From the NCBI GenBank assembly GCA_963809485.1, contig CAWEJX010000014.1, positions 1 to 64,000 of the forward strand: a DNA stretch of 64,000 nucleotides, written 5' to 3'. Source of the stretch: an uncultured Acidobacteriota bacterium (lineage in GTDB: Bacteria; Acidobacteriota; UBA6911). The notes below the pieces were generated by a model, which worked only from the letters and a program-made list of their open reading frames with translations, was not told where the DNA came from and made no database searches. The translations under genes and the position numbers were made by a program. Every line of letters starts with the position of its first letter. Position 1 is the stretch's first letter. Of this stretch, positions 1 through 64,000 are shown in pieces.

Positions 1-114
1 TGCGTATTCGAAGTTTCCCCGATCCGGACTCTTCGGGATCCATGCCTGATGACTATCCATCCTCAAAGCACTACGTCTCGGGTTTATAATTGAATGCTCT
101 GTGTGGAGACAAGC

Positions 115-640
115 ATGAAGATAGCACTCAAAATCGGTTTGACATTGATACCTTTGGAACGCTTCAGTGCTGAATTGGGCAATTGCAGAGACGAATGAAC
201 CAGCCCAGGTTTTTGGGCCTGCGCTTGCTCAAATCGTCGGCAAGATACAAATCCCGATCCTTCTTCCCTCGAAATTGCCTTGGTTGGACAATCCGAAAGC
301 AATTGAATTTGCTTGGGGCGATATCAGGGATCACGGCTACTTCATCTCTCTCTATTATGACAAAGAGACAAGCAATGTGACCTATGCTGCAGGGTTTGGG
401 GCATCCACGAAAATCTACCGGGATCTTGATGAAAAAGGGGTTCGATTGGCAAACGGTGTGGTCGCACATTTCAGCCCTGTCTCATGCGGCGGTTCTTGTG
501 CCCCTGCTAATTTATGGTGGGTACAAAATGGTATCGAGTAGCAGATCCAGATCAAATTAAGCAGCGCCGAAAAGGAAGATGTTCGAAAAAGACTCTTGGT
601 GGAGACCGCAAACTCCTGCGTTAGGGTCCGAATAAAGTGA
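115..640 (+). pseudogene. Disrupted secreted hypothetical protein (frameshift in signal peptide plus in-frame TAG at 539-541)
   Basis: GGAG RBS then ATG at 115 (MKIALKIGLTLI, signal-like), out of frame with ORF 167-541. After TAG the frame continues QIQIKLSSAEKEDVRKRLLVETANSCVRVRIK to TGA at 640. Confidence 0.55.
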
Positions 641-948
641 CCAGACAGCCCTGCCAAACGACGGATTCGATTGTTGAGCAATAACTTCCTCGAACGGGAC
701 TTCAGGCCAAATGAGTCTCGCAGCTGCAGACGATGGGATCAATGGGATTCACATAGTATGGCAGCAGGTTAAGAGGCCGCATGGAGAAATTGCCCGCCCC
801 GTCATCCCTTCGCGGGTGTAGAATCCTGCCAGAGCAGACCATAGCTGTAATTTGGAGAGGCCGGATTTTCAGGTGGACGTATCATAAAGGACGTCAAACT
901 AAAATAGTGACGCGGCCAGCATAAGCGGCCAGCATAAGAGGTGCGAAT

Positions 949-1461
949 ATGATGGAGAGGATCATCCATATCGAGTGGGAAGGACCCTATTCACTCAACC
1001 AGCTTGACACCCTTAAGGACTTGCGTAAGGACCACGGGCTCTATCAGATATATGGGCATCATCCGGTCTACGGCTCCAACGTGCTTCTTTATATCGGCCA
1101 GACGATCGGGCGAACGTTTGGAGAGCGCATCGAGGAACACAACTTCGGCGGGGGCTCGCAAGAGGACCGAGCGCACATCGAAGTCTACGTGGGTCGCCTC
1201 AAGGGTGTTACGACGACGCCGTCATCTGACGACTGGCGTAACGAAATCAACTGGGCAGAGAAGCTTCTACTTTACGTGCATGGCCCGGCATACAACCTGC
1301 AGCACCTGATGGAGCTAAATGAGGCCGATCCCAGAGTGTGTGATGCACGAGTGTTCAACTGGGGGTGCATCCGAGCGCTACGTCCGGAGGTCTCGGGTCG
1401 TCGGTGGACAAAAGCTGCCACGGCTGAGGCCAACGCTTACAAGGTTTATGAGATGCTTTGA
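949..1461 (+). CDS. GIY-YIG nuclease superfamily protein
   Basis: GLYQIYG...LLYIGQT...FGERIEEH, later AEKLL..PAYN, matching the GIY-YIG motif order; GAGG RBS upstream. Confidence 0.75.
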   Translation: MMERIIHIEWEGPYSLNQLDTLKDLRKDHGLYQIYGHHPVYGSNVLLYIGQTIGRTFGERIEEHNFGGGSQEDRAHIEVYVGRLKGVTTTPSSDDWRNEINWAEKLLLYVHGPAYNLQHLMELNEADPRVCDARVFNWGCIRALRPEVSGRRWTKAATAEANAYKVYEML

Positions 1462-2551
1462 TTACGGACAGCGCGATATGACCCGATGCGTCACGCTGGG
1501 TTCGCTGGCCACCGACGTCGCTGATCGGCATTCCTTTTTGGGTGTAAGCTCTTGCCAAAGGAGTGCATGGGGTGATTTCCGATACTGGGAATTAGGCTTA
1601 ATCCCCTCTAGAGAAGTACGAACCTGTGGACCTCACAACAGGCCAGACAAGCGGAAGCCATGACCCTGAACTGGATAGGATTCGTGGCTGGTCCTGTCTG
1701 TCCGCGTCAGTTGGACGAGTAACTATCCGGACAAGTGACCGGATCCCAAACTCCCACGAAACGGCCTTATCGGAAGTTACTGTCCCTCCTGCCGAGAGCC
1801 GGTTCATAGCGAACTGCCCAACCTATGAAAGCACAAATCGGAAATTGACCAATGAATAATGTCGCCGGTCCGCTTTAGCATTCTGTTTTCCCCTGGACAA
1901 AAAAGACAAAACGGAAAATTGTTCAGTAGGTTTTTGGCACTTTTGACCCTCTTCTCTAATGAGGGGGAAATAGTTCTCGGATCTGCGCGTGATCATCCTC
2001 CTTGCGCCTCTTACCTGCTTTCCCGGAATCTGCAAGGAGAGCTTCGATGCCCGCATTGATCTGGGTAGCAACGAGGGGAGTGATGGAAATTCTCGGATTG
2101 GTCCTTTCCAATCCGAGACGCAATACCTCGAACGAATCCTTCGAGCTCTTGCGAAGAGGAAATATAGTGGAAACTCGTTTCCGCTTCATTCCCTCTCCAT
2201 TTCCACCTTATTTCCAGTCCCGGTCCTTTACACCAACTAAGTGGAAGTAAAGCGGAAATGCATTTCCACCCCTGTTTCCGCCTCAGAAAGGGAAAGTCTC
2301 AATGGAACCAATGATTAACCGGGAAGCCTCTTCGATCGATCTTGAATTTTCCCGAACAGGAAATGGCAGCCTTCCGGTGCCGTAGGAATCCCGTGTCTTA
2401 CGCGCGGATCAGGAAGTCCCTGCGGCAAAACCACGGTCTCATCATCCGGCCGCTGGCCATCTTTGCGCTCGCGGAGGTGAGATCCCGCGGTCGCGAAGTC
2501 TTCGGCTGTAGCTTTACTGTCGATACGGAGATGCTGGATCGAACCTTCAAC

Positions 2552-3520
2552 CTACTGAGGTTGATCCAAGCGATGCCTGCGGACATTATCCAGCTTCCAT
2601 AAGATTGCAGGGTGCTTACCAAGCAGGGCGATTTCTCTCTCATTATTGTGAAATAAGAGATCGAGCCTTAATTCTCCGCGCTGGATAGCATCAATATATT
2701 CTTTTTCATGGGATTTAAGGGCCATAAGGGATTTCACTTGGGCCCAGGATTTTTCGATAAGCTCCTCGGCTTGAATAGCTGTTTGCCCAGGCAATACGGG
2801 CGCCAGTTGCTCTGTTACAAATTGATTACTGAGGAGACCCTGAAGCCGGACATATGTGTAGGTGTAAAGAGGTTGCTCGAACGCAGCAGAGAGAGCAATA
2901 AATCGGGCCCGAAATTCAGGGCTTTTAAGTATTGCTGCTGACGGCTCCGATAAATGAAGGATGTCCCAAGCATCTCGCGGCGCGGCCCGTTCAAAAAAAG
3001 CGTTTAGTTTCCCGAGCACAAGTTCAGACAGGCTAACGACATTCACTATTGGCCGAGCTAAACCGCCGGGCTGCCAAAGGGATCTCCTTTCAATCTCATC
3101 GATCGGAACCCTGTGAAGGAAATGGATATCAACCTCAATTCTATCGCTTGGTCCCATCATGGATTGATATCGCAGATAGGTTTTCCGCCCTGCAAAGGCG
3201 TCCGCTGATTTTTGAAGTTGATACCCTTGATGCGCAGCGATATCCGCCAGGGCTTTTTCTACAACCGGTCGATCCTCCAACATCTTCTCCCGTTCGAGAT
3301 GAGCGATGTAGTCATAATCGAGGTCGACCGAAAGACGCCTTGGGGCATCAGAGCACAAATTAAGCGCGGTGCCGCCCTTTAAAGCCAGGGCCTGTCCAAG
3401 AAATGGATGTTTGGAAATTTCATCCGCAAATTTTCCCAATCGTATGACTTTTTCCAGTATGTCAGGACGATAGCCTGTTTCGATGGAGCACCGCTTCAGA
3501 AACTCTATGTTAGGGCTCAT
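2552..3520 (-). CDS. AbiEii/AbiGii-family nucleotidyltransferase toxin (type IV TA)
   Basis: LALKGGTALNL, RLSVDLDYD, KLNAFFER..PRDAWD motifs; overlaps the upstream antitoxin by 11 nt. Confidence 0.9.
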   Translation of the reverse strand: MSPNIEFLKRCSIETGYRPDILEKVIRLGKFADEISKHPFLGQALALKGGTALNLCSDAPRRLSVDLDYDYIAHLEREKMLEDRPVVEKALADIAAHQGYQLQKSADAFAGRKTYLRYQSMMGPSDRIEVDIHFLHRVPIDEIERRSLWQPGGLARPIVNVVSLSELVLGKLNAFFERAAPRDAWDILHLSEPSAAILKSPEFRARFIALSAAFEQPLYTYTYVRLQGLLSNQFVTEQLAPVLPGQTAIQAEELIEKSWAQVKSLMALKSHEKEYIDAIQRGELRLDLLFHNNEREIALLGKHPAILWKLDNVRRHRLDQPQ

Positions 3521-4298
3521 CCAGGCCTCCCATCCTTACCACAAAACGCGGCAGGATCAAATTCCACCGGGGAAATAGTTTTCCGAATCCGCTGCGTCGC
3601 TCCAGATACTGCGGCGAGCCGGGACGGTGTTTCTCCAGGCGCTCAAGAAAATTCGACGGTACATTCCAAGCCTCCTGGCATCGTTCCAGATACCAGCCGA
3701 CAGCAGCGTAGAGATGTTTTGTGTTATGGAGATTGAGAATCTCCTCTATCAAATCCAGTTTGGGAGCGGGCAGCCCACCCGCGGAGTTTAAAAATTCCTC
3801 TATCCCTCCTACACGCCCCGGGCGAAGCAGACATTCAACAAGTGTTCGTTCCGGTCCCGTCGTTTCGAGCAGCTTCCCGTCATATTCAACCGCCTCAGTT
3901 CCCAGATGGCGATCCGGAAGGGGGCTTGGATCGCTGAGGAATTCTATTTTGTCGTAATCGAGACGGAGTTGCCGCCGGCGGCGCACAGTATAAAGAGTGC
4001 ATACATGCCAGATTGAGTGCGCACAGCCAAGCAACTCTAAAGCGCTGTGGTAGGAAAATATGGCATCAGATCTGGCGGCAAGCGCCACATGAAAGCAATT
4101 CGGGCTTATACGATTTGGCGGCGAACCCTTTGTAACTACATACACGCCTTTTGAAACCGAACGAAGCCGGCCAGTTTCGACATAATGCCTTAGTCGTTCT
4201 ACGGCGCCGGATCGGCCACCGCGAGGAGCGAGCTCGCGCACAACATCGTCGAGAGTAAAAACCGGATTTAGGGACAAAAACTCGGCTGTCTTCAGCAT
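3510..4298 (-). CDS. AbiEi-family antitoxin / transcriptional regulator (type IV TA)
   Basis: N-terminal wHTH (VFTLDD...GRLRSVSKGVY), SYHSALELLG, TGPERTLVECL; directly upstream of AbiEii. Confidence 0.88.
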   Translation of the reverse strand: MLKTAEFLSLNPVFTLDDVVRELAPRGGRSGAVERLRHYVETGRLRSVSKGVYVVTKGSPPNRISPNCFHVALAARSDAIFSYHSALELLGCAHSIWHVCTLYTVRRRRQLRLDYDKIEFLSDPSPLPDRHLGTEAVEYDGKLLETTGPERTLVECLLRPGRVGGIEEFLNSAGGLPAPKLDLIEEILNLHNTKHLYAAVGWYLERCQEAWNVPSNFLERLEKHRPGSPQYLERRSGFGKLFPRWNLILPRFVVRMGGLDEP

Positions 4299-4632
4299 AC
4301 TCTATCCGTGCACCATTCATGCGTATATTATCCCATATTCGCACATAATTTATAAAACCGAAACTGGCGTGAGAATCAACATTATTATACATTATGCGCA
4401 CATTGCTTAAACTATAGCTGCGGTGCGATCCATGCTTCCCGAGGTCCCTTACAGGACAGGAACGGATACGAGGCAAGCAGGTATCCTGCGCGAATGAACA
4501 GGCCGGCTATGTCTACCCAGGGCTAATGGGTGGTTCAAATGATTTTTTATCCCGGGGGTGGTAGTCGCCTTTTCTGGGTCCCACTGTAGGCAGAAAGCCG
4601 GCTCGGGGAAGCTGGGCTACCGCCCAAATTAT

Positions 4633-4761
4633 CCGCTACACCGCTACAGGCCTCACCAGATGCAGGCGTGATGTTTTTAACAAGTGCTACAAAAGAATTT
4701 TTGTAGCTGATCCCTTTTTGCCCCAAAGCCCCGCCAATCGGCCCTTGTAACGTTGTAGCGG
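4633..4761. repeat. Symmetric convergent GCTACA/TGTAGC iteron-like array
   Basis: CCGCTACA x2 (4633-4648), GCTACAAAA-GAAT-TTTTGTAGC hairpin (4686-4707), TGTAACGT TGTAGCGG (4746-4761); all centred near 4697. Confidence 0.7.
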
Positions 4762-5096
4762 CTGTTTTGGGGTAAGGGGTGCCGCCCCAGGTCACTACCT
4801 AAGGGTTCGCTCCAAAATGCGAAACTATTTTTGCGCGAGCCCTAAGCCTTTGAACCGAAGGCTGCGATAGCAAGGTTCAAAACCATGCAATGGAGAACGG
4901 AACGGGTGGAAGCGCTAACTGGAGTTGGAGGGGGCCATTTTTTTGCACCCGATGCATCAAATGGAGGATTCAATGAGTGCCGAGCGGTTCCTGTGTGTTC
5001 ACCAGCATTCACGAAAAAATGTGGTATTGTCTGTGGTATGTCTGCTTTGCTTATCTTGTAAGTTATAAAAAAAAGGGAAGATATCGTTGGATTTTC

Positions 5097-5171
<75 letters not shown>

Positions 5172-5317
5172 GCAATGGCGCCGCAATAAGCTAGCAATAT
5201 AGCGCGCCGTTGTCAATGCATTGCCTGAGGTCGGGCCGAATTTATTTGATCTGGATTGCCATAAGGGCGCAGCCAATCCGCCGCCCTTGAACCAATCGCA
5301 TAAAACAACAAATCCTG

Positions 5318-6343
5318 TCACGCCCAGTTGAGAACCACCTTGCCTGATTGTCCGGTTTTCATCACCTCGAATCCCTTTTCGAACTCTGTATAATGGAAGC
5401 GGTGCGTAATAACAGGCTTAATGTCGAGGCCGCTTTCGAGCATTACCGTCATCTTGTACCAGGTTTCATACATCTCGCGCCCATAGATACCCTTGATGGT
5501 CAGCATGTTGAAAATGACCGTGTTCCAATTAATCTCCAAGGTTCCCGATGGAATCCCCAGCATGGCGATTTTGCCGCCATGACACATGTTTTCGATCATC
5601 TCGTAGAAAGCGGCGGAACTGCCCGACATTTCAAGTCCCACATCGAAGCCTTCTTTCATGCCCAGCTTTCTCTGCACGTCGGCAATTTTGCCGTCCCGGA
5701 CATTGTGCGCGAGCGTGACCCCGATTTTGCGGGCCAATTCCAGACGATAGTCGTTCAAATCCGTAATGACCACGTAGCGCGCTCCCGCATGTTTGACCAC
5801 CGCAGCCGCCATGATCCCGATCGGGCCGGCTCCGGTGATCAGCACGTCTTCGCCCAGCACGTTGAACGATAATGCCGTGTGGACCGCATTCCCGAAAGGA
5901 TCAAAGATGGACGCCACGTCGCGGTCGATGTCCTCCTTGTGGTGCCAGACGTTTGTGACCGGCACTGATATGTATTCGGCAAAGGCTCCGGGACGATTCA
6001 CCCCGATGCCCCGGGTGTCTCTGCACAAATGGCGGCGGCCGGCAAGACAATTGCGGCAGCGGCCGCAGACTACATGCCCTTCGGCGCTGACGATGTTGCC
6101 CGGGCGAAAATCGGCGACATTGGATCCCGCTTCCAGGATCTCGCCGACAAACTCATGTCCTACGACCAGCGGGATCGGGATCGTCTGCTGCGCCCATGCA
6201 TTCCATTCATAAACGTGAAAATCCGTTCCACAGATCCCTGTGCGGTCCACCCGGATTAAAACATCGTTGATGCCGATTTTGGGCTCGGGCACGTCCTGCA
6301 GCCACAGGCCGGGCTTCGATTCCTTTTTAACCAGTGCCTTCAT
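5318..6343 (-). CDS. tdh: L-threonine 3-dehydrogenase
   Basis: GICGTD, GHE, CGRCRNC Zn motifs, [24 protein letters not shown]. Confidence 0.97.
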
Positions 6344-6596
6344 GATCTGCTCCTATCTCTCAAGTACCATTTCCTGCAGGGCTTCCGCTGCCGCGTCCCA
6401 TCCCAGGCTTCCGGCCCGCTCGTTCCCAACCTGGATGCTTTCGCGGCGCAGCACGGGATAGTACAATATCACACCCGAAGCCGGGGACTTAACCGGCATT
6501 TCCTGCCTGCTGCCGCGAAAACTCCGGGAGACATCCGGAGCAGGAAATCCAGGTTTGGGCTTTTCAAAATTTGTCCACTCTAATAAAATGGTGTCT

Positions 6597-6665
6597 GCCG
6601 CCTGGATCCGCGCAGGACCGGGACGGCGTTGCCTGTTTGATTCCTTATATGGTCCAAGACAGGCA
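6597..6665 (+). promoter_or_regulatory. pan RNA motif-like tandem hairpins in the panB leader
   Basis: GCCGCCTGGATCC-GCGCA-GGACCGGGACGGC stem with one bulged A on each strand; second hairpin TGCCTGT...ACAGGCA; ends about 25 nt upstream of the panB ATG. Confidence 0.75.
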
Positions 6666-6690
6666 TCTTACTCGAACGGAGAAGATAGCC

Positions 6691-7614
6691 ATGCCTAACT
6701 CGTCCGCTTCACCCCCATTCCGGGGCAAAGTCAGCGTCCATTCCCTGCAATCCAAGAAAAAACGTGGCGAGCCCATCACCTTCCTGACGGCCTATGATTT
6801 CCCGACCGCGGTTGCCCTGGATCGATCCGGAATCGACGGCATACTGGTTGGAGACTCGCTCGGCATGGTGGTGTTGGGATATGAAAATACTATCCCGGTT
6901 ACCATGCAGGATATGATTCACCACTGCCGCGCCGTAGCCCGCGGCGCCTCCCGTGCCCACCTGGTCAGCGACATGCCTTTCATGTCCTATCATATTTCAA
7001 TCTCCGATGCGCTGCGCAACGCGGGAAACCTAATGCAGAAGGGGGGCGTGGATGCCGTCAAACTGGAAGGCGGCCGGGAAAGAGTGCCTGTCGTCAAGAA
7101 TATCATTTCCGCGGGCATACCGGTGATGGGCCACTTGGGCCTCACGCCCCAAAGCGTGCACAAGCTGGGCGGATGGAAAGTCCAGGCGACTTCCAAGGAA
7201 AGCGCTCGAGTGCTGATTGAGGATGCGCTGATCCTGGAGGACGCGGGATGCTATGCCATCGTCCTGGAATCCGTTCCTGCCGAGGTGGCCGGGCTGATAT
7301 CCAAACGGCTTTCCATCCCGGTTATCGGCATCGGCGCCGGAATCGGGTGCGACGGTCAGGTCCTGGTCACGCACGATGTCCTTGGGTTGTTCGACCGCTT
7401 CACGCCAAGCTTCGTAAAAAAATATGCCGATCTCTTCTCTGAAATGGAGAGGGCTTTCCGGAGCTACATTGCCGATGTAAAGGAACGCCGATTTCCGGCG
7501 CCGGAGCATGCCAGTTCCATGGACTCGCAAACTCTTCGCGACCTCATCCAGGAACTTGAAATGCTGGAGCGCGGTATCGATTCCGGAGATAACATCGAAA
7601 CAAGGTATCATTAG
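6691..7614 (+). CDS. panB: 3-methyl-2-oxobutanoate hydroxymethyltransferase
   Basis: TAYD, LVGDSLGM, DMPFMSY, VKLEGG, PVMGHLGLTPQ; start taken at the ATG after GGAGAAG. Confidence 0.97.
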   Translation: MPNSSASPPFRGKVSVHSLQSKKKRGEPITFLTAYDFPTAVALDRSGIDGILVGDSLGMVVLGYENTIPVTMQDMIHHCRAVARGASRAHLVSDMPFMSYHISISDALRNAGNLMQKGGVDAVKLEGGRERVPVVKNIISAGIPVMGHLGLTPQSVHKLGGWKVQATSKESARVLIEDALILEDAGCYAIVLESVPAEVAGLISKRLSIPVIGIGAGIGCDGQVLVTHDVLGLFDRFTPSFVKKYADLFSEMERAFRSYIADVKERRFPAPEHASSMDSQTLRDLIQELEMLERGIDSGDNIETRYH

Positions 7615-7631
7615 GCGCCGGCGGAGGCGAA

Positions 7632-8534
7632 ATGAAAGTCGTACTCTTCGGCGCCGGCGCCATGTCCTGCCTTTTTGCTTCCCGTCTAGCCGGGGTAGCC
7701 GATGTTGTGCTCGTCGACGGATGGGTGGAAGGGATAGAGGCAATCAGGGAGAAGGGAATCCTGCTTGAGGATGGGGCCGGGTCCCGAACGATCCATGTTC
7801 GCGCGGATTATCCCGGCGAGCACATCGTGCCGGCAGAACTTGCGATCGTCCTCGTCAAAGCCTGGCAAACCCGTGAGGTTGCTGACTGGCTTGCGAGCTA
7901 CCTGAGCCCCGGCGGTTTGGCCATATCCCTTCAGAATGGGCTGGGAAACGTCGAGGCGCTCGGAGCGAGAGCCTTTCCCGGAACCACGGCCGAGGGCGCG
8001 ACGCTGCTCGGTCCGGGCCATGTGCGCACCGGCGGCTCGGGCCCGACCCATGTGGTTGCGCCCGGCTGGGCTGTGGACCTGCTCCGCAGTGCGGGCTTCG
8101 AATGCGATGCGTGCAGCCCCGAGGAGGCTGAAGGCCTTTTGTGGGGCAAACTGGCCGTCAGCTGCGGGATCAATGCGCTCACGGCAATTCTGCGGGTCCC
8201 TAACGGCGAACTTCTTAAGAGGCCGGACGCCGCCGAGTTGATGATTCTGGCGGCGGAAGAATGCGCCGCAGCAGCCCGGGCGAAAGGGATCGTGTTGCCG
8301 TTCCTGAACACGGCGGAGCGCGTCAAAGAGGTTGCCCAGCGTACTGCCGGCAATCGATCGTCCATGCTCCAGGATGTGTTGCGGGGAGCGCCGACGGAAT
8401 GCGACGCGATCAACGGTGCCGTTGTGGAGGAGGCCATGCGTCAGGCGACCCCGGTTCCGGTCAACTCTGTACTCTGGAAGCTCGTAAAGGCTGCAGTTCA
8501 TTCCGACAGGAGCGAAGCACGATCATGCGCATAA
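7632..8534 (+). CDS. panE: 2-dehydropantoate 2-reductase
   Basis: GAGAM, LVKAWQ, LQNGLG, WGKL..INALTA, SSMLQD...TECDAING. Confidence 0.95.
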   Translation: MKVVLFGAGAMSCLFASRLAGVADVVLVDGWVEGIEAIREKGILLEDGAGSRTIHVRADYPGEHIVPAELAIVLVKAWQTREVADWLASYLSPGGLAISLQNGLGNVEALGARAFPGTTAEGATLLGPGHVRTGGSGPTHVVAPGWAVDLLRSAGFECDACSPEEAEGLLWGKLAVSCGINALTAILRVPNGELLKRPDAAELMILAAEECAAAARAKGIVLPFLNTAERVKEVAQRTAGNRSSMLQDVLRGAPTECDAINGAVVEEAMRQATPVPVNSVLWKLVKAAVHSDRSEARSCA

Positions 8535-9355
8535 CAGACAGCCTATCGGATCTCAGGCAAATCCGGAAATCCATGGAGGGGGCGTTCGGCCTTGTTCCGA
8601 CGATGGGCGCATTGCATGCCGGCCATGTCTCCCTCGTCAGGCGGGCGAGGAACGAATGCAGCCATGTGGGAGTAAGCATCTTCGTCAACCCGGCGCAATT
8701 TGGCCCCACGGAGGATTTCGCCCGATACCCCCGCAATCTCGATGCAGACCTGGAACTGCTGGAAAAATCGGGCGTGGATGTTGTATGGACCCCGGCCGCG
8801 GAATCGGTGTATCCGGCGGGATACCAGACCTGGATCACGGTAGGGGAAGTATCCGAGCCGCTGGAAGGCAAATGCCGTCCCGGTCATTTCCGCGGTGTAA
8901 CCACGGTCGTGGCAAAACTCTTCAATAGTTTCAGACCGGACAAGGCCTATTTCGGTCAGAAGGATGCACAGCAGGTCGCCGTGCTCAAACGCATGGTACT
9001 GGATCTTGACTTTCCGGTGGAGCTTGTTGTGTGCCCGACCGTGCGCGAGCGGGATGGGCTGGCGCTGAGCAGCCGGAATGCGTATTTAAGCCCTTCGGAA
9101 AGAAAGGCGGCCGTGGTTCTGTATAAAGCCCTGTCGGCTGCGAAAGAGAAGTACGACGACGGAGAACGCGATGCGGAAGTCCTGCGGGCATCCATGCGTT
9201 CTGTAATCGGTTCGGAGCCGCTGGCCGATCTTTCCTATGTTTCTGCCGCGGATCCCTCAACCCTGCAAGAACTCGATTCGATCAAGGATGGGGTTCTGCT
9301 CTCGCTGGCCGCGAAGATCGGCAAAACGCGCCTTATCGACAATTTCCTTCTTTGA
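8525..9355 (+). CDS. panC: Pantoate--beta-alanine ligase
   Basis: VPTMGALHAGH, SIFVNPAQF, RPGHFRGV, FGQKDAQQ, GLALSSRN, RLIDN. Confidence 0.97.
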   Translation: MRITDSLSDLRQIRKSMEGAFGLVPTMGALHAGHVSLVRRARNECSHVGVSIFVNPAQFGPTEDFARYPRNLDADLELLEKSGVDVVWTPAAESVYPAGYQTWITVGEVSEPLEGKCRPGHFRGVTTVVAKLFNSFRPDKAYFGQKDAQQVAVLKRMVLDLDFPVELVVCPTVRERDGLALSSRNAYLSPSERKAAVVLYKALSAAKEKYDDGERDAEVLRASMRSVIGSEPLADLSYVSAADPSTLQELDSIKDGVLLSLAAKIGKTRLIDNFLL

Positions 9356-9367
9356 GGGAGGCACTCC

Positions 9368-10144
9368 ATGCTGCTTGCCGCGGACATAGGAAACACAAGC
9401 ATTACGTTAGGACTGTATAAAACCGAAAAGCTGGGCCCGCGCTGGAGGCTCGCATCGGATAATGAACGGACATCGGATGAATATGGAATACTCCTGATTC
9501 AGCTTCTCGAAGGCGCCGGAGTCCGTTCCGGAGAGATCCAGGGAATTGCCGTGGTTTCCTCCGTCCCTCCGCTGACCGGGACCTTCGAGCAGGCCTGCAA
9601 AAACTATCTCAATGTCGCTCCCCTGATCGTGGATGCGGGGACCCGGACCGGGATAGCGCTGCGCTACGAAGATCCCAAGCAGGTTGGAGCCGACCGGGTG
9701 GTCCAGGCTGCGGCCGTGCGCCGTATTTATAAGGGGCCGGCTTGCATCGTGGATTTTGGGACCGCCACCATATTCGATGCCATTTCCGCGGATGGCGAGT
9801 ACCTGGGAGGCGCCATCGCACCGGGCATAGGCATCGGCTCGGATGCTTTGTTCAAGCGTGCAGCCAAGCTCCCTCGAGTCGAAATTACCCGCCCTCCTTC
9901 CGCCATCGGCCGGAACACCGTGCATTCGCTGCAGTCGGGCCTTCTCTACGGTTATGTCGGGCTGGTGGATGGGATGGTGGCGCGCTTCAGGGCAGAACTC
10001 GGCCCGGAGATGAAAACCGTCGGGACAGGCGCGCTCGTGGAGCTTATCGCGAAGGAAACCCGAAGCATTGACATCATCGAACCGTGGCTGGCGCTGCTGG
10101 GGCTTAAGATCATTTATGACCTGAACTGCGGAGCCAAATCCTAA
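9368..10144 (+). CDS. coaX: Type III pantothenate kinase
   Basis: DIGNT, SSVPP, GADR, VDFGTAT, GGAIAPG. Confidence 0.96.
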   Translation: MLLAADIGNTSITLGLYKTEKLGPRWRLASDNERTSDEYGILLIQLLEGAGVRSGEIQGIAVVSSVPPLTGTFEQACKNYLNVAPLIVDAGTRTGIALRYEDPKQVGADRVVQAAAVRRIYKGPACIVDFGTATIFDAISADGEYLGGAIAPGIGIGSDALFKRAAKLPRVEITRPPSAIGRNTVHSLQSGLLYGYVGLVDGMVARFRAELGPEMKTVGTGALVELIAKETRSIDIIEPWLALLGLKIIYDLNCGAKS

Positions 10145-10168
10145 GCCCCGTTTTCCACGCGGGAAAGA

Positions 10169-10861
10169 TCAGTCGGTTTTTCGGGCAGGGCTGATCCGGG
10201 TTAGTTCATCCAGCAGGATTTTTGCATCTTTGGGTACCGATTCCGTCGGTCGGAGCAGAATGTCCCGGGGTTCGACCTGTTTGCCGTACAGGACAAAGTT
10301 GGCATCTTTGTCGGGCCGTACCGATCCTCCTTTGACGACCAATCCTCCAAACAGGCCTCGCGCTCTTGAATAGGCGAGAATTTTCGCCGAAATCCACACG
10401 TCGACTTCGGCCGCTGCGGTCCTGCCGACCGGTCCGGCTGCCACGGAGGCATCCGCCCCCAGCGTGAATTTGCTGTTCAGCAGGCTTTCGATGCCGCCGA
10501 GGTTCATGATAACGAAGATCAGGTCGACGGATTCCCCCCCGATTTGAAGCCCGAAACTCCCGCCGTGAAGCTGAAGCATGGAAGGCGCGCTCCATGGCCC
10601 TTCGCCCATGTTGGTCCGGCAGGACATAACGCCCTTGCCGTAATTAGCGCCGAAGATAAAACCGCCTTTTTTCATACCCGGAATGATCGCCACACAAGCG
10701 CATTTGTTGAGCAGATCCTGGGGAATACCCTTATCCGGTGTTTCGGAAATTTGTTTCATCACTAACGCTGCACGTACCACGCGGTCATTAACGTCGCTGG
10801 CCACAGCCAGCGCGGACATGCCGAGACCCCCTAAGATGGCAAGAAGCAACAGTTTTTTCAT
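10169..10861 (-). CDS. Lipid-binding SYLF (Ysc84-like) domain protein, secreted
   Basis: Signal peptide; KKGGFIFGANYGKG, GGSFGLQIGG, GADASVAAGPVGR, YSRARGLFGG. Confidence 0.92.
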   Translation of the reverse strand: MKKLLLLAILGGLGMSALAVASDVNDRVVRAALVMKQISETPDKGIPQDLLNKCACVAIIPGMKKGGFIFGANYGKGVMSCRTNMGEGPWSAPSMLQLHGGSFGLQIGGESVDLIFVIMNLGGIESLLNSKFTLGADASVAAGPVGRTAAAEVDVWISAKILAYSRARGLFGGLVVKGGSVRPDKDANFVLYGKQVEPRDILLRPTESVPKDAKILLDELTRISPARKTD

Positions 10862-10996
10862 CGCGCCTCCAGAAGCTTCACCTGATTATCCGGTTTTACG
10901 CAAACAGCTTAGCACACAGCGGCATTGGGGCGAAGCTTCACTCATGAAAATAATTCATAGCAGAAAAGAAATCCGCCGAATTCCACGAATGGAATT

Positions 10997-12037
10997 TCAA
11001 ACCGATGCCGCGCAGCCGTTGGTCGAGCGGGATTTGAAGGAAAAAAATTCCGTGACATTTTCACGCACCAGCTGCGGGAAAGTTTTGTCCAGGTAGGAGC
11101 GGATCGAAACATAACACTGGTCGCACGTGTTATGTTGCGTGAATTCGCGGATCATGCGGGCCTGTTCGTGCAGGCTGTAGCGTTTGAACTGCATCGAGCA
11201 TGGCTGAAGCGCCCCGTCGCTGGTCACAACAAGCCACCGGAGACCGGCCTTGCAGGAGGGAGTCCCGCCCCTGGCGAAATAAAGGTTGGTTGCATCCAGC
11301 GTGGATTCGTTGTTGGTAATCCAATGGGATTTATCCATGCGCTGCTTGATGCGCTCCAGGCCTTTTTCGAGAGTGGCCAGCTGACCTTTTGTGTTCAGGA
11401 AATAGTCGCGGCATCCCGTGCGCTTGGGCGAATAGGCGCTGTAGTTGAGGTTCACGCCCCATTCGGCCGCTTTGTCGGCGATTGCGTTGATTTCCTCGAC
11501 GTTGGCTGCCGTAATGCAGTTATTCAAAACGATATCGTCATAGCCCATCGCGGCGATTTTCGGCACGAGCTGGCTGAGGTGGCGATAAAGCCCGGGCAGG
11601 CCGCGGAAATCGTCGTGGCGCTCGTCGGGAAAATCCAGGCTGACGCAGAACTCGTCGACTCCGGCGCGGCGCAATTCCACATAGCGCTGCTCGGTCATAT
11701 TGGACCAGTTCGAAACCAGGATCAGGTAGGGAAGACCGGAATCCGATTTTATGTTTTGGATGATCTCGGTCAGGTCCGCGCGCATCAGAGGCTCCCCGCC
11801 GGATACCTGAACGACAGGCGGGCAGAGCACCTCCATGTATTTGCGATACTCCGACGGCTTCAAATCGCGCGCGGTGTCTTTGGGACCCCCATGATCGCAA
11901 TGCTTGCAGTAGCAGGTGCAGGAATTTGTCACCTCGAACGAAACCACAACGGGCCTGTGCGCAAACCAGTTCATGGATCCTTGTGCAATTATCCGCAGCG
12001 ATTCCCCCAAGGGAACTTTCCGCATGAGCTCCTCCAT
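10997..12037 (-). CDS. Radical SAM protein with C-terminal twitch/SPASM-like Cys cluster
   Basis: CTCYCKHC, SGGEPL, C-terminal CKAG...DGALQPC...CDQC. Confidence 0.88.
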   Translation of the reverse strand: MEELMRKVPLGESLRIIAQGSMNWFAHRPVVVSFEVTNSCTCYCKHCDHGGPKDTARDLKPSEYRKYMEVLCPPVVQVSGGEPLMRADLTEIIQNIKSDSGLPYLILVSNWSNMTEQRYVELRRAGVDEFCVSLDFPDERHDDFRGLPGLYRHLSQLVPKIAAMGYDDIVLNNCITAANVEEINAIADKAAEWGVNLNYSAYSPKRTGCRDYFLNTKGQLATLEKGLERIKQRMDKSHWITNNESTLDATNLYFARGGTPSCKAGLRWLVVTSDGALQPCSMQFKRYSLHEQARMIREFTQHNTCDQCYVSIRSYLDKTFPQLVRENVTEFFSFKSRSTNGCAASV

Positions 12038-12256
12038 CTAAATCTGTGTGCCAGACTGCCTGCGAGGGCAATCCTATCAGAAGCCGGCTCCTAATTGCAA
12101 GCTCCTAAACCTGTTTCGGTAACGCTGACGTGCGCCGACATAAGCGCTGAGGAACGCCGACGCTTGAATAGGGCAAAGGTTCCACCGAAAAAATCCATGG
12201 AAGATCCTGGGGCTGAGGCCAGCGGTTCACCGTCAAGCTTGCGGCTTTGCCAGGGA

Positions 12257-12769
12257 TTACGGACGCGATTTGGCTCGGCTGCGCAGCCGGAGGGACCGCT
12301 CCTTGCGTTCGCAATATTCCTTCAGTTCGAGCAGCACCGAATTCCAGCCCTGGTCCAGGAAGGCATAGGTTTCTTCGTCGGGCGCCGAATCGTCCGTGTC
12401 CAGCATGACGACCTCCGTCATGCCCGATTTGCATCGAATCTCGTAGCTGAGGGTATGCCCGGAATTTTCCGGTTGTGTTCCGCGGCCGTCGTCAATCCAG
12501 CGGAGCTCCAGCTCTTTGCCCGGTACGATGCGGGTGAATACCGCGCTACCCTTCTGGCTGGATTTCCGGGTTCGCCAGTGCGCGATAAACTCACCGCCTT
12601 CTCGGGCGTTGCAGCTGGCGCGATCGCAGAACCACCGCACGAGATCCTTGGCGTCCGTCAAGGCCTTAAAGACGACATCTGCGGAGGCCTTGATCCAGAC
12701 CTTCTTTTGAATTTTGCAGTGTTGCCGATCACCGGGCTGATTGCGGACTTCATGCTGGGTGCTGGTCAC
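12257..12769 (-). CDS. SRPBCC/AHSA1 (START-like) domain protein
   Basis: IKASADVVFKALTD..LVRWF...GWNSVLLELKEYCE; GGAGG then GTG start. Confidence 0.85.
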   Translation of the reverse strand: MTSTQHEVRNQPGDRQHCKIQKKVWIKASADVVFKALTDAKDLVRWFCDRASCNAREGGEFIAHWRTRKSSQKGSAVFTRIVPGKELELRWIDDGRGTQPENSGHTLSYEIRCKSGMTEVVMLDTDDSAPDEETYAFLDQGWNSVLLELKEYCERKERSLRLRSRAKSRP

Positions 12770-13308
12770 AGATCTTGCCTCCCTGAGAACGGCCGACACT
12801 CCCGGCGCAGCTATCTATATTAGCAAACGATGAATCGTTCGGCCTTAAAAATGACTGCAACGATCCGCAAAACGTATGGCGCAAGTGATTCGCACCCGGC
12901 CTTGGCGTTCATCACATATTCCGCGACTGCAGCTGCGCCTTGGGGACTTCGGCGGAGTGAATGCGCCGGGAGCTTTCCCGCCGCCCTCCCTCAAGCCGGC
13001 CCCGGCTCTGAGCATTCCGGCAGTAACCTGAGGGGATGCGGGGCGAAAGGGGAGCATCAAAGGTTGCTTTATTGTCGGAGTTGTCATTATTATAGCGGCG
13101 TGGACTCAATGCGGGGAGCCGCAACGGAGCACCGAACGCCGGTTTCCGGCACGGCAGGCCTCGAAATCAGATCCACAGTGCGGGCACGTCCTCGGTCCCG
13201 CCCAATGTTCTGCAGTAGGCATTTCAATGGAACTCGGGCTGCATGTATCGGGCAGCCTGAATAGCACTGCGCGGCATTTGCCGGCGCACGCACAGGATAG
13301 AGGGAACC

Positions 13309-16050
13309 ATGCACAAAAGAATCACCTTGATAATTTTCCTGGTCGCGCTTTTCGTGCTGCTCGGCGGCCTGACCTTTGCGGTGGAGATGTATTTCGACTA
13401 CCTTTGGTTCATGGAGCTGGGCAAGACGGCCATCTTCACAACCGCTCTCTACGCTAAAAGCATGCTCGGGTCGGGGATCCTGCTGATAGGTTTCCTGTTC
13501 CTCTACCTGAATTTCCTGTTTGCCAACAGAGGTCCGGGACTTATCCAGATAGGAATCCCGACTCCCACGGGCCAGATTACGGCCTATACGGTCTCACCCG
13601 AAACGGTACGACGCGTATCCGGGCTGGCGGCTGCTGTGATAGGCCTGTTCATAGGAATAGGAGAGGCGAAAAACTGGGAGAAAGTCTGGCGCTGGCTGCA
13701 CAGCGTGGATTTCAATTTGAAGGACTCCGTATTTTCAAGGGACGTGTCCTTCTACTTCTTCTCGTTGCCTCTTATGAGGGAAGTGGTGCGGCTGGGCATT
13801 ATTCTGAGCATCCTGGCGCTCGCCGGAGTTCTGGCGCTCTACTATTTCAAAGGAACGCTGGCATGGCGCAAGCTGAACAATGCCGGAAGCCGGACACGCA
13901 CGGGCATGCATATCTCGCTCCTGGCATCCCTGGTTTTTTTGTTCCTTGGCGCCAGCGCCTACCTGGACCGCTTCGAGGTGCTCTTCGGCAGCCATGAGAT
14001 ATTTTCCGGCGCAAACTACGCCGATCTTCACGCGCGGGTCCCGATGCTCACGCTGCTGATGGTCGTCGCGCTGGCGGGCGCGGTTCTGTTCATCGTCAAT
14101 GCCTTTGCGTCCAGCAATCGGATGGCGATTGCTGCCGTGCTGCTTTATTTTGTGGCGCTGTTCGCCGGGAACCTATACCCGGCGTTTATCCAGAAGTTTA
14201 TCGTATCGCCCAACGAGCTCGACAAGGAGAATCTCCAGATCAAGCATAATATTGAGGCCACCCTTCAAGCCTATGGACTTGCCAATGTGGAGGAGCGAGA
14301 TCTTTCGGGCGACAAAGCGCTCACGCCCCAGGATATTGAAAATAATGCGGCAACCATCCACAGCATCCGCCTTTGGGATCACGAGCCTCTCCTGGATGCT
14401 TTGAAGCAAATCCAGGAAATCCGGACCTATTACGATTTCATCTCTGTGGACAACGACCGTTACCTGCTGGGCGACGAGCTTCAGCAGTTCATGCTGTCCT
14501 CCCGGGAGCTGAATTCCGCCGGTTTGCCGGAAAGGAACTGGATCAACGAGCGCCTGAGTTATACGCACGGCTATGGGCTTGCGGTTGGTCCGGTGAACCG
14601 CATGACAAACGAAGGCCTTCCGGTTCTGCTGGTTCAGAATATCCCGCCTGTCTCCTCAAACCCGGTTTTCCAGATCAACCGCCCGGAAATCTATTTTGGC
14701 GAACTGACCCGTGGATATGCGGTTGTCAAAAGCGGGCAGAAAGAATTCGATTACCCCTCGGGAGAAGCAAACGTGTACACGACCTACCAGGGTTCCGGGG
14801 GAGTTCCGGTTCATTCCTTTTTCCGCAAGCTTCTCTTTGCATTCTATTTCCGCGATATCAATATTGTGCTCTCCCCTCTGGTCACTTCGGAAAGCAGGTT
14901 CCTGTACCACAGGGATGTGCGCACGCGCATGAGCCGGCTCGCGCCCTTTCTGCTGCTGGATCAGGATCCTTATGTGGCCATTTCCGGAGGCCGGCTATTC
15001 TGGATCCAGGACGGGTATACGCGTTCGGACCGCTACCCGTATTCGCAGGCAACGCGGGGTGTCGGCAACTATATCCGGAACTCCGTCAAGATGGTCATGG
15101 ACGCATACAATGGCAAGGTTGAAATGTATGTTTCCGACCCGGACGATCCCATCATCAAGGTTTACCAGAATATCTTCCCGGGCGTTTTCCGCCCGATTTC
15201 CGAGATATCCCAGGATCTGCGAAGCCACTTGAGATACCCGGAGGATATCTTCAGAGTGCAGACCTATATCTACAGCGTGTACCACATGACTACGCCGCAG
15301 ATCTTCTACAACAAGGAGGACCTGTGGCAGATACCTGTCCTTGAGGGCGGCGGGAGCGAGAATCCAATGGCTCCTTATTACACGATCATGCGGCTGCCTC
15401 AGGAGAAGAAGGAGGAGTTCATCCTGATGCTGCCGTATACGCCGGGACGCAAGGACAACCTGTCCGCATGGATGGTGGCGCGGAGCGACAGCGAAAATTA
15501 CGGGCGCCTGGTCGTTTACCGATTCCCCAAACAGAAGCTTGTCTACGGTCCCCGGCAGATCGTCGCCCGCATCAACCAGGATGCGGAAATTTCAAGGCAG
15601 ATCTCGCTTTGGGATCAGAGGGGATCCCAGGTGATTCAGGGAAATCTCCTGGTTATACCGATCGAAGAAGCGCTGATTTATGTGCGGCCCCTCTACCTGC
15701 GCGCCGCAAGCGGAAAGATCCCCGAATTGAAACGCGTGATTGTCGCCTATGAAAACCGCATTGCGATGGAGGAAACACTCGAAGCATCGCTTGCAAGGAT
15801 ATTCGGGAGTGAGTTGCCGTCCGGTCAGGGGCTGGAGGAAAAAATCGGGGCGGCACAGCCAGCGCCGAAGGCTGCTTCTGCGGAGGGCGCGCTGAACCTC
15901 ATTCAGCAGGCCGGCGATGCATACGACCGGGCCATCCAGGCGCAAAGGCAGGGGGATTGGTCCAGGTATGGCGAGGAGATAAAGAAACTTGGCGCCATTC
16001 TCGAAGATCTGGCGCGGCAAAAGAGTGCCCAAGCCCCCAGGACGCCCTAA
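13309..16050 (+). CDS. UPF0182 family membrane protein
   Basis: DYLWFMELG, DVSFYFFSLP, IRLWD, VDNDRY, YTHGYG, PEIYFGE, NYIRNSVK, HLRYPEDIF, GNLLVIP. Confidence 0.95.
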   Translation: MHKRITLIIFLVALFVLLGGLTFAVEMYFDYLWFMELGKTAIFTTALYAKSMLGSGILLIGFLFLYLNFLFANRGPGLIQIGIPTPTGQITAYTVSPETVRRVSGLAAAVIGLFIGIGEAKNWEKVWRWLHSVDFNLKDSVFSRDVSFYFFSLPLMREVVRLGIILSILALAGVLALYYFKGTLAWRKLNNAGSRTRTGMHISLLASLVFLFLGASAYLDRFEVLFGSHEIFSGANYADLHARVPMLTLLMVVALAGAVLFIVNAFASSNRMAIAAVLLYFVALFAGNLYPAFIQKFIVSPNELDKENLQIKHNIEATLQAYGLANVEERDLSGDKALTPQDIENNAATIHSIRLWDHEPLLDALKQIQEIRTYYDFISVDNDRYLLGDELQQFMLSSRELNSAGLPERNWINERLSYTHGYGLAVGPVNRMTNEGLPVLLVQNIPPVSSNPVFQINRPEIYFGELTRGYAVVKSGQKEFDYPSGEANVYTTYQGSGGVPVHSFFRKLLFAFYFRDINIVLSPLVTSESRFLYHRDVRTRMSRLAPFLLLDQDPYVAISGGRLFWIQDGYTRSDRYPYSQATRGVGNYIRNSVKMVMDAYNGKVEMYVSDPDDPIIKVYQNIFPGVFRPISEISQDLRSHLRYPEDIFRVQTYIYSVYHMTTPQIFYNKEDLWQIPVLEGGGSENPMAPYYTIMRLPQEKKEEFILMLPYTPGRKDNLSAWMVARSDSENYGRLVVYRFPKQKLVYGPRQIVARINQDAEISRQISLWDQRGSQVIQGNLLVIPIEEALIYVRPLYLRAASGKIPELKRVIVAYENRIAMEETLEASLARIFGSELPSGQGLEEKIGAAQPAPKAASAEGALNLIQQAGDAYDRAIQAQRQGDWSRYGEEIKKLGAILEDLARQKSAQAPRTP

Positions 16051-16062
16051 GGAGGCCCAATA

Positions 16063-16569
16063 ATGGCAAGTACGCAGTCCTTTGACATCACGACCGGGTG
16101 TGACCTGCAGGAGGTGGACAACGCGGTCAATCAGGCGATGAAGGAAATCCGGCAGCGTTACGATTTCAAAGGTCTTAACGTGAATATCGATTTCAGGCGG
16201 GCGGAGAACAAGCTTGTTTTGCGGGCTCCGGATGAATTCAAACTGCGGGCGATATGGGACGTCATCCAGGAAAAGATGGTGCGCCGGCAGGTCCCTCTGA
16301 AAAATATGCAACAGGGCACAGTCCAGCCTGCAGCCGGCGGCACTGTCACTCAGGAAGTGAACCTGCAGCAGGGCATACCCATCGAGACGGCCAGGGGCAT
16401 CGTCAAACTGGTGAAGGAGCTCAGAATTAAAAAGGTCCAGTCCGAAATTCAGGGGGAACAGGTGCGCATTACATCTCCCTCGCGCGACGATCTGCAGACC
16501 GTCATGCGCCAAATCAGGGAGAAGGATTTCGGCGTGGAGTTGAAATTCGGCAACTACCGAAGCAACTGA
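16063..16569 (+). CDS. yajQ: YajQ family nucleotide/c-di-GMP-binding protein
   Basis: SFDI...QEVDNAVNQA..EI.QRYDFKG...IQGEQVR...RDDLQ...FGNYR. Confidence 0.95.
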   Translation: MASTQSFDITTGCDLQEVDNAVNQAMKEIRQRYDFKGLNVNIDFRRAENKLVLRAPDEFKLRAIWDVIQEKMVRRQVPLKNMQQGTVQPAAGGTVTQEVNLQQGIPIETARGIVKLVKELRIKKVQSEIQGEQVRITSPSRDDLQTVMRQIREKDFGVELKFGNYRSN

Positions 16570-16689
16570 ACGGAACCACCGGCCGGCAAACTCCGGCAGA
16601 GCCGGTGGGGATCTCCCGACGGGTCAGGCGCAAAGCCGCCCATCGGGACCTTAGGGGATTTTCCTGTCTGACTCTGCTGCCTGCCTTTT

Positions 16690-17436
16690 ATGATCGAAGT
16701 TGACGGATTAGCCAGAAGCTATCATTCCATCGAGGCGGTGAAGGATTTGTCTTTCCGCGTCGAGCCCGGCGAAGTCCTGGGGCTGGTCGGCCCGAATGGT
16801 GCAGGCAAAACCACCACCTTGCGCTGCATTGTGGGGATTATTCCGCCTACTCGCGGCGATGTGCGGATTGATGGGCAATCGATCCTGAGAAATCCTATTG
16901 CCGCGAAGCGCAGCATCGGCTTCATGCCGGATGAACCCCGCCTGTTCGAACACCTGACTGTCCTCGAACACCTCCAATTCACCGCCAGGATTTACGGCGT
17001 CGCCGATTTCGAGAGAAAAGCGGGGGACCTGCTCGTCGAGCTGGAGCTTACAGGACAAAGGGACAGCCTGCCTGGTGAGCTTTCACGCGGGATGAAACAA
17101 AAACTGGTGATTGCGTGCGGGCTGCTTCATTCGCCCGAGAACCTCGTGTTCGACGAACCGCTTACAGGCCTGGATCCGCTGGGAATCCGGCGCATGAAGC
17201 AGACGATTCTGGGGCGGGCGCGCGCCGGCGCCGCGGTCATTGTCAGTTCGCATCTGCTTCACCTGGTGGAGGAAATCTGCAGCCGGATACTTATTTTGAA
17301 GGAAGGACGGAAGATCTTCCACGGGTCGCTTGAGGAAATCTCGCAAAGCCTCCCCGAACTGCGTGGCAGTGCCGACCTGGAGGAGATCTTTCTGCGCGTC
17401 ACCCGCAATCCGGACAGCGAAGGACAGGGAAAATGA
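16690..17436 (+). CDS. ABC transporter ATP-binding protein
   Basis: GPNGAGKTT, LSRGMKQK, FDEPLTGLD, SSH. Confidence 0.95.
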   Translation: MIEVDGLARSYHSIEAVKDLSFRVEPGEVLGLVGPNGAGKTTTLRCIVGIIPPTRGDVRIDGQSILRNPIAAKRSIGFMPDEPRLFEHLTVLEHLQFTARIYGVADFERKAGDLLVELELTGQRDSLPGELSRGMKQKLVIACGLLHSPENLVFDEPLTGLDPLGIRRMKQTILGRARAGAAVIVSSHLLHLVEEICSRILILKEGRKIFHGSLEEISQSLPELRGSADLEEIFLRVTRNPDSEGQGK

Positions 17437-19124
17437 TCCGGGCATTTCTGTTTCTGCTGGTCTGCAGCCTGAAAAACCGCGTTTCCATCCGGTTGAAAAG
17501 ACTGCGCCGGCCGCAATACCTGATTTCGCTGCTGGCCGGTCTGGCCTATATTTATTTTGTTTTCCTTCATCCGTTTCATCGGAATGGTTTGCGTGAGCCT
17601 CATACCAGCCTTGCGCCGGATTCGGATTTTTTCCCGGTCGCTGAGCCGGCGTTTGCTCTTCTTCTGTTCGGCGCGGTTGTCTCTCAATGGCTGCTTCCGG
17701 GAGCGCGGCGGGCGCTCTTCAATGAAGCCGAGATCCAGATTTTATTCCCTGCGCCGATTCCGCGGCAGGCGCTCCTGCACTACCATATGGCAAAGGCCCA
17801 GTTAGGGATCCTGTTCGGCACCTGCATCACCGCGCTGATTGTGGCTACCGGGACTCTTGCGCCGCACGCCGGGTATTTTTTTGCGGGGCTTTGGATTGTC
17901 TATACCTTCCTATACCTGTGCCGTGTCGCGATTTTCGTGGCGAGAAGAGCTTTGCTGACGCTCGGCCTGGAGGAGTGGAACCTGCAAGCCGGCATGCTCG
18001 GATTTTTGTTCTTTGCGGCGGCATCAGCGGCCGTGTGGTCCAGGTGGTTCCTTCCCGAACCCGGGCAGACGGGTGTCCCCGCCCCCGCAGAAGCGATGTC
18101 ATGGTTTTTGCGGGTTACGGGATCCGGCCCTGCGCATTTTTTATTGATTCCTTTCCATTGGATGGTTCGCCCCGCGTTGGCGTCTGCGCAGGCTCAGTTT
18201 GTTTTGGGACTTCTTCCCGCTATTGGGATCCTGGCGTCAGTTTATGGCTACCTGCGCTTTAGCCGCGTGCCGCTGGGCGAGATGTTTCCGTCCGCCGCAA
18301 AAACAGCTTCTGGAGAGATCCGGCGAGTGCACAGGCAACCCCCTTTCCGTCTGGCGCCGGAAGGTGCCCCGTCCACGGCCATATATTGGAAGAACCTGAT
18401 TCTTGCGGGCAGATTTAAACTTCGCCGCATCATCGTCCTTCTTGCAGGATTATTTGCAATGCTTGCGGCCGTCAAGACACTCCTGGATGGAAATGCGTCC
18501 GCAATTTTGGGTTCTGTGGCGGCGGCGCTGGCCGGCTTTTTCATATTGCTGGGCCCCATTGTATTCCGCGAGGATTTGAGAACCGACTGGAAGAATCTTG
18601 ACATTCTGAAGACATATCCGATTCCCGGCCGGGGAATTGTATTGGGTGAGGCGCTTGCTCCCGCAGCAATATTGGCGTTTTTGGAGTGTGCCTCCCTGTT
18701 TATGGCTTTATGGCTGCTGCCCGCAGCAGGCTCAATCCCATGGGGATTCGGGGACCGGATATTCATCGGGCTCGCGGCAGCCCTGCTCCTGCCCCCCATC
18801 AGCCTGGTGGGGATCCTGGTACAGAATGCCACGGTGCTGATTCTCCCCGGCTGGGTTCACCTGGGCCGGGAGCACCAGCAAGGAGTTGAGGCCATGGGGC
18901 AGCGGCTTATATCCTCCATCGCGACGGCCCTGTGTCTGCTGCTTTTCGCCCTGCCCGCAATGCTTTTGTCTGCCGCGTTATTTTTTGCCGGCTACCATGC
19001 CGCGGGAATGCTTATCCTGGTCCCCGCCGCAGCGGCGGCCGCGCTCACACTGTTTCTGGAAGCGGGTGCATGCATTTTGTGGCTGGGGCGGCTTTTCGAC
19101 AGATATGATACCGCGTATGAGTGA
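17433..19124 (+). CDS. Putative ABC exporter permease
   Basis: Multiple hydrophobic helices, FNEAEIQILFPAP, DLRTD..NLDILKTYPI; overlaps the ATPase stop. Confidence 0.8.
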   Translation: MIRAFLFLLVCSLKNRVSIRLKRLRRPQYLISLLAGLAYIYFVFLHPFHRNGLREPHTSLAPDSDFFPVAEPAFALLLFGAVVSQWLLPGARRALFNEAEIQILFPAPIPRQALLHYHMAKAQLGILFGTCITALIVATGTLAPHAGYFFAGLWIVYTFLYLCRVAIFVARRALLTLGLEEWNLQAGMLGFLFFAAASAAVWSRWFLPEPGQTGVPAPAEAMSWFLRVTGSGPAHFLLIPFHWMVRPALASAQAQFVLGLLPAIGILASVYGYLRFSRVPLGEMFPSAAKTASGEIRRVHRQPPFRLAPEGAPSTAIYWKNLILAGRFKLRRIIVLLAGLFAMLAAVKTLLDGNASAILGSVAAALAGFFILLGPIVFREDLRTDWKNLDILKTYPIPGRGIVLGEALAPAAILAFLECASLFMALWLLPAAGSIPWGFGDRIFIGLAAALLLPPISLVGILVQNATVLILPGWVHLGREHQQGVEAMGQRLISSIATALCLLLFALPAMLLSAALFFAGYHAAGMLILVPAAAAAALTLFLEAGACILWLGRLFDRYDTAYE

Positions 19125-19136
19125 CGGGAGATGCGT

Positions 19137-19327
19137 GTCAGGTACCTCCGGCAAAGCCGGAGGCTTGAAAGATTTGAACCGCTCAAAGCGGTTGGAGGAG
19201 TTGCGCCGGTCTTGAACGCTGACTTACGCCGACCCTCGCCGAACAAATCGGCGTTTCTCAGCGTTTCCAAATACGGAGCTGTCAAACTCTTTGAGTCCCC
19301 CGGCAGAGCCGGGGCTTTACCAATGCA
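19137..19327 (-). mobile_element. Non-autonomous IS200/IS605-like palindromic element, copy A
   Basis: Left hairpin CCCCGGCTCTGCCGGGG and right hairpin CCTCCGGCTTTGCCGGAGG..TGAC on the minus strand; preceded by TGAT. Confidence 0.85.
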
Positions 19328-19328
19328 A

Positions 19329-20312
19329 TCATTTCAGCCCCAATTGCTGGATTTGTTTCCGGACGGCGGGCGCCTCTCCTGCGTCCGGGTGCAGATCCAG
19401 AAACTGCCGCAGCATGCGTGCCGCGGACGCAGAATCCTTTCTCGCGATGTAAATTTCGGCCAGCTTTAGTTGCGGGAAAGAAAAGTGCCCGGGATCCAAA
19501 ACAGTCGCCTGCTTCAGATACTTCTCGGCTTCCTCCATCTGTCCCATGTGATAGTAGTTCAGGCCCAGCTGCGAATGGGCCAGCGCGTCGTCGGGCCTTG
19601 CCTGTAAGGCAGCCAGGTTCCAGGGCAGCGAATCCTGTATCTTACCCTGCGTGAGCAAAGCGCCGCCCAAATTTACCAGCGACGGGTAATAGTCGGGCTC
19701 ATGCTTCAGCGCCTCCCGGAAATACGTTTCCGCGAGGGCAAATTGATGCAATTTATAGGCCAGGGCGCCGAGATTATTCCAGGCATCGACGTATTGGGGG
19801 GCGATTTCAACCGCCTTCTTCAGGTGTTCCACAGCCCCCTCGACATCGCGGTTTTGCATTTTCCTGTTCGCTTTTTCGTACTCCCGCAGGGCATTGTCGG
19901 GTATGGAAAGCTGGGACGAAGAGACTTTCTGATAGGATTTGCTCGCGAGACTGGGCTGGAAGGTAATTTCGACAAAAACGCGTTTCTTGGAATCCGCAAG
20001 CGCGGGACTCACCTCCACGGTGCGCGCATATTCGCCCGAGCGCGGGATATACACAATCAAAGTGAACAGGTCGGGATGCAGGTCTTTGAATTTGAATTTT
20101 CCCGACAAATCAGCCCGCGTTTGAGCGGCGAAGGGAATGTGCGTCCCATCCAAAAAAACCAGCGGACAGGTAGCCCGGGTAAACTTTTTGTCGGGCTGTG
20201 TGATTTTGCCGATCAGCTGGTAGCCGCCGGCGTCCGCTCCCCGCGCAAGAAAGGCGTTGAGCGCAAAAAGCAGAAACAGACTGCTTCGCATGATCCGTAC
20301 GTTGCCTTTCAC
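19329..20312 (-). CDS. Secreted TPR protein with N-terminal carboxypeptidase-regulatory-like domain
   Basis: Signal peptide, ADLSGKFKFKDL beta-domain, multiple TPRs (AWNNLG, SLVNLG, AHSQLG). Confidence 0.85.
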   Translation of the reverse strand: MKGNVRIMRSSLFLLFALNAFLARGADAGGYQLIGKITQPDKKFTRATCPLVFLDGTHIPFAAQTRADLSGKFKFKDLHPDLFTLIVYIPRSGEYARTVEVSPALADSKKRVFVEITFQPSLASKSYQKVSSSQLSIPDNALREYEKANRKMQNRDVEGAVEHLKKAVEIAPQYVDAWNNLGALAYKLHQFALAETYFREALKHEPDYYPSLVNLGGALLTQGKIQDSLPWNLAALQARPDDALAHSQLGLNYYHMGQMEEAEKYLKQATVLDPGHFSFPQLKLAEIYIARKDSASAARMLRQFLDLHPDAGEAPAVRKQIQQLGLK

Positions 20313-20330
20313 GCGATTTCCCCTATGCCG

Positions 20331-21581
20331 TCACTCCACAATGGCGTCAAGCGCCTGATGAAAATCATGCAGCAGGTCGCGCCAGTCCTCGATGCCGACG
20401 GAAATCCGGACTAGCGAGTCATCAACGCCGAGAGTTTTTTTGTCCGCGGCGCTCATCTCGGAATGGGTCGTGGTTGCCGGATGGCTTACCAGCGTTTCCA
20501 CGCCTCCGAGGCTCACGGCGTTCCGGCCTATTTGGAGGTTCCGGAGAAAATCGAATGCGGCGCGCTTTCCTCCCTTCAGCATTATGGAAAAAATGGCGCC
20601 CGGAAACTGGCATTGAACGTCGCGGATGCGGATCTGCTCGGGGTCGTCGAACAGCGTGGGGTAGTTAACTTTCGCGATTTTCTTGTGGTTCGCCAGGGTT
20701 TCGGCTATTCTCTGGGCATTCTTGCTCTGCCGGTTCATGCGCAAAGAAACGGTGGGCAGCCTTCCGTCGAGCAGCCAGCATTCGTCCGCCTGAAGAATGT
20801 TGCCGAGAACGCCCCTGATCCCGCGCAACTGCACGACAAGGTCGGTGTCGCGGGCCAGGATGATGCCTCCGAGCAGGTCGCTGAATCCCGAAAGGTATTT
20901 GGTTGCCGAATAGACAACCAGGTCGGCATCATGCATCAGAGGGTGCTGAAACACCGGTCCCATGAAGGTGTTGTCGACGGCAACCAGCGGCGCATCCGGG
21001 TGTTTTGCGGCATGCGCCGTGGCAGACCCTATGTCCGTCATTGTCAGCACCGGGTTCGCGGGTGTTTCGATGAATATCAGCCGAAGGTTGCTTGTGGATT
21101 CGATCGTCTTTTTGAGGCCTTCCGTGTCGCCCGCGTGAACAGGAATTCCGTGGATGCCCAGCGGATCCAGCAGATGATGGATGAGATGGTACGTCCCGCC
21201 ATAAAGAGGCGTCGTATAGATGAAGTTGCCGCCTTGAGGGCAGAAGGTAAAAAACAAAGTTGAAATTGCTGCCATGCCGGAATTGAAAACAGCCGCCGCG
21301 TGCGCCCCCGGTTCCAGCGGCACGACCTGATCTTCAAGAATCTCCGCGTTCGGGTGGGAGAGCCTGGCGTAGATCAGGTCGACGCTTTCCCCGGCTTTGG
21401 GCTGCGCCAGGCCCAGGGCAATCGCGAAAGACCGTTCGGCGGCTTCCGGTGAAGAGAAGACATAAGTGGAAGATCGGAAGACCGCCGGCCTTGCGGATCC
21501 TACCGACAGTTGCGGGTCGAATCCGCGTGTGAGTATGGCCGTGGGAGGACGCACAACATAAGGCGTTTTTTTGAGGTCCAT
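20331..21581 (-). CDS. PLP-dependent Cys/Met metabolism enzyme (methionine gamma-lyase / cystathionine gamma-synthase family)
   Basis: YARLSHPN, FNSGMAAI, ETPANP, VDNTF, YSATKYLSG, VSLGGVETL. Confidence 0.92.
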   Translation of the reverse strand: MDLKKTPYVVRPPTAILTRGFDPQLSVGSARPAVFRSSTYVFSSPEAAERSFAIALGLAQPKAGESVDLIYARLSHPNAEILEDQVVPLEPGAHAAAVFNSGMAAISTLFFTFCPQGGNFIYTTPLYGGTYHLIHHLLDPLGIHGIPVHAGDTEGLKKTIESTSNLRLIFIETPANPVLTMTDIGSATAHAAKHPDAPLVAVDNTFMGPVFQHPLMHDADLVVYSATKYLSGFSDLLGGIILARDTDLVVQLRGIRGVLGNILQADECWLLDGRLPTVSLRMNRQSKNAQRIAETLANHKKIAKVNYPTLFDDPEQIRIRDVQCQFPGAIFSIMLKGGKRAAFDFLRNLQIGRNAVSLGGVETLVSHPATTTHSEMSAADKKTLGVDDSLVRISVGIEDWRDLLHDFHQALDAIVE

Positions 21582-21709
21582 GTTTTCTCTCCAGTGCTTT
21601 TATGCGTTGAACGTCGAACGTTAACACGTTGCACGTTATAAGCTGCTCAACCTGCAATCCTGAAGCCTGCGAATTCGTAGGAGCTCGGAGCCTAGCAGGC
21701 TGCCATATT

Positions 21710-22165
21710 CTAGGTTCCCGACTCATCGAAACCGAAATAGCGCATCCAGTCCTCCACATCAACCTTTTCCTGGGAGGCACTGCGCGTGCTGCGCGCAGAG
21801 AGCCTGGATTTCATTTTGGCGGCGAATTGGCTCCAGATCATCGTGGACGCTCCGGCATTGCGGCAGCGGGCGGCCAGTTCGCGATCATTGGACACGACAA
21901 TGATTTCCGAAGGATACTGAACTTCCCGCAAGCGGCGCAGCATGATCTCGTCGGTCGAATAAGGGGCACTGTATCGGACGGAAATTCCCGGCGGCACCGC
22001 CGCGCGACCGGGATCGTCGCCGTCAAAATAAACCAGGAACCGGCCGCCTCCCGACCTGTAAAAGGAGCTCAAGGTCGACAAAAACGCCTGCCGGACCCGC
22101 GGATTTTCCCGCGCAGCCGCAGTGGACTGCCCGATCAGGTTGTTGCCGTCAAACCAGTAAGGCAT
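21710..22165 (-). CDS. NYN/PIN domain (YacP-like) protein
   Basis: DGNNLIG, VYFDG, TDE, VVSNDREL, C-terminal DVEDWMRYF. Confidence 0.85.
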   Translation of the reverse strand: MPYWFDGNNLIGQSTAAARENPRVRQAFLSTLSSFYRSGGGRFLVYFDGDDPGRAAVPPGISVRYSAPYSTDEIMLRRLREVQYPSEIIVVSNDRELAARCRNAGASTMIWSQFAAKMKSRLSARSTRSASQEKVDVEDWMRYFGFDESGT

Positions 22166-22248
22166 GCCTATAGTTTGCCACAAAACAGTTCACTGCGCCG
22201 CCGTTTTGATGGCGGCGTGTTGCGGGTGTTGCGCGCTCTGAAGCATGC

Positions 22249-22278
22249 TTGACAGCACAATCGGGCATTCACTATGCT
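22249..22278 (+). promoter_or_regulatory. Putative sigma70 promoter of prmA (leaderless)
   Basis: TTGACA-18 nt-TATGCT, followed 6 nt later by ATG at 22285. Confidence 0.6.
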
Positions 22279-22284
22279 CGCCGG

Positions 22285-23181
22285 ATGACTGAGAAACGCT
22301 TCATGGAAGTGGCTCTGAGGGCGGATGTGGATTCCGCCGAACTCCTTTCCCTGCTGCCGGAAGGGGAAGCACTCGGCAGCTGGGAAATGGACGGCATTAT
22401 TCATATTTACTGGAATGAGGAACAATGGCGGCCGGCCCTGTTGGAGGATTTGAAACGCGCCCTGGCCCGGCTCGGGATTGAGGACAGAGACGTCCGCCTG
22501 TCGGCAAATTCGGTGCCGGATGAGGACTGGAACGCAGCCTGGGTTGCCTCTCTGCAGCCGATCCGTATCGGGCGGCAAATAAGGATCCGTCAGAGCTGGC
22601 ATCCTGCCGACACTTCATTCAAAGGGATTGAATTGATCGTGGATCCCAAAAGGGCTTTCGGCAGCGGCTACCACGCGACTACGCAGCTGGTACTCGAATG
22701 GCTGGAGGAGAATATCAAGCCCGGCGACCGGGTTCTGGACATAGGAACGGGCAGTGGAATCCTGGCGATGACGGCCATCCGGCTGGGTGCTGCTTCGGCT
22801 CTGGGAATCGACAACGATCCTGTCGCACTCGAATGCGCGGGGGAGATGTCCGCGGCAAATGGTATCGGGCCCCAACTGGAATTGCGCGTCGCCTCCCTGG
22901 AAGACGCCGATTTCGGATTGTTCGACATAGTCGTGGCAAACCTTGACGGAAGAACATTGCCCCGGCTGTGCGGGTTGTTACCGGCTATGTTAAAAACGGG
23001 TGGGAAAGCCTGCCTTTCCGGTCTTCAGGAAGAAAACTACGAAGAAATCGCGGCTGCCGCGGCCAAAGCGGATCTTGCCGTCACGCTCCGGATGACGCGT
23101 GAAGACTGGCTTGCCCTGGAAGTGCGACCCGGGCAGGGGCTGCGCCCTCATCCAACTTTTGTGCAACGATCCTCATGTTGA
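22285..23181 (+). CDS. prmA: Ribosomal protein L11 methyltransferase
   Basis: DEDWNAAW, DPKRAFGSGYHATT, VLDIGTGSGILA, GIDND, VVANL, LSG. Confidence 0.92.
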   Translation: MTEKRFMEVALRADVDSAELLSLLPEGEALGSWEMDGIIHIYWNEEQWRPALLEDLKRALARLGIEDRDVRLSANSVPDEDWNAAWVASLQPIRIGRQIRIRQSWHPADTSFKGIELIVDPKRAFGSGYHATTQLVLEWLEENIKPGDRVLDIGTGSGILAMTAIRLGAASALGIDNDPVALECAGEMSAANGIGPQLELRVASLEDADFGLFDIVVANLDGRTLPRLCGLLPAMLKTGGKACLSGLQEENYEEIAAAAAKADLAVTLRMTREDWLALEVRPGQGLRPHPTFVQRSSC

Positions 23182-23274
23182 TTTGATGTCAGCGTTCTTC
23201 AGCGCTTTTGTCGGCGTATATCAGCGTTATTAGCACGAGTCCGCGGCAAGGCAACAGGATTCCTGATGCCCTAA

Positions 23275-25425
23275 TCAGCTTTTTTGTGCCTTGCTGATTC
23301 TCTCCGGAGTCATAGGCATTTGAAACAGCCTTACGCCGGCGAGATCAAAAATCGCGTTGGCGATAGCCCCGCCCACAGGGGCGATCGCAGGCTCGCCCCC
23401 GCCTTGCGCCGTCAGTTGATCATTCCGGACCAGGAAGGCATCGATGTCGGGAAGCCACGAGAAGCGGGGGATGGAATAGTTGTGGAAGTTGCTCGTGAAT
23501 ATGCGTCCGCCTTTGAAATCGATATCTTCGGAAAGGCTGTAGCCCAGACCCATCATGATGCATCCTTCCATCTGCATTCTGGCTCCTTCCGGATTGATGA
23601 CGACGCCCATGTCCTGAACGGCCACGATGCGCTGAACCTTAACCTTGCCCCTGTCCATTTTGACTTCAGCGATTTCGGCCACGTAGGCCCCGGCGTCTAT
23701 GGCGCAGGCAATTCCAATCCCGCGTCCACTGGGCCCCGGGGATGCTTTGTAGCCGAAACGTTCCGCGGCGGTTTCCAATACGCGGCGCATCCGGGCATCC
23801 GACGTGTTTCTCAGGCGAAATTCCAGAGGATCGGCTTTCGCGTGCGCGGCCATGGTGTCGATGTGGGATTCCCTGGCAAAGACATTGATGTTCGATCCGG
23901 GAGCGCGCCAGGCGCCAATGTAAAATGGATGCGCCTTGGTTGTATCCCCCATCCAGCCGCCGTAGGTGCTCATGAGGTTGTTGGGGACATCATAAAACTG
24001 CTCGGCGCTTCTGGAGCCGGCATAGTAGACATGGTAGTCCCACAGGCAGATTTTACCCGCGCCGTCCAGGCCCGATTTGATCCGGACGATGGCCGCCGGC
24101 CGGAAGTGGTCGTAGAAAAATTCCTCCGCCCGGCTGTAGGATACCTGAACCGGCTTTCCGGTGGCCCTGGCCAGGCGCGCCGCGTCCAGGGCTTGAAGCG
24201 CCGCGCTTTTGCCCCCGAATCCGCCGCCCACGAACGGAGTGATTACCCTGACGTTCTGAGGAGCAAGTTTTAGGGCTCGCGCAATTTCCTGCTGATTGGG
24301 AAAAGGGGTCTGAGTTGAAATCCAGACCGTCATTTTTTCGCCCTCAAGTCTGGCGCAGGCGGTATGGGTTTCTATGGATGCGTGGGCGCCGTATCCATTG
24401 AGATATTTGGCTTCAAAAATCGCGGCCGACGCCTTTTCCCCCTCGGCGAGGTCTCCCTTGCTCTCCTGCGTTCGGGGTTTGGGCGCCGCCTGAAGGATGC
24501 GGTCGAAAATGGTTTCGGGATCGACCGATGATTGGGGCGTGTCAAAATCGGCCTTAACGGAGGCGAGGGCTTTCTCCGCTGTTTCCGGATCTTCGTGAAG
24601 GACGGCGATCAATCCCTCCTCCTTCACCACGACTACGCCCGGCATTTGTTCGGCGGCGGATGTGTCGACGCTTTTCGCGGATGCACCGTGTGCCGGCGGG
24701 CGCAAAATCTTCGCGTATAGCAGGCCTGGAAAACGCAGATCCCCTGTGAACTGGGCGGCGCCGGTCACCTTCGCTTTGCCATCCAGGCGGGCGGGCGATT
24801 GGCCGATTACGGCAAAATCCGCCGGCTGCCTGATCTCGGCCTTCTGTTCCAGTTTGCGGATTATTCTCTGGCCCTTGGCCAGTTGGGCGTAAGAAAGCTT
24901 CCTGTTATTATCGGATCTCACATAGATGACGCCGTTATCGGCGGCCAGATCCGATTTGGGGATCCCCAGCTGTTCGGAAGCCAGTTGCAGCAGCACCGCC
25001 TTTGCTTCGGCTGCGGCCGATCGGAGGGCTGCCCCATAGACGCGGACCGACATGGATCCAAAGGTCCCCATATCCCATGGGCACAAATCGGTATCTCCCA
25101 TAATCATGCGGATGGATTCCAAAGCAATCCCGAGTTCTTCCGCGGCCATCTGGGCGAGTGCCGTCGTATTGCTTTGACCCATCTCGATCTTTCCCGAAAA
25201 CACAGTAACTTCACCGTCTTCGCCGATTCTCAGGTAGGCATTGAAATCGGTCGCCGCACCCGGCCCCATCTTGGGAGGGCCTTGCGCCGCCGGCGTTTCC
25301 AAAACTGCAGGGAAAAAAACGATGATTCCTCCGCCGAGGAGCGTGAGGAAATCGCGCCTTCCATAAAGGGTGGCCGCCGAATTTGCGGCGGTTTTTGAAA
25401 TGTCGTCTTGCATGGGGCATCTCAT
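23275..25425 (-). CDS. Xanthine dehydrogenase family molybdopterin-binding subunit (isoquinoline 1-oxidoreductase beta-like), Tat-exported
   Basis: RRDFL Tat motif, KIEMGQ, GTFGSMS, GGGFGGK, WRAPG, GGGEP. Confidence 0.92.
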   Translation of the reverse strand: MRCPMQDDISKTAANSAATLYGRRDFLTLLGGGIIVFFPAVLETPAAQGPPKMGPGAATDFNAYLRIGEDGEVTVFSGKIEMGQSNTTALAQMAAEELGIALESIRMIMGDTDLCPWDMGTFGSMSVRVYGAALRSAAAEAKAVLLQLASEQLGIPKSDLAADNGVIYVRSDNNRKLSYAQLAKGQRIIRKLEQKAEIRQPADFAVIGQSPARLDGKAKVTGAAQFTGDLRFPGLLYAKILRPPAHGASAKSVDTSAAEQMPGVVVVKEEGLIAVLHEDPETAEKALASVKADFDTPQSSVDPETIFDRILQAAPKPRTQESKGDLAEGEKASAAIFEAKYLNGYGAHASIETHTACARLEGEKMTVWISTQTPFPNQQEIARALKLAPQNVRVITPFVGGGFGGKSAALQALDAARLARATGKPVQVSYSRAEEFFYDHFRPAAIVRIKSGLDGAGKICLWDYHVYYAGSRSAEQFYDVPNNLMSTYGGWMGDTTKAHPFYIGAWRAPGSNINVFARESHIDTMAAHAKADPLEFRLRNTSDARMRRVLETAAERFGYKASPGPSGRGIGIACAIDAGAYVAEIAEVKMDRGKVKVQRIVAVQDMGVVINPEGARMQMEGCIMMGLGYSLSEDIDFKGGRIFTSNFHNYSIPRFSWLPDIDAFLVRNDQLTAQGGGEPAIAPVGGAIANAIFDLAGVRLFQMPMTPERISKAQKS

Positions 25426-25886
25426 TTGTGAGCCGAGACACTCTCGATTGCCTGGACAATTCTCTTATGAGCGCCGCAGCGGCAGAGATTATGCTCCATG
25501 CCTTCAAGGATGCGGGCGCGCGTGAGTTTGGGATCCTTCAGCAGCAGCGCATAGGCGTTCATTATCATGCCGGGCGTGCAGAAGCCGCATTGGACGGCGC
25601 CATGGTCGATAAAAGCCTTCTGCAGCGGATGAAGCTTGTCGCCTTTTGCCAGTCCTTCGATCGTTGCAACCGATTTGCCGTTAACATCCCTGATCGGCAC
25701 CGAGCAGGAACGCCTGGCCTCTTTGTCGATGACCACCGTGCACGCTCCGCAAAGACCTGTACCGCAGCCGTATTTCGTGCCGGTCAGCCCCAAATCCGTT
25801 CGCAGAACCCAAAGCAGTTTCCTGTCGGGCTCAACATTCAGTGTCACAGGTTTTCCGTTCAGCCCAAAACTGATGGTTTCTTCCAT
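25422..25886 (-). CDS. (2Fe-2S)-binding subunit (isoquinoline 1-oxidoreductase alpha-like)
   Basis: GTKYGCGTGLCGACTV, QCGFCTPG, NLCRCG. Confidence 0.95.
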   Translation of the reverse strand: MEETISFGLNGKPVTLNVEPDRKLLWVLRTDLGLTGTKYGCGTGLCGACTVVIDKEARRSCSVPIRDVNGKSVATIEGLAKGDKLHPLQKAFIDHGAVQCGFCTPGMIMNAYALLLKDPKLTRARILEGMEHNLCRCGAHKRIVQAIESVSAHK

Positions 25887-26449
25887 AGTCTTTCTCGCCC
25901 TGAGCCGGTTGGATTACGTGTTGATTGTATCAGACTGCGGATATTTTTCAGCGGATTATGGCGTTGCGGCATTTTTTGCGCGGGAGGGAGAGCCGGCGGT
26001 TGACGAACCATCGAGCCTGGAGCAGAGTCTGACGATGTGCTGACAGGAGCGCCGCAAAATATGGATGGCGCGCGTCTGGGAACCAGATGCCCGCTTGCCA
26101 AAGGTTGATGAAAGCAGAAATGCCAGGACAAGGCAGGTTAGCAATTCTCGACTCCCCGGTCCTGGGTGGACAATCCATATTTCGGATTCCTATTCCGAGT
26201 TCCGGATTCTGAATTGTCCACCCCTAGGAACGACATTACGGTACTCTTCCTTTTTATCAACATCATTAGACCATCGAGAATCCCTTCTGGATACTGGCAG
26301 AAATACCTGTTTCGGGAGGAGTAGTAATACCCAAGGCATGATCAGGGAAGTGCGCGCTGTCTGTTTTTCTGCAGCATCAGGGGCAGAAAGCCGATGAACG
26401 GGCCTGTTGTCCGGGAATCCGCATCACGCGCGCAACAAGCCCCAAAAAG

Positions 26450-26478
26450 GAAAAGGAGGCGATGGAAGCCTCCTTTTT
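26450..26478. terminator. Intrinsic terminator downstream of tRNA-Asp
   Basis: AAAAGGAGGC-GATGGAA-GCCTCCTTTTT hairpin with T-runs on both strands. Confidence 0.7.
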
Positions 26479-26512
26479 GTTTCCCGAAATTTTTGACTGC
26501 CTTTGGGTTGAA

Positions 26513-26589
<77 letters not shown>

Positions 26590-26813
26590 ATCTTCATCAA
26601 AGGCGCTGAATAATAGCTCAAAACCCTCTCTGAGTTCAAGGTGTTTAACCTGCCCAATTCTGCAGGCTTGCGCCGCGGCGGCCTGAACGGGCAGAGATAT
26701 TGTCGATTCCGGTTTGTTTTTTATTTTTATATTGTAGACGAAGCAGGTTATTTTTAGATTTATGCATCAGTCCTGTACTGGATGGAGACGGATTATCAAA
26801 GAAGGAGAACGCG

Positions 26814-27410
26814 ATGGTTCGCAATAGAATCTTTGCCGCGGTTCTGACGGCAGGAATCCTGCTGGCACTGTCAGCTCTTTGTACGGCTGTTCCCTTTGCT
26901 GCAGAGTCATCAAATCCGGTAGTGGTTATCGAGACAACAATGGGAAGCATATCCGTAGAGCTGTTCAGGGATAAGGCTCCCAAATCTGTTGAAAATTTTC
27001 TGGCCTATGTCAAAGACGGCTACTACCGAGGCACGGTTTTTCACCGTGTGATAAAAGGTTTCATGATTCAGGGCGGGGGACTAACGGCAAGCCTGGCCCG
27101 CAAACAGACCAAACCGCCAATACCCAACGAAGCGGGCAACGGGCTGAAAAATGAGCGGGGAACGCTGGCGATGGCAAGAACGAGCGATATAAACAGCGCC
27201 ACATCCCAGTTCTTTATCAATACGGTAAACAATGCCTCGCTGAACCACCGTGGCGAGTCGCCGGACCAGTTTGGCTATGCCGTATTCGGCAAAGTCATAG
27301 ATGGCATGGATGTTGTTGACAAAATTGAAGCAGTTGCCACGACAACCAAGGGATCCTATCAGAACGTTCCCGTCACGCCCGTGGCCATTAAGGCCGTGGT
27401 TCTAAAATAG
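26814..27410 (+). CDS. ppiA: Periplasmic cyclophilin-type peptidyl-prolyl isomerase
   Basis: Signal peptide, APKSVENF, FHRVIKGFMIQGGG, LAMART, SATSQFFIN, GYAVFGKV. Confidence 0.95.
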   Translation: MVRNRIFAAVLTAGILLALSALCTAVPFAAESSNPVVVIETTMGSISVELFRDKAPKSVENFLAYVKDGYYRGTVFHRVIKGFMIQGGGLTASLARKQTKPPIPNEAGNGLKNERGTLAMARTSDINSATSQFFINTVNNASLNHRGESPDQFGYAVFGKVIDGMDVVDKIEAVATTTKGSYQNVPVTPVAIKAVVLK

Positions 27411-27800
27411 TGAATTCGAGGGATTTGGCCGCAAATAGCCAAAATCCCATAAGGCATGCGCGCCCGGTCAGTCGGATGGCGGGCCATTCATCCGGCCTTC
27501 TGCGGACGGGCGGAAGGATGCAAAAGCGCCCGCGGGAGAAGCAAAAAGCCGCCCCCGACCGCACTAAAGCCCGGCCATATCCTTTGCGGTTAAGGGATTT
27601 CTGCGCAAATCGCCAATGCGATTTTTCAATTTTTCTAGTTTGATTCTGCGATAGCGATGGTATACTTGTGCCGATATTACAGGCGGATACAAATCTTTGA
27701 TGGCTTCAACACGGGCTTATCTAGTCTAAGATCCATGGTGATTGTAGACGGTTGTCTGACTAGGTTGTTTGACTATTTCTCGCGGAGTGGAGAGGCTGCC

Positions 27801-29945
27801 ATGAACAGTAGGTATCTTCGGTTGGTAGCGGCGATTCTATCGTTGCTTTTGTTTTCGTTTTCAGGCTTTGCCCAGCAACAGACAAAGAAGCGCTGGCATG
27901 CCGCCAGTTTTGACGGAACTTCCGGATTGTTCAAAACTTGGGATGCCGAGACATTGAGGCAAGGCGAATTTAACTTTTCGGCAGGTTGGGATCAATTCCA
28001 GCGTGATCCCGGCCAACTGACCATTGGAAGGCTCCCTCTCGGTGCTGCGATTGGCATGTGGGACCGGTTCGAGCTTTTCGCGGGGTGGGACATTCAAAGA
28101 AACATCGATCCGGATAATATCCGGTATCACCGTTTGCTTCCCGGCGATTATCCGATTCCGGCCCAGACGCCTACAGGAGTTCAGTATTTTTCCCAGGTGG
28201 CTCCGTTCATTGATGTGCCCGAAGCAATGGGTGTCAGCGATATGCGCCTTGGTTTGAAATTCAACATGCTTTCCGAGCGCAGGGGCGACCCGGTCAGCAT
28301 AGCCCTGACAGGCATAGGCCTGTTCCCGGGACAGCTGGACAAGATTGGTCTTAACCGAGGCTTATCTTCCGGCTCCTTCGGGGGAGGCTTCGCCTTCCTG
28401 CTGTCCAAAACGGCCGGTCAGGCGATACGCTTCCATGTGAATGTCGGACCAAACTTCTACACCGATCCCTCGGTTGACAAGCCGGTTCTGGCCGATCTTC
28501 AGAATGAGTTCGTCTATAAAGGAGGCGTAGAGTTCCCTGCATACAAACCCTACCGCTTCATCGCTGAATTGAGCGGGCTGAAATATTTCGGGGACGGTTC
28601 AACGGGATTGAACCCTGTTGACCCGATGGATCTGATCATCGGAATGCGGGTATTCCCGCGCGAATGGATCTCGCTGGGAGCGGGATATCAGGCGTCATTG
28701 AAACATGTCGACGACGACAGCTCGATTGGGGCTTTGGGCGCGGGATATAACGGCTTTGTGGTTCAGGGCACTCTCGGTTATCGCATCAACGATCCGCCGA
28801 CGGTCAGCTGTGCCGTTGCCAAACAGACCATACTCCAGGAAGAAACAACCACCATTCGTGCCAACGCGGTGGACCCGGACGGCGATGTGCTCAAATACAG
28901 CTGGACCTCGAGCGGAGGCAAGCTTTCCGGGCAGGATTCAACGGCCACCTTCGATGCAACAGGCGTCGCCCCCGGCAGATACACGGTTACGGGAACGGTT
29001 GCAGACAAGAAGCACGAGGCTACCTGCTCGACCGAGATTACGGTTTTGAAGAAGAATTACGCTCCGACTGTGAAACTCGTTCCTGCTTCGGCCGATGTTA
29101 CGCAGGGTGACGCGGTGAGCTTCCGTTGCGACGGCACCGACGCCAACAACGATCCGTTGACCTACACCTGGACGGTGAATGGACAGCCCCTGGCGGCTAC
29201 AGGGCCTCAGATCACGTTCGGCACCGAAGGGCGCAATCCGGGCTCTTACACGGTGGCCTGCTCGGCCAGCGATGGCGAGGCTTCCGGCAGCGCATCGTCC
29301 AACGTGACAGTCCGGGAACGGATTATTCCCAACAAGCCGCCGACGATCGAGTGCCTGACCACCACGATGGATGTGGCTTCCGGCAGTTCGATAGATCTGC
29401 GGGCCAGGGCGGCGGATCCGGACGGAGACAAACTGAGCTACAGCTGGACCTCGACGGGCGGTTCGGTGAGTGGAACGGGCGAAGCGGCATCGTTCAACGC
29501 ATCGGGCGTCAAGGCGGGCAGCTATACGGTGACCGTGACGGTGGACGACGGGCGGGGAGGCAAGGCGTCGTGCAGCATGACGGTGAATGTCTCCGAGCTG
29601 ATCAGCGTGACCAAGGAGAAATGCGGCTACTTCGCGCATGGCGGTGTGCGGGTGGATAATTGCGCCAAGGCCATCCTGGACGATCTTGCGGTCCGGATGA
29701 AGAACGATCCCAAGCTGCGGGCAAATATCATAGGATACACGGATGCGTCGGGATATGAAAAGTCCCGGAAGGGCCTTGGAGAAAAGCGCGCCAAGGCGAT
29801 GGCAACGTATCTCGAGAAACAGGGTGTCGAAGCTTCGCGGTTAACCATCACCGACGGAGGCGTCAACAATCCGGTGGGAGATAACAAAACTGCCAAGGGC
29901 CGTACTCTCAACCGCCGCGTAGAGATCGAACTCACGGCGCGGTAA
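27801..29945 (+). CDS. OmpA-family protein: N-terminal putative beta-barrel, three Ig/PKD-like repeats, C-terminal peptidoglycan-binding domain
   Basis: Signal peptide; repeated N.PP...A.DPDGD.L.YSW units; IIGYTD...NRRVEI. Confidence 0.88.
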   Translation: MNSRYLRLVAAILSLLLFSFSGFAQQQTKKRWHAASFDGTSGLFKTWDAETLRQGEFNFSAGWDQFQRDPGQLTIGRLPLGAAIGMWDRFELFAGWDIQRNIDPDNIRYHRLLPGDYPIPAQTPTGVQYFSQVAPFIDVPEAMGVSDMRLGLKFNMLSERRGDPVSIALTGIGLFPGQLDKIGLNRGLSSGSFGGGFAFLLSKTAGQAIRFHVNVGPNFYTDPSVDKPVLADLQNEFVYKGGVEFPAYKPYRFIAELSGLKYFGDGSTGLNPVDPMDLIIGMRVFPREWISLGAGYQASLKHVDDDSSIGALGAGYNGFVVQGTLGYRINDPPTVSCAVAKQTILQEETTTIRANAVDPDGDVLKYSWTSSGGKLSGQDSTATFDATGVAPGRYTVTGTVADKKHEATCSTEITVLKKNYAPTVKLVPASADVTQGDAVSFRCDGTDANNDPLTYTWTVNGQPLAATGPQITFGTEGRNPGSYTVACSASDGEASGSASSNVTVRERIIPNKPPTIECLTTTMDVASGSSIDLRARAADPDGDKLSYSWTSTGGSVSGTGEAASFNASGVKAGSYTVTVTVDDGRGGKASCSMTVNVSELISVTKEKCGYFAHGGVRVDNCAKAILDDLAVRMKNDPKLRANIIGYTDASGYEKSRKGLGEKRAKAMATYLEKQGVEASRLTITDGGVNNPVGDNKTAKGRTLNRRVEIELTAR

Positions 29946-30040
29946 AGCCAATTTTGGTTTCGAATGACGGGTGGCGAATTTCGATGTCTTCGTCACCCGT
30001 CATTTCCCAAGTGCACCTGCAACATTTCATAAGCGGACGC

Positions 30041-31969
30041 ATGCGTTTTCGCCTCATCCTTCTTCTCGCTGCAGCTCTGTCAAACAGCACATTTTTAATA
30101 CAGGCCGAAGGCAGCCTGACGTCGGTTCGCTTTGAACGGATCGGCCCATTCGGGGGTGATGTCCGTTCTTTGCTCCTCGACGTTCAAAGGCCGGACATTG
30201 CCTATCTGGGAACCAGCAACGGCAGGATCTTCAAATCCTCCGACTCGGGCGACTCCTGGAAAGCTTTATCGCCGGGAATCGGGTCCCGCGAATATGTCAT
30301 TGACACCCTGGTTCAACACCCTACTGATCGGGAGCATATTTACGCCGGCGCATGGGACCTGCATTCGGAGGGAGGCGGACTGTTCCAATCCCGCGATGGC
30401 GGACTGAAATGGTCCCGGATGATGATCTCGCAGTCGCCTTCGGCCGTAAGGGGATTTGCGATCTGCAAAAGCGCTCCCGACCGGATGATTGTCGGAACGT
30501 TGATGGGGGCCTATGTCAGCGCCGATGGCGGCCAGGTCTGGAAAAAGGTCGGCGCCGGTGTATTTCAGAAAGTTGAATCCGTGGCCATCGATCCGGCCGA
30601 CGGCAGCATCCTTTATGTGGGAACCTGGCGGCTCGGATACAAGTCGACGGACTTCGGCAAAACCTGGAGCCTCATGGCAAAAGGAATGCCACTTGATTCG
30701 GACCTTTTTTCCATTTCGATCAACCCGCAAAATCCGGAAATCATTTACTCGAGCGCCTGCTCGGGTGTTTACCGTTCTGCCAACCGGGCGCAATCATGGG
30801 CCCGTCTTAAAATTCTGCCGGACCGCTTTACTATAAGAGCCCACATCATCCATGTAGATCCTGTAAATCCCCGCAGGATATACAGCGGCACGACGGAAGG
30901 ACTGTACGTCAGCGACAACGAAGGCAAAACGTGGCAGCGCCTGACATCCAAAGATGTCACGGTGAATGCGATACAGGTGGACAGCAGCGATAATCGGCGC
31001 ATCCTCATGGGCACGGAGTACCAGGGCCTTCTGTCGAGCAGGGATGGAGGGCGGACCTGGAAGGAATCCAATACGGGCTTTATAAATAAGCGCGTTTCCT
31101 GGCTGATCCCGGATCCTCAGGCGCCCGATAAATTTCTGGCCGGCGTTTCGTCCGGCGCAGGCGGCCTGTACCAATACGACAACTCGGCCGGCAATTGGGC
31201 GCTTTCGCAGATCGTGCCGGGCATGCGGATTCTGTGTTTTCTGGTTCTGCCTGAGAACCGCGGGAGCCTTGCGGGCACCTCTCAGGGATTATACTGGCGG
31301 CCTGGGGGATCGGACCGCTGGAAAAAGCTGGACGGCTCCATTGCAAAGCGCACGATTTACAGCCTCGCCCTGGATCAGGCAAGCACGGTTGTATATGCGG
31401 GCACGGACCGGGGTATTTTCCGGACCTCTCTGGAAGCGCTCAACTTCAGGCTGCCCCCGGGCTATCGGCTGAGCCCGCAGGCATGGAATATCTATACTCC
31501 CAAAAATGTGCCCGGAACCGTATATGCCGGAACAAGCCTGGGACTGCTGCGGTCCTGGGATAAGGGCACGACCTGGAATGTGATTTCGGCGTACGGCCTG
31601 CCTTCGAATGCGACACTGGACGCCATTGCCGTGTCTCCGTCCAACAAGGATCATTTATTTGCAGGCACCTCAGCCGGCCTTTTCGAGTCGATAAACGGCG
31701 GAGTGCACTGGCGGCAGGCGGGCGACGGAAGAATGGGCGTGGCCATTTCATCGGTTGTTTTTATGGATGAGTCCGGCGATGCCATCCTGGCTGCCGATAA
31801 AACGGCAGGCGGCCTTTTCTATTCAAAAACCGGCGGTCAGACGTGGGAAAAAATTGCCGATCCTTCCTGTGAATCGCCCATTTATTGCCTCGTAAAAGAT
31901 CCGCAGAAACCTTCCGTCCTCTACATGGGCACACGCACGGATGGAGTGTACCGGCTTGAGCTGCACTAA
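30041..31969 (+). CDS. Secreted BNR/Asp-box beta-propeller (VPS10/Ycf48-like) protein
   Basis: Many S.DGG.TW Asp-boxes; GPFGGDVRSL N-terminus. Confidence 0.85.
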   Translation: MRFRLILLLAAALSNSTFLIQAEGSLTSVRFERIGPFGGDVRSLLLDVQRPDIAYLGTSNGRIFKSSDSGDSWKALSPGIGSREYVIDTLVQHPTDREHIYAGAWDLHSEGGGLFQSRDGGLKWSRMMISQSPSAVRGFAICKSAPDRMIVGTLMGAYVSADGGQVWKKVGAGVFQKVESVAIDPADGSILYVGTWRLGYKSTDFGKTWSLMAKGMPLDSDLFSISINPQNPEIIYSSACSGVYRSANRAQSWARLKILPDRFTIRAHIIHVDPVNPRRIYSGTTEGLYVSDNEGKTWQRLTSKDVTVNAIQVDSSDNRRILMGTEYQGLLSSRDGGRTWKESNTGFINKRVSWLIPDPQAPDKFLAGVSSGAGGLYQYDNSAGNWALSQIVPGMRILCFLVLPENRGSLAGTSQGLYWRPGGSDRWKKLDGSIAKRTIYSLALDQASTVVYAGTDRGIFRTSLEALNFRLPPGYRLSPQAWNIYTPKNVPGTVYAGTSLGLLRSWDKGTTWNVISAYGLPSNATLDAIAVSPSNKDHLFAGTSAGLFESINGGVHWRQAGDGRMGVAISSVVFMDESGDAILAADKTAGGLFYSKTGGQTWEKIADPSCESPIYCLVKDPQKPSVLYMGTRTDGVYRLELH

Positions 31970-32103
31970 ATCAGCCGTTGAACCATCTCTTTCCGCAGCA
32001 TGCGAGCTGCAGCATTCCAATCCTTACGTTTAAGCTGAATTTCATGCAAGATCCTCTTATTGATTGGGTGCCCCGCCGGCTCTTTCGGTGATTCGGTGTC
32101 CGT

Positions 32104-32144
32104 GAATATCGAATGTCGAATTTCGAATATCGAACCGCAGAAGT
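32104..32144. repeat. GAATnTC heptamer tandem repeat plus GAACCGCAGAA
   Basis: GAATATC GAATGTC GAATTTC GAATATC GAACCGCAGAAGT. Confidence 0.85.
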
Positions 32145-32175
32145 TTGGCCGGACTTTGAAATCTATTATTCTAAT

Positions 32176-32445
32176 TACATTGGTAAAGCCCCGGCTCTGC
32201 CGGGGGACTCAAAGAGTTTGACAGTTCCGTATTTTGAAACGCTGAGAAACGCTGATAAAAGCGCTGACAAACGCCGATTTGTTCGGCGAGGGTCGGCAAG
32301 CAAAAGCCGATGAGGCGATCCGCGCTGGCCCCTTGCGGGGATCGGAAGCGCCTCATCGGCTTTTGCCCGCGTAAGTCAGCGTTCAAGACCGGCGTAACTT
32401 CTGCAACCGCTTTGAGCGGTTCAAATCTTTCAAGCCGGCTTTGCC
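32176..32445 (+). mobile_element. Non-autonomous IS200/IS605-like element, copy B (nested 18-bp inverted repeat insert, damaged right end)
   Basis: TAAT|TACATTGGTAAAGCCCCGGCTCTGCCGGGGGACTC... ; right hairpin reduced to CAAGCCGGCTTTGCC. Confidence 0.85.
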
Positions 32446-32645
32446 TCCCATAAGTTGCACTGATGCCCGTTGGAAAGGCCGGCAACTGTAAAACCCGGCT
32501 CTGCCGGAGAATGCTCACCCCGCCTTTGCGCTGAAGGTGCGAACGTTCGACGTTCATGGCGCCCACACAATTTGATATGATTGCCGTAGGTTGACGTCTA
32601 TAGGGATATGCAGGCCGGCTGTCTGGCAATTCTGCAGAGGTTTTC

Positions 32646-35426
32646 ATGAACTGCAAGTCTGGGATCTGGAAGCGGATGATATTCGCCATTCTGCTTTCGC
32701 TTTGCATAGGCACAGCGCAGGTGCGGCAAGCCCCGAAGCGAACTGCGCCTGCCCGCTCCGCCCCTTTTCTGCAGCAGGCAAAATCCTATGAGGAAACGCC
32801 CTATGTTACCAGGGTCGTGCTGAAAAACGGCATGACGGTCCTGGTTAACGAGTTCAGGCCGCAGCCGGTTGTCTCAATTCAAGCCTATATCGGGACCGGA
32901 TTCCTAGATGAACCGGCAAAATTCCCGGGAATCGCCCGGCTTGTTGCAGCCATGGTGTGCAGAGGTTCTCCGGACAAGATCAAAGGCTCGCTCCGGCAGA
33001 ATGTGCAGGCCCTGGGCGGTCTCCTGAATTGCTCGACCGATTACGGGAACACCGTATTTGAAATCGTGGCTCCGTCATCCCAATGGAAAAGGGCCTTAAG
33101 CGTTCAAGCGGATTCCCTTTCCAATCCCGTCTTCGCGCAGGAAGCCATAAGCCTCGAAGCTGGATTGCTGGCGGGCGAGGCGGCGGGGGCAATGGACAAT
33201 CCGCGCAAGCTTGCCTCCGCGAAACTGCTGGAATTGGGCTTTGATCAGCCGCGGATGAATCCGTGGGCGGGTCTTACCCGGGCTTCTTTGCTCAACCTGA
33301 AGCCGGAGGACCTGTCGGCTTTCCATAAGGCTGCCTACTCGCCCGAACGGATCATGCTGGTGATCGCCGGAGATGTCAGTTCCAGCGAGGTCCTGAACGA
33401 AGTGGTGCGGATCTATGATCAAAAGCCTGCGCCTGTCGCCTTGAGACCCTCGCCTTCGTTCATTCCGGGAGCTCCGGGAAGCTTCCGCTACGCCCGGATG
33501 GCGGGAGCATCGGCAATGCCCCAACTGCTTTTCGGATTTCAAACCGTCCCGGGCAATTCCCGGGAATTTCCGGCTGTGAAGGTTCTGAGCGCCATCCTGG
33601 GAATGGGAGAAAATTCCATCCTTGCGGCGCGGCTGAGAGACCGGAAGCGGCTGATCCTGGAAGAAGAAATAAACCTCACGGCGCATCCCAACTTCGGATA
33701 CCTGACGATACGCCTGACGGTACAGCCCGAGGATATCGACCGCGCCGAAATTGCGGCATTGACCGAACTGGAATTGCTGAAGCGGGAGGAGCCGGACGCG
33801 GCCGAAATGGAGAGGGCATTCGCCCAACTGGAGCGCGCTTTCTGGACCAGCCTGGACTGTGTGACCGGAAGAGCCCTTGCCCTGGCCCATTTCCAGTCGA
33901 TGGGAGACTGGAAGCTCAAGGACCGATACATCTCCGACCTCCGGCAGGTTAAACCCGGCGATGTCATGCGTGCAGCCGGCAAGTACCTGCGCCTGGAAAA
34001 CTGCTCTCTGATTGAAGTCCTTCCCGCCGGCGCAGAAGATCGCAAGCTCACGACGGAGGGAATCCGGAACACGCTGGAAGGCCTTATTGCTCCATCCGCC
34101 GAACAGGAAAAACTCGAACGGGATAAAGAGATCGTTCTTGCGGTGAATATTCCCCCAAGCACAGGCAGTTTCAAATTCAATGAGATACGTTATCCGTTTA
34201 TAACGGCTTCCATATTGCGCGGGCCCGACATGTATGTTCGCGAAGACCACACGAGCCCGCTGATCGATATGGGCATTTTCCTGCCCGGAGGCGTACCGGA
34301 TGAGGATGAGGGGAATTCGGGTGTCACGAGCCTGATGGCACGCCTGATGATTCGTGGCGCCAAAGACCAGTCTGCTTCCCGGTTTCTGCGTCAGATGGAG
34401 GTCTATGGCGGTCAGGTTCAGCCGGTCATAACCCCGGATTATTTCGGTCTCCATTTCTCAATACTGTCCAGGAATTTCGAGCCGGGACTGAAACTGCTGC
34501 TGGAGTCGATACGAAATCCCGCCTTTGACAATGAGGAGATCGTTCTTCAGAAGAGGATACAATCCGCGAAGATCCGCAATCGAGCCGATTCCACGGCTGG
34601 TGTGCGGGAGCTTATGAATCAGGCTTTGTTCGGGAACTCCCACTACTCTTCGAGTGTCGAGGGGAGCGAGGGGAGCCTGGCCGCAATCACTCCCGCAGCA
34701 ATCCAGAGCTGGTATGAGTCTCATGTAAGAAACCGCAAGCCCATCGCTATCGCCATCGGTGACACGCAGGGAGCAAGCCTGGCTTCCTACTTTGTTCGTC
34801 CTTTCAGCGGAACCCGAATGCAGAATGCCAGGATCCCCGAAGAATTCGCCAAACCTGTGGAAAAAGCAGAATCCCTGGACAGAGGGTGGGACAGGAACCA
34901 TAGCCTGATTTTGGTTGGATTCCAGGCTCCCCCGGAGGATGATGAGGACGGAAATGCAGCCGCCGTTTTGGAAAGCTTTGCCGGGGATCCGGGAAGGTTT
35001 GCGCAGGAGTTGAGGGACAGGCTGGGCCTCGCCTTCAAGGTCGCCGTGACCTATGATGCGCAGCTGAGAGGCGGAAGCATGGTGTTAAGTGCGGCCACAG
35101 CTCCCGGAAACGAGGACGCTCTGCTCAAGGCTGTTCAGGAGGAAATACGCCGTATCCGGGAGGACCCGATCCCATACCGCGAATACCGGTCGGCTGTGAA
35201 TGCTGCAGCCGGCGCCTTCTGGATCCGGAGCCAGGCGCGATTTCAGCAGATACCGGATATTCTGAAAAAACTGTTGGCCGGCAAAGGCATGGACGCGTAT
35301 CAGAACGTGCCCGCCGGCATTCAGGAAGTGCAGGAAGAGGACCTGAAGGAAGTTGCCCAAAGGATCCTCAACATGAACAGGGCCGTAATTCTGCGCATGA
35401 AGGGGCGATCCGGCATAAATCCCTGA
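32646..35426 (+). CDS. M16 (pitrilysin/insulinase) family protein, fused two-half type, lacking the HXXEH motif
   Basis: LKNGMTV, GIARLVAAMVCRGS at the HXXEH position, Y.PERIMLVIAGD, LRDRLGLAF. Confidence 0.85.
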   Translation: MNCKSGIWKRMIFAILLSLCIGTAQVRQAPKRTAPARSAPFLQQAKSYEETPYVTRVVLKNGMTVLVNEFRPQPVVSIQAYIGTGFLDEPAKFPGIARLVAAMVCRGSPDKIKGSLRQNVQALGGLLNCSTDYGNTVFEIVAPSSQWKRALSVQADSLSNPVFAQEAISLEAGLLAGEAAGAMDNPRKLASAKLLELGFDQPRMNPWAGLTRASLLNLKPEDLSAFHKAAYSPERIMLVIAGDVSSSEVLNEVVRIYDQKPAPVALRPSPSFIPGAPGSFRYARMAGASAMPQLLFGFQTVPGNSREFPAVKVLSAILGMGENSILAARLRDRKRLILEEEINLTAHPNFGYLTIRLTVQPEDIDRAEIAALTELELLKREEPDAAEMERAFAQLERAFWTSLDCVTGRALALAHFQSMGDWKLKDRYISDLRQVKPGDVMRAAGKYLRLENCSLIEVLPAGAEDRKLTTEGIRNTLEGLIAPSAEQEKLERDKEIVLAVNIPPSTGSFKFNEIRYPFITASILRGPDMYVREDHTSPLIDMGIFLPGGVPDEDEGNSGVTSLMARLMIRGAKDQSASRFLRQMEVYGGQVQPVITPDYFGLHFSILSRNFEPGLKLLLESIRNPAFDNEEIVLQKRIQSAKIRNRADSTAGVRELMNQALFGNSHYSSSVEGSEGSLAAITPAAIQSWYESHVRNRKPIAIAIGDTQGASLASYFVRPFSGTRMQNARIPEEFAKPVEKAESLDRGWDRNHSLILVGFQAPPEDDEDGNAAAVLESFAGDPGRFAQELRDRLGLAFKVAVTYDAQLRGGSMVLSAATAPGNEDALLKAVQEEIRRIREDPIPYREYRSAVNAAAGAFWIRSQARFQQIPDILKKLLAGKGMDAYQNVPAGIQEVQEEDLKEVAQRILNMNRAVILRMKGRSGINP

Positions 35427-35618
35427 TCCGGTATTTGCAATGCTGCCTCAAACCGTCATAAGACAAAAGGACGCCTGAATATGTATTTCCGGGGGCCCGA
35501 ACGCCGTATTTATAGGGTGCGCGCGAAGCAGACGAAGGAGAGACCGGTTTCGGGATATGATCAGGATGCGTCTGCCGGCTGCAGCTGCGCCGCAAAGCCC
35601 ATGCGCCAGGAGGGGTAA

Positions 35619-37700
35619 GTGCAACGGCTCATCCCGAAAACACGGATGGGAATTTTTGCATTGATCGTGGCCGCATTGTGGCTTCTCGGATTGTTTTTCA
35701 GCGGCACCGGAATCGCCAATGCATCGCCGGTCCTCAGCTTTTTTCTAAGCCTGCTCGCTTTTCTTCTTTGTATTCCCGCCGTTTACTACCTCTGGAAGCT
35801 CTCCAGGTTTTTGCGCCGAAGATTTCTGTGGAAGATCCGGCGCCGCCTGATACTCGTTCATGTTTTTATCGGAGCGATCCCGATACTTTTGATAATCGGC
35901 ATCTTCTATGTCTCGGCGCTTCTGTTCTACTATCAGTTGAGCTATTACCTGATTTCCAATCAGATCGGGATCCATGCAGCGCAAATCCATGCCTTCAATC
36001 TGTCCCTCAGGGACGGGCTGGATGAACTGCTGGCTTCGGCATCCTCCCCCAACCCTTCAAGCCTGAGAAGGCAGCTGGATGCGGATGTCAAATATGTTTT
36101 GGGAGCCTACCCCTCTGCGTCGGTCATCCTCCGATACACAGATCCGGCAACGGATAAAGTGAGTACCTATGTCAATCAGAGCGGGGGCGGCGGGCAGCTC
36201 GGGGAATACCAGGTTCCCAGATGGCTGGCCGGCAGAGAATTCAGCGGACTCGCTCTCGAAGACCTGCAGCCACAGCTCTATAAAGGAAAACTGTTTCTCA
36301 GGAGCTTCGTTTCCAGCGATTTCCGGCCCGATCTGCCGTTCAGCCTCGAGGTCTCGGTCCCCTTTGACCGGTACCTTCTGGGCAGGCTGAAAGCGGCTTT
36401 GGGACAGGACTATGTTTTGGCCGGTCAGGTCCGGGATAGCGGAAGGAACCTCATGCTTCAGAACGCGGACCAGCTCAGAGAAAACATCGTCGATTCAACC
36501 TTCGAACCTGAAACCAGGGGCCTTGTCTCCAGTCCCGTGTGGTCCATACTGCTTTTTCCCACATCCTGGACCAGCGGGATGGAAACAAGTGCCGATTCGG
36601 ACGTGCTTCTCGTAGAACTGTCGACCTCGAAGCTTATGCAGAATGTTTTCCGCCCCGAAAGCAGCGTCGGAAAAATCATACTGGGCGTTTTGAAGACCGT
36701 CGTCGTGTTTTTCCTTGTCGTAGAGATCATTTCGATAGTGCTGGGCATTGTGCTCACGAAGTCGATCACCAATGCCGTTCACAGCCTGGACCGCGGAACC
36801 GAGTTTTTGAAGCGGGGCGATTTCAGCCAGCGCATCGTAGTCAGGTCCGACGACCAGCTCGGTTCACTCGCGGATTCTTTCAACCAGATGACGGAATATA
36901 TTCAGCGCCTTGTGAAGGAAAGCGTCCAGAAAGAGCGGCTGGAGCGCGAGCTCGAAATCGCTAAAGACGTTCAGGAGCGGCTCTTCCCGGACAGTGCGCC
37001 CCAAATGGATCGGATGGATATTGCCGGCATTTGCCTGCCCGCCAGAATCGTCAGCGGCGATTATTACGACTTTTTGACCCTCGGATCCCATGAACTGGGC
37101 CTTGCCGTCGGCGACATCTGCGGCAAGGGCATATCGGCCGCTTTGCTCATGGCGAACCTGCAGGCCACCCTCAGAAGCAATGTCATGAACCTGCGGTCGG
37201 TAGACATGGGCGAAGACAGAACCGTCGCGGGAGTCGTGGAGAGGCTGAACCGGCAGATCTACAGCTTCACGGCGGCCAACAAGTTCGCGTCCTTTTTCTA
37301 TGCCGTCTATGACGACGTCCGTCAGACGCTGACCTACTGCAATGCCGGCCACAATCCTCCTTTGTATTTCAACGGGAATCGTGTTCGGCGCCTGGATACG
37401 GGCGGCACGGTAGTCGGGATCTTCGAGGACGCTCAATACGACCAGGAAACCATTCAAATGAAAAAGGGGGACCTTTTCCTCGCTTACACCGACGGAATCG
37501 TGGAATGCGTCAACGAATACGGGGAGGAATTCGGGGAGCGCCGCCTGATACAGTTGATCGAGGATAACCGCCACCTGGAGGCCGCAAACATTAAGGATAA
37601 AATCGTCGAGCAGGTGCAATCCTGGACGTTCGCGGAGGAACGGGAAGATGATATGACCCTAATTGTGGCAAGAATAGTTGATTTAAGAATAAATACATGA
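35619..37700 (+). CDS. Membrane HAMP + PP2C/SpoIIE (RsbU-like) phosphatase
   Basis: TM helices, HAMP (DQLGSLADSFNQM), ELEIAKDVQ, VSGDYYD, GDICGKG, CNAGHNPP, YTDG, DDMT. Confidence 0.93.
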   Translation: MQRLIPKTRMGIFALIVAALWLLGLFFSGTGIANASPVLSFFLSLLAFLLCIPAVYYLWKLSRFLRRRFLWKIRRRLILVHVFIGAIPILLIIGIFYVSALLFYYQLSYYLISNQIGIHAAQIHAFNLSLRDGLDELLASASSPNPSSLRRQLDADVKYVLGAYPSASVILRYTDPATDKVSTYVNQSGGGGQLGEYQVPRWLAGREFSGLALEDLQPQLYKGKLFLRSFVSSDFRPDLPFSLEVSVPFDRYLLGRLKAALGQDYVLAGQVRDSGRNLMLQNADQLRENIVDSTFEPETRGLVSSPVWSILLFPTSWTSGMETSADSDVLLVELSTSKLMQNVFRPESSVGKIILGVLKTVVVFFLVVEIISIVLGIVLTKSITNAVHSLDRGTEFLKRGDFSQRIVVRSDDQLGSLADSFNQMTEYIQRLVKESVQKERLERELEIAKDVQERLFPDSAPQMDRMDIAGICLPARIVSGDYYDFLTLGSHELGLAVGDICGKGISAALLMANLQATLRSNVMNLRSVDMGEDRTVAGVVERLNRQIYSFTAANKFASFFYAVYDDVRQTLTYCNAGHNPPLYFNGNRVRRLDTGGTVVGIFEDAQYDQETIQMKKGDLFLAYTDGIVECVNEYGEEFGERRLIQLIEDNRHLEAANIKDKIVEQVQSWTFAEEREDDMTLIVARIVDLRINT

Positions 37701-37774
37701 AATATTGAAAGTAATACATTAGCTATTTGAACGCGGCGGGAATGGCTTGACGCACGATATTTTTAGGACATAAT

Positions 37775-38009
37775 TACATCGGTAAAGCCCGGCTCTGCCG
37801 GGGGACTCAAAGAGTTTGACAGCTCCGTATTTTGAAACGCTGACGTACGCTGACATGACGCTGACGTACGCTGAAAAAATATATAAATTTTTGTCGGCGT
37901 GGGTCGGCGTTCGTTCAGCGTGCGTCAGCGTTCAAGACCGGCGTAACTCCTCCAACCGCTTTGAGCGGTTCAAATCTTTCAGCCTCCGGTTTTGCCGAAG
38001 GTGCCTGAC
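37775..38009 (+). mobile_element. Non-autonomous IS200/IS605-like element, copy C
   Basis: TAAT target, both terminal hairpins, ends CCTGAC. Confidence 0.87.
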
Positions 38010-38077
38010 TTCTAATTTACCCCGGGATGGGTATTCCCGGTTTTCAGGCCCGGAATTTTGAGTCTCGAATCGCTTTT

Positions 38078-38659
38078 ATGACACAGCGCCCTTTTTTTTT
38101 CACAACCTTCGAGATCAGCCAAATCTGCGGCGTAAATCCGACGACGGTGCAGAACTGGATCAAGAGCAAAAAACTCAGGGCATTCCGCACTCCCGGAGGG
38201 CACAGGAGAGTGCGCCGGGAAGAGCTGATACAGTTCCTAAAGGAGTTCGGCATGCCGCTCCCGCTGGAGCTTGCCGCAGAGAAGCTGCGGATCATGGTGG
38301 TGGACGATGAAAGGGATGTTGCGGACCTGCTGGAGGCCCTGATGCGCTCCGGGAGCAGGGATGTGGATGTGGTGAAGGTTCAAAACGGGATCGAGGCTCT
38401 CCTGATGATCGGGGAATCCAGTCCCGACCTGCTGATCCTGGACATCAGGATGCCCGGAATGAACGGATACGAGGTTTGCCGGAAACTCAAAACCAGCGCC
38501 AACACGCGGAGCATCAAGATCGTGGCGATCAGCGGCGATCACGGTCCGGATGTCAGAGAGCGTATCCTGAGGGCGGGCGCGGACCTTTTTTATGCCAAAC
38601 CGCTGGATATCGCCGCATTCCGGGAGAGCTGTTTCCGGCTCCTCAATATAGGCACATAA
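38078..38659 (+). CDS. Response regulator with N-terminal excisionase/MerR-like HTH
   Basis: FTTFEISQICGVNPTTVQNWI...RTPGGHRR; receiver VVDD, LDIRMPGMNG, KP. Confidence 0.9.
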   Translation: MTQRPFFFTTFEISQICGVNPTTVQNWIKSKKLRAFRTPGGHRRVRREELIQFLKEFGMPLPLELAAEKLRIMVVDDERDVADLLEALMRSGSRDVDVVKVQNGIEALLMIGESSPDLLILDIRMPGMNGYEVCRKLKTSANTRSIKIVAISGDHGPDVRERILRAGADLFYAKPLDIAAFRESCFRLLNIGT

Positions 38660-38673
38660 TTCGGGGAATTTTT

Positions 38674-39738
38674 ATGTCGATACTCGATCAGCCTGATCTT
38701 TGCACTGCCCTCGATCCCAAATCCATGATGTCCCTTCTGCAATCCTTTCCGGAGCAGATACAGGCTGCATGGAAAGCCGGGCGGGAGATCTCACTTGCCA
38801 AACCGGTCGGCATCAGGGTGCTGATGGTGACGGGACTGGGGGGGTCCGCGATCGGAGGGGATCTTGCGCGATCGGTTTCCGGAGCGCAGTTGCGCGTTCC
38901 GCTGATCGTCAATCGCGACTACGATCTCCCGGGATTTGCGGACGCCGGTTCGCTGGTTTTCGCCTGCAGCTACTCCGGAAATACCGAAGAAACGTTGAGC
39001 GCTTATGAGCAGGCGCACCGGGCAAAGGCTTCCATAGTTTGCATCACATCCGGCGGCAAGCTGGAATCCATGGCGAAAGCGGACGGCTATCCCGTAATCT
39101 CTCTTCCCGGCGGCCTTCCTCCGCGGGCGGCACTTGGCTATTCGCTGTTCGGCCTGCTTTCCGCGATGCAGGCCCTGCAATTTATCGATAATCTGGATCA
39201 ACCCGTCGGGGAGACGCTGGCCTTATTGACCAGGCAGCGCGACAGATTCGATCCGGCCAATCCGCTGTCCACCAATCCGGCGAAGGCCCTGGCCGATGCG
39301 CTGAAGGGCAGGATCATCGCCATCTACGCTTCCAGCGGCATCATGGACGCTGCGGCTTACCGTTGGCGGTCTCAAATCGCGGAAAATGCAAAGAACCTGG
39401 CCTTTCACCATGTTCTGCCGGAAATGAATCACAACGAGCTTGTCGGTTGGAAATGCCCGGAAGAAGCGCTGCGCAATCTCGGGGTGGTGATGCTTCGCGA
39501 CCGGGAAGATCACCCGCAGGTGCAGCGAAGATTCGAGCTGACCGGGGAATTGATCGCTGAAAGGGCCGGCGTTTTGCGCGAAGTCTGGAGCGAGGGGGAT
39601 TCTCTTCTGGCGCGTGTCCTGTCCATTATTTATCTGGGCGATTACGTAAGCGTATACCTGGCCTACCTAAACAATACGGACCCGACCCCTGTACGCGTAA
39701 TCGACTATCTGAAACAAAAGCTGGGCGGACCCCGGTAG
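38674..39738 (+). CDS. Bifunctional phosphoglucose/phosphomannose isomerase (SIS-domain type)
   Basis: GLGGSAIGG, SYSGNTEET, TSGGKL, PPRAA, ENAK, PEMNHNE, DPTPV. Confidence 0.93.
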   Translation: MSILDQPDLCTALDPKSMMSLLQSFPEQIQAAWKAGREISLAKPVGIRVLMVTGLGGSAIGGDLARSVSGAQLRVPLIVNRDYDLPGFADAGSLVFACSYSGNTEETLSAYEQAHRAKASIVCITSGGKLESMAKADGYPVISLPGGLPPRAALGYSLFGLLSAMQALQFIDNLDQPVGETLALLTRQRDRFDPANPLSTNPAKALADALKGRIIAIYASSGIMDAAAYRWRSQIAENAKNLAFHHVLPEMNHNELVGWKCPEEALRNLGVVMLRDREDHPQVQRRFELTGELIAERAGVLREVWSEGDSLLARVLSIIYLGDYVSVYLAYLNNTDPTPVRVIDYLKQKLGGPR

Positions 39739-39771
39739 GATGTAGCATCCGCGGCTTCCAGGAGAACCATC

Positions 39772-41124
39772 ATGCGACGGGAAATTTTTCGCGAGTACGA
39801 CATACGGGGGATCGCCGGCAGGGATCTCACCGATGAAACCGTGGAGCTGCTGGGCCGTGGCATCGGAACGATGATGCGGCGCCTGGGGCGGGGGAGGATC
39901 ACGCTTGGCCGTGATTGCCGTCCCAGTTCGGATGCTTTTCGGGACGCGCTTTTGGCGGGGATGACGGCAACAGGGCTGGATGTGGTCGACATCGGCATTG
40001 TGCCCACGCCGCTTTTGTATTATTCGATATACCAGCTCGAGAGCGAGGGCGGCGTGATGATTACCGGGAGCCACAATCCTCCCGAGTACAACGGCTTTAA
40101 GACCTGTATCGGGCATGATTCGGTCTATGGAGACCAGATCCAGGCAATTTACGGGATTATAGAATCCGGGGACTTTACCCGCGGGAAAGGACAGGCTTCG
40201 ACCGCGGACGTGATTGCTCCCTATCGGAAATGCGTCCTGGACCAGATTCGGTTGTCCCGGAAAATCCGCGTCGCGATCGATTGCGGAAACGGCACCGCTT
40301 GCCTTTTGGCGCCGGATCTTGTGTCGGCCCTGGGTTGCGAGCTGACCGGGCTTTATTGTGAGATGGACGGCACCTTTCCGAACCACCACCCGGATCCGAC
40401 GGTCGTGGAAAATATGGAGGATCTCCGGAATGCGGTCCAGTCCGGGGGATTGGAGCTCGGCATTGCATTTGACGGGGATGCCGACCGGATTGGGGTTATA
40501 GCCGACGACGGGAGGATCATCTGGGGGGACATGCTGCTGGTTTTGTATGCCCGCGAAATTCTCAAGCATCATCCCGGAGCAACGTTCATATCGGAAGTGA
40601 AGTGTTCGGTGAACCTGTTCCGGGAAATTGAAAAGCTCGGGGGCAGGGCCATCATGTGGAAGACAGGGCATTCCCTCATCAAGGCAAAGATGAAGGAGGA
40701 AAAGGCGCTGCTGGCGGGGGAAATGAGCGGCCACATGTTTTTTGCCGACCGGTATTTCGGGTACGACGACGCCATCTATGCAGCCTGCCGTCTATTGGAG
40801 CTTCTTTCGGCTTCCAGCGATTCGCTTTCCCGGATGCTTTCGGACATCCCCCCTGCATTCGTGACGCCCGAGATACGCGTCCAGTGCGATGACGATAAGA
40901 AATTTGATGTTGTCGAAAAGGTGAAGGCGGCGTTCCGGCAGGACCACGAGGTCCTGGATGTCGACGGAGCCCGCGTGCTGTTTGCTTCAGGCTGGGGCCT
41001 GGTGCGGGCTTCCAACACTCAGGACGTGCTGGTCCTGCGATTCGAGGCTGATTCTCAGGAACACCTGGACTCCATTCGCGCCCGGGTTGAGGAGATCGTG
41101 CACCGTGCCAAATCGCTGCGCTAG
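39772..41124 (+). CDS. Phosphomannomutase/phosphoglucomutase
   Basis: FREYDIRG, TGSHNP, DGDADR, GEMSGH, VRASNT. Confidence 0.96.
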   Translation: MRREIFREYDIRGIAGRDLTDETVELLGRGIGTMMRRLGRGRITLGRDCRPSSDAFRDALLAGMTATGLDVVDIGIVPTPLLYYSIYQLESEGGVMITGSHNPPEYNGFKTCIGHDSVYGDQIQAIYGIIESGDFTRGKGQASTADVIAPYRKCVLDQIRLSRKIRVAIDCGNGTACLLAPDLVSALGCELTGLYCEMDGTFPNHHPDPTVVENMEDLRNAVQSGGLELGIAFDGDADRIGVIADDGRIIWGDMLLVLYAREILKHHPGATFISEVKCSVNLFREIEKLGGRAIMWKTGHSLIKAKMKEEKALLAGEMSGHMFFADRYFGYDDAIYAACRLLELLSASSDSLSRMLSDIPPAFVTPEIRVQCDDDKKFDVVEKVKAAFRQDHEVLDVDGARVLFASGWGLVRASNTQDVLVLRFEADSQEHLDSIRARVEEIVHRAKSLR

Positions 41125-41151
41125 CTTCGGTTCGACGGGTCACAGGAGAAA

Positions 41152-42045
41152 ATGATTCTGACTGCATTCAAGTCTGCCCTCAAAAGCTTGGGCCTTCTTT
41201 TCTTTCTTGCGGTTTCTCCCCCGGCATGGGCGCAGGAGAGTCCCCAGGCTTTTGCATTCGCGAATACCAACTATGTCATAACGGCCGAAATGGCGGGCGA
41301 GCATGCCTTTATCGTCAACTTCATCAACCTTTCGGACTTCGTGATCGTGGTGCAGCCGAACGAATTCATTTACAAGGGCGCCTCGGGGCGCTTCTATATC
41401 GGCCAGGTTTACGACGTGCAGCACAAGGATACGCGGGGCGAAACCCATAGATATTCCGCATCCATCCTGCTGAAAGGCCACTCCTTTGCCGGGCTCACCA
41501 TCGTCGGCGCATTCAGGGAGCAGGACGACATTCGCGAGTTGAGCGTGCGCATCGGCGCCAAGCGGTATTATCTGCAGCCCATGGAAAAGGTCCTTTTCGA
41601 GCAGCTGGCTTCAAAAATCGGCGAAATCGACCTGCAAAATCCCAGTGCGGCAGCGGCGCTTGCGGAAGCCAACATCACCGAAACAGGAACGATCCGGAAC
41701 ACCGACGGCACATCCGACTGGGACCAGGACTGGCAGGGCCTCCTGACGCAAGACGGGATCAATCCTCCGAAAATAATCGAGCGCCCGGCCATTGCCCCGA
41801 CCGATGATTCCCGGAAATCGCGCTCCTACGGAAAGGTCCGGCTTTCGGCCATGATCAACAAAAGCGGAGGAATCCAGGATTTGAAGGTCATCAAGAGCCT
41901 GGGGCGCGGGCTGGACGAGAGAGCCATGGAGGGAGTCAAAAACAGCTGGATCTTCCTGCCGGCCACCAAGAACGGGGAAGTTCTGGATACCGCAATCACG
42001 ATAGATGTGGATTTCCCGCCTCCCGAGAAAAAAGAGGAACGATGA
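41152..42045 (+). CDS. Secreted protein with C-terminal TonB domain
   Basis: Signal peptide; C-terminal GKVRLSAMINKSG..LGRGLDERAMEGV..W.F.PATKNG. Confidence 0.8.
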   Translation: MILTAFKSALKSLGLLFFLAVSPPAWAQESPQAFAFANTNYVITAEMAGEHAFIVNFINLSDFVIVVQPNEFIYKGASGRFYIGQVYDVQHKDTRGETHRYSASILLKGHSFAGLTIVGAFREQDDIRELSVRIGAKRYYLQPMEKVLFEQLASKIGEIDLQNPSAAAALAEANITETGTIRNTDGTSDWDQDWQGLLTQDGINPPKIIERPAIAPTDDSRKSRSYGKVRLSAMINKSGGIQDLKVIKSLGRGLDERAMEGVKNSWIFLPATKNGEVLDTAITIDVDFPPPEKKEER

Positions 42046-42461
42046 ATTCCTGTGTGTTTTACGATACCCTGAGCGCCCAGAAAGAGCGCCAGATCTTCGA
42101 AATCGTTCAGCGGGCCTATGAGCGGCACGAAAAGGTTGTTATTTTTGTGCCAGGCGCGGAGCGCGCGTCGGCGATGGACAGGATCCTCTGGGTGCTCAAG
42201 CAGGAGGCGTTCATCCCGCACAAGATACTCAGCCAGTCGGACGCGGACGCTTCAGTGCCGGTGGGAATCGTAACTTCGGAAATCAATCCATCGGGGGCTT
42301 CCGTCCTGATTGCGGACGGTCACTGCAGTATCGACTTTGCCTGCGCGTTTGACTCGGTTCATGAATTCGTGGACAGGTCCTCGGCGGAAATACAGGAAGC
42401 CTGCCGGGAACGTTTTCGCGCTTACCGCGCACGTCAGGTCCCGGTGGAATATTCCAAATAG
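42042..42461 (+). CDS. holC: DNA polymerase III chi subunit
   Basis: FY...DRILW....FIPH...EFV....ACRERFRAYR, typical of HolC. Confidence 0.8.
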   Translation: MNSCVFYDTLSAQKERQIFEIVQRAYERHEKVVIFVPGAERASAMDRILWVLKQEAFIPHKILSQSDADASVPVGIVTSEINPSGASVLIADGHCSIDFACAFDSVHEFVDRSSAEIQEACRERFRAYRARQVPVEYSK

Positions 42462-42611
42462 GAATCCCGCAGGGCTATTCCTCGCCGCTGAACACCGGCA
42501 AATGACAGCCACGCCGAAATACGCCGGCAGAGGCGCCGATGACGCGTGGTCAAAGGCGCGATGGCCGGCGTATATCAGCCGTTAGCCGACGGATTTCTCC
42601 TGCCGTCAAAA

Positions 42612-43592
42612 TCACTGCACGCGGAAACGACCGGGCAGGCGGAATGAGGAGCTGATCGGGGCCTGGTTGATGTCTATGGCATCGAGATATTTTCCGGATC
42701 GTCCCGAAAATCCGGTGACCATATTGCCCGTGTTGGCCTGAACACTGAATTCCTTTTCCCCTCCGCGTCCGCCGTATGCCGGCGAAGTCCGCCTGTTCGT
42801 GCGGATGGTCAGCGAATCCACATATTTGCCATAGCGGCCCGAAATCCCGACTATGTATTCGTTGGCATCCAGGGTGAAGTCGTTTCTCCTCCCGCTGCGG
42901 TTTCCGTGCAAGGCGCCTTCGGCGGTGCGGCCATCGGACAGAGTGTACACGAGCTGAATTCCGTCAACATAATCTCCGGAATACACGCGCACTGCCGATA
43001 TCCTCGCTCCGGACGGCAGGGCCGGATCTGCAAAAGGATTGCCGCCCCTGCCGCCATAATATCCGTCCTGGTTGGCCTGGGACCTCGGTATGGGGAGATA
43101 GATCAATCCAATGGCATCCAGGTATTTGCCCGAACGCCCGGAAAATCCCACCGCATAATTTCCGGAAGCGACGCCCACCTGATACTCCTGGCTTCCGCCC
43201 CTCCCGCCATAAGATGGGGAGGTGCGTTTGTTGGTGTGTATCTGGATCGAATCGATGTATTCCCCGTAACGCCCGGACAGCCCGACAATATATTCATCCG
43301 AATCCAGCCGGAAGATATTCTGCCGTCCGCCCGAACCTCCATGACGGGAAGCCGATTGAAGCTGTCCGTTGGCAAGCGTGTACACCATCTGCACTGCGTC
43401 TAAATAATCCCCGGAAAAGACGTGAACTTCCGAAACTCGTGCGCCGTAAGGAATTCCGCTGTCTGTAAATGGATTTCCCCCGCGCCCGCCCATAACAGTG
43501 GTCGCAGCAGGTGTTTGCCCGAATACCATGAGCTGCAGTCCGATAAAGAACAGGGCAAGAAAAATTGCCGTGCAAACCGATTTTTTACTCAT
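42612..43592 (-). CDS. Secreted tandem jacalin-like lectin
   Basis: Signal peptide; two repeats GG.GGNPF...EYIVG.SGRYG.Y.DS...YGGRGG...GFSGRSGKYLDAI. Confidence 0.9.
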   Translation of the reverse strand: MSKKSVCTAIFLALFFIGLQLMVFGQTPAATTVMGGRGGNPFTDSGIPYGARVSEVHVFSGDYLDAVQMVYTLANGQLQSASRHGGSGGRQNIFRLDSDEYIVGLSGRYGEYIDSIQIHTNKRTSPSYGGRGGSQEYQVGVASGNYAVGFSGRSGKYLDAIGLIYLPIPRSQANQDGYYGGRGGNPFADPALPSGARISAVRVYSGDYVDGIQLVYTLSDGRTAEGALHGNRSGRRNDFTLDANEYIVGISGRYGKYVDSLTIRTNRRTSPAYGGRGGEKEFSVQANTGNMVTGFSGRSGKYLDAIDINQAPISSSFRLPGRFRVQ

Positions 43593-43709
43593 GATGCATG
43601 CCTCCGAGGGATGTTTATGGATGCTCGTGAAGACTGTTCGATACATAAATGGCGTGTGTAAATTCGAGCCTCTATGAGCCCGCGGGCCTATCCCGCCGAT
43701 AGCCAAAAT

Positions 43710-43925
43710 TACATTGGTAAACCCGCGGCTCTGCCGGGGGACTCAAAGAGTTTGACAGCTCCGTATTTTGAAACGCTGACGTACGCTGAAAAAATATATA
43801 AATTTTTGTCGGCGTGCGTCGGCGTTCGTTCAGCGTGCGTCAGCGTTCAAGACCGGCGTAACTAGTCCAACCGCTTTGAGCGGTTCAAATCTTTCAAGCC
43901 TCCGGCTTTGCCGGAGGTACCTGAC
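43710..43925 (+). mobile_element. Non-autonomous IS200/IS605-like element, copy D
   Basis: Both hairpins; CAAGCCTCCGGCTTTGCCGGAGGTACCTGAC end; preceded by AAAT. Confidence 0.87.
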
Positions 43926-44027
43926 TTCGCCGAGCGTTGCAACAGACGCCCGTTTGTGATTTTAGCACTTGCGAAAGTATTGTCACTATCAATCCCGGGA
44001 TTCCGTAACCGGGCCCTCAATCCGGTA

Positions 44028-45035
44028 TTATTCGCGTTCTATGGCCGCGTTCAACAATGCGTCCATTGCTGCCAGGGATTCTTTGAGGGTCGGGACCGGC
44101 ACGGAATCCACTCCGCATAGCCGGCGCAGTGTCTGCCGCGCTATTTCAATGTATCCCTCAAGCCAGCCGTATCCATGAAATGGAACTGCGCTGCTGGAAG
44201 CGTTGGGCGCCTCGCGCCGGATCACCGAAGTCCGGTTGCCGGATCCGAACAGAATTTCATCGGGCTGCAGGAATTTCCAGGTTGCCGTTCCCCGGGTGCC
44301 CAGCACGGTGTATTCCAAATCGTTGGTTGCTCCATGGACCGTTTTGGATATTGAGGCTATCGCCCGCCTGTTTCCCGGAAACTTCAGATTCAGGTGTACA
44401 TGCGTGTCCCGGTGCGGCGCTTCGGAGTTCCTGTACGTGAGCCAGCCGCGGCTTTCGATCGGCCTGTCGGACATGAGATAAAGACAGATATCGGCTACAT
44501 GGCTTCCCAGGTCGGTGAGAGTGTCCCATGGCCCGTTGAGCTTTGGATCATTTTTCCACTGCCTTTTACCGGATACGCCCGTCAACGCCTGCTGTGCGCT
44601 GGATGATTGCCAGTAGCGGGATTCGAAACAGAAAACCTCACCAAGGTCTCCCGCCTCGATCATCTTGCGTATGGTGCGGGTTCCCCAGAGAACCCGGTAG
44701 CCGTGAAAGACCGAAACCGGCAGCTCAACCTCCTGCAATGAAGCAAGCTCCTCCTTGCGCACGCAGACCGGCTTGTCGGTGAGAATCGCGCTGAAGCCGG
44801 CCAGGGCGCCTTCGGAAATCCACTGAGCGTGCAACCCGCTGGGATTTGCAAGAAAAAGCACGTTCTCGGCATCGTCCATGAGCGCGGAATGCAAGGGGCT
44901 CCCTCTCGGCAGAATGCGGGCGGGCAACAGATCAAGCTCGGGATCGCCTTGAGAAATTATCGCGAGGCTTTGAAGAATTGCCTGTCCCGCCATGCCTCTG
45001 CCTACAACCAGGGGTGCAATCGGCTTTCTCTTCAT
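44028..45035 (-). CDS. Gfo/Idh/MocA family oxidoreductase
   Basis: VVGRGMAG, NPSGLH, DKP, DLGSH. Confidence 0.85.
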   Translation of the reverse strand: MKRKPIAPLVVGRGMAGQAILQSLAIISQGDPELDLLPARILPRGSPLHSALMDDAENVLFLANPSGLHAQWISEGALAGFSAILTDKPVCVRKEELASLQEVELPVSVFHGYRVLWGTRTIRKMIEAGDLGEVFCFESRYWQSSSAQQALTGVSGKRQWKNDPKLNGPWDTLTDLGSHVADICLYLMSDRPIESRGWLTYRNSEAPHRDTHVHLNLKFPGNRRAIASISKTVHGATNDLEYTVLGTRGTATWKFLQPDEILFGSGNRTSVIRREAPNASSSAVPFHGYGWLEGYIEIARQTLRRLCGVDSVPVPTLKESLAAMDALLNAAIERE

Positions 45036-45152
45036 AGGGCATCCTGACATAAAAAATGAGAGTTTGCAGCGGACCTATCCATCATTTTGCGGCATTCCCC
45101 CGCTTCCGGGTCGGCGCGCTTCAGCGTTGCCAAATCCCGGAGATGCAAAATT

Positions 45153-46019
45153 CTACTGGCCTCCGGGATCCTTTCGGTTCAGTGCGTCCAGGAATGCGCG
45201 TATTCGCTCCACATATACGGTGCCCGCTGAAAAGATAAGATCGTTGTGGCCTGCGCCCGTCACCTCGTAAAACTCCTTGGGCGGCGGCGCAATGTCATAA
45301 AGCCGCCGGCCGAGCCGAAAGGGGACGATGTCATCGCGATCGCCGTGAATAAAAAGCTTGGGGCAGCGGATGCCGGCGATTTTGGACGCCGAGTCGAACC
45401 GGACATTCGTGAGCGGCTGCAGCAGCCCGACAGGCAAAATGGTCTTCGCCATATCCCATGCGGTCGTGAAGGTTGATTGCAGAATCAGTCCGTCAACCGG
45501 CACCCTGTGTGCAAGGTCCACAGCAACCGCTCCTCCAAGGGACTTACCCAGCAAAACCAGGCGGCTCCCGTCGACGGATTGCTCGCTGGACCACCATTGG
45601 TAGCAGGCGGCGGCATCGAGATAAAGGCCTTTTTCCGATGGATTGCCTTCGCTCTTGCCGTAGCCCCTGTAATCCACGATGAGGATATGCGCATTCAGAT
45701 CACGAAGCATCTGAATCCAGCCAAGGCGGTGGCTGATATTTCCGGCATTGCCGTGGAAAATCAGTATCGTGTGCGGGGCGCCGGGATGCGGGAAGAACCA
45801 GCCGTGAAGCCGGGTGCCGTCCTCCGTCACAGGGTAAACGTCCCGATACGGAAGTCCCAGGCTTGACGGGGTGTCCGTCAATTCTTTTGCCGGGTAATAA
45901 ACAAACATCCGTTCGAGCACATTCGTGGTCATGGCGAGCAACACCACAGCCAGCAAAAAGGCCGGAATCAGCCAGTGGCGCAGGATGAAACGGCCCGCTG
46001 TCTTCAGGTAGGTCCTCAC
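45153..46019 (-). CDS. Alpha/beta hydrolase (BEM46/ABHD13-like)
   Basis: FHGNAGN, DYRGYGKS, GKSLGG, HGDRDDIVP, GAGHND. Confidence 0.93.
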   Translation of the reverse strand: MRTYLKTAGRFILRHWLIPAFLLAVVLLAMTTNVLERMFVYYPAKELTDTPSSLGLPYRDVYPVTEDGTRLHGWFFPHPGAPHTILIFHGNAGNISHRLGWIQMLRDLNAHILIVDYRGYGKSEGNPSEKGLYLDAAACYQWWSSEQSVDGSRLVLLGKSLGGAVAVDLAHRVPVDGLILQSTFTTAWDMAKTILPVGLLQPLTNVRFDSASKIAGIRCPKLFIHGDRDDIVPFRLGRRLYDIAPPPKEFYEVTGAGHNDLIFSAGTVYVERIRAFLDALNRKDPGGQ

Positions 46020-46058
46020 GGTCAGCTATTGTAATGCCAATCTTCACCATTTGATTTG

Positions 46059-47687
46059 TCAAACGGATCCTGCCTTACCGGCAGAGCCGGAGGATCTCCC
46101 CGCAGATTGCGATTGAATCCGACTGTGTTTGCGGCTGTAGCAAAAGTAGATCGCCAGCCCGATCAGGAGCCACGCAATCAGCCGGATCCAGTTGACATAG
46201 CCCAGCTTATACATCATGTAAGCATTCATGAGGATTCCAAGAATGGGGAGCCAGGGCACCAGCGGGGTCCGGAACGGGCGCGGGTGATCCGGGTTGGTGT
46301 GGCGCAGGACGATCACCGCAATGCACACTATGATGAAGGCAAGCAGAGTCCCGATATTTACCATTTTACCGATATCATCGATCGGCGTAAGGCTGCCGAC
46401 GACTGCGGCAAGAACTCCCACCAGGATCGTGTTTTTATACGGGGTCCGGAACTTCGGATGGATTGCGGCAAAAAACCTGCGCGGCAGCAGCCCGTCGTTC
46501 GCCATCGCATACAGCACGCGGGTCTGTCCCAGCAGCATGACCAGCATGACACTGGTGAGTCCGGCAAGAGCGCCCATGGTTATCAGGTTCGAAGCCGAGT
46601 TCAACCCGCGGTCCAGAAAAGCCCGCGCCAGCGGCGCTTCGATGTTTACGTCCTGCCAGGGCACCATCCCGGTCAGGACCGCCGCGACGAGTATATACAG
46701 CAGCGTGCACGCGGCGAGCGAGGCAATGATGCCGATCGGGAGATCCCGTTGCGGATTTCGGGCCTCCTGCGCCGTCGTCGACACGGCGTCAAATCCTATA
46801 TACGCAAAAAATATGTACGCGGCGCCGGCCCCTATTCCGGAAAATCCCATAGGGGCAAAACTCGACCAATCGTGTCCCCAGTTCGCCGGATTGACATACC
46901 GGATTCCAAGCAGGATTACAAAGAGCACCACCGACACCTTGATGATTACGATACCGGCATTGAATCGCGCGCTTTCCCGGATGCCCACGACCAATATTGC
47001 CGTGATCAGTAGCGCGATGCAGAAGGCGGGAAGGTTGAAGCCGATCTCCACTCCAAAAATATGCGGGGCGTTGACCATAGTGTGGGCCTGCTGGAGCAGT
47101 TCGGGAGATTGCTGATGCAGGATTTCGGTGACTTTTTGCAGGTAGTCCTGGCTGCCCGCGATCAAATCGGGATTAGCGGCTTTTGCCATTTCGCGCGCAA
47201 CCACATTTTGCGCGGATCGCAAAGCAGTCCAGTGGTCGTAGGAAAGCCACAGCGGCATGTTGATTTTGAATATGTGCAGAAACTCGATGAAATGATTGGA
47301 CCACCCGGATGAAACGGTGCTGGCTCCCATGGCGTATTCCAGGGTGAGGTCCCACCCGATGATCCATGCAAAAAGCTCCCCCAGGGTTGCATAGGCGTAG
47401 GTATATGCGCTTCCCGCCAGCGGAATCATGGCGGCAAACTCGGCATAGCAGAGCCCGGCAAAGGCGCAGCCGAATCCGCTGAGCACAAAAGACAGCATCA
47501 GGCCGGGGCCGGCGTAATGAGTCCCGAGTCCGGACAGGACAAAGATCCCGGCGCCGATGATGGCTCCGATCCCCAGTGTCGTGAGCGAAACAGGGCCCAG
47601 CGTGCGCTTCAAGGAATGCTCGCCGGAATCCTCCGCTTCCCTGAGCATCACGTCCAACGGCTTTTTTATGAACAAAGACTTTCCCAT
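46059..47687 (-). CDS. APC-superfamily cationic amino acid permease
   Basis: GAIIGAGIF, CYAEFA, GSAYTY, FFAYIGFDAV, RPFRTP. Confidence 0.95.
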   Translation of the reverse strand: MGKSLFIKKPLDVMLREAEDSGEHSLKRTLGPVSLTTLGIGAIIGAGIFVLSGLGTHYAGPGLMLSFVLSGFGCAFAGLCYAEFAAMIPLAGSAYTYAYATLGELFAWIIGWDLTLEYAMGASTVSSGWSNHFIEFLHIFKINMPLWLSYDHWTALRSAQNVVAREMAKAANPDLIAGSQDYLQKVTEILHQQSPELLQQAHTMVNAPHIFGVEIGFNLPAFCIALLITAILVVGIRESARFNAGIVIIKVSVVLFVILLGIRYVNPANWGHDWSSFAPMGFSGIGAGAAYIFFAYIGFDAVSTTAQEARNPQRDLPIGIIASLAACTLLYILVAAVLTGMVPWQDVNIEAPLARAFLDRGLNSASNLITMGALAGLTSVMLVMLLGQTRVLYAMANDGLLPRRFFAAIHPKFRTPYKNTILVGVLAAVVGSLTPIDDIGKMVNIGTLLAFIIVCIAVIVLRHTNPDHPRPFRTPLVPWLPILGILMNAYMMYKLGYVNWIRLIAWLLIGLAIYFCYSRKHSRIQSQSAGRSSGSAGKAGSV

Positions 47688-47845
47688 GCGCCCTCCCGCC
47701 GCGACAGTATACAAGATAGCCGTCGGATCCTCCGCAGGTTATTGAGGCTGTTATTGCGCGTGACCGGGGAATTCGCCCGGTCCGGATGCCGGAAGCAGGA
47801 AGCCAGTGGATGCATTCCGTCACGGCCGGCACCCTGATGCCTAAT

Positions 47846-48069
47846 TCTATTGGTAAACTCCCGGTTTTGCCGGGGGACTCATAGAGTTTGACAGCTCCGT
47901 ATTTTGAAACGCTGAGATACGCTGACCAAAGCGCTGACAAACGCCGATCTGTTCGGCGAGGGTCAGGCTTTTGCCCGCGTAAGTCAGCGTTCAAGATTGG
48001 CGTAACTCCTCCAACCGCGTTGAGCGGTTCCAATCTTTCAAGCCTCCGGCTTTGCCGGAGGTGCCTGAC
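47846..48069 (+). mobile_element. Non-autonomous IS200/IS605-like element, copy E
   Basis: TAAT target, both hairpins, ends CCTGAC. Confidence 0.87.
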
Positions 48070-48070
48070 T

Positions 48071-48098
48071 CGTCAATCGTCAATCGTCATTCGTCAAT
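48071..48098. repeat. CGTCAAT heptamer tandem repeat
   Basis: CGTCAAT CGTCAAT CGTCATT CGTCAAT between element E and the carB stop. Confidence 0.85.
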
Positions 48099-51000
48099 TA
48101 CTTTATTCCCGCATGGTACTTCTGCAGGGAAACGACTTCAGGTTCCTTTTGCCGGTAAGCCGCGATGCCTTTGGCTGCGGCTCGGGCGGCGGCCATAGTT
48201 GTGACGTAGGTGATCTTGTGTTTAATCGCTGTTTTGCGGATATAGGAATCGTCAGTAAGTGCCGCGCTTGCCGATCGGCGTGTTGATGACCAGATCGATC
48301 TCGCCGTTTTTGATGGCATCCACGATATTGGGCCGGCCGGCGTGCATCTTTAAAATCTTGTCGCATTCCACCCCGTTGGCGGACAGGAAATTGTTGCGTG
48401 CCTTCCGTCGCTCGGAGCTTGAAGCCCAGCCGCGCGAATTCGCGGGCGACCTCCAGCGCTTCCTTTTTGTCGGGATCCGTGACCGAAATCAGCACGGCGC
48501 CCTGCTGGGGCAGAAGCTGCTGGGCCGCTTCCTGAGCTTTGTGAAACGCCAGTTCGAAGGAATCGGCCATGCCCAGGACTTCTCCCGTGGAGCGCATTTC
48601 GGGTCCGAGGATCGGATCGACTTCATGGAACATGTTGAATGGGAAAACCGCTTCTTTGACTCCGTAGTGCGGGATGGTTTTTTTGCGTGAGGTTCAGGTC
48701 GGCCATTTTTTTGCCCAGCATCAGCTGGGTGGCCAGACGAACCATCTGGATGTTGCAGACCTTGGATACCAGCGGAACCGTGCGCGAAGCTCGAGGATTG
48801 GCTTCGAGGATGTAGACCTTGTCGTCGGCAATCGCGTATTGAATGTTGATCAGGCCCAGGACCTTGAGCTCGATGGCAATCCTGCTGCGTGTATTCTTCA
48901 ATGGTCTTCCGGTGCTTTTCGGGAATGCTGACGGGCGGCAGAACGCAGGCCGAATCTCCGGAATGAATGCCGGCAAGTTCGATATGTTCCATGATGGCAG
49001 GAATGAAAGCGTCGCTGCCGTCGGAAATCGCATCCGCCTCGACTTCGAGCGCATTTTCCAGAAACTTGTCGATCAGGATGGGCAGTTCCGGCCAGATTTC
49101 AACCGCGCTCGAAACATAAAGGGTTAGGTCCTCTTCGTCGTGGACGACCTCCATCCCTCGGCCGCCCAGTACATAAGAAGGCCGGACCATCAGCGGATAG
49201 CCTATTCTTTCGGCGATTGCGATCGCTTCATCCAGATTGTGCGCCATGCCGGATGCGGGCTGGGGGATTTCCAGTTTCTTCATCATGATGCGAAACCGGT
49301 CCCGGTCTTCGGCAAGATCGATGGTGTCGGGCGAGGTGCCCAGGATCTTGACTCCGGCCCTTTCCAGTTCGCGGCAGATGTTGAGCGGCGTCTGCCCGCC
49401 AAACTGCACGATGACACCCTCGGGCTTTTCCTTTTGATAGATGCTTAAAACGTCTTCCACGGTCAGGGGCTCGAAATAAAGCTTGTCGGAAGTATCGTAG
49501 TCGGTTGAGACGGTCTCGGGATTGCAGTTGACCATGATGGTTTCATATCCAAGGTCGCGCAGGGCAAAAGCCGCATGGACACAACAGTAGTCGAACTCGA
49601 TCCCCTGACCGATGCGGTTGGGACCGCCTCCCAGGACCATCACCTTTTTGCGGCCGCTGACCTGGACCTTGTCGGGAGCATTGTAGGTGGAATAGTAGTA
49701 AGCGGCATTTTCCACGCCGGAAACCGGAACCGGTTCCCAGGTTTCGGTGATCCCAAGTCTGGTTCTCTGGTTGCGGATTTTTTCTTCGGCTATTCCCAGC
49801 AGCTTTGCCAGGTAGCCATCCGCAAATCCGTCCTTCTTCGCTTTCGTCAACAGGTCGTCCGGAAGCAGGCGGCCCTTGTAGGTCAATATTTTTTCTTCCA
49901 GATCCACCAGTTCCTTCATCTGTTCGATGAACCAGGGCTTGATATGCGTTCTTTCGTAAAGCTCCTGGATACTCGCACCCTTGCGCAGCGCTTCATACAT
50001 GATAAAAATCCGTTCGCTGGTAGGATACCAGAGCATCCCCATCAGGTCGGCAAGCGACTTTTTATAAAAGTCCTTGGCAAATCCCAGGCCTAGACCGCCC
50101 GATCTCCAGGGAGCGGATCGATTTCTGGAAAGCTTCTTTATAGGTCTTTCCAATGCTCATGACTTCGCCCACGGCGCGCATTTGGGTCCCCAGCCGGTCT
50201 TCGGCGCCTTTGAACTTTTCAAAGGCCCAGCGGGCGAACTTGATGACAACATAATCTCCCCAGGGCGTGTATTTCTCGAGAGTCCCTTCGCGCCAATAGG
50301 GAATTTCGTCTAGCGTCAGACCGCCGGCGAGCAGGGAAGAGACGAATGCGATGGGAAATCCCGTCGCCTTGGATGCCAGCGCGGAGGAGCGCGAGGTCCG
50401 GGGGTTGATTTCAATGACCACAACGCGTCCCGTTTTGGGGTCATGGGCAAACTGGATATTGGTTCCGCCGATCACGCCAATGGCGTCCACGATATCGTAG
50501 GAATATTCCTGGAGCCTCTCCTGCAGCTTTCTGTCTATGGTCAGCATGGGCGCCGAGCAGAAGGAATCGCCGGTGTGAACGCCCATGGCATCGATGTTCT
50601 CGATGAAGCAGACCGTAATCTTCTGCCCCTTGGCGTCGCGGACGACCTCGAGTTCCAGTTCCTCCCAACCTTCCACGGATTCCTCGATGAGAACCTGCCC
50701 GACCAGGCTCGCGGCGAGCCCGCGGCTGACCACTGTCCGGAATTCCTCGAGGTTGTAAACCAGGCCTCCGCCTGTTCCGCCCAGCGTGTAGGCGGGGCGG
50801 ATAACACAGGGGAGGTCGATTTTCTGCAGAACGCCTTCAGCTTCTTCAAGGCTCAACGCAATTTCGCTGCGAGGCATTTCGATGCCCAGCTGCATCATTG
50901 TTTCCTTAAAGGCCTGCCTGTCTTCGCCCCGCTCGATGGCGTCCTCTTTAACACCGATTATCTGGACGCCGTATTTGTCCAGGATGCCCTCTTTGGCAAG

Positions 51001-51303
51001 CTGCGAGGAAAGGTTCAGCCCTGTCTGTCCGCCCAGGTTGGGAAGCAGGGCATCGGGCCGTTCCTTGGCGATCACTTTTTCCAGCGATTTCACATTCAGC
51101 GGTTCTATGTAGGTGGCGTCCGCCATGCCGGGATCGGTCATGATAGTGGCCGGATTTGAGTTGACGAGCACGATCTTGTAACCGAGCTTTCGCAGCGCCT
51201 TGCAGGCCTGTGTGCCCGAATAGTCAAATTCGCATGCCTGCCCGATAATGATGGGCCCCGATCCTATGATCAAAACTTTGTTTATATCATTGCGCTTGGG
51301 CAC
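48098..51303 (-). pseudogene. carB: Carbamoyl-phosphate synthase large subunit, split by five +1 frameshifts (pseudogene or assembly error)
   Basis: MPKRNDI..GSGPIIIGQACEFDYSG, GGGPNRIGQGIEFDY, MRSTGEV and the MGS domain are spread over consecutive frames. Confidence 0.92.
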
Positions 51304-51341
51304 TAAAACCTCCTGTTAAACTTCCGAGCTGTCCCTTCCCT

Positions 51342-52172
51342 CTATTTGCTGTCCGACGATTTTCGTTTACTGAAATAATCGCCTATTGCCAGAACAAGTG
51401 ATGCCACCGTATTTTGATCGGGCACGATCTCGGCTTGTTTGCCGAATTGCGCCACTGTGCTGCCGGTGACCGGACCGAGAACTGCCACTGTGGAGTCCCG
51501 AAGTATCCTTTTTCCGTCCTCCGGCCCGAGGATATCCATCAAATTCCTTATGCCTGAGGAGCTGGTGAAAACTGCCAGGTCCACCTTACTGCTGCGTGCC
51601 TGCCGGAGGATCCCTTCGTCCGGTTTGGCCCGGACGGTCTCATAGCATGGGATGACATCCACCCGTGCACCCGCCGCGGAAAGCGCAGCCGGCAAGACGT
51701 CCCGTCCTTCCTTTGCGCGCGGCAACAGGATCCGGCAGCCGGACAGGTGTTCGAGCCCTCCATAAAACCTGTCCAAGGACTCGATGACGCCTTCCGCGAC
51801 GAAGTTTTCCGGGATCAATGCGACTTCCAGACCATATTCACGCAGAGCACTCGCCGTCGCGGGTCCCACGGCACAAATCTTCGGCATATCCGGAGAACCC
51901 GTGCGGGCCCCGCGCTTTTCCCAGCGCCGCATAAAAAAACTCACTCCGTAGGAGCTGGTGAAGATGATCCAGGTGTATTTCTCCAGAGAGTTTAGGGCTT
52001 CGTCCAGCTTCCGTTTATCGGGCATTTCCTGAGCCTCGATCAAAGGAAGAGCCAGGACTTTTCCGCCCATTGCCTCCAGGCCGGAAGCCAATTCAACCAT
52101 TTTTTTAGCGCTGCAAGCTACAAGAATCGTCAAATTCCTGAGCGGTTCCGAGGCTGCGGGGCCGGTGGACAT
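51342..52172 (-). CDS. hemD: Uroporphyrinogen-III synthase
   Basis: WIIFTS, AVGPATA, LLPRA..GR, YET, FTSSS; downstream of hemC. Confidence 0.9.
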   Translation of the reverse strand: MSTGPAASEPLRNLTILVACSAKKMVELASGLEAMGGKVLALPLIEAQEMPDKRKLDEALNSLEKYTWIIFTSSYGVSFFMRRWEKRGARTGSPDMPKICAVGPATASALREYGLEVALIPENFVAEGVIESLDRFYGGLEHLSGCRILLPRAKEGRDVLPAALSAAGARVDVIPCYETVRAKPDEGILRQARSSKVDLAVFTSSSGIRNLMDILGPEDGKRILRDSTVAVLGPVTGSTVAQFGKQAEIVPDQNTVASLVLAIGDYFSKRKSSDSK

Positions 52173-52528
52173 ATCATGGCCTCCGATATAGCCGGCGGCG
52201 GGCTCTGAACCCTCGGCGCCTCATGGAGTGTATTCCGGCAAATATCTCTGATCCGGTGGGGATCCATCGGCTCTGCCGGTGAGGCAGTACGAGTCTGATA
52301 AATCCCGGAGCATGCCTTTTCACCGGTGTTTTGACGGAAACCAGGAACATAAGCACCCTTAAATGCTGAATGAATGTCGAAATTCGACATTCTGGGATCG
52401 ATATTCTGCGGTTCAAAAAGGTTTCATGATATCCATGGCGTATCGGACTTCCGCTATATTTCATCGGTCGCGATCCAGCCCTTTAAGGGTCCGGCAGCCA
52501 TTAAGCTTCCGGCTCCGCCCGAGGCCCC

Positions 52529-53440
52529 CTATTCCAAGCTCCTGAGAATATCCCGGCCTCCCCTGGCGAGTATTTCATCGGCGAGATGCAGGGCCGTTTC
52601 GACGGCTGTTTCGCAATTGCCGCGCCGAACGCTTCGCAACACCCTGCTGCCGTCGGGCGAGGCTACCAGCCCATCCATTTCCACAAAGCCGCCTTCCACG
52701 CGCGCATATGCAGCCACCGGGACATTGCATCCCCCGCCCATGCGCTGGAGAAAGGCCCGCTCAGCGGTAACTGCCTGGAATGCAGGCGGGTGGTTCAGGG
52801 CCGCCGCGATGTCGTCCAGCCGAGCGTCATCGTCCCGCGCTTCGACGGCAAGCGCACCCTGACCGGGAGCCGGAAGCATTTCGTTTGTGCTGAATTTTGC
52901 CGCAATCCTGTCTCCCAATCCGAGCCGGTTCAATCCCGCACAGGCCAGAACAATCGCGTCGTAGGCGGCTTCCTGCAATTTTCTCAGACGGGTTTCGATA
53001 TTGCCGCGAATGTCCAGAACCTTCAGGTCGGGGCGCAGAGCGAGGATTTGTGCCTGCCTGCGTATGCTGCCGGTGCCGATACGCGCGCCTGCCGGGAGCT
53101 GAAAAAGGCCGCCGGCGCTACCCGTAATCAAGGCGTCCTGCACCTCTTCGCGCTCCGGTATTGCGGCGATCCGGAGGCCATCGGGGATGCTCGTGGGCAG
53201 GTCCTTCATGCTGTGAACGGCAAGGTCGATTTCTTTTTGCAGCAGCGCCTGCTCGAGTTCTTTGACAAACACGCCCACTGCTGCGCCGGAGCGTATGGAA
53301 GAGGTTGTGTCCTTGTCGGCGGATGTCCGTATTACGTGCACCGAGACCTCGACAGCGGGGAAACGAGCGATAATTTTCTCTCGGACCCAGTTCGTCTGTG
53401 CCAGAGCCAGTGCGCTTCCTCGGCTGCCTATGATCAACAT
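52529..53440 (-). CDS. hemC: Hydroxymethylbilane synthase
   Basis: GSRGSALALAQ, FVKELE, AVHSMKD, RGNIETRL, PAPGQGAL, GGCNVP. Confidence 0.96.
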   Translation of the reverse strand: MLIIGSRGSALALAQTNWVREKIIARFPAVEVSVHVIRTSADKDTTSSIRSGAAVGVFVKELEQALLQKEIDLAVHSMKDLPTSIPDGLRIAAIPEREEVQDALITGSAGGLFQLPAGARIGTGSIRRQAQILALRPDLKVLDIRGNIETRLRKLQEAAYDAIVLACAGLNRLGLGDRIAAKFSTNEMLPAPGQGALAVEARDDDARLDDIAAALNHPPAFQAVTAERAFLQRMGGGCNVPVAAYARVEGGFVEMDGLVASPDGSRVLRSVRRGNCETAVETALHLADEILARGGRDILRSLE

Positions 53441-53609
53441 AAATCCTCGCACTATTATTTCGCAGGCAGCAGGTTACGATGCAGCCTGCAACCCGAAGTT
53501 ATCCTTGACAGTCCGCGCCATATCGCTGCGCTTAGGTGTGAGAACCGCGGGCAAACGCGCCGGGATATCCGTGCGGCTGGCGGCGCCTTTCAGCAGAAAG
53601 CGGAAGGCC

Positions 53610-54887
53610 CTAATCCGTGTTCTGCTTGGTTTTAAAAATCCGTTGGATCATTTCCATGTAGGCTGTTTCGTCCATGGAATCCCTGCTGTTTCGCAATTGC
53701 ATGATTAGGGGATGGGCAATTTTCCCCGCAATGCGCGAAATCATCGACTCGAGTTCCTGGATCTGCCGGGGATCCTGGGGACCGATTTTATTAAGACTGC
53801 GTTGGAGTTCCGTTCGGCAGATCTCATCTATCCGGCTTTGAACCTGCATGACGACGGGCGCAACGTCAAAGGATTTCAGCTTTGTGCAGAAAACTTGCAC
53901 TTCCTGGTCCACGATTTTTTCGGCCGCCGCGGCCGCTTTGATGCGCTCATTGAGATTGGCCTCGACCACTGCCTGAAGATCGTCGATATCATAATAAAAT
54001 ACGTTGTCGATATCCCCCACCCGGGGATCGACATTCCGGGGGACCGATATGTCGATGAAGACCGCCGGCGCGCTTTTGCGCTCGTGCATGATGCGCTGAA
54101 CCATTGGGGGATCGATGATTATGTCCGGCGCTCCCGTGGACGTAATGATGACATCGGCGCGGGATGCCCATTCGGGCAATTCGTCGAAAGGCACTGCCAT
54201 GGCGTGGAAGCGCGCTGCGAGATCTCGGGCGGTTTCCGGGCTGCGGTTGGCAAGGTAAATGCTTTTGGCTCCGGTCTCAGCCAGATACCGGATTGCGGCT
54301 TCGCCCATTTTTCCTGCGCCGACAACCAGTATGCTTTTCTTCTGCGGGTCTCCGAATATTTTCCGAACCAGTTCCACGGCGGCCGAACCGACCGAAACCG
54401 AATATTCCCCGATGCTGGTTTCGGAACGTACACGCTTTGCCGTGCGAAAGGCAGCCTGAAGAAGGCTGTTGAGGTAGCTTCCGACGGTTCCGGCCGCAAC
54501 GGCCGCGCTGTAGCAGGACTTGACCTGACCGAGTATCTGAGGTTCGCCCAGGATCATCGAATCGAGGCTACTGGCGACCCGGAACAGATGGCGGATTGCC
54601 TGATCATCGGTGAAGCGATACAGCCTGGGGCTGAGGAGGGGAAGTGAAATTCCGCTGTACTCCGACAAAAAAGCCTCGATCGATTCGCTTCCGGAGGGCA
54701 GGGGATCGGCATTGGAGAGGATTTCCACCCGGTTGCAGGTTGAAACTATTATTGCTTCGAGGATTCCCGGCCGGTCGGAAAGCCTTTTGAGGCCTTCAGG
54801 CAATTGATCCGCGTTAAAGGAAGCCCGCTGCCGGATATCCAGTTTTGCAGAACGATGATTCAAGCCAACAAGCAGGAGGTTCGACAT
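53610..54887 (-). CDS. hemA: Glutamyl-tRNA reductase
   Basis: GLNH, STCNRVE, SLDSMILGEPQILGQVK, GAGKM, DISVPRN. Confidence 0.96.
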   Translation of the reverse strand: MSNLLLVGLNHRSAKLDIRQRASFNADQLPEGLKRLSDRPGILEAIIVSTCNRVEILSNADPLPSGSESIEAFLSEYSGISLPLLSPRLYRFTDDQAIRHLFRVASSLDSMILGEPQILGQVKSCYSAAVAAGTVGSYLNSLLQAAFRTAKRVRSETSIGEYSVSVGSAAVELVRKIFGDPQKKSILVVGAGKMGEAAIRYLAETGAKSIYLANRSPETARDLAARFHAMAVPFDELPEWASRADVIITSTGAPDIIIDPPMVQRIMHERKSAPAVFIDISVPRNVDPRVGDIDNVFYYDIDDLQAVVEANLNERIKAAAAAEKIVDQEVQVFCTKLKSFDVAPVVMQVQSRIDEICRTELQRSLNKIGPQDPRQIQELESMISRIAGKIAHPLIMQLRNSRDSMDETAYMEMIQRIFKTKQNTD

Positions 54888-54971
54888 CTACAACCTATCA
54901 GGGACTGCATCCCCATTGGCGCAAAACAGGGATGCGAGGCTGCGGCCTCGTAGCCGCGCCGCGTCCGATTC

Positions 54972-55772
54972 CTATAAATATTTATGGAGCCCCCAATTGA
55001 CCCCGAAGGTAAACAATGTGGCGGCAAATCCAATAATGCTGATGTATGCAGCCCGCCTGCCGCGCCATCGGGCCGAAAATCGGCAGTTGATCAAAAACAG
55101 ATAAATCCCCCACGTGATCAGGGCCGCGGTTTCCTTGGGATCCCAGCCCCAAAAGCGGCCCCATTCCTGCTGCGCCCAAACGGCTCCCGAGATGATGGCC
55201 AGCGTCATGGCTATGAAGCCGACAAAAAGCGAGCGTTGGAACAGCTCATCGCATACCTGAAGCGAGGGCAGCCGGAAATATAGGAACCGGAACTTTTTTT
55301 GCTTCAGTTCCTTTTCCTGAATCAGGTAGAGGATGCCCGATATAAATGTAAGAAAGAACGCAGCATAGGAGAGAAAAGCCATGCTCCCATGGAAATAGAC
55401 CCACCCGCTTGCCAGCCCGGGAGGGATGGCGCGGTTTTCCTCCCAAAAAACCTGGAAAAAGATCATGAGCAGCGAAACGAGGGGAAGTATAAATGCACCC
55501 AGCGCGTTCAGTTTGTAGCGGAAATCGGCGGCAATGAAAGTCAGCGAGATGCACCAGGCAAGAAAGCAGAGGGATTCCGGAAGGTTGGTGATGGGGAAGT
55601 GCCAGCGCGCGATGCCGAGCAGGACCAGAAATAAGGTATGAAAGGCAAAGCCGAAGGCAACCATGCCCAGGGCTATTTTTACAAATATTTGCCGCTTTTG
55701 ATAAAATCCGAAAATTGAGTGCAGCAGGCCCAGCGCATAAAGGGCCATCGCAATCGATAGAATCCAACCCAT
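54972..55772 (-). CDS. ccsA: Cytochrome c biogenesis protein CcsA / HemX-like
   Basis: WWD domain SGAVWAQQEWGRFWGWDPKET, conserved His, TM helices; upstream of hemA. Confidence 0.88.
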   Translation of the reverse strand: MGWILSIAMALYALGLLHSIFGFYQKRQIFVKIALGMVAFGFAFHTLFLVLLGIARWHFPITNLPESLCFLAWCISLTFIAADFRYKLNALGAFILPLVSLLMIFFQVFWEENRAIPPGLASGWVYFHGSMAFLSYAAFFLTFISGILYLIQEKELKQKKFRFLYFRLPSLQVCDELFQRSLFVGFIAMTLAIISGAVWAQQEWGRFWGWDPKETAALITWGIYLFLINCRFSARWRGRRAAYISIIGFAATLFTFGVNWGLHKYL

Positions 55773-55880
55773 TTGGTTCGCCCAAGAATTTAAAATTCTA
55801 GCATTTGGGCAAAAGCAGTGGCAAGGCAAATGGCGGAATTGCTGTCGGCGACCGGGGAACGCCGATGAAGACCGACAATC

Positions 55881-56059
55881 AGGCTTGAAAGATTGGAACC
55901 ACTCAAAGCGGTTGGAGGAGTTCCGTTGGTTTTGCCCGCCGACCTTCGTCGAACAAATCGGCGTTTGTCAGCGCTTTTGTCAGCGTATCTCAGCGTTTTA
56001 AAAAATGGAGCTGTCAGACTCTATGAGTCCCCCGGCAGAGCCGGCGGTTTACCAATAGA
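55881..56059 (-). mobile_element. Non-autonomous IS200/IS605-like element, copy F (right hairpin lost)
   Basis: TGAT|TCTATTGGTAAACCGCCGGCTCTGCCGGGGGACTC on the minus strand; stops at CAAGCCT. Confidence 0.8.
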
Positions 56060-56154
56060 ATCAATGGAATTATATGGAGCGTGAAAAGCCTGTGATATAG
56101 TGAATAGTTTAATATTGTCGATGGTTTTTGGGGAACCGGATAGGGAATTTGCCA

Positions 56155-56850
56155 GTGGAACTGCTTCGAAGCTTTGATTTTGGGACTATCGCCATTCAGT
56201 TCGTGGTTTTGCTGTTTTCGCTGAGCATCCACGAGGCAGCCCACGCGTGGACGGCAGACCGTTTCGGCGACTATACGGCCCGCTATCTTGGCCGCGTTAC
56301 GCTCAACCCCATCCCGCATATGGATCCCGTGGGCACTCTCCTATTTCCACTTCTGCAATTTTTCACTCATTTTCCACTGATCGGGTGGGCGAAGCCGGTG
56401 CCGGTGAATCCGGCGCACCTGCGCAATCCGCAGAGGGATCAGATATTTATCTCGCTGGCCGGACCGGCTTCCAACCTTCTGGCAGCCGTGGGCGCTTTCC
56501 TTCTGCTGGTGGTTTTCAAGCTGTCCTGGCCGGAATCGCGCGCATTCATAACCAATATGGCTGTCACCATGAAGATTCCGGGCCAGGAATCTTACATCGC
56601 CCCCATAATGGGAATATTGTTTTTCGCCATGATCATCAATATGGCTCTGGCCCTGTTCAACGTGCTGCCGATTCCGCCTTTGGACGGGCACTGGATCCTT
56701 TACGGACTCCTCCCTGACAGGGCCGCCGCAGCGCTGGCACGCTGGAGCACGTATGGAGTGATCCTTCTTTACGCTTTGATGCTCCTGGGTATCTTTCAGT
56801 TTATTTTCATCCCCACCCTCTGGGCCCGGTATCTGCTGGCTGCGTTATAG
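56155..56850 (+). CDS. Site-2 protease (M50) family protein
   Basis: HEAAH, TLNP..H.DP.G, AGPASN, FNVLPIPPLDG. Confidence 0.95.
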   Translation: MELLRSFDFGTIAIQFVVLLFSLSIHEAAHAWTADRFGDYTARYLGRVTLNPIPHMDPVGTLLFPLLQFFTHFPLIGWAKPVPVNPAHLRNPQRDQIFISLAGPASNLLAAVGAFLLLVVFKLSWPESRAFITNMAVTMKIPGQESYIAPIMGILFFAMIINMALALFNVLPIPPLDGHWILYGLLPDRAAAALARWSTYGVILLYALMLLGIFQFIFIPTLWARYLLAAL

Positions 56851-56862
56851 GTGCTCCTGCTT

Positions 56863-57627
56863 ATGGAAAACGGCGACAATCCAAACCAGGATTTCCAGTC
56901 CACCCTCGAGGGAGCAGGAATAACCATCCAGCTCGAAGCTTTTCAGGGACCGCTCGATTTGCTTCTTCACCTGATCAAGAGGGAAGAAATCGATATCTGG
57001 GACATCCCCATCGCGCATATCACCGAGCAGTACCTGGAATACCTGCGGGTCATGAAGGACCTGAACATCAATGTGGCCGGCGAGTGGCTCATGATGGCCG
57101 CCACCCTGATCCACATAAAATCGCGGATGCTCGTCCCGCAGGAGCCGGGCGAGGATGCGCAGGCGGAGGAAGAAGATCCGAGAAAAGAGCTGGTGTACCA
57201 GCTGCTCGAGCATCAAAAGTTCAAGAATGCGGCGGAAATGCTATACACGCGCGAGGAAGTGGAAAACGCGGTGTGGAATAAGCCTCCTTCGGATGTTCTG
57301 GAAGACGGCAGCGAGGTGGTGGCGGTCACCCTCTTTGACCTTCTGCGGGCTTTCAATGAAGTGGTAAAGCGATTCGAGGCGCAGCAGCTGCTGGAAGTGG
57401 AGCAGGAAGAAGTCACCGTGGAACAGAAAATAGAGGACATACGGAGGCGCTTCCTGGTACACGACAAGATCCTATTTTCCAGCTTTTTCAGGGAAGCGCG
57501 CTCCAAGCGCCACCTGATCGTCATCTTTCTGGCGCTTCTTGAATTGGTGCGCCTGCGTGAAATCTACCTCTATCAGAAAAAAGCCTTTGATGAAATTCAT
57601 ATCAACAAACTGAAGGAACCATCCTGA
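56863..57627 (+). CDS. scpA: Segregation and condensation protein A
   Basis: FQGPLDLLLHLI, MAATLIHIKSRML, FLALLEL. Confidence 0.95.
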   Translation: MENGDNPNQDFQSTLEGAGITIQLEAFQGPLDLLLHLIKREEIDIWDIPIAHITEQYLEYLRVMKDLNINVAGEWLMMAATLIHIKSRMLVPQEPGEDAQAEEEDPRKELVYQLLEHQKFKNAAEMLYTREEVENAVWNKPPSDVLEDGSEVVAVTLFDLLRAFNEVVKRFEAQQLLEVEQEEVTVEQKIEDIRRRFLVHDKILFSSFFREARSKRHLIVIFLALLELVRLREIYLYQKKAFDEIHINKLKEPS

Positions 57628-57631
57628 ACCT

Positions 57632-58171
57632 ATGGAAACGATAGAAATGCAGGCTATCCTGGAAGCCATCATTTACGTTGCGGAAGATCCCGTGAAGCTG
57701 GAGCAGCTCAAAGAGGTCTTCCCCGAAGAGAGCGCCGCCGATATCGAGAACGCCCTCAAGAATCTTGTCGAGAGCTTTAATGCCAGGCCCGGGGGAATGC
57801 TGATACGCGAAGTAGCGGGAGGCTACCGGATGACAACCCGTCCGGAGCACCACGAGCAAATCCGGGCCTATTTAAAAACCAGGCCGGGCGCCAAACTCTC
57901 CATGGCGGCCCTGGAAACCCTGGCCGTAATTGCCTACAAACAGCCCGTAACCCTGGCCGAGATTCTGGCTATCCGGGGCAAGAAATCAAGCACGGCGCTT
58001 CAGACTCTGCTGGAGAGGAAAATGGTAGCCATCGTCGGCCGCAAACCCGTTGTAGGCCGGCCGATACTGTACGGGACATCAAAGGAATTCCTGATACACT
58101 TCGGCCTGAACAGTCTTGCCGATTTGCCCACACTGGAGGAGTTTGCTCAAATCGCCGGCGAGCAGCTGTAA
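57632..58171 (+). CDS. scpB: Segregation and condensation protein B
   Basis: LSMAALETLAVIAYKQPVT, GRPILYGT..FL..FGL..L.DLP. Confidence 0.96.
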   Translation: METIEMQAILEAIIYVAEDPVKLEQLKEVFPEESAADIENALKNLVESFNARPGGMLIREVAGGYRMTTRPEHHEQIRAYLKTRPGAKLSMAALETLAVIAYKQPVTLAEILAIRGKKSSTALQTLLERKMVAIVGRKPVVGRPILYGTSKEFLIHFGLNSLADLPTLEEFAQIAGEQL

Positions 58172-58177
58172 GTCGGT

Positions 58178-58945
58178 ATGGACAACGAGGAACGTCTGCA
58201 GAAAATAATCTCAGCCGCCGGTTTGACTTCGCGGCGAAAGGCTGAACTGCTCATCCGGGAGGGCAGGGTCACGGTCAACGGGCAGGTAATTACCCAGCTG
58301 GGAACCAAGGCCGATCCCCAAAGAGACCACATCAAGGTGGATGGGAAGCTGGTCCGCACAGGCGCAAAAAAAATTTATATTCTCCTCAACAAACCGAAAC
58401 AGGTTATCGCTTCCGTCGCAGACCCCCAGGGTCGGACAAAAGTTGTCGACCTCGTGGATGTGAAGGAAAAGATTTATCCCGTCGGCCGGCTCGACTACAA
58501 CACCGAAGGATTGATTCTGCTGACCAATGACGGCGAGTTTTCAAGGATCGTGACGGCCGCCGGTGAACACATGCCTAAAATATATGATGTCAAGGTTCGG
58601 TCTTCGGCGGAAGAAAGCGAGCTGAACCGGCTGCGCGAGGGTATCCGTCTGAAGAAGGGACTCAGGCTGGCGCCCTGCAAAATCACTCCGGTTAAGGAAG
58701 GAGCCAACAGCTGGTACCGCGTAACCCTCACGCAGGGGAAAAACCGTCAGATCCGGGAGATGTTCGAGTCAATCGGGCATCCCGTCCTGAAACTCCGGCG
58801 CACACAAATAGGGTTCCTGAAAGACAGGGGCATGGCCGTGGGTTCGTACCGATTCCTCACGCCGGGGGAAGTTGAACGGATATTGCGGCTGCCGGTGCGA
58901 CGGCCGTCGTCCGGATCGCGCCAGCCTGTTGACAACGCTTTTTGA
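58178..58945 (+). CDS. rluB: 23S rRNA pseudouridine synthase (RluB/RsuA family)
   Basis: S4 domain ERLQK..SRRKAE, PVGRLDYNTEG, GKNRQIR; follows scpAB. Confidence 0.88.
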   Translation: MDNEERLQKIISAAGLTSRRKAELLIREGRVTVNGQVITQLGTKADPQRDHIKVDGKLVRTGAKKIYILLNKPKQVIASVADPQGRTKVVDLVDVKEKIYPVGRLDYNTEGLILLTNDGEFSRIVTAAGEHMPKIYDVKVRSSAEESELNRLREGIRLKKGLRLAPCKITPVKEGANSWYRVTLTQGKNRQIREMFESIGHPVLKLRRTQIGFLKDRGMAVGSYRFLTPGEVERILRLPVRRPSSGSRQPVDNAF

Positions 58946-59003
58946 AACTTCCCCGAATGGCTTATGTCGGGTAACATTTGCCTCAGAAGAGCAGGAGCAA
59001 AAC

Positions 59004-59657
59004 ATGTTCACAGGCATAATCGAAGAGACAGGCATAATCCGGGAATTGCGGATCCTGCCGGCTGGAGCCTTCATCACTTTATCTGCCCAAAAGGTTCCGA
59101 CCGGCCTCGCCATCGGCGACTCCGTTTCGGCAAACGGAGTTTGCCTGACCGCTACGCGCGTCAGCCCGGATTCATTCTCCTGCGATATTTCAGCGGAAAC
59201 GATCCGAGTCAGCAGCTTTCAGCAAGCCCGGCCGGGCATCCGGGTGAATCTGGAGCGTTCTTTGAGGGTAGGAGACCGCCTGGGGGGACATTTCGTGTTG
59301 GGGCATGTGGACGGTTTGGGAAAGATGCTGGCCCAAAAAGCAAGCGGTGAGGGATATGAGATGTATTTCGAGTTTCCCCAGTCCATGGAACGATACCTGG
59401 TCTACAAGGGATCCATCGCGGTCGACGGCATCAGCTTAACCATAGCCTCGCTGAGCAAGACTTCATTCTCCGTTGCCGTGATCCCGCACACCTTCGAATC
59501 CACGAACCTGCGGCATTTGAAAGCCGGGGACGCTGTGAATCTTGAAGCGGATGTTTTGGGCAAGTACATCGAGCGGTTTTTCCAGCTGGGCCTGATTCCG
59601 GGTGAAAAGCCTGCCGTCAAATTGACCGAGGAATATCTCAAAAGCCAGGGTTTTTAG
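59004..59657 (+). CDS. ribE: Riboflavin synthase (alpha chain)
   Basis: MFTGIIEE, NGVCLT, VNLER, GGHFVLGHVD, KGSIAVDGISLT. Confidence 0.96.
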   Translation: MFTGIIEETGIIRELRILPAGAFITLSAQKVPTGLAIGDSVSANGVCLTATRVSPDSFSCDISAETIRVSSFQQARPGIRVNLERSLRVGDRLGGHFVLGHVDGLGKMLAQKASGEGYEMYFEFPQSMERYLVYKGSIAVDGISLTIASLSKTSFSVAVIPHTFESTNLRHLKAGDAVNLEADVLGKYIERFFQLGLIPGEKPAVKLTEEYLKSQGF

Positions 59658-59658
59658 C

Positions 59659-60309
59659 ATGCGCCCTCAGATGCCGGTTTTGGTGTTCGCGATTGCCGCC
59701 ATTCTCCTTGCTTCATCACTGCCCACTTCGGCAATCCATGAGAATCCGGTGCCGGCTTTCGGGCGGGATACGGTCCTGGTCTGGAAAATTCAAAGTCAGG
59801 ATTTCGTTTACAGTTTTGTCGTTCGAATCGCGGAGTTTTCACCCAACCGTTTCGTGGAATGGGAGGACGAGAAAACGCAAGGGACAATATACATGCCCTC
59901 ACGCGATATCCAGGGAGCCAAAGGCTACATCAGCAGCAACCTGTTTGAATCCGGCATGGACACGAAAGGGAGGAACGCCACCACTTTGTGGCTGAGCCGG
60001 CAGATTTTTCGCGACTTGAAGGAAAAAAAGAAAATCAAAATCGATCTCGACGGCGTGAGGAGCGCAGCGGAATACAAGGGCGATGACTCCCTCACCGTGG
60101 AGGTGAACCGTTCTCCTTCGTCCTTGCCCGTGATTAAAGTCCTGGATGATCGCGGATCGGAACGGTGGTTTTTGGATCAGGAGGAAAATCCCCTGATGAT
60201 AAAACACACAATCCGGCACTTCACTCAAACCCTGGCCAGCATCACCACGGACCGGCCGAACACCCTTCGCTGGATCAAAGGCAGCAAGCTTTCCAATCCC
60301 AACCACTAA
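59659..60309 (+). CDS. Hypothetical secreted protein
   Basis: 216 aa ORF with signal peptide starting 1 nt after ribE. Confidence 0.7.
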   Translation: MRPQMPVLVFAIAAILLASSLPTSAIHENPVPAFGRDTVLVWKIQSQDFVYSFVVRIAEFSPNRFVEWEDEKTQGTIYMPSRDIQGAKGYISSNLFESGMDTKGRNATTLWLSRQIFRDLKEKKKIKIDLDGVRSAAEYKGDDSLTVEVNRSPSSLPVIKVLDDRGSERWFLDQEENPLMIKHTIRHFTQTLASITTDRPNTLRWIKGSKLSNPNH

Positions 60310-60463
60310 ATAGGGCCGTAATCCTGCGGCTTCTTCGAGGGGCTGGAGGAGTTCCACATCTCAGAGATCCGGTAACGCCGACGAACGCTGATTATGGGAG
60401 TGAAAGCCGGCATTGGTCAGCGCCTAATCCAATGCCGCATCCTACGGTTCTGCCGGTGGCTGC

Positions 60464-61168
60464 TTACTCATCAGGCAGGCGGGATGCGATGGCCGCACGT
60501 GTTAGCTGGACAAGTTTTTCCCGGTCTTCCAGGGTCATTCCGGCAGTGGGTATGGGATCATGAAAAATCACGCGGATAAGACCGGGGCGAATGGAGTATT
60601 TAGCGGGAGGCTGGATTGCGGCGCTGCCCAGAATGGTCACAGGCATCACGGGGGCCTGGGCTTGGATGGCCATGACGAAGACGCCCTTCTTAAATTCCCC
60701 CAAACGTCCATCCCGGCTTCGGGTGCCCTCGGGAAAGGCAACGAATGAATGGCCTTGCGCCAGCAACCGGGCTCCCGCCTCGATTCCGGCATGCGCCTTT
60801 TTGGGATTCGACCGCTCGATGGGAACGAACTGAACACGCTTCAGGACAAGGGAAAGAACCGGCAGCTGCATCATTTCCTTTTTGATTAAGGCTTTCCAGT
60901 CGCGCGGGATGGCATGGCACAGCACCGGGCCGTCAAAATTACCCTGATGATTGGAAAGAAAGACATAGTTGAAGTCCGGTGCAATCTTTTCCCGCCCTTC
61001 CAGCTCAACCCGGACACCGCACATCCATCCTGCCGCCCGGATGCAGGAACGGGCGAGGATGTAAAGCAGCCGGGTATCCTTCGCAGCCAGGCTCCACAAA
61101 AGGGCGCCGGGCGCCAGCAGCAGGATATAGACAGCGACAAACATATATACGAGCGATGCTCGAATCAT
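60464..61168 (-). CDS. plsC: 1-acyl-sn-glycerol-3-phosphate acyltransferase
   Basis: NHQGNFD, FPEGTRS, FKKG. Confidence 0.92.
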   Translation of the reverse strand: MIRASLVYMFVAVYILLLAPGALLWSLAAKDTRLLYILARSCIRAAGWMCGVRVELEGREKIAPDFNYVFLSNHQGNFDGPVLCHAIPRDWKALIKKEMMQLPVLSLVLKRVQFVPIERSNPKKAHAGIEAGARLLAQGHSFVAFPEGTRSRDGRLGEFKKGVFVMAIQAQAPVMPVTILGSAAIQPPAKYSIRPGLIRVIFHDPIPTAGMTLEDREKLVQLTRAAIASRLPDE

Positions 61169-61237
61169 GGCAGTTTCCGCGCAAAGCAAGGTCCCGATTG
61201 TACTTCAATTCCGGAATTATTGCGTCCCCGGCACCAA

Positions 61238-61816
61238 TTATTTGCGGTCCTGCGGTGCGTTCTCAAGATTTATGTAGTCGGTCAGGGCATCCCGGGTGGA
61301 AGGGAAGGCCAGGCCGTTCCAGGGAATATCGGCGGGATCGAAAGCCCGGACTTCCCGGCTCTCAGGAGTGATTCCGGCAGTGCCTCCGACGACGGTCGAG
61401 CAATATACGACGACGACGATGCCCGATTTGGCGTAGGAATAGATATTCAGCAGGCTGTCCAGACGTATCTCCAGCAGGGTTTCCTCGCGAGTTTCCCGGA
61501 TTGCGGCATCCTCCACACTTTCTCCCAAGTCGACATAACCGCCCGGAAAGGTCCAGCAGCCGGAAGAGGGCTCGATGTTTCTGCGAAGCAGCCAGATCCG
61601 GCCGTCCTGCCTGGGGACGGCGGCGGCCACGATTTTGGGATTGAGGTAGAAAATAAATCCGCATCCCGAACAGACTTTCCGGTGATGCTGCTCGATCTCG
61701 AGAAACCTCTCAACAAGGCCGCAGCCGCAGCGCGGGCAAAATCTGGCCCAATCCGAACCGGCAGAATGCTGCAGCTCGCGGTGGGACTGAAGCTTTTTTT
61801 CGTCTGATGCGTGCAA
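61238..61816 (-). CDS. NUDIX hydrolase with N-terminal zinc ribbon
   Basis: FCPRCG...CSGCG..Y.NP, GGYVDLGESVEDAAIRETREE; start uncertain. Confidence 0.9.
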   Translation of the reverse strand: MHASDEKKLQSHRELQHSAGSDWARFCPRCGCGLVERFLEIEQHHRKVCSGCGFIFYLNPKIVAAAVPRQDGRIWLLRRNIEPSSGCWTFPGGYVDLGESVEDAAIRETREETLLEIRLDSLLNIYSYAKSGIVVVVYCSTVVGGTAGITPESREVRAFDPADIPWNGLAFPSTRDALTDYINLENAPQDRK

Positions 61817-61872
61817 CTCCGGGGCCTCCCGATCTGTTTTCGGTGCGCAGGAATAAGAAGTATAATACCAGC

Positions 61873-62391
61873 ATGTCCCGGCCCGCGCTACGTATTCGCC
61901 AATCACAGGCGGAAGATTCTGAGGTTTTTTACGAGATCGACCGCATTTGCTTTCCGGAGGACATTGCTTTCTCCCGGGAGGATCTCATTGCCTGCCTGAA
62001 TCATCCGGAAAGCACGGCATGGCTGGCTGAAAGGACCGGGCGGATCCTTGGATTCGTTCTTGCGCGCATCGACAACCAATCGTGTGCGCATGTTCTTACC
62101 CTCGATGTCCTTCCTTCAGCGCGCAAGCGCAAGGTCGGCACGATGCTCATGAAGGAATTGCATGCCGAGTTGATGCGAAGAAAAATCCGCCTTTCCTTCC
62201 TCGAGGTCGCTGTTAACAACATTCCTGCTCAGCGGCTTTATGAACAGCTGAAATATCGATACATGGGCATGCTGCCGGGCTATTACCACGGACGCGAAGA
62301 CGCGTATCGAATGGTATGCCAAATCGGGTCGCCGGACGCTTTAGGGTTGCCGGCCCATCAAAAGGGCCTGACCGCAACCGATATAAGCTAA
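61873..62391 (+). CDS. rimI: RimI-like GNAT N-acetyltransferase
   Basis: IDRICF, HVLTLDV..ARKRKVG, LEVAVNN.PAQRLY, GYY..EDAY.M. Confidence 0.75.
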   Translation: MSRPALRIRQSQAEDSEVFYEIDRICFPEDIAFSREDLIACLNHPESTAWLAERTGRILGFVLARIDNQSCAHVLTLDVLPSARKRKVGTMLMKELHAELMRRKIRLSFLEVAVNNIPAQRLYEQLKYRYMGMLPGYYHGREDAYRMVCQIGSPDALGLPAHQKGLTATDIS

Positions 62392-62430
62392 AACCGGTTG
62401 TACGCGCAATAGGCATCTGGAAAGCTTTTT

Positions 62431-62512
62431 GAACCGCAGAATATCGAATATTGAATGCAGAATTTCGAAGTCTTTCTGCGGTTCGAAATTCGACATTCGA
62501 AATTCGATATTC
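62431..62512. repeat. Palindromic heptamer repeat element (GAACCGCAGAA / TTCTGCGGTTC with TnTCGAA / GAnATTC units)
   Basis: Inverted pair plus 4+4 heptamers; relatives at 32104-32144 and 52372-52420. Confidence 0.85.
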
Positions 62513-62579
62513 AGGATTTTTGCAGCTCCCCAATGGAGATCAGCAAAGGAAAGAGCCCTGGAAAAGCCAAAGAGGAGGG

Positions 62580-63671
62580 TCAGGATTCCTTGGCAAGATA
62601 CCCTTTCCGGGTGATGGTCTTCAGCTTGGCCGGCTTGCCTTTCTTGTCGAGGACATTCGCCTGGACCTCCACCTTGATTTTCCGGAACTTGCCGTCCTTT
62701 TTTGTATTGGTCGAAGCGTAGGCAATGCTGTACTGACTTCGCAGCAATTGGGAAATGTTGGAAAAGATCGCGGGGAGCTCCGTCTGAAAGCGCGGGTAGT
62801 AGGCGGCGCCGCCTGAAAATTCGGCAAAGGAACGAAGGCGATTGTCGGCCATCAGAAGCTCAATGTTGTCCAAATTGCTGATTAATCCCGCTGCTTCCGC
62901 CCGGAGGCGGAAATGCTGGCCGAGGCTGATGGCGTAGACCGAAGCATTGGCCTGCTTGCACTTATCGAGGGCCTCTTCGTAGGTGTGCTTGCTGAAGGTA
63001 TCGAGGCCGGTGCTGACGAGGAGAACCGCTACCTTGCCCTCGATTTCCTGAGTCCTGTCCAGCGTATCGATGACGGCATCGGAAAGATTGCTTTCGCTAA
63101 AGGCGGGATAGGTGAAGCGCCTCAGGGCATCGTAGAGCACCTGGCGGTCCTGAGTGAAATCACACAATATGGTCGAGCGCAGGTCGTAGCCGACGACCGC
63201 CACCCAGTCTGCCGGTCGCAGAGTGGCGGCAAAGGTATACATGGCGTTCCAGACATCTTCGATGAAGTAACCGACATTGTTGCTGTATTCGACCAGCAAC
63301 ACAACCGTAACGGCGGCGTCCACCGGGGCGAAATGAGATATTTCCTGCTTGACGTTGTCCTCATAGATCGTGAAGTTTTCCGGCTTCAGCCCCAGAATGA
63401 CTCCGCCCTCTGAGTCTGTAACAAGGACTTGAACAGATACCAGGTCCACCGCGACGGAAATTGAGGCCTGTCCTTTGGGACTGTCTTCCTCCTCCTGGCC
63501 CTCCGGCGGAGTCTGTTGCCTGCGAAGCGGCGGCCGGCGGCTTTTGGTCGAGTCCTGAGCGCTTACCGATAGCGGGAAGTCGGGGATCGCGCGGCTGCCT
63601 GTATAAATGCCGTTCAGGAGGGGAACAAGAATCAGTATCAAAGCAGCCCGAAAGTATCTCTTGCATTTCAT
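62580..63671 (-). CDS. VWA domain protein (Acidobacteria-type)
   Basis: ISVAVDLVSVQVLVTD..G....L..ENF.IYED.V.Q, DFT.D, STGLDT, YSIAY..TN...DG.FRKI.V. Confidence 0.9.
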   Translation of the reverse strand: MKCKRYFRAALILILVPLLNGIYTGSRAIPDFPLSVSAQDSTKSRRPPLRRQQTPPEGQEEEDSPKGQASISVAVDLVSVQVLVTDSEGGVILGLKPENFTIYEDNVKQEISHFAPVDAAVTVVLLVEYSNNVGYFIEDVWNAMYTFAATLRPADWVAVVGYDLRSTILCDFTQDRQVLYDALRRFTYPAFSESNLSDAVIDTLDRTQEIEGKVAVLLVSTGLDTFSKHTYEEALDKCKQANASVYAISLGQHFRLRAEAAGLISNLDNIELLMADNRLRSFAEFSGGAAYYPRFQTELPAIFSNISQLLRSQYSIAYASTNTKKDGKFRKIKVEVQANVLDKKGKPAKLKTITRKGYLAKES

Positions 63672-63872
63672 GATCGATGCTCCGTGTCCCGCGTGAATGG
63701 AAGTTGCTTGACGCCTCACACTCCAAAATGGTAGCACAAGTACCGGAGGGTCTCAAAGAAACGCTCCCGGGACAATTTGATTTGACCTGAAAAATCCCGG
63801 GTGTTAATAATTTCAGGGTGCAGACCCACAGATCGTCTCGATCTCCCGGAATGCTTTTATTGGAGGTACATT

Positions 63873-64000
63873 GTGAGCTACTGTCCGGAATGCGAAGCCG
63901 TTATCGACGAAGAATTCGAAGACATTGGAGAAATCATAACCTGCCCCGAGTGTGGCGTCGAACTCGAAGTGATTTCCATTGATCCGGTGGAATTCGATCT
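63873..64000 (+). CDS. lysW: LysW-like zinc-finger amino-group carrier protein (truncated by window end)
   Basis: GGAGG RBS; MSYCPECEAVIDEEFEDIGEIITCPECGVELEVISIDPVEFD; not in the ORF track. Confidence 0.75.
   Translation, partial: MSYCPECEAVIDEEFEDIGEIITCPECGVELEVISIDPVEFD

Follow-up and report, generated by a model that had tools for sequence, protein, structure and literature searches.

In the cited accounts of IS608 from Helicobacter pylori and ISDra2 from Deinococcus radiodurans, subterminal hairpins lie on one active strand (PMC3201880, PMC5934647, PMC5027513), and guide tetramers located 5' of the hairpins pair with cleavage tetramers in a set register (PMC3201880, PMC5934647). Under the IS608 rule, the first two guide bases pair crosswise with the first two cleavage bases (1 with 2, 2 with 1), and the fourth guide base pairs with the fourth cleavage base (PMC3201880, PMC5934647). 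Insertion occurs 3' of the target without duplication, and the active strand is the lagging-strand template (PMC5027513). The cited sections on Haloquadratum walsbyi describe PATEs, which are gene-less, lack terminal inverted repeats, have near-terminal palindromes homologous to those of IS200/IS605-type transposons, carry a 4–5 nt target sequence at the 5' end, show strain-specific insertions, and fall into size classes produced by internal deletions (PMC3119063). In one H. walsbyi strain, strain-specific PATE insertions are found though all the IS200-type tnpA genes are pseudogenes (PMC3119063). A further group, the REP/BIME and REPIN sequences with their RAYT (TnpA-REP), consists of high-copy intergenic palindromes tied to Y1 HUH enzymes; the REPs, as the cited parts of these reports present them, are 20–40 nt units bracketing a single-copy domesticated gene (PMC3333891, PMC8266576, PMC3116915).

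The repeats described here, six of which lie in a window of 64,000 nt from the genome of an uncultured Acidobacteriota bacterium, are bacterial mobile DNA of a kind already known. We identify them, with a probability of about 0.9, as PATEs, that is, as non-autonomous IS200-group derivatives (IS200/IS605 family) with a strongly palindromic, non-coding core in place of tnpA. We do so because of their empty sites, an autonomous relative, the guide/cleavage pairing, their orientation, and the lack of an Rfam match. The features listed above for the H. walsbyi PATEs are all shared. The differences from the PATEs described in those sections are that the host is bacterial and no TnpB gene was found in its genome, that the parental element is of the IS200 group, with tnpA alone, and not of the IS605/IS1341 type, and that the copies, at least 254, all belong to one homogeneous family, whose core derives from a second palindromic repeat family (PMC3119063). 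The hairpins on one active strand, the guide position and pairing register, insertion without duplication, and the lagging-strand assignment are shared with IS608 and ISDra2. The tetramers differ, being TAAA/TAAT and CAAG/TGAC in the repeats and AAAG/TTAC and GAAT/TCAA in the cited descriptions of IS608 (PMC3201880, PMC5934647), and the distance from cut to hairpin foot is 12 nt versus 19 nt in IS608 on the left and 8 nt versus 10 nt on the right. Unlike IS608 and ISDra2, the repeats contain neither tnpA nor tnpB, and a T follows both cut sites. With the REP sequences they share a high copy number, an intergenic position and a tie to Y1 enzymes; unlike REPs, they are 200–400 nt long, with distinct left and right ends, a defined target and a multicopy IS relative.

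Table 1. Repeat copies in the window and the recognition features of copy D.
Feature	Coordinates	Strand	Target tetramer	Evidence
Copy A, 191 nt, complete short element	19137..19327	-	TGAT, 19328-19331	alignment
Copy B, intermediate form, damaged right end	32176..32445	+	TAAT, 32172-32175	alignment
Copy C	37775..38009	+	TAAT, 37771-37774	alignment, empty site
Copy D, core type as in copy C	43710..43925	+	AAAT, 43706-43709	alignment, empty site
Copy D left guide tetramer TAAA, immediately 5' of left hairpin	43718..43721	+		
Copy D left subterminal hairpin, 8-bp stem, loop TCT, one mismatch	43722..43740	+		
Copy D right guide tetramer CAAG, immediately 5' of right hairpin	43895..43898	+		
Copy D right subterminal hairpin CCTCCGGC-TTT-GCCGGAGG	43899..43917	+		
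Copy D right cleavage tetramer TGAC, final four bases, 4 nt past hairpin foot	43922..43925	+		
Copy E, complete short element, main core type	47846..48069	+	TAAT, 47842-47845	alignment
Copy F, left end and core kept	55881..56059	-	TGAT, 56060-56063	alignment

The six copies lie at the coordinates and on the strands that the first-pass annotation had given them, and the architecture it ascribed to them aligns (mean column identity 65%, 6 sequences), with long invariant blocks at the left and right ends. The upstream tetramers (Table 1) are also as it had read them. The target of copy A includes the TGA stop codon of an upstream 327-codon ORF (19329..20312, minus strand). Copy B partly keeps a long inner hairpin and has lost, by truncation at the right, part of the right hairpin together with the TACCTGAC tail that contains TGAC. 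In copy C the ACGCTGA-repeat palindrome is complete, has an AT-rich loop and makes up the core. Copy F is truncated just past CAAGCCT, before the right hairpin, and copies C and D have hairpin mismatches. In copy D, the left guide TAAA pairs with the target, the left cleavage tetramer T(A/G)AT.

The boundaries proposed for the elements, TAAT^T at the left and TGAC^T at the right, without duplication, agree with empty sites (^ marks the junction). In a sister species whose syntenic DNA is 86–90% identical, the site lacking copy C reads GGGACATAAT^TTCTATTT and that lacking copy D reads CCAAAAT^TCCGCTGAGCG, with a boundary ambiguity of at most 1 nt (T). Among the environmental contigs of four runs there are further cases, as follows. 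In runs X2 and X4, position 37774 is joined to 38010, so that copy C is absent; in X1 and X2, position 43710 is joined to 43955 with 28 diverged letters between, and copy D is absent. These contigs are about 94–96% identical to the window, and the absence of copies C and D from them indicates that the copies were gained, or precisely lost, after a recent divergence.

A large genome-wide family had been predicted from the density in the window. There is in fact about one element per 24 kb across the genome, the window being about twice as dense. BLAST searches with the two ends gave 308 left and 286 right ends, and pairing these yielded 254 elements; 54 left and 32 right ends are solo, beside at least 254 complete elements in the 6.04-Mb genome. 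The 254 elements total 76,221 bp, or 1.26% of the genome, and are 170–405 nt long, in size classes of about 200–260 nt and about 400 nt. Similarity among copies is far beyond chance, copy D as query giving E-values down to 2e-111/2e-95 against others. Among the 179 of 254 elements whose termini both align fully, conservation sets in abruptly at T(91%) A(86%) A(98%) T(98%) and ends at CCTGAC plus T(80%), with random sequence beyond. Their left flank is TAAT in 133, TGAT in 21 (154/179 for the two), CAAT in 10 and AAAT in 3; the final four bases are TGAC in 161, and a T follows in 144. The sharp ends of these elements and the two exact empty sites uphold the claim that terminal inverted repeats and target duplications are lacking. 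Two different subterminal hairpins are found at opposite ends of one strand in the alignment, the end profile and the single-stranded DNA fold; a 402-nt copy folded as single-stranded DNA has z = -13.9, with both hairpins formed. The left end also keeps a TTGACA hexamer that is conserved across all related IS lineages. By a crude ORF caller, 241 of the 254 elements lie outside predicted ORFs, and a tblastn search with the cognate TnpA gave no match within any element. The ACGCTGA-repeat palindrome of the core also occurs free, in at least 45 copies of about 93 nt, confined to this genome and that of the sister species. The full element, likewise, was found in these two of the 41 genomes searched.

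A Y1 transposase gene between the same ends is present in related genomes. In G128, from the same family and a different genus, there is a 629-nt IS in three copies, 100% identical (loci L037, L170 and L171), flanked by AATAAT^, CATAAT^ and CTTGAT^ and terminating in CACTGAC^T. Its left hairpin, CCCCCGGC-TCT-GCCGGGGG, and its right hairpin, CCTCCGGC-TTT-GCCGGAGG, are both identical to those of the repeats. The IS and the repeats further have in common both guides, the TAAT/TGAT flank, the TGAC + T end, and the blocks ACTCA.AGAGTTTGACA and AACCGCTTTGAGCGGTTC. They differ in that the IS has an intact 143-codon tnpA, whose 143-aa product scores 139.6 bits on NCBIfam NF033573 (IS200/IS605 family transposase; cut-off 55), where the repeats have the ACGCTGA-repeat palindrome and, in some cases, another long hairpin. 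Partly decayed versions of the IS are found in G030 (tnpA internally deleted), G002 (N-terminally truncated) and G007 (in-frame TGA, right end damaged). At least 103 stretches, from many phyla, contain the 30-nt left-end word of the IS in exact form; at 14 of 80 loci with this word, tnpA and a right end are found 628–659 nt away.

The pairs TAAA/TAAT and CAAG/TGAC satisfy the IS608 pairing rule, as had been suggested, and covariation across lineages backs the rule. Of 108 distinct left ends, 100 have the predicted left cleavage tetramer upstream of the guide: TAAA with TAAT in 88/94, AGTC with CTAG in 7/7, AGGT with CTAA in 3/3, and AGAC with CTAG and AAAC with TTAG in 1/1 each. Directly past the hairpin, 52 of 69 distinct right ends have the predicted right tetramer (AAAG with TTAC in 20/24, CAAG with TGAC in 19/20, TAAG with TAAC in 9/9). 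Swapped-guide controls gave 27/640 on the left and 3/631 on the right. The compensatory changes between lineages amount to five combinations of guide and cleavage tetramer on the left and at least three on the right. Exceptions, without the predicted tetramer, number 8/108 at the left and 17/69 at the right. Eight exceptions form a GAGT group, which may be due to a register error of the scoring script.

Element orientation tracks the direction of replication, not that of genes, and flips at dnaA, as is expected of single-strand transposition; a bias of the same kind is known for IS200/IS605 members, according to the cited part of one report (PMC5027513). On 15 contigs with a clear GC-skew sign (C7, C8 and C18 excluded), the top strand of 171 of 190 elements lies on the G-rich strand, GC skew being a weak proxy here at only 1–3%. 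On C7, elements to the left of dnaA (454.5 kb) are 12 minus and 2 plus, and those to the right 10 plus and 2 minus (Fisher p = 0.0011). C20 has 3 plus and 58 minus elements versus 568 plus and 553 minus predicted genes, and orientation is mixed on C8. Relative to the element, the upstream and downstream genes are same/same in 55 cases, opposite/opposite in 86, same/opposite in 63 and opposite/same in 50.

The first-pass annotation took the repeats for PATE-like derivatives moved in trans by a Y1 TnpA. The derivation stands, since the ends match those of a tnpA-bearing IS; for the enzyme, no intact cognate tnpA was found in the genome of the window. Four Y1 matches are present there, none flanked by family ends, and for three of the four there are no family ends within 6 kb. 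The closest in sequence, at C6:298.5 kb, is about 52% identical to the G128 TnpA; it contains an in-frame TAG, its hairpin stem differs, and its right end is lost; the sole full left end nearby is 3.2 kb from the C6 Y1 pseudogene. The 629-nt IS of G128 was looked for in the window's genome and not found. An intact cognate gene is likewise missing from the sister species, whose related copy carries a deletion of 2 nt. In the window's genome, what is left of a tnpA N-terminus is found, decayed, at C20:806287-806367 (13/27 residues identical, E = 0.57, one stop). The draft assembly is 95.67% complete, with 7.32% contamination, so that a single IS copy could be missing and the absence of tnpA is unproven.

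This bears on whether the family is now extinct, that is, whether the cognate transposase has been lost from the lineage and the copies are only decaying, which we consider possible though doubtful. The missing intact gene in both species, the C20 remnant, a median nearest-neighbour identity of just 95.4% (249 elements), and the truncations and hairpin mismatches in the window all agree with such relics. Against this, eight elements have a neighbour at least 99% identical, and several copies of 402 nt, set in unrelated flanks, have 2 mismatches over 381 nt (99.5% identical); copies C and D are absent from close relatives, and the draft could lack one IS copy. These near-identical copies, in two species without an intact cognate tnpA, also lead to a joint proposal that we regard as unlikely: the orphaned family would still move by means of a non-cognate resident Y1 enzyme, candidates being the intact gene at C15:225.6 kb and a long-form gene on C20, and the phased ACGCTGA-repeat palindrome standing in for tnpA would be functional cargo, e.g., a protein-binding array, spread around the chromosome by the element.

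The C15 gene, which is single-copy and bracketed by its own inverted hairpins, is also what a REP/REPIN-like interpretation would build on, in which palindromes domesticated by the host, and serving host functions, owe their spread and upkeep to a RAYT-type Y1 present in single copy, and the hundreds of intergenic copies fit it. We judge it very improbable, as the C15 hairpins are unrelated to the repeat ends and the product reaches 21.6 bits on the REP-associated transposase model (cut-off 80), while the two ends of the repeats are distinct from each other and share homology with the ends of a multicopy IS, the target tetramer is fixed, and close relatives either have or cleanly lack a copy. 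Neither inverted copies of the repeat on the two sides of a conserved single-copy Y1 gene nor repeats persisting at orthologous sites across the genus were seen, and occurrence in 2/41 genomes is a poor fit with long-term vertical maintenance. Slightly less probable again is a reading of the repeats as structured non-coding RNA genes or as RNA elements acting in cis on regulation. The very strong predicted structure and the conserved TTGACA hexamer would suit this, but orientation ignores neighbouring genes and tracks replication, copies are present in one close relative and absent from another without other change, and no Rfam family matches the repeats at gathering score; Rfam found two tRNAs only in the window, and sub-threshold microRNA hairpin models only for the 402-nt copy, the free palindromes and the related IS loci. 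Domestication like that of REP elements or structured RNAs, as the first-pass annotation had entertained, finds no support. Classical MITEs of a DDE transposase, with terminal inverted repeats and target duplication, resemble the repeats in size range and copy number; neither terminus is an inverted copy of the other, and the empty sites without duplication refute this reading, leaving it a negligible probability.

For the repeats as PATEs, we infer the source of the transposase and, by analogy with IS608 and ISDra2, the biochemical steps of transposition, as follows. A dimer of a Y1 (HUH) TnpA, supplied in trans, would bind the subterminal hairpins. The tetramers 5' of the hairpins, TAAA at the left and CAAG at the right, would pair with T(A/G)AT in the flank and with TGAC at the tip, so that cleavage would fall at TAAT^T and TGAC^T. 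Excision would release the element as a single-stranded circle, the donor being resealed precisely, and the circle would integrate 3' of another TAAT or TGAT on single-stranded DNA, without target duplication.

Mobile DNA of this class is ordinary; what sets the present example apart is how clean and large it is, with exact boundaries for at least 254 copies. Young copies in an assembly without an intact cognate transposase gene are a puzzle already known from Haloquadratum, in the sections cited (PMC3119063). For annotation, the family accounts for about 1.3% of the genome, for many intergenic hairpins and for probable assembly breaks in relatives, and it flags a cosmopolitan IS, whose 30-nt left-end word is found in many phyla. 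The intact IS, the truncated-tnpA versions and the gene-less element form a natural decay series, and the natural covariation of guides and cleavage sites extends the IS608 rule across a whole clade of IS200-group elements.

Alignment of six gene-less repeats in the window, copies A to F, places them at the positions and on the strands that the first-pass annotation had assigned to them, with long invariant blocks at both ends and a variable core. The preceding tetramers are likewise as described there: TAAT for B, C and E, TGAT for A and F, and AAAT for D. The right end is incomplete in two copies: in B, part of the right hairpin is missing along with the final TACCTGAC, and F ends directly after CAAGCCT. 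A seventh match in the window was rejected as a copy, being a half-array of the ACGCTGA repeat. Short tandem repeats of a heptamer type (TCGTCAA/T units, GAATNTCGAA units) adjoin copies E and B, recur elsewhere in the window as inverted pairs, and also adjoin elements on other contigs of the source genome.

Locations of sequence features (window positions unless a contig of the source genome or a record is named; minus strand marked where given)
Feature	Location	Strand
Copy A	19137-19327	-
Copy B	32176-32445	
Copy C	37775-38009	
Copy C, core	37836-37934	
Copy D	43710-43925	
Copy E	47846-48069	
Copy F	55881-56059	-
ACGCTGA half-array, rejected as a copy	23189-23228	
Heptamer-type tandem repeat	48070-48100	
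Heptamer-type tandem repeat, pair	32103-32142 with 62474-62513	
Heptamer-type tandem repeat, pair	52377-52440 with 62405-62468	
Sister IS with IS200-like Y1 gene (record L001)	C6:298514-298933	
Intact Y1 gene	C15:225621-225986 (record L002, 1405-1857)	-
tnpA N-terminal remnant	C20:806287-806367	
Sole dnaA match	C7:454,563-455,039	
Pair of 100% identical copies	C21:178586-178965 and C7:2370-2749	
Head-to-tail half-palindromes	C8:640023-640715	
Sub-threshold STnc490 match	L106 875-926	-

The source genome is a draft of 6,035,645 bases in 21 contigs (95.67% complete, 7.32% contamination), in which the window occupies C14:1-64000. When the six copies were used as BLAST queries against it, 3186 matches merged into 462 places, which take in fragments and separate ACGCTGA palindromes. 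BLAST queries from the ends alone (70 nt left, 80 nt right) gave 308 left and 286 right matches. Pairing of these yields 254 elements, besides which 54 left and 32 right ends stand alone; the large family predicted from the window is thus borne out. The elements measure 170–269 nt (142 of the 254), 280–319 nt (9) or 360–405 nt (103) and together occupy 76,221 bp (1.26% of the genome), and 241 of them lie outside the ORFs predicted by a crude ORF-based gene call. The 402-nt form has a long extra central hairpin, and the shorter forms are without all or part of it. Folded as single-stranded DNA, a 402-nt copy reaches −134 kcal/mol (z = −13.9 against shuffles) and displays both subterminal hairpins and the long central stem.

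The end profile was taken from the 179 of the 254 elements whose two termini align to the end. The left boundary is abrupt at T(0.91) A(0.86) A(0.98) T(0.98) and the right lies at CCTGAC, followed by T(0.80), with random composition outside both. The left tetramer is TAAT in 133 of the 179, TGAT in 21, CAAT in 10, AAAT in 3 and another sequence in 12; TGAC forms the last four bases in 161. Contig C77 of G006, a sister species within the same genus, is syntenic with 32.5–49.9 kb of the window at 86–90% identity and holds empty sites for copy C (...GGGACATAAT|TTCTATTTTG..., where two alignment blocks abut with one T in common) and for copy D (...CCAAAAT|TCCGCTGAGCG...). The same empty sites appear in contigs assembled from public runs of soil and wetland, with about 94–96% identity to the window: the joint 37774 to 38010 (235 nt skipped, one ambiguous letter) in two of the four runs compared, X2 and X4, and the joint 43710 to 43955, with 28 diverged letters between, in X1 and X2. 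A T directly follows both cut sites. These exact empty sites settle the element boundaries, which are those claimed earlier. It follows from them and from the environmental joints that the element inserts 3′ of T(A/G)AT and ends in TGAC, without target duplication, and the test for a MITE of the terminal-inverted-repeat type failed. For copy E and for a G006-specific copy near window position 46049, no clean alignment of the two genomes was obtained, and copy B falls at a contig break in G006. A candidate nested insertion with an internal empty site, at C20:1084.6 kb, was rejected because it consists of two adjacent elements; at C9:112.1 kb, a full copy follows TAAT within an older left-end fragment whose continuation is strongly diverged.

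The passages of PMC3201880 and PMC5934647 on IS608 describe guide bases 1 and 2 as pairing crosswise with bases 1 and 2 of the cleavage tetramer. At the left end, A+16 pairs with T−3 and A+17 with T−4; at the right end, G−35 pairs with C−3 and A−34 with T−4. From the sequences AAAG/TTAC and GAAT/TCAA we read that guide base 4 would pair with cleavage base 4, a pairing that those passages do not state, and, adding the T−4/A−2 contact in the same part of the IS608 literature, that the third cleavage base would be A. The TAAA guide then predicts TAAT and the CAAG guide TGAC, the tetramers observed, with TGAT as a G:T wobble variant, so that the pairing proposed from the window holds at both ends. 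The guide was defined as the 4 nt before a fixed 8-nt hairpin arm, and distinct ends were counted across lineages. When guides were swapped between lineages as a control, 27 of 640 trials at the left end and 3 of 631 at the right gave the predicted tetramer. Seven loci of the AGTC lineage are identical in sequence from exactly CTAG onward. Related lineages carry compensatory changes of guide and cleavage site.

Distinct ends that carry the cleavage tetramer predicted by their guide
End	Guide	Predicted tetramer	Ends with predicted tetramer
Left	TAAA	TAAT	88/94
Left	AGTC	CTAG	7/7
Left	AGGT	CTAA	3/3
Left	AGAC	CTAG	1/1
Left	AAAC	TTAG	1/1
Left	two others		0/2
Left	total		100/108
Right	AAAG	TTAC	20/24
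Right	CAAG	TGAC	19/20
Right	TAAG	TAAC	9/9
Right	CATG	TGAC	2/2
Right	AATG	TTAC	1/1
Right	TAGG	TAAC	1/1
Right	GAGT group		0/8
Right	four singletons		0/4
Right	total		52/69

Element orientation is biased by contig (plus/minus: 3/58 on C20, 1/19 on C1, 15/0 on C6) and tracks the sign of the contig GC skew. The top strand is the G-rich strand in 171 of 190 elements, counted on the 15 contigs of clear skew sign, with C7, C8 and C18 left out. On C7, which holds the sole dnaA match in the genome, 12 elements are minus and 2 plus to the left of dnaA, and 10 are plus and 2 minus to its right (Fisher p = 0.0011). From the flip at dnaA, together with the agreement with skew, the top strand lies on the lagging-strand template, a bias that the relevant part of PMC5027513 gives for IS608, ISDra2 and other family members. 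The first 200 kb of C8 show mixed orientation, unlike the rest of the genome; the replication terminus or a rearrangement may lie there. The bias is not accounted for by gene direction: the crude ORF-based call gives 568 plus and 553 minus genes on C20, and the upstream/downstream genes, relative to the element, are same/same in 55 cases, opposite/opposite in 86, same/opposite in 63 and opposite/same in 50. The target TAA or TGA is the stop codon of a co-oriented upstream ORF in 21 of 118 cases, copy A among them.

Among 41 genomes searched, the full element occurs only in the source genome and G006, and right-end-like matches occur in 14 others. Relatives with homologous ends carry the transposase gene in various states: G002 has a tnpA without its N-terminus and G030, of another family of the class, an internally deleted tnpA, each between homologous left and right ends, and in G007 a tnpA with one TGA has a left end of 90% identity and a damaged right end. 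G128, of the same family and another genus, carries a 629-nt element in three copies that are 100% identical and have differing flanks (AATAAT|, CATAAT|, CTTGAT|). Its hairpins are those of the repeats (left CCCCCGGC-TCT-GCCGGGGG, right CCTCCGGC-TTT-GCCGGAGG), it ends in CACTGAC|T, and its 143-aa product scores 139.6 bits (cut-off 55) against NCBIfam NF033573, IS200/IS605 family transposase. G128 thus holds an autonomous relative; in the source genome, no Y1 gene is flanked by the family ends.

Of 137 genomes of the class, 35 have TnpA relatives at E ≤ 1e-20. The 30-nt left-end word is matched exactly in at least 103 stretches across the collection of genomes; record titles among the matches listed include Proteobacteria, Thermodesulfobacteriota, Synergistaceae, Verrucomicrobia, Terriglobia and others. 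Eighty of these loci were classified. Fourteen have tnpA and a right end 628–659 nt from the left end, one has a tnpA fragment alone, and seven are other gene-less derivatives, with a right end at 299–432 nt and no tnpA. Neither tnpA nor a right end was found in 58, and 31 of these run into a contig end within 260 nt. A further gene-less element of about 290 nt occurs in L106, L140, L084, L069, L097 and L096, under record titles of Competibacter, Contendobacter, Gammaproteobacteria and Verrucomicrobia. Its left end is that of the repeats (TAAT, TACATTGGGTAAA, identical hairpin), and its right end has AAAG/TTAC. The core shows good conservation even between distant phyla, and the element may represent a second, widespread family of palindrome-associated transposable elements (PATEs). 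STnc490 is an Hfq-binding RNA that in Salmonella is associated with IS200. In L106, the left end of the related element has a sub-threshold match to it in Rfam (22.3 bits, gathering score 56), which probably just reflects IS200 left-end homology.

Four matches to PF01797, the Y1 transposase family, lie in the source genome, and no match to PF07282, the zinc-ribbon family of a TnpB/IscB partner, was found there (0 of 34 candidates). A long-form Y1 gene lies at C20:1133 kb. The nearest Y1 gene, on C6, is IS200-like with an in-frame TAG at the Tyr codon of its relatives. Its IS has a related but distinct left end (TAAT, TCGCATTAGGGTAAA, hairpin CCGCCGCC-TCT-GGCGGCG) and has lost the right end; in G006 (contig C43, L018) the copy carries a deletion of 2 nt, with damage to the right end and right hairpin. 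The guides of this sister IS are as in the repeats (TAAA/TAAT, CAAG/TGAC) and its hairpin stems are different; it is inactivated independently in the two genomes. Beyond one element on C20, at a distance of 70 nt, is a weak remnant of the N-terminal part of a cognate-type tnpA. Since the 600 nt next to each contig end of the source genome contain no family end, an autonomous copy hidden at an assembly break is not indicated. A REP/RAYT set was also considered, as the intact, single-copy Y1 gene on C15 (150 aa) has a REP/RAYT-like layout: it sits between inverted hairpins of its own (CCCGTCGCG.GAGCGACGG beside TTGAATTG), and the upstream hairpin block is duplicated. Its protein scores as IS200-type (77.9 bits) and falls under the cut-off for the REP-associated model, and the test of the element as a REP/RAYT set failed. 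The element also matches no Rfam family, the check that had been suggested for a structured RNA.

The core is a palindrome of ACGCTGA units spaced 10–11 nt apart. It is complete in copies C and D, with 4 + 4 units about an AT-rich loop; in the main core type, further hairpins replace the palindrome centre. A palindrome of about 93 nt, with four ACGC(T/C)GA units, an AT-rich centre and four inverted units, also occurs free of element ends. The 97 ACGCTGA arrays of the source genome include 55 palindromic ones, and 45 arrays lie outside paired elements; the free palindromes (at least 45) are concentrated at C7:700–790 kb, C8:600–673 kb and C5. Among 30 genomes of the genus, the 93-nt palindrome is found only in the source genome and G006, and it forms a separate family, resembling an array of phased protein-binding sites. 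In one stretch of C8, five ACGCTGA half-palindromes follow one another head to tail, one about every 154 nt. Of the 103 long copies, 72 have the central loop of the 402-nt form in the 'F' orientation and 31 in the opposite 'R' orientation. An ongoing rolling-hairpin 'flip-flop' was rejected, since orientation tracks subfamily markers (AC at positions 6–7 in 54 of 72 'F', CT or CC in 25 of 31 'R'), so that the pattern is mostly the result of one old inversion.

In their sequence, the elements have every feature by which PATEs of Haloquadratum are defined in the portions of PMC3119063 drawn on here, and every feature of IS200/IS605 ends as defined for IS608. What is absent from the source genome draft, 95.67% complete, is an intact cognate transposase, and PMC3119063 describes a like case for PATEs in one Haloquadratum strain. 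No description of this repeat family or of PATEs in Acidobacteria was found in the literature, which is weak evidence, most subscription journals and ISfinder lying outside the search. The repeats belong to an already known class of element that is well documented here. Among 249 elements the median nearest-neighbour identity is 95.4%, and for 8 of the elements a neighbour reaches 99% or above. Several 402-nt copies show 2 differences in 381 nt and have unrelated flanks; the sole 100% pair also has an identical right flank, at the end of C21 and the start of C7, and is probably an assembly overlap of these contigs. The transposase source is absent from the assembly. The copy identities and the unrelated flanks thus show recent activity of the family, later than the split between the source genome and its sister species.
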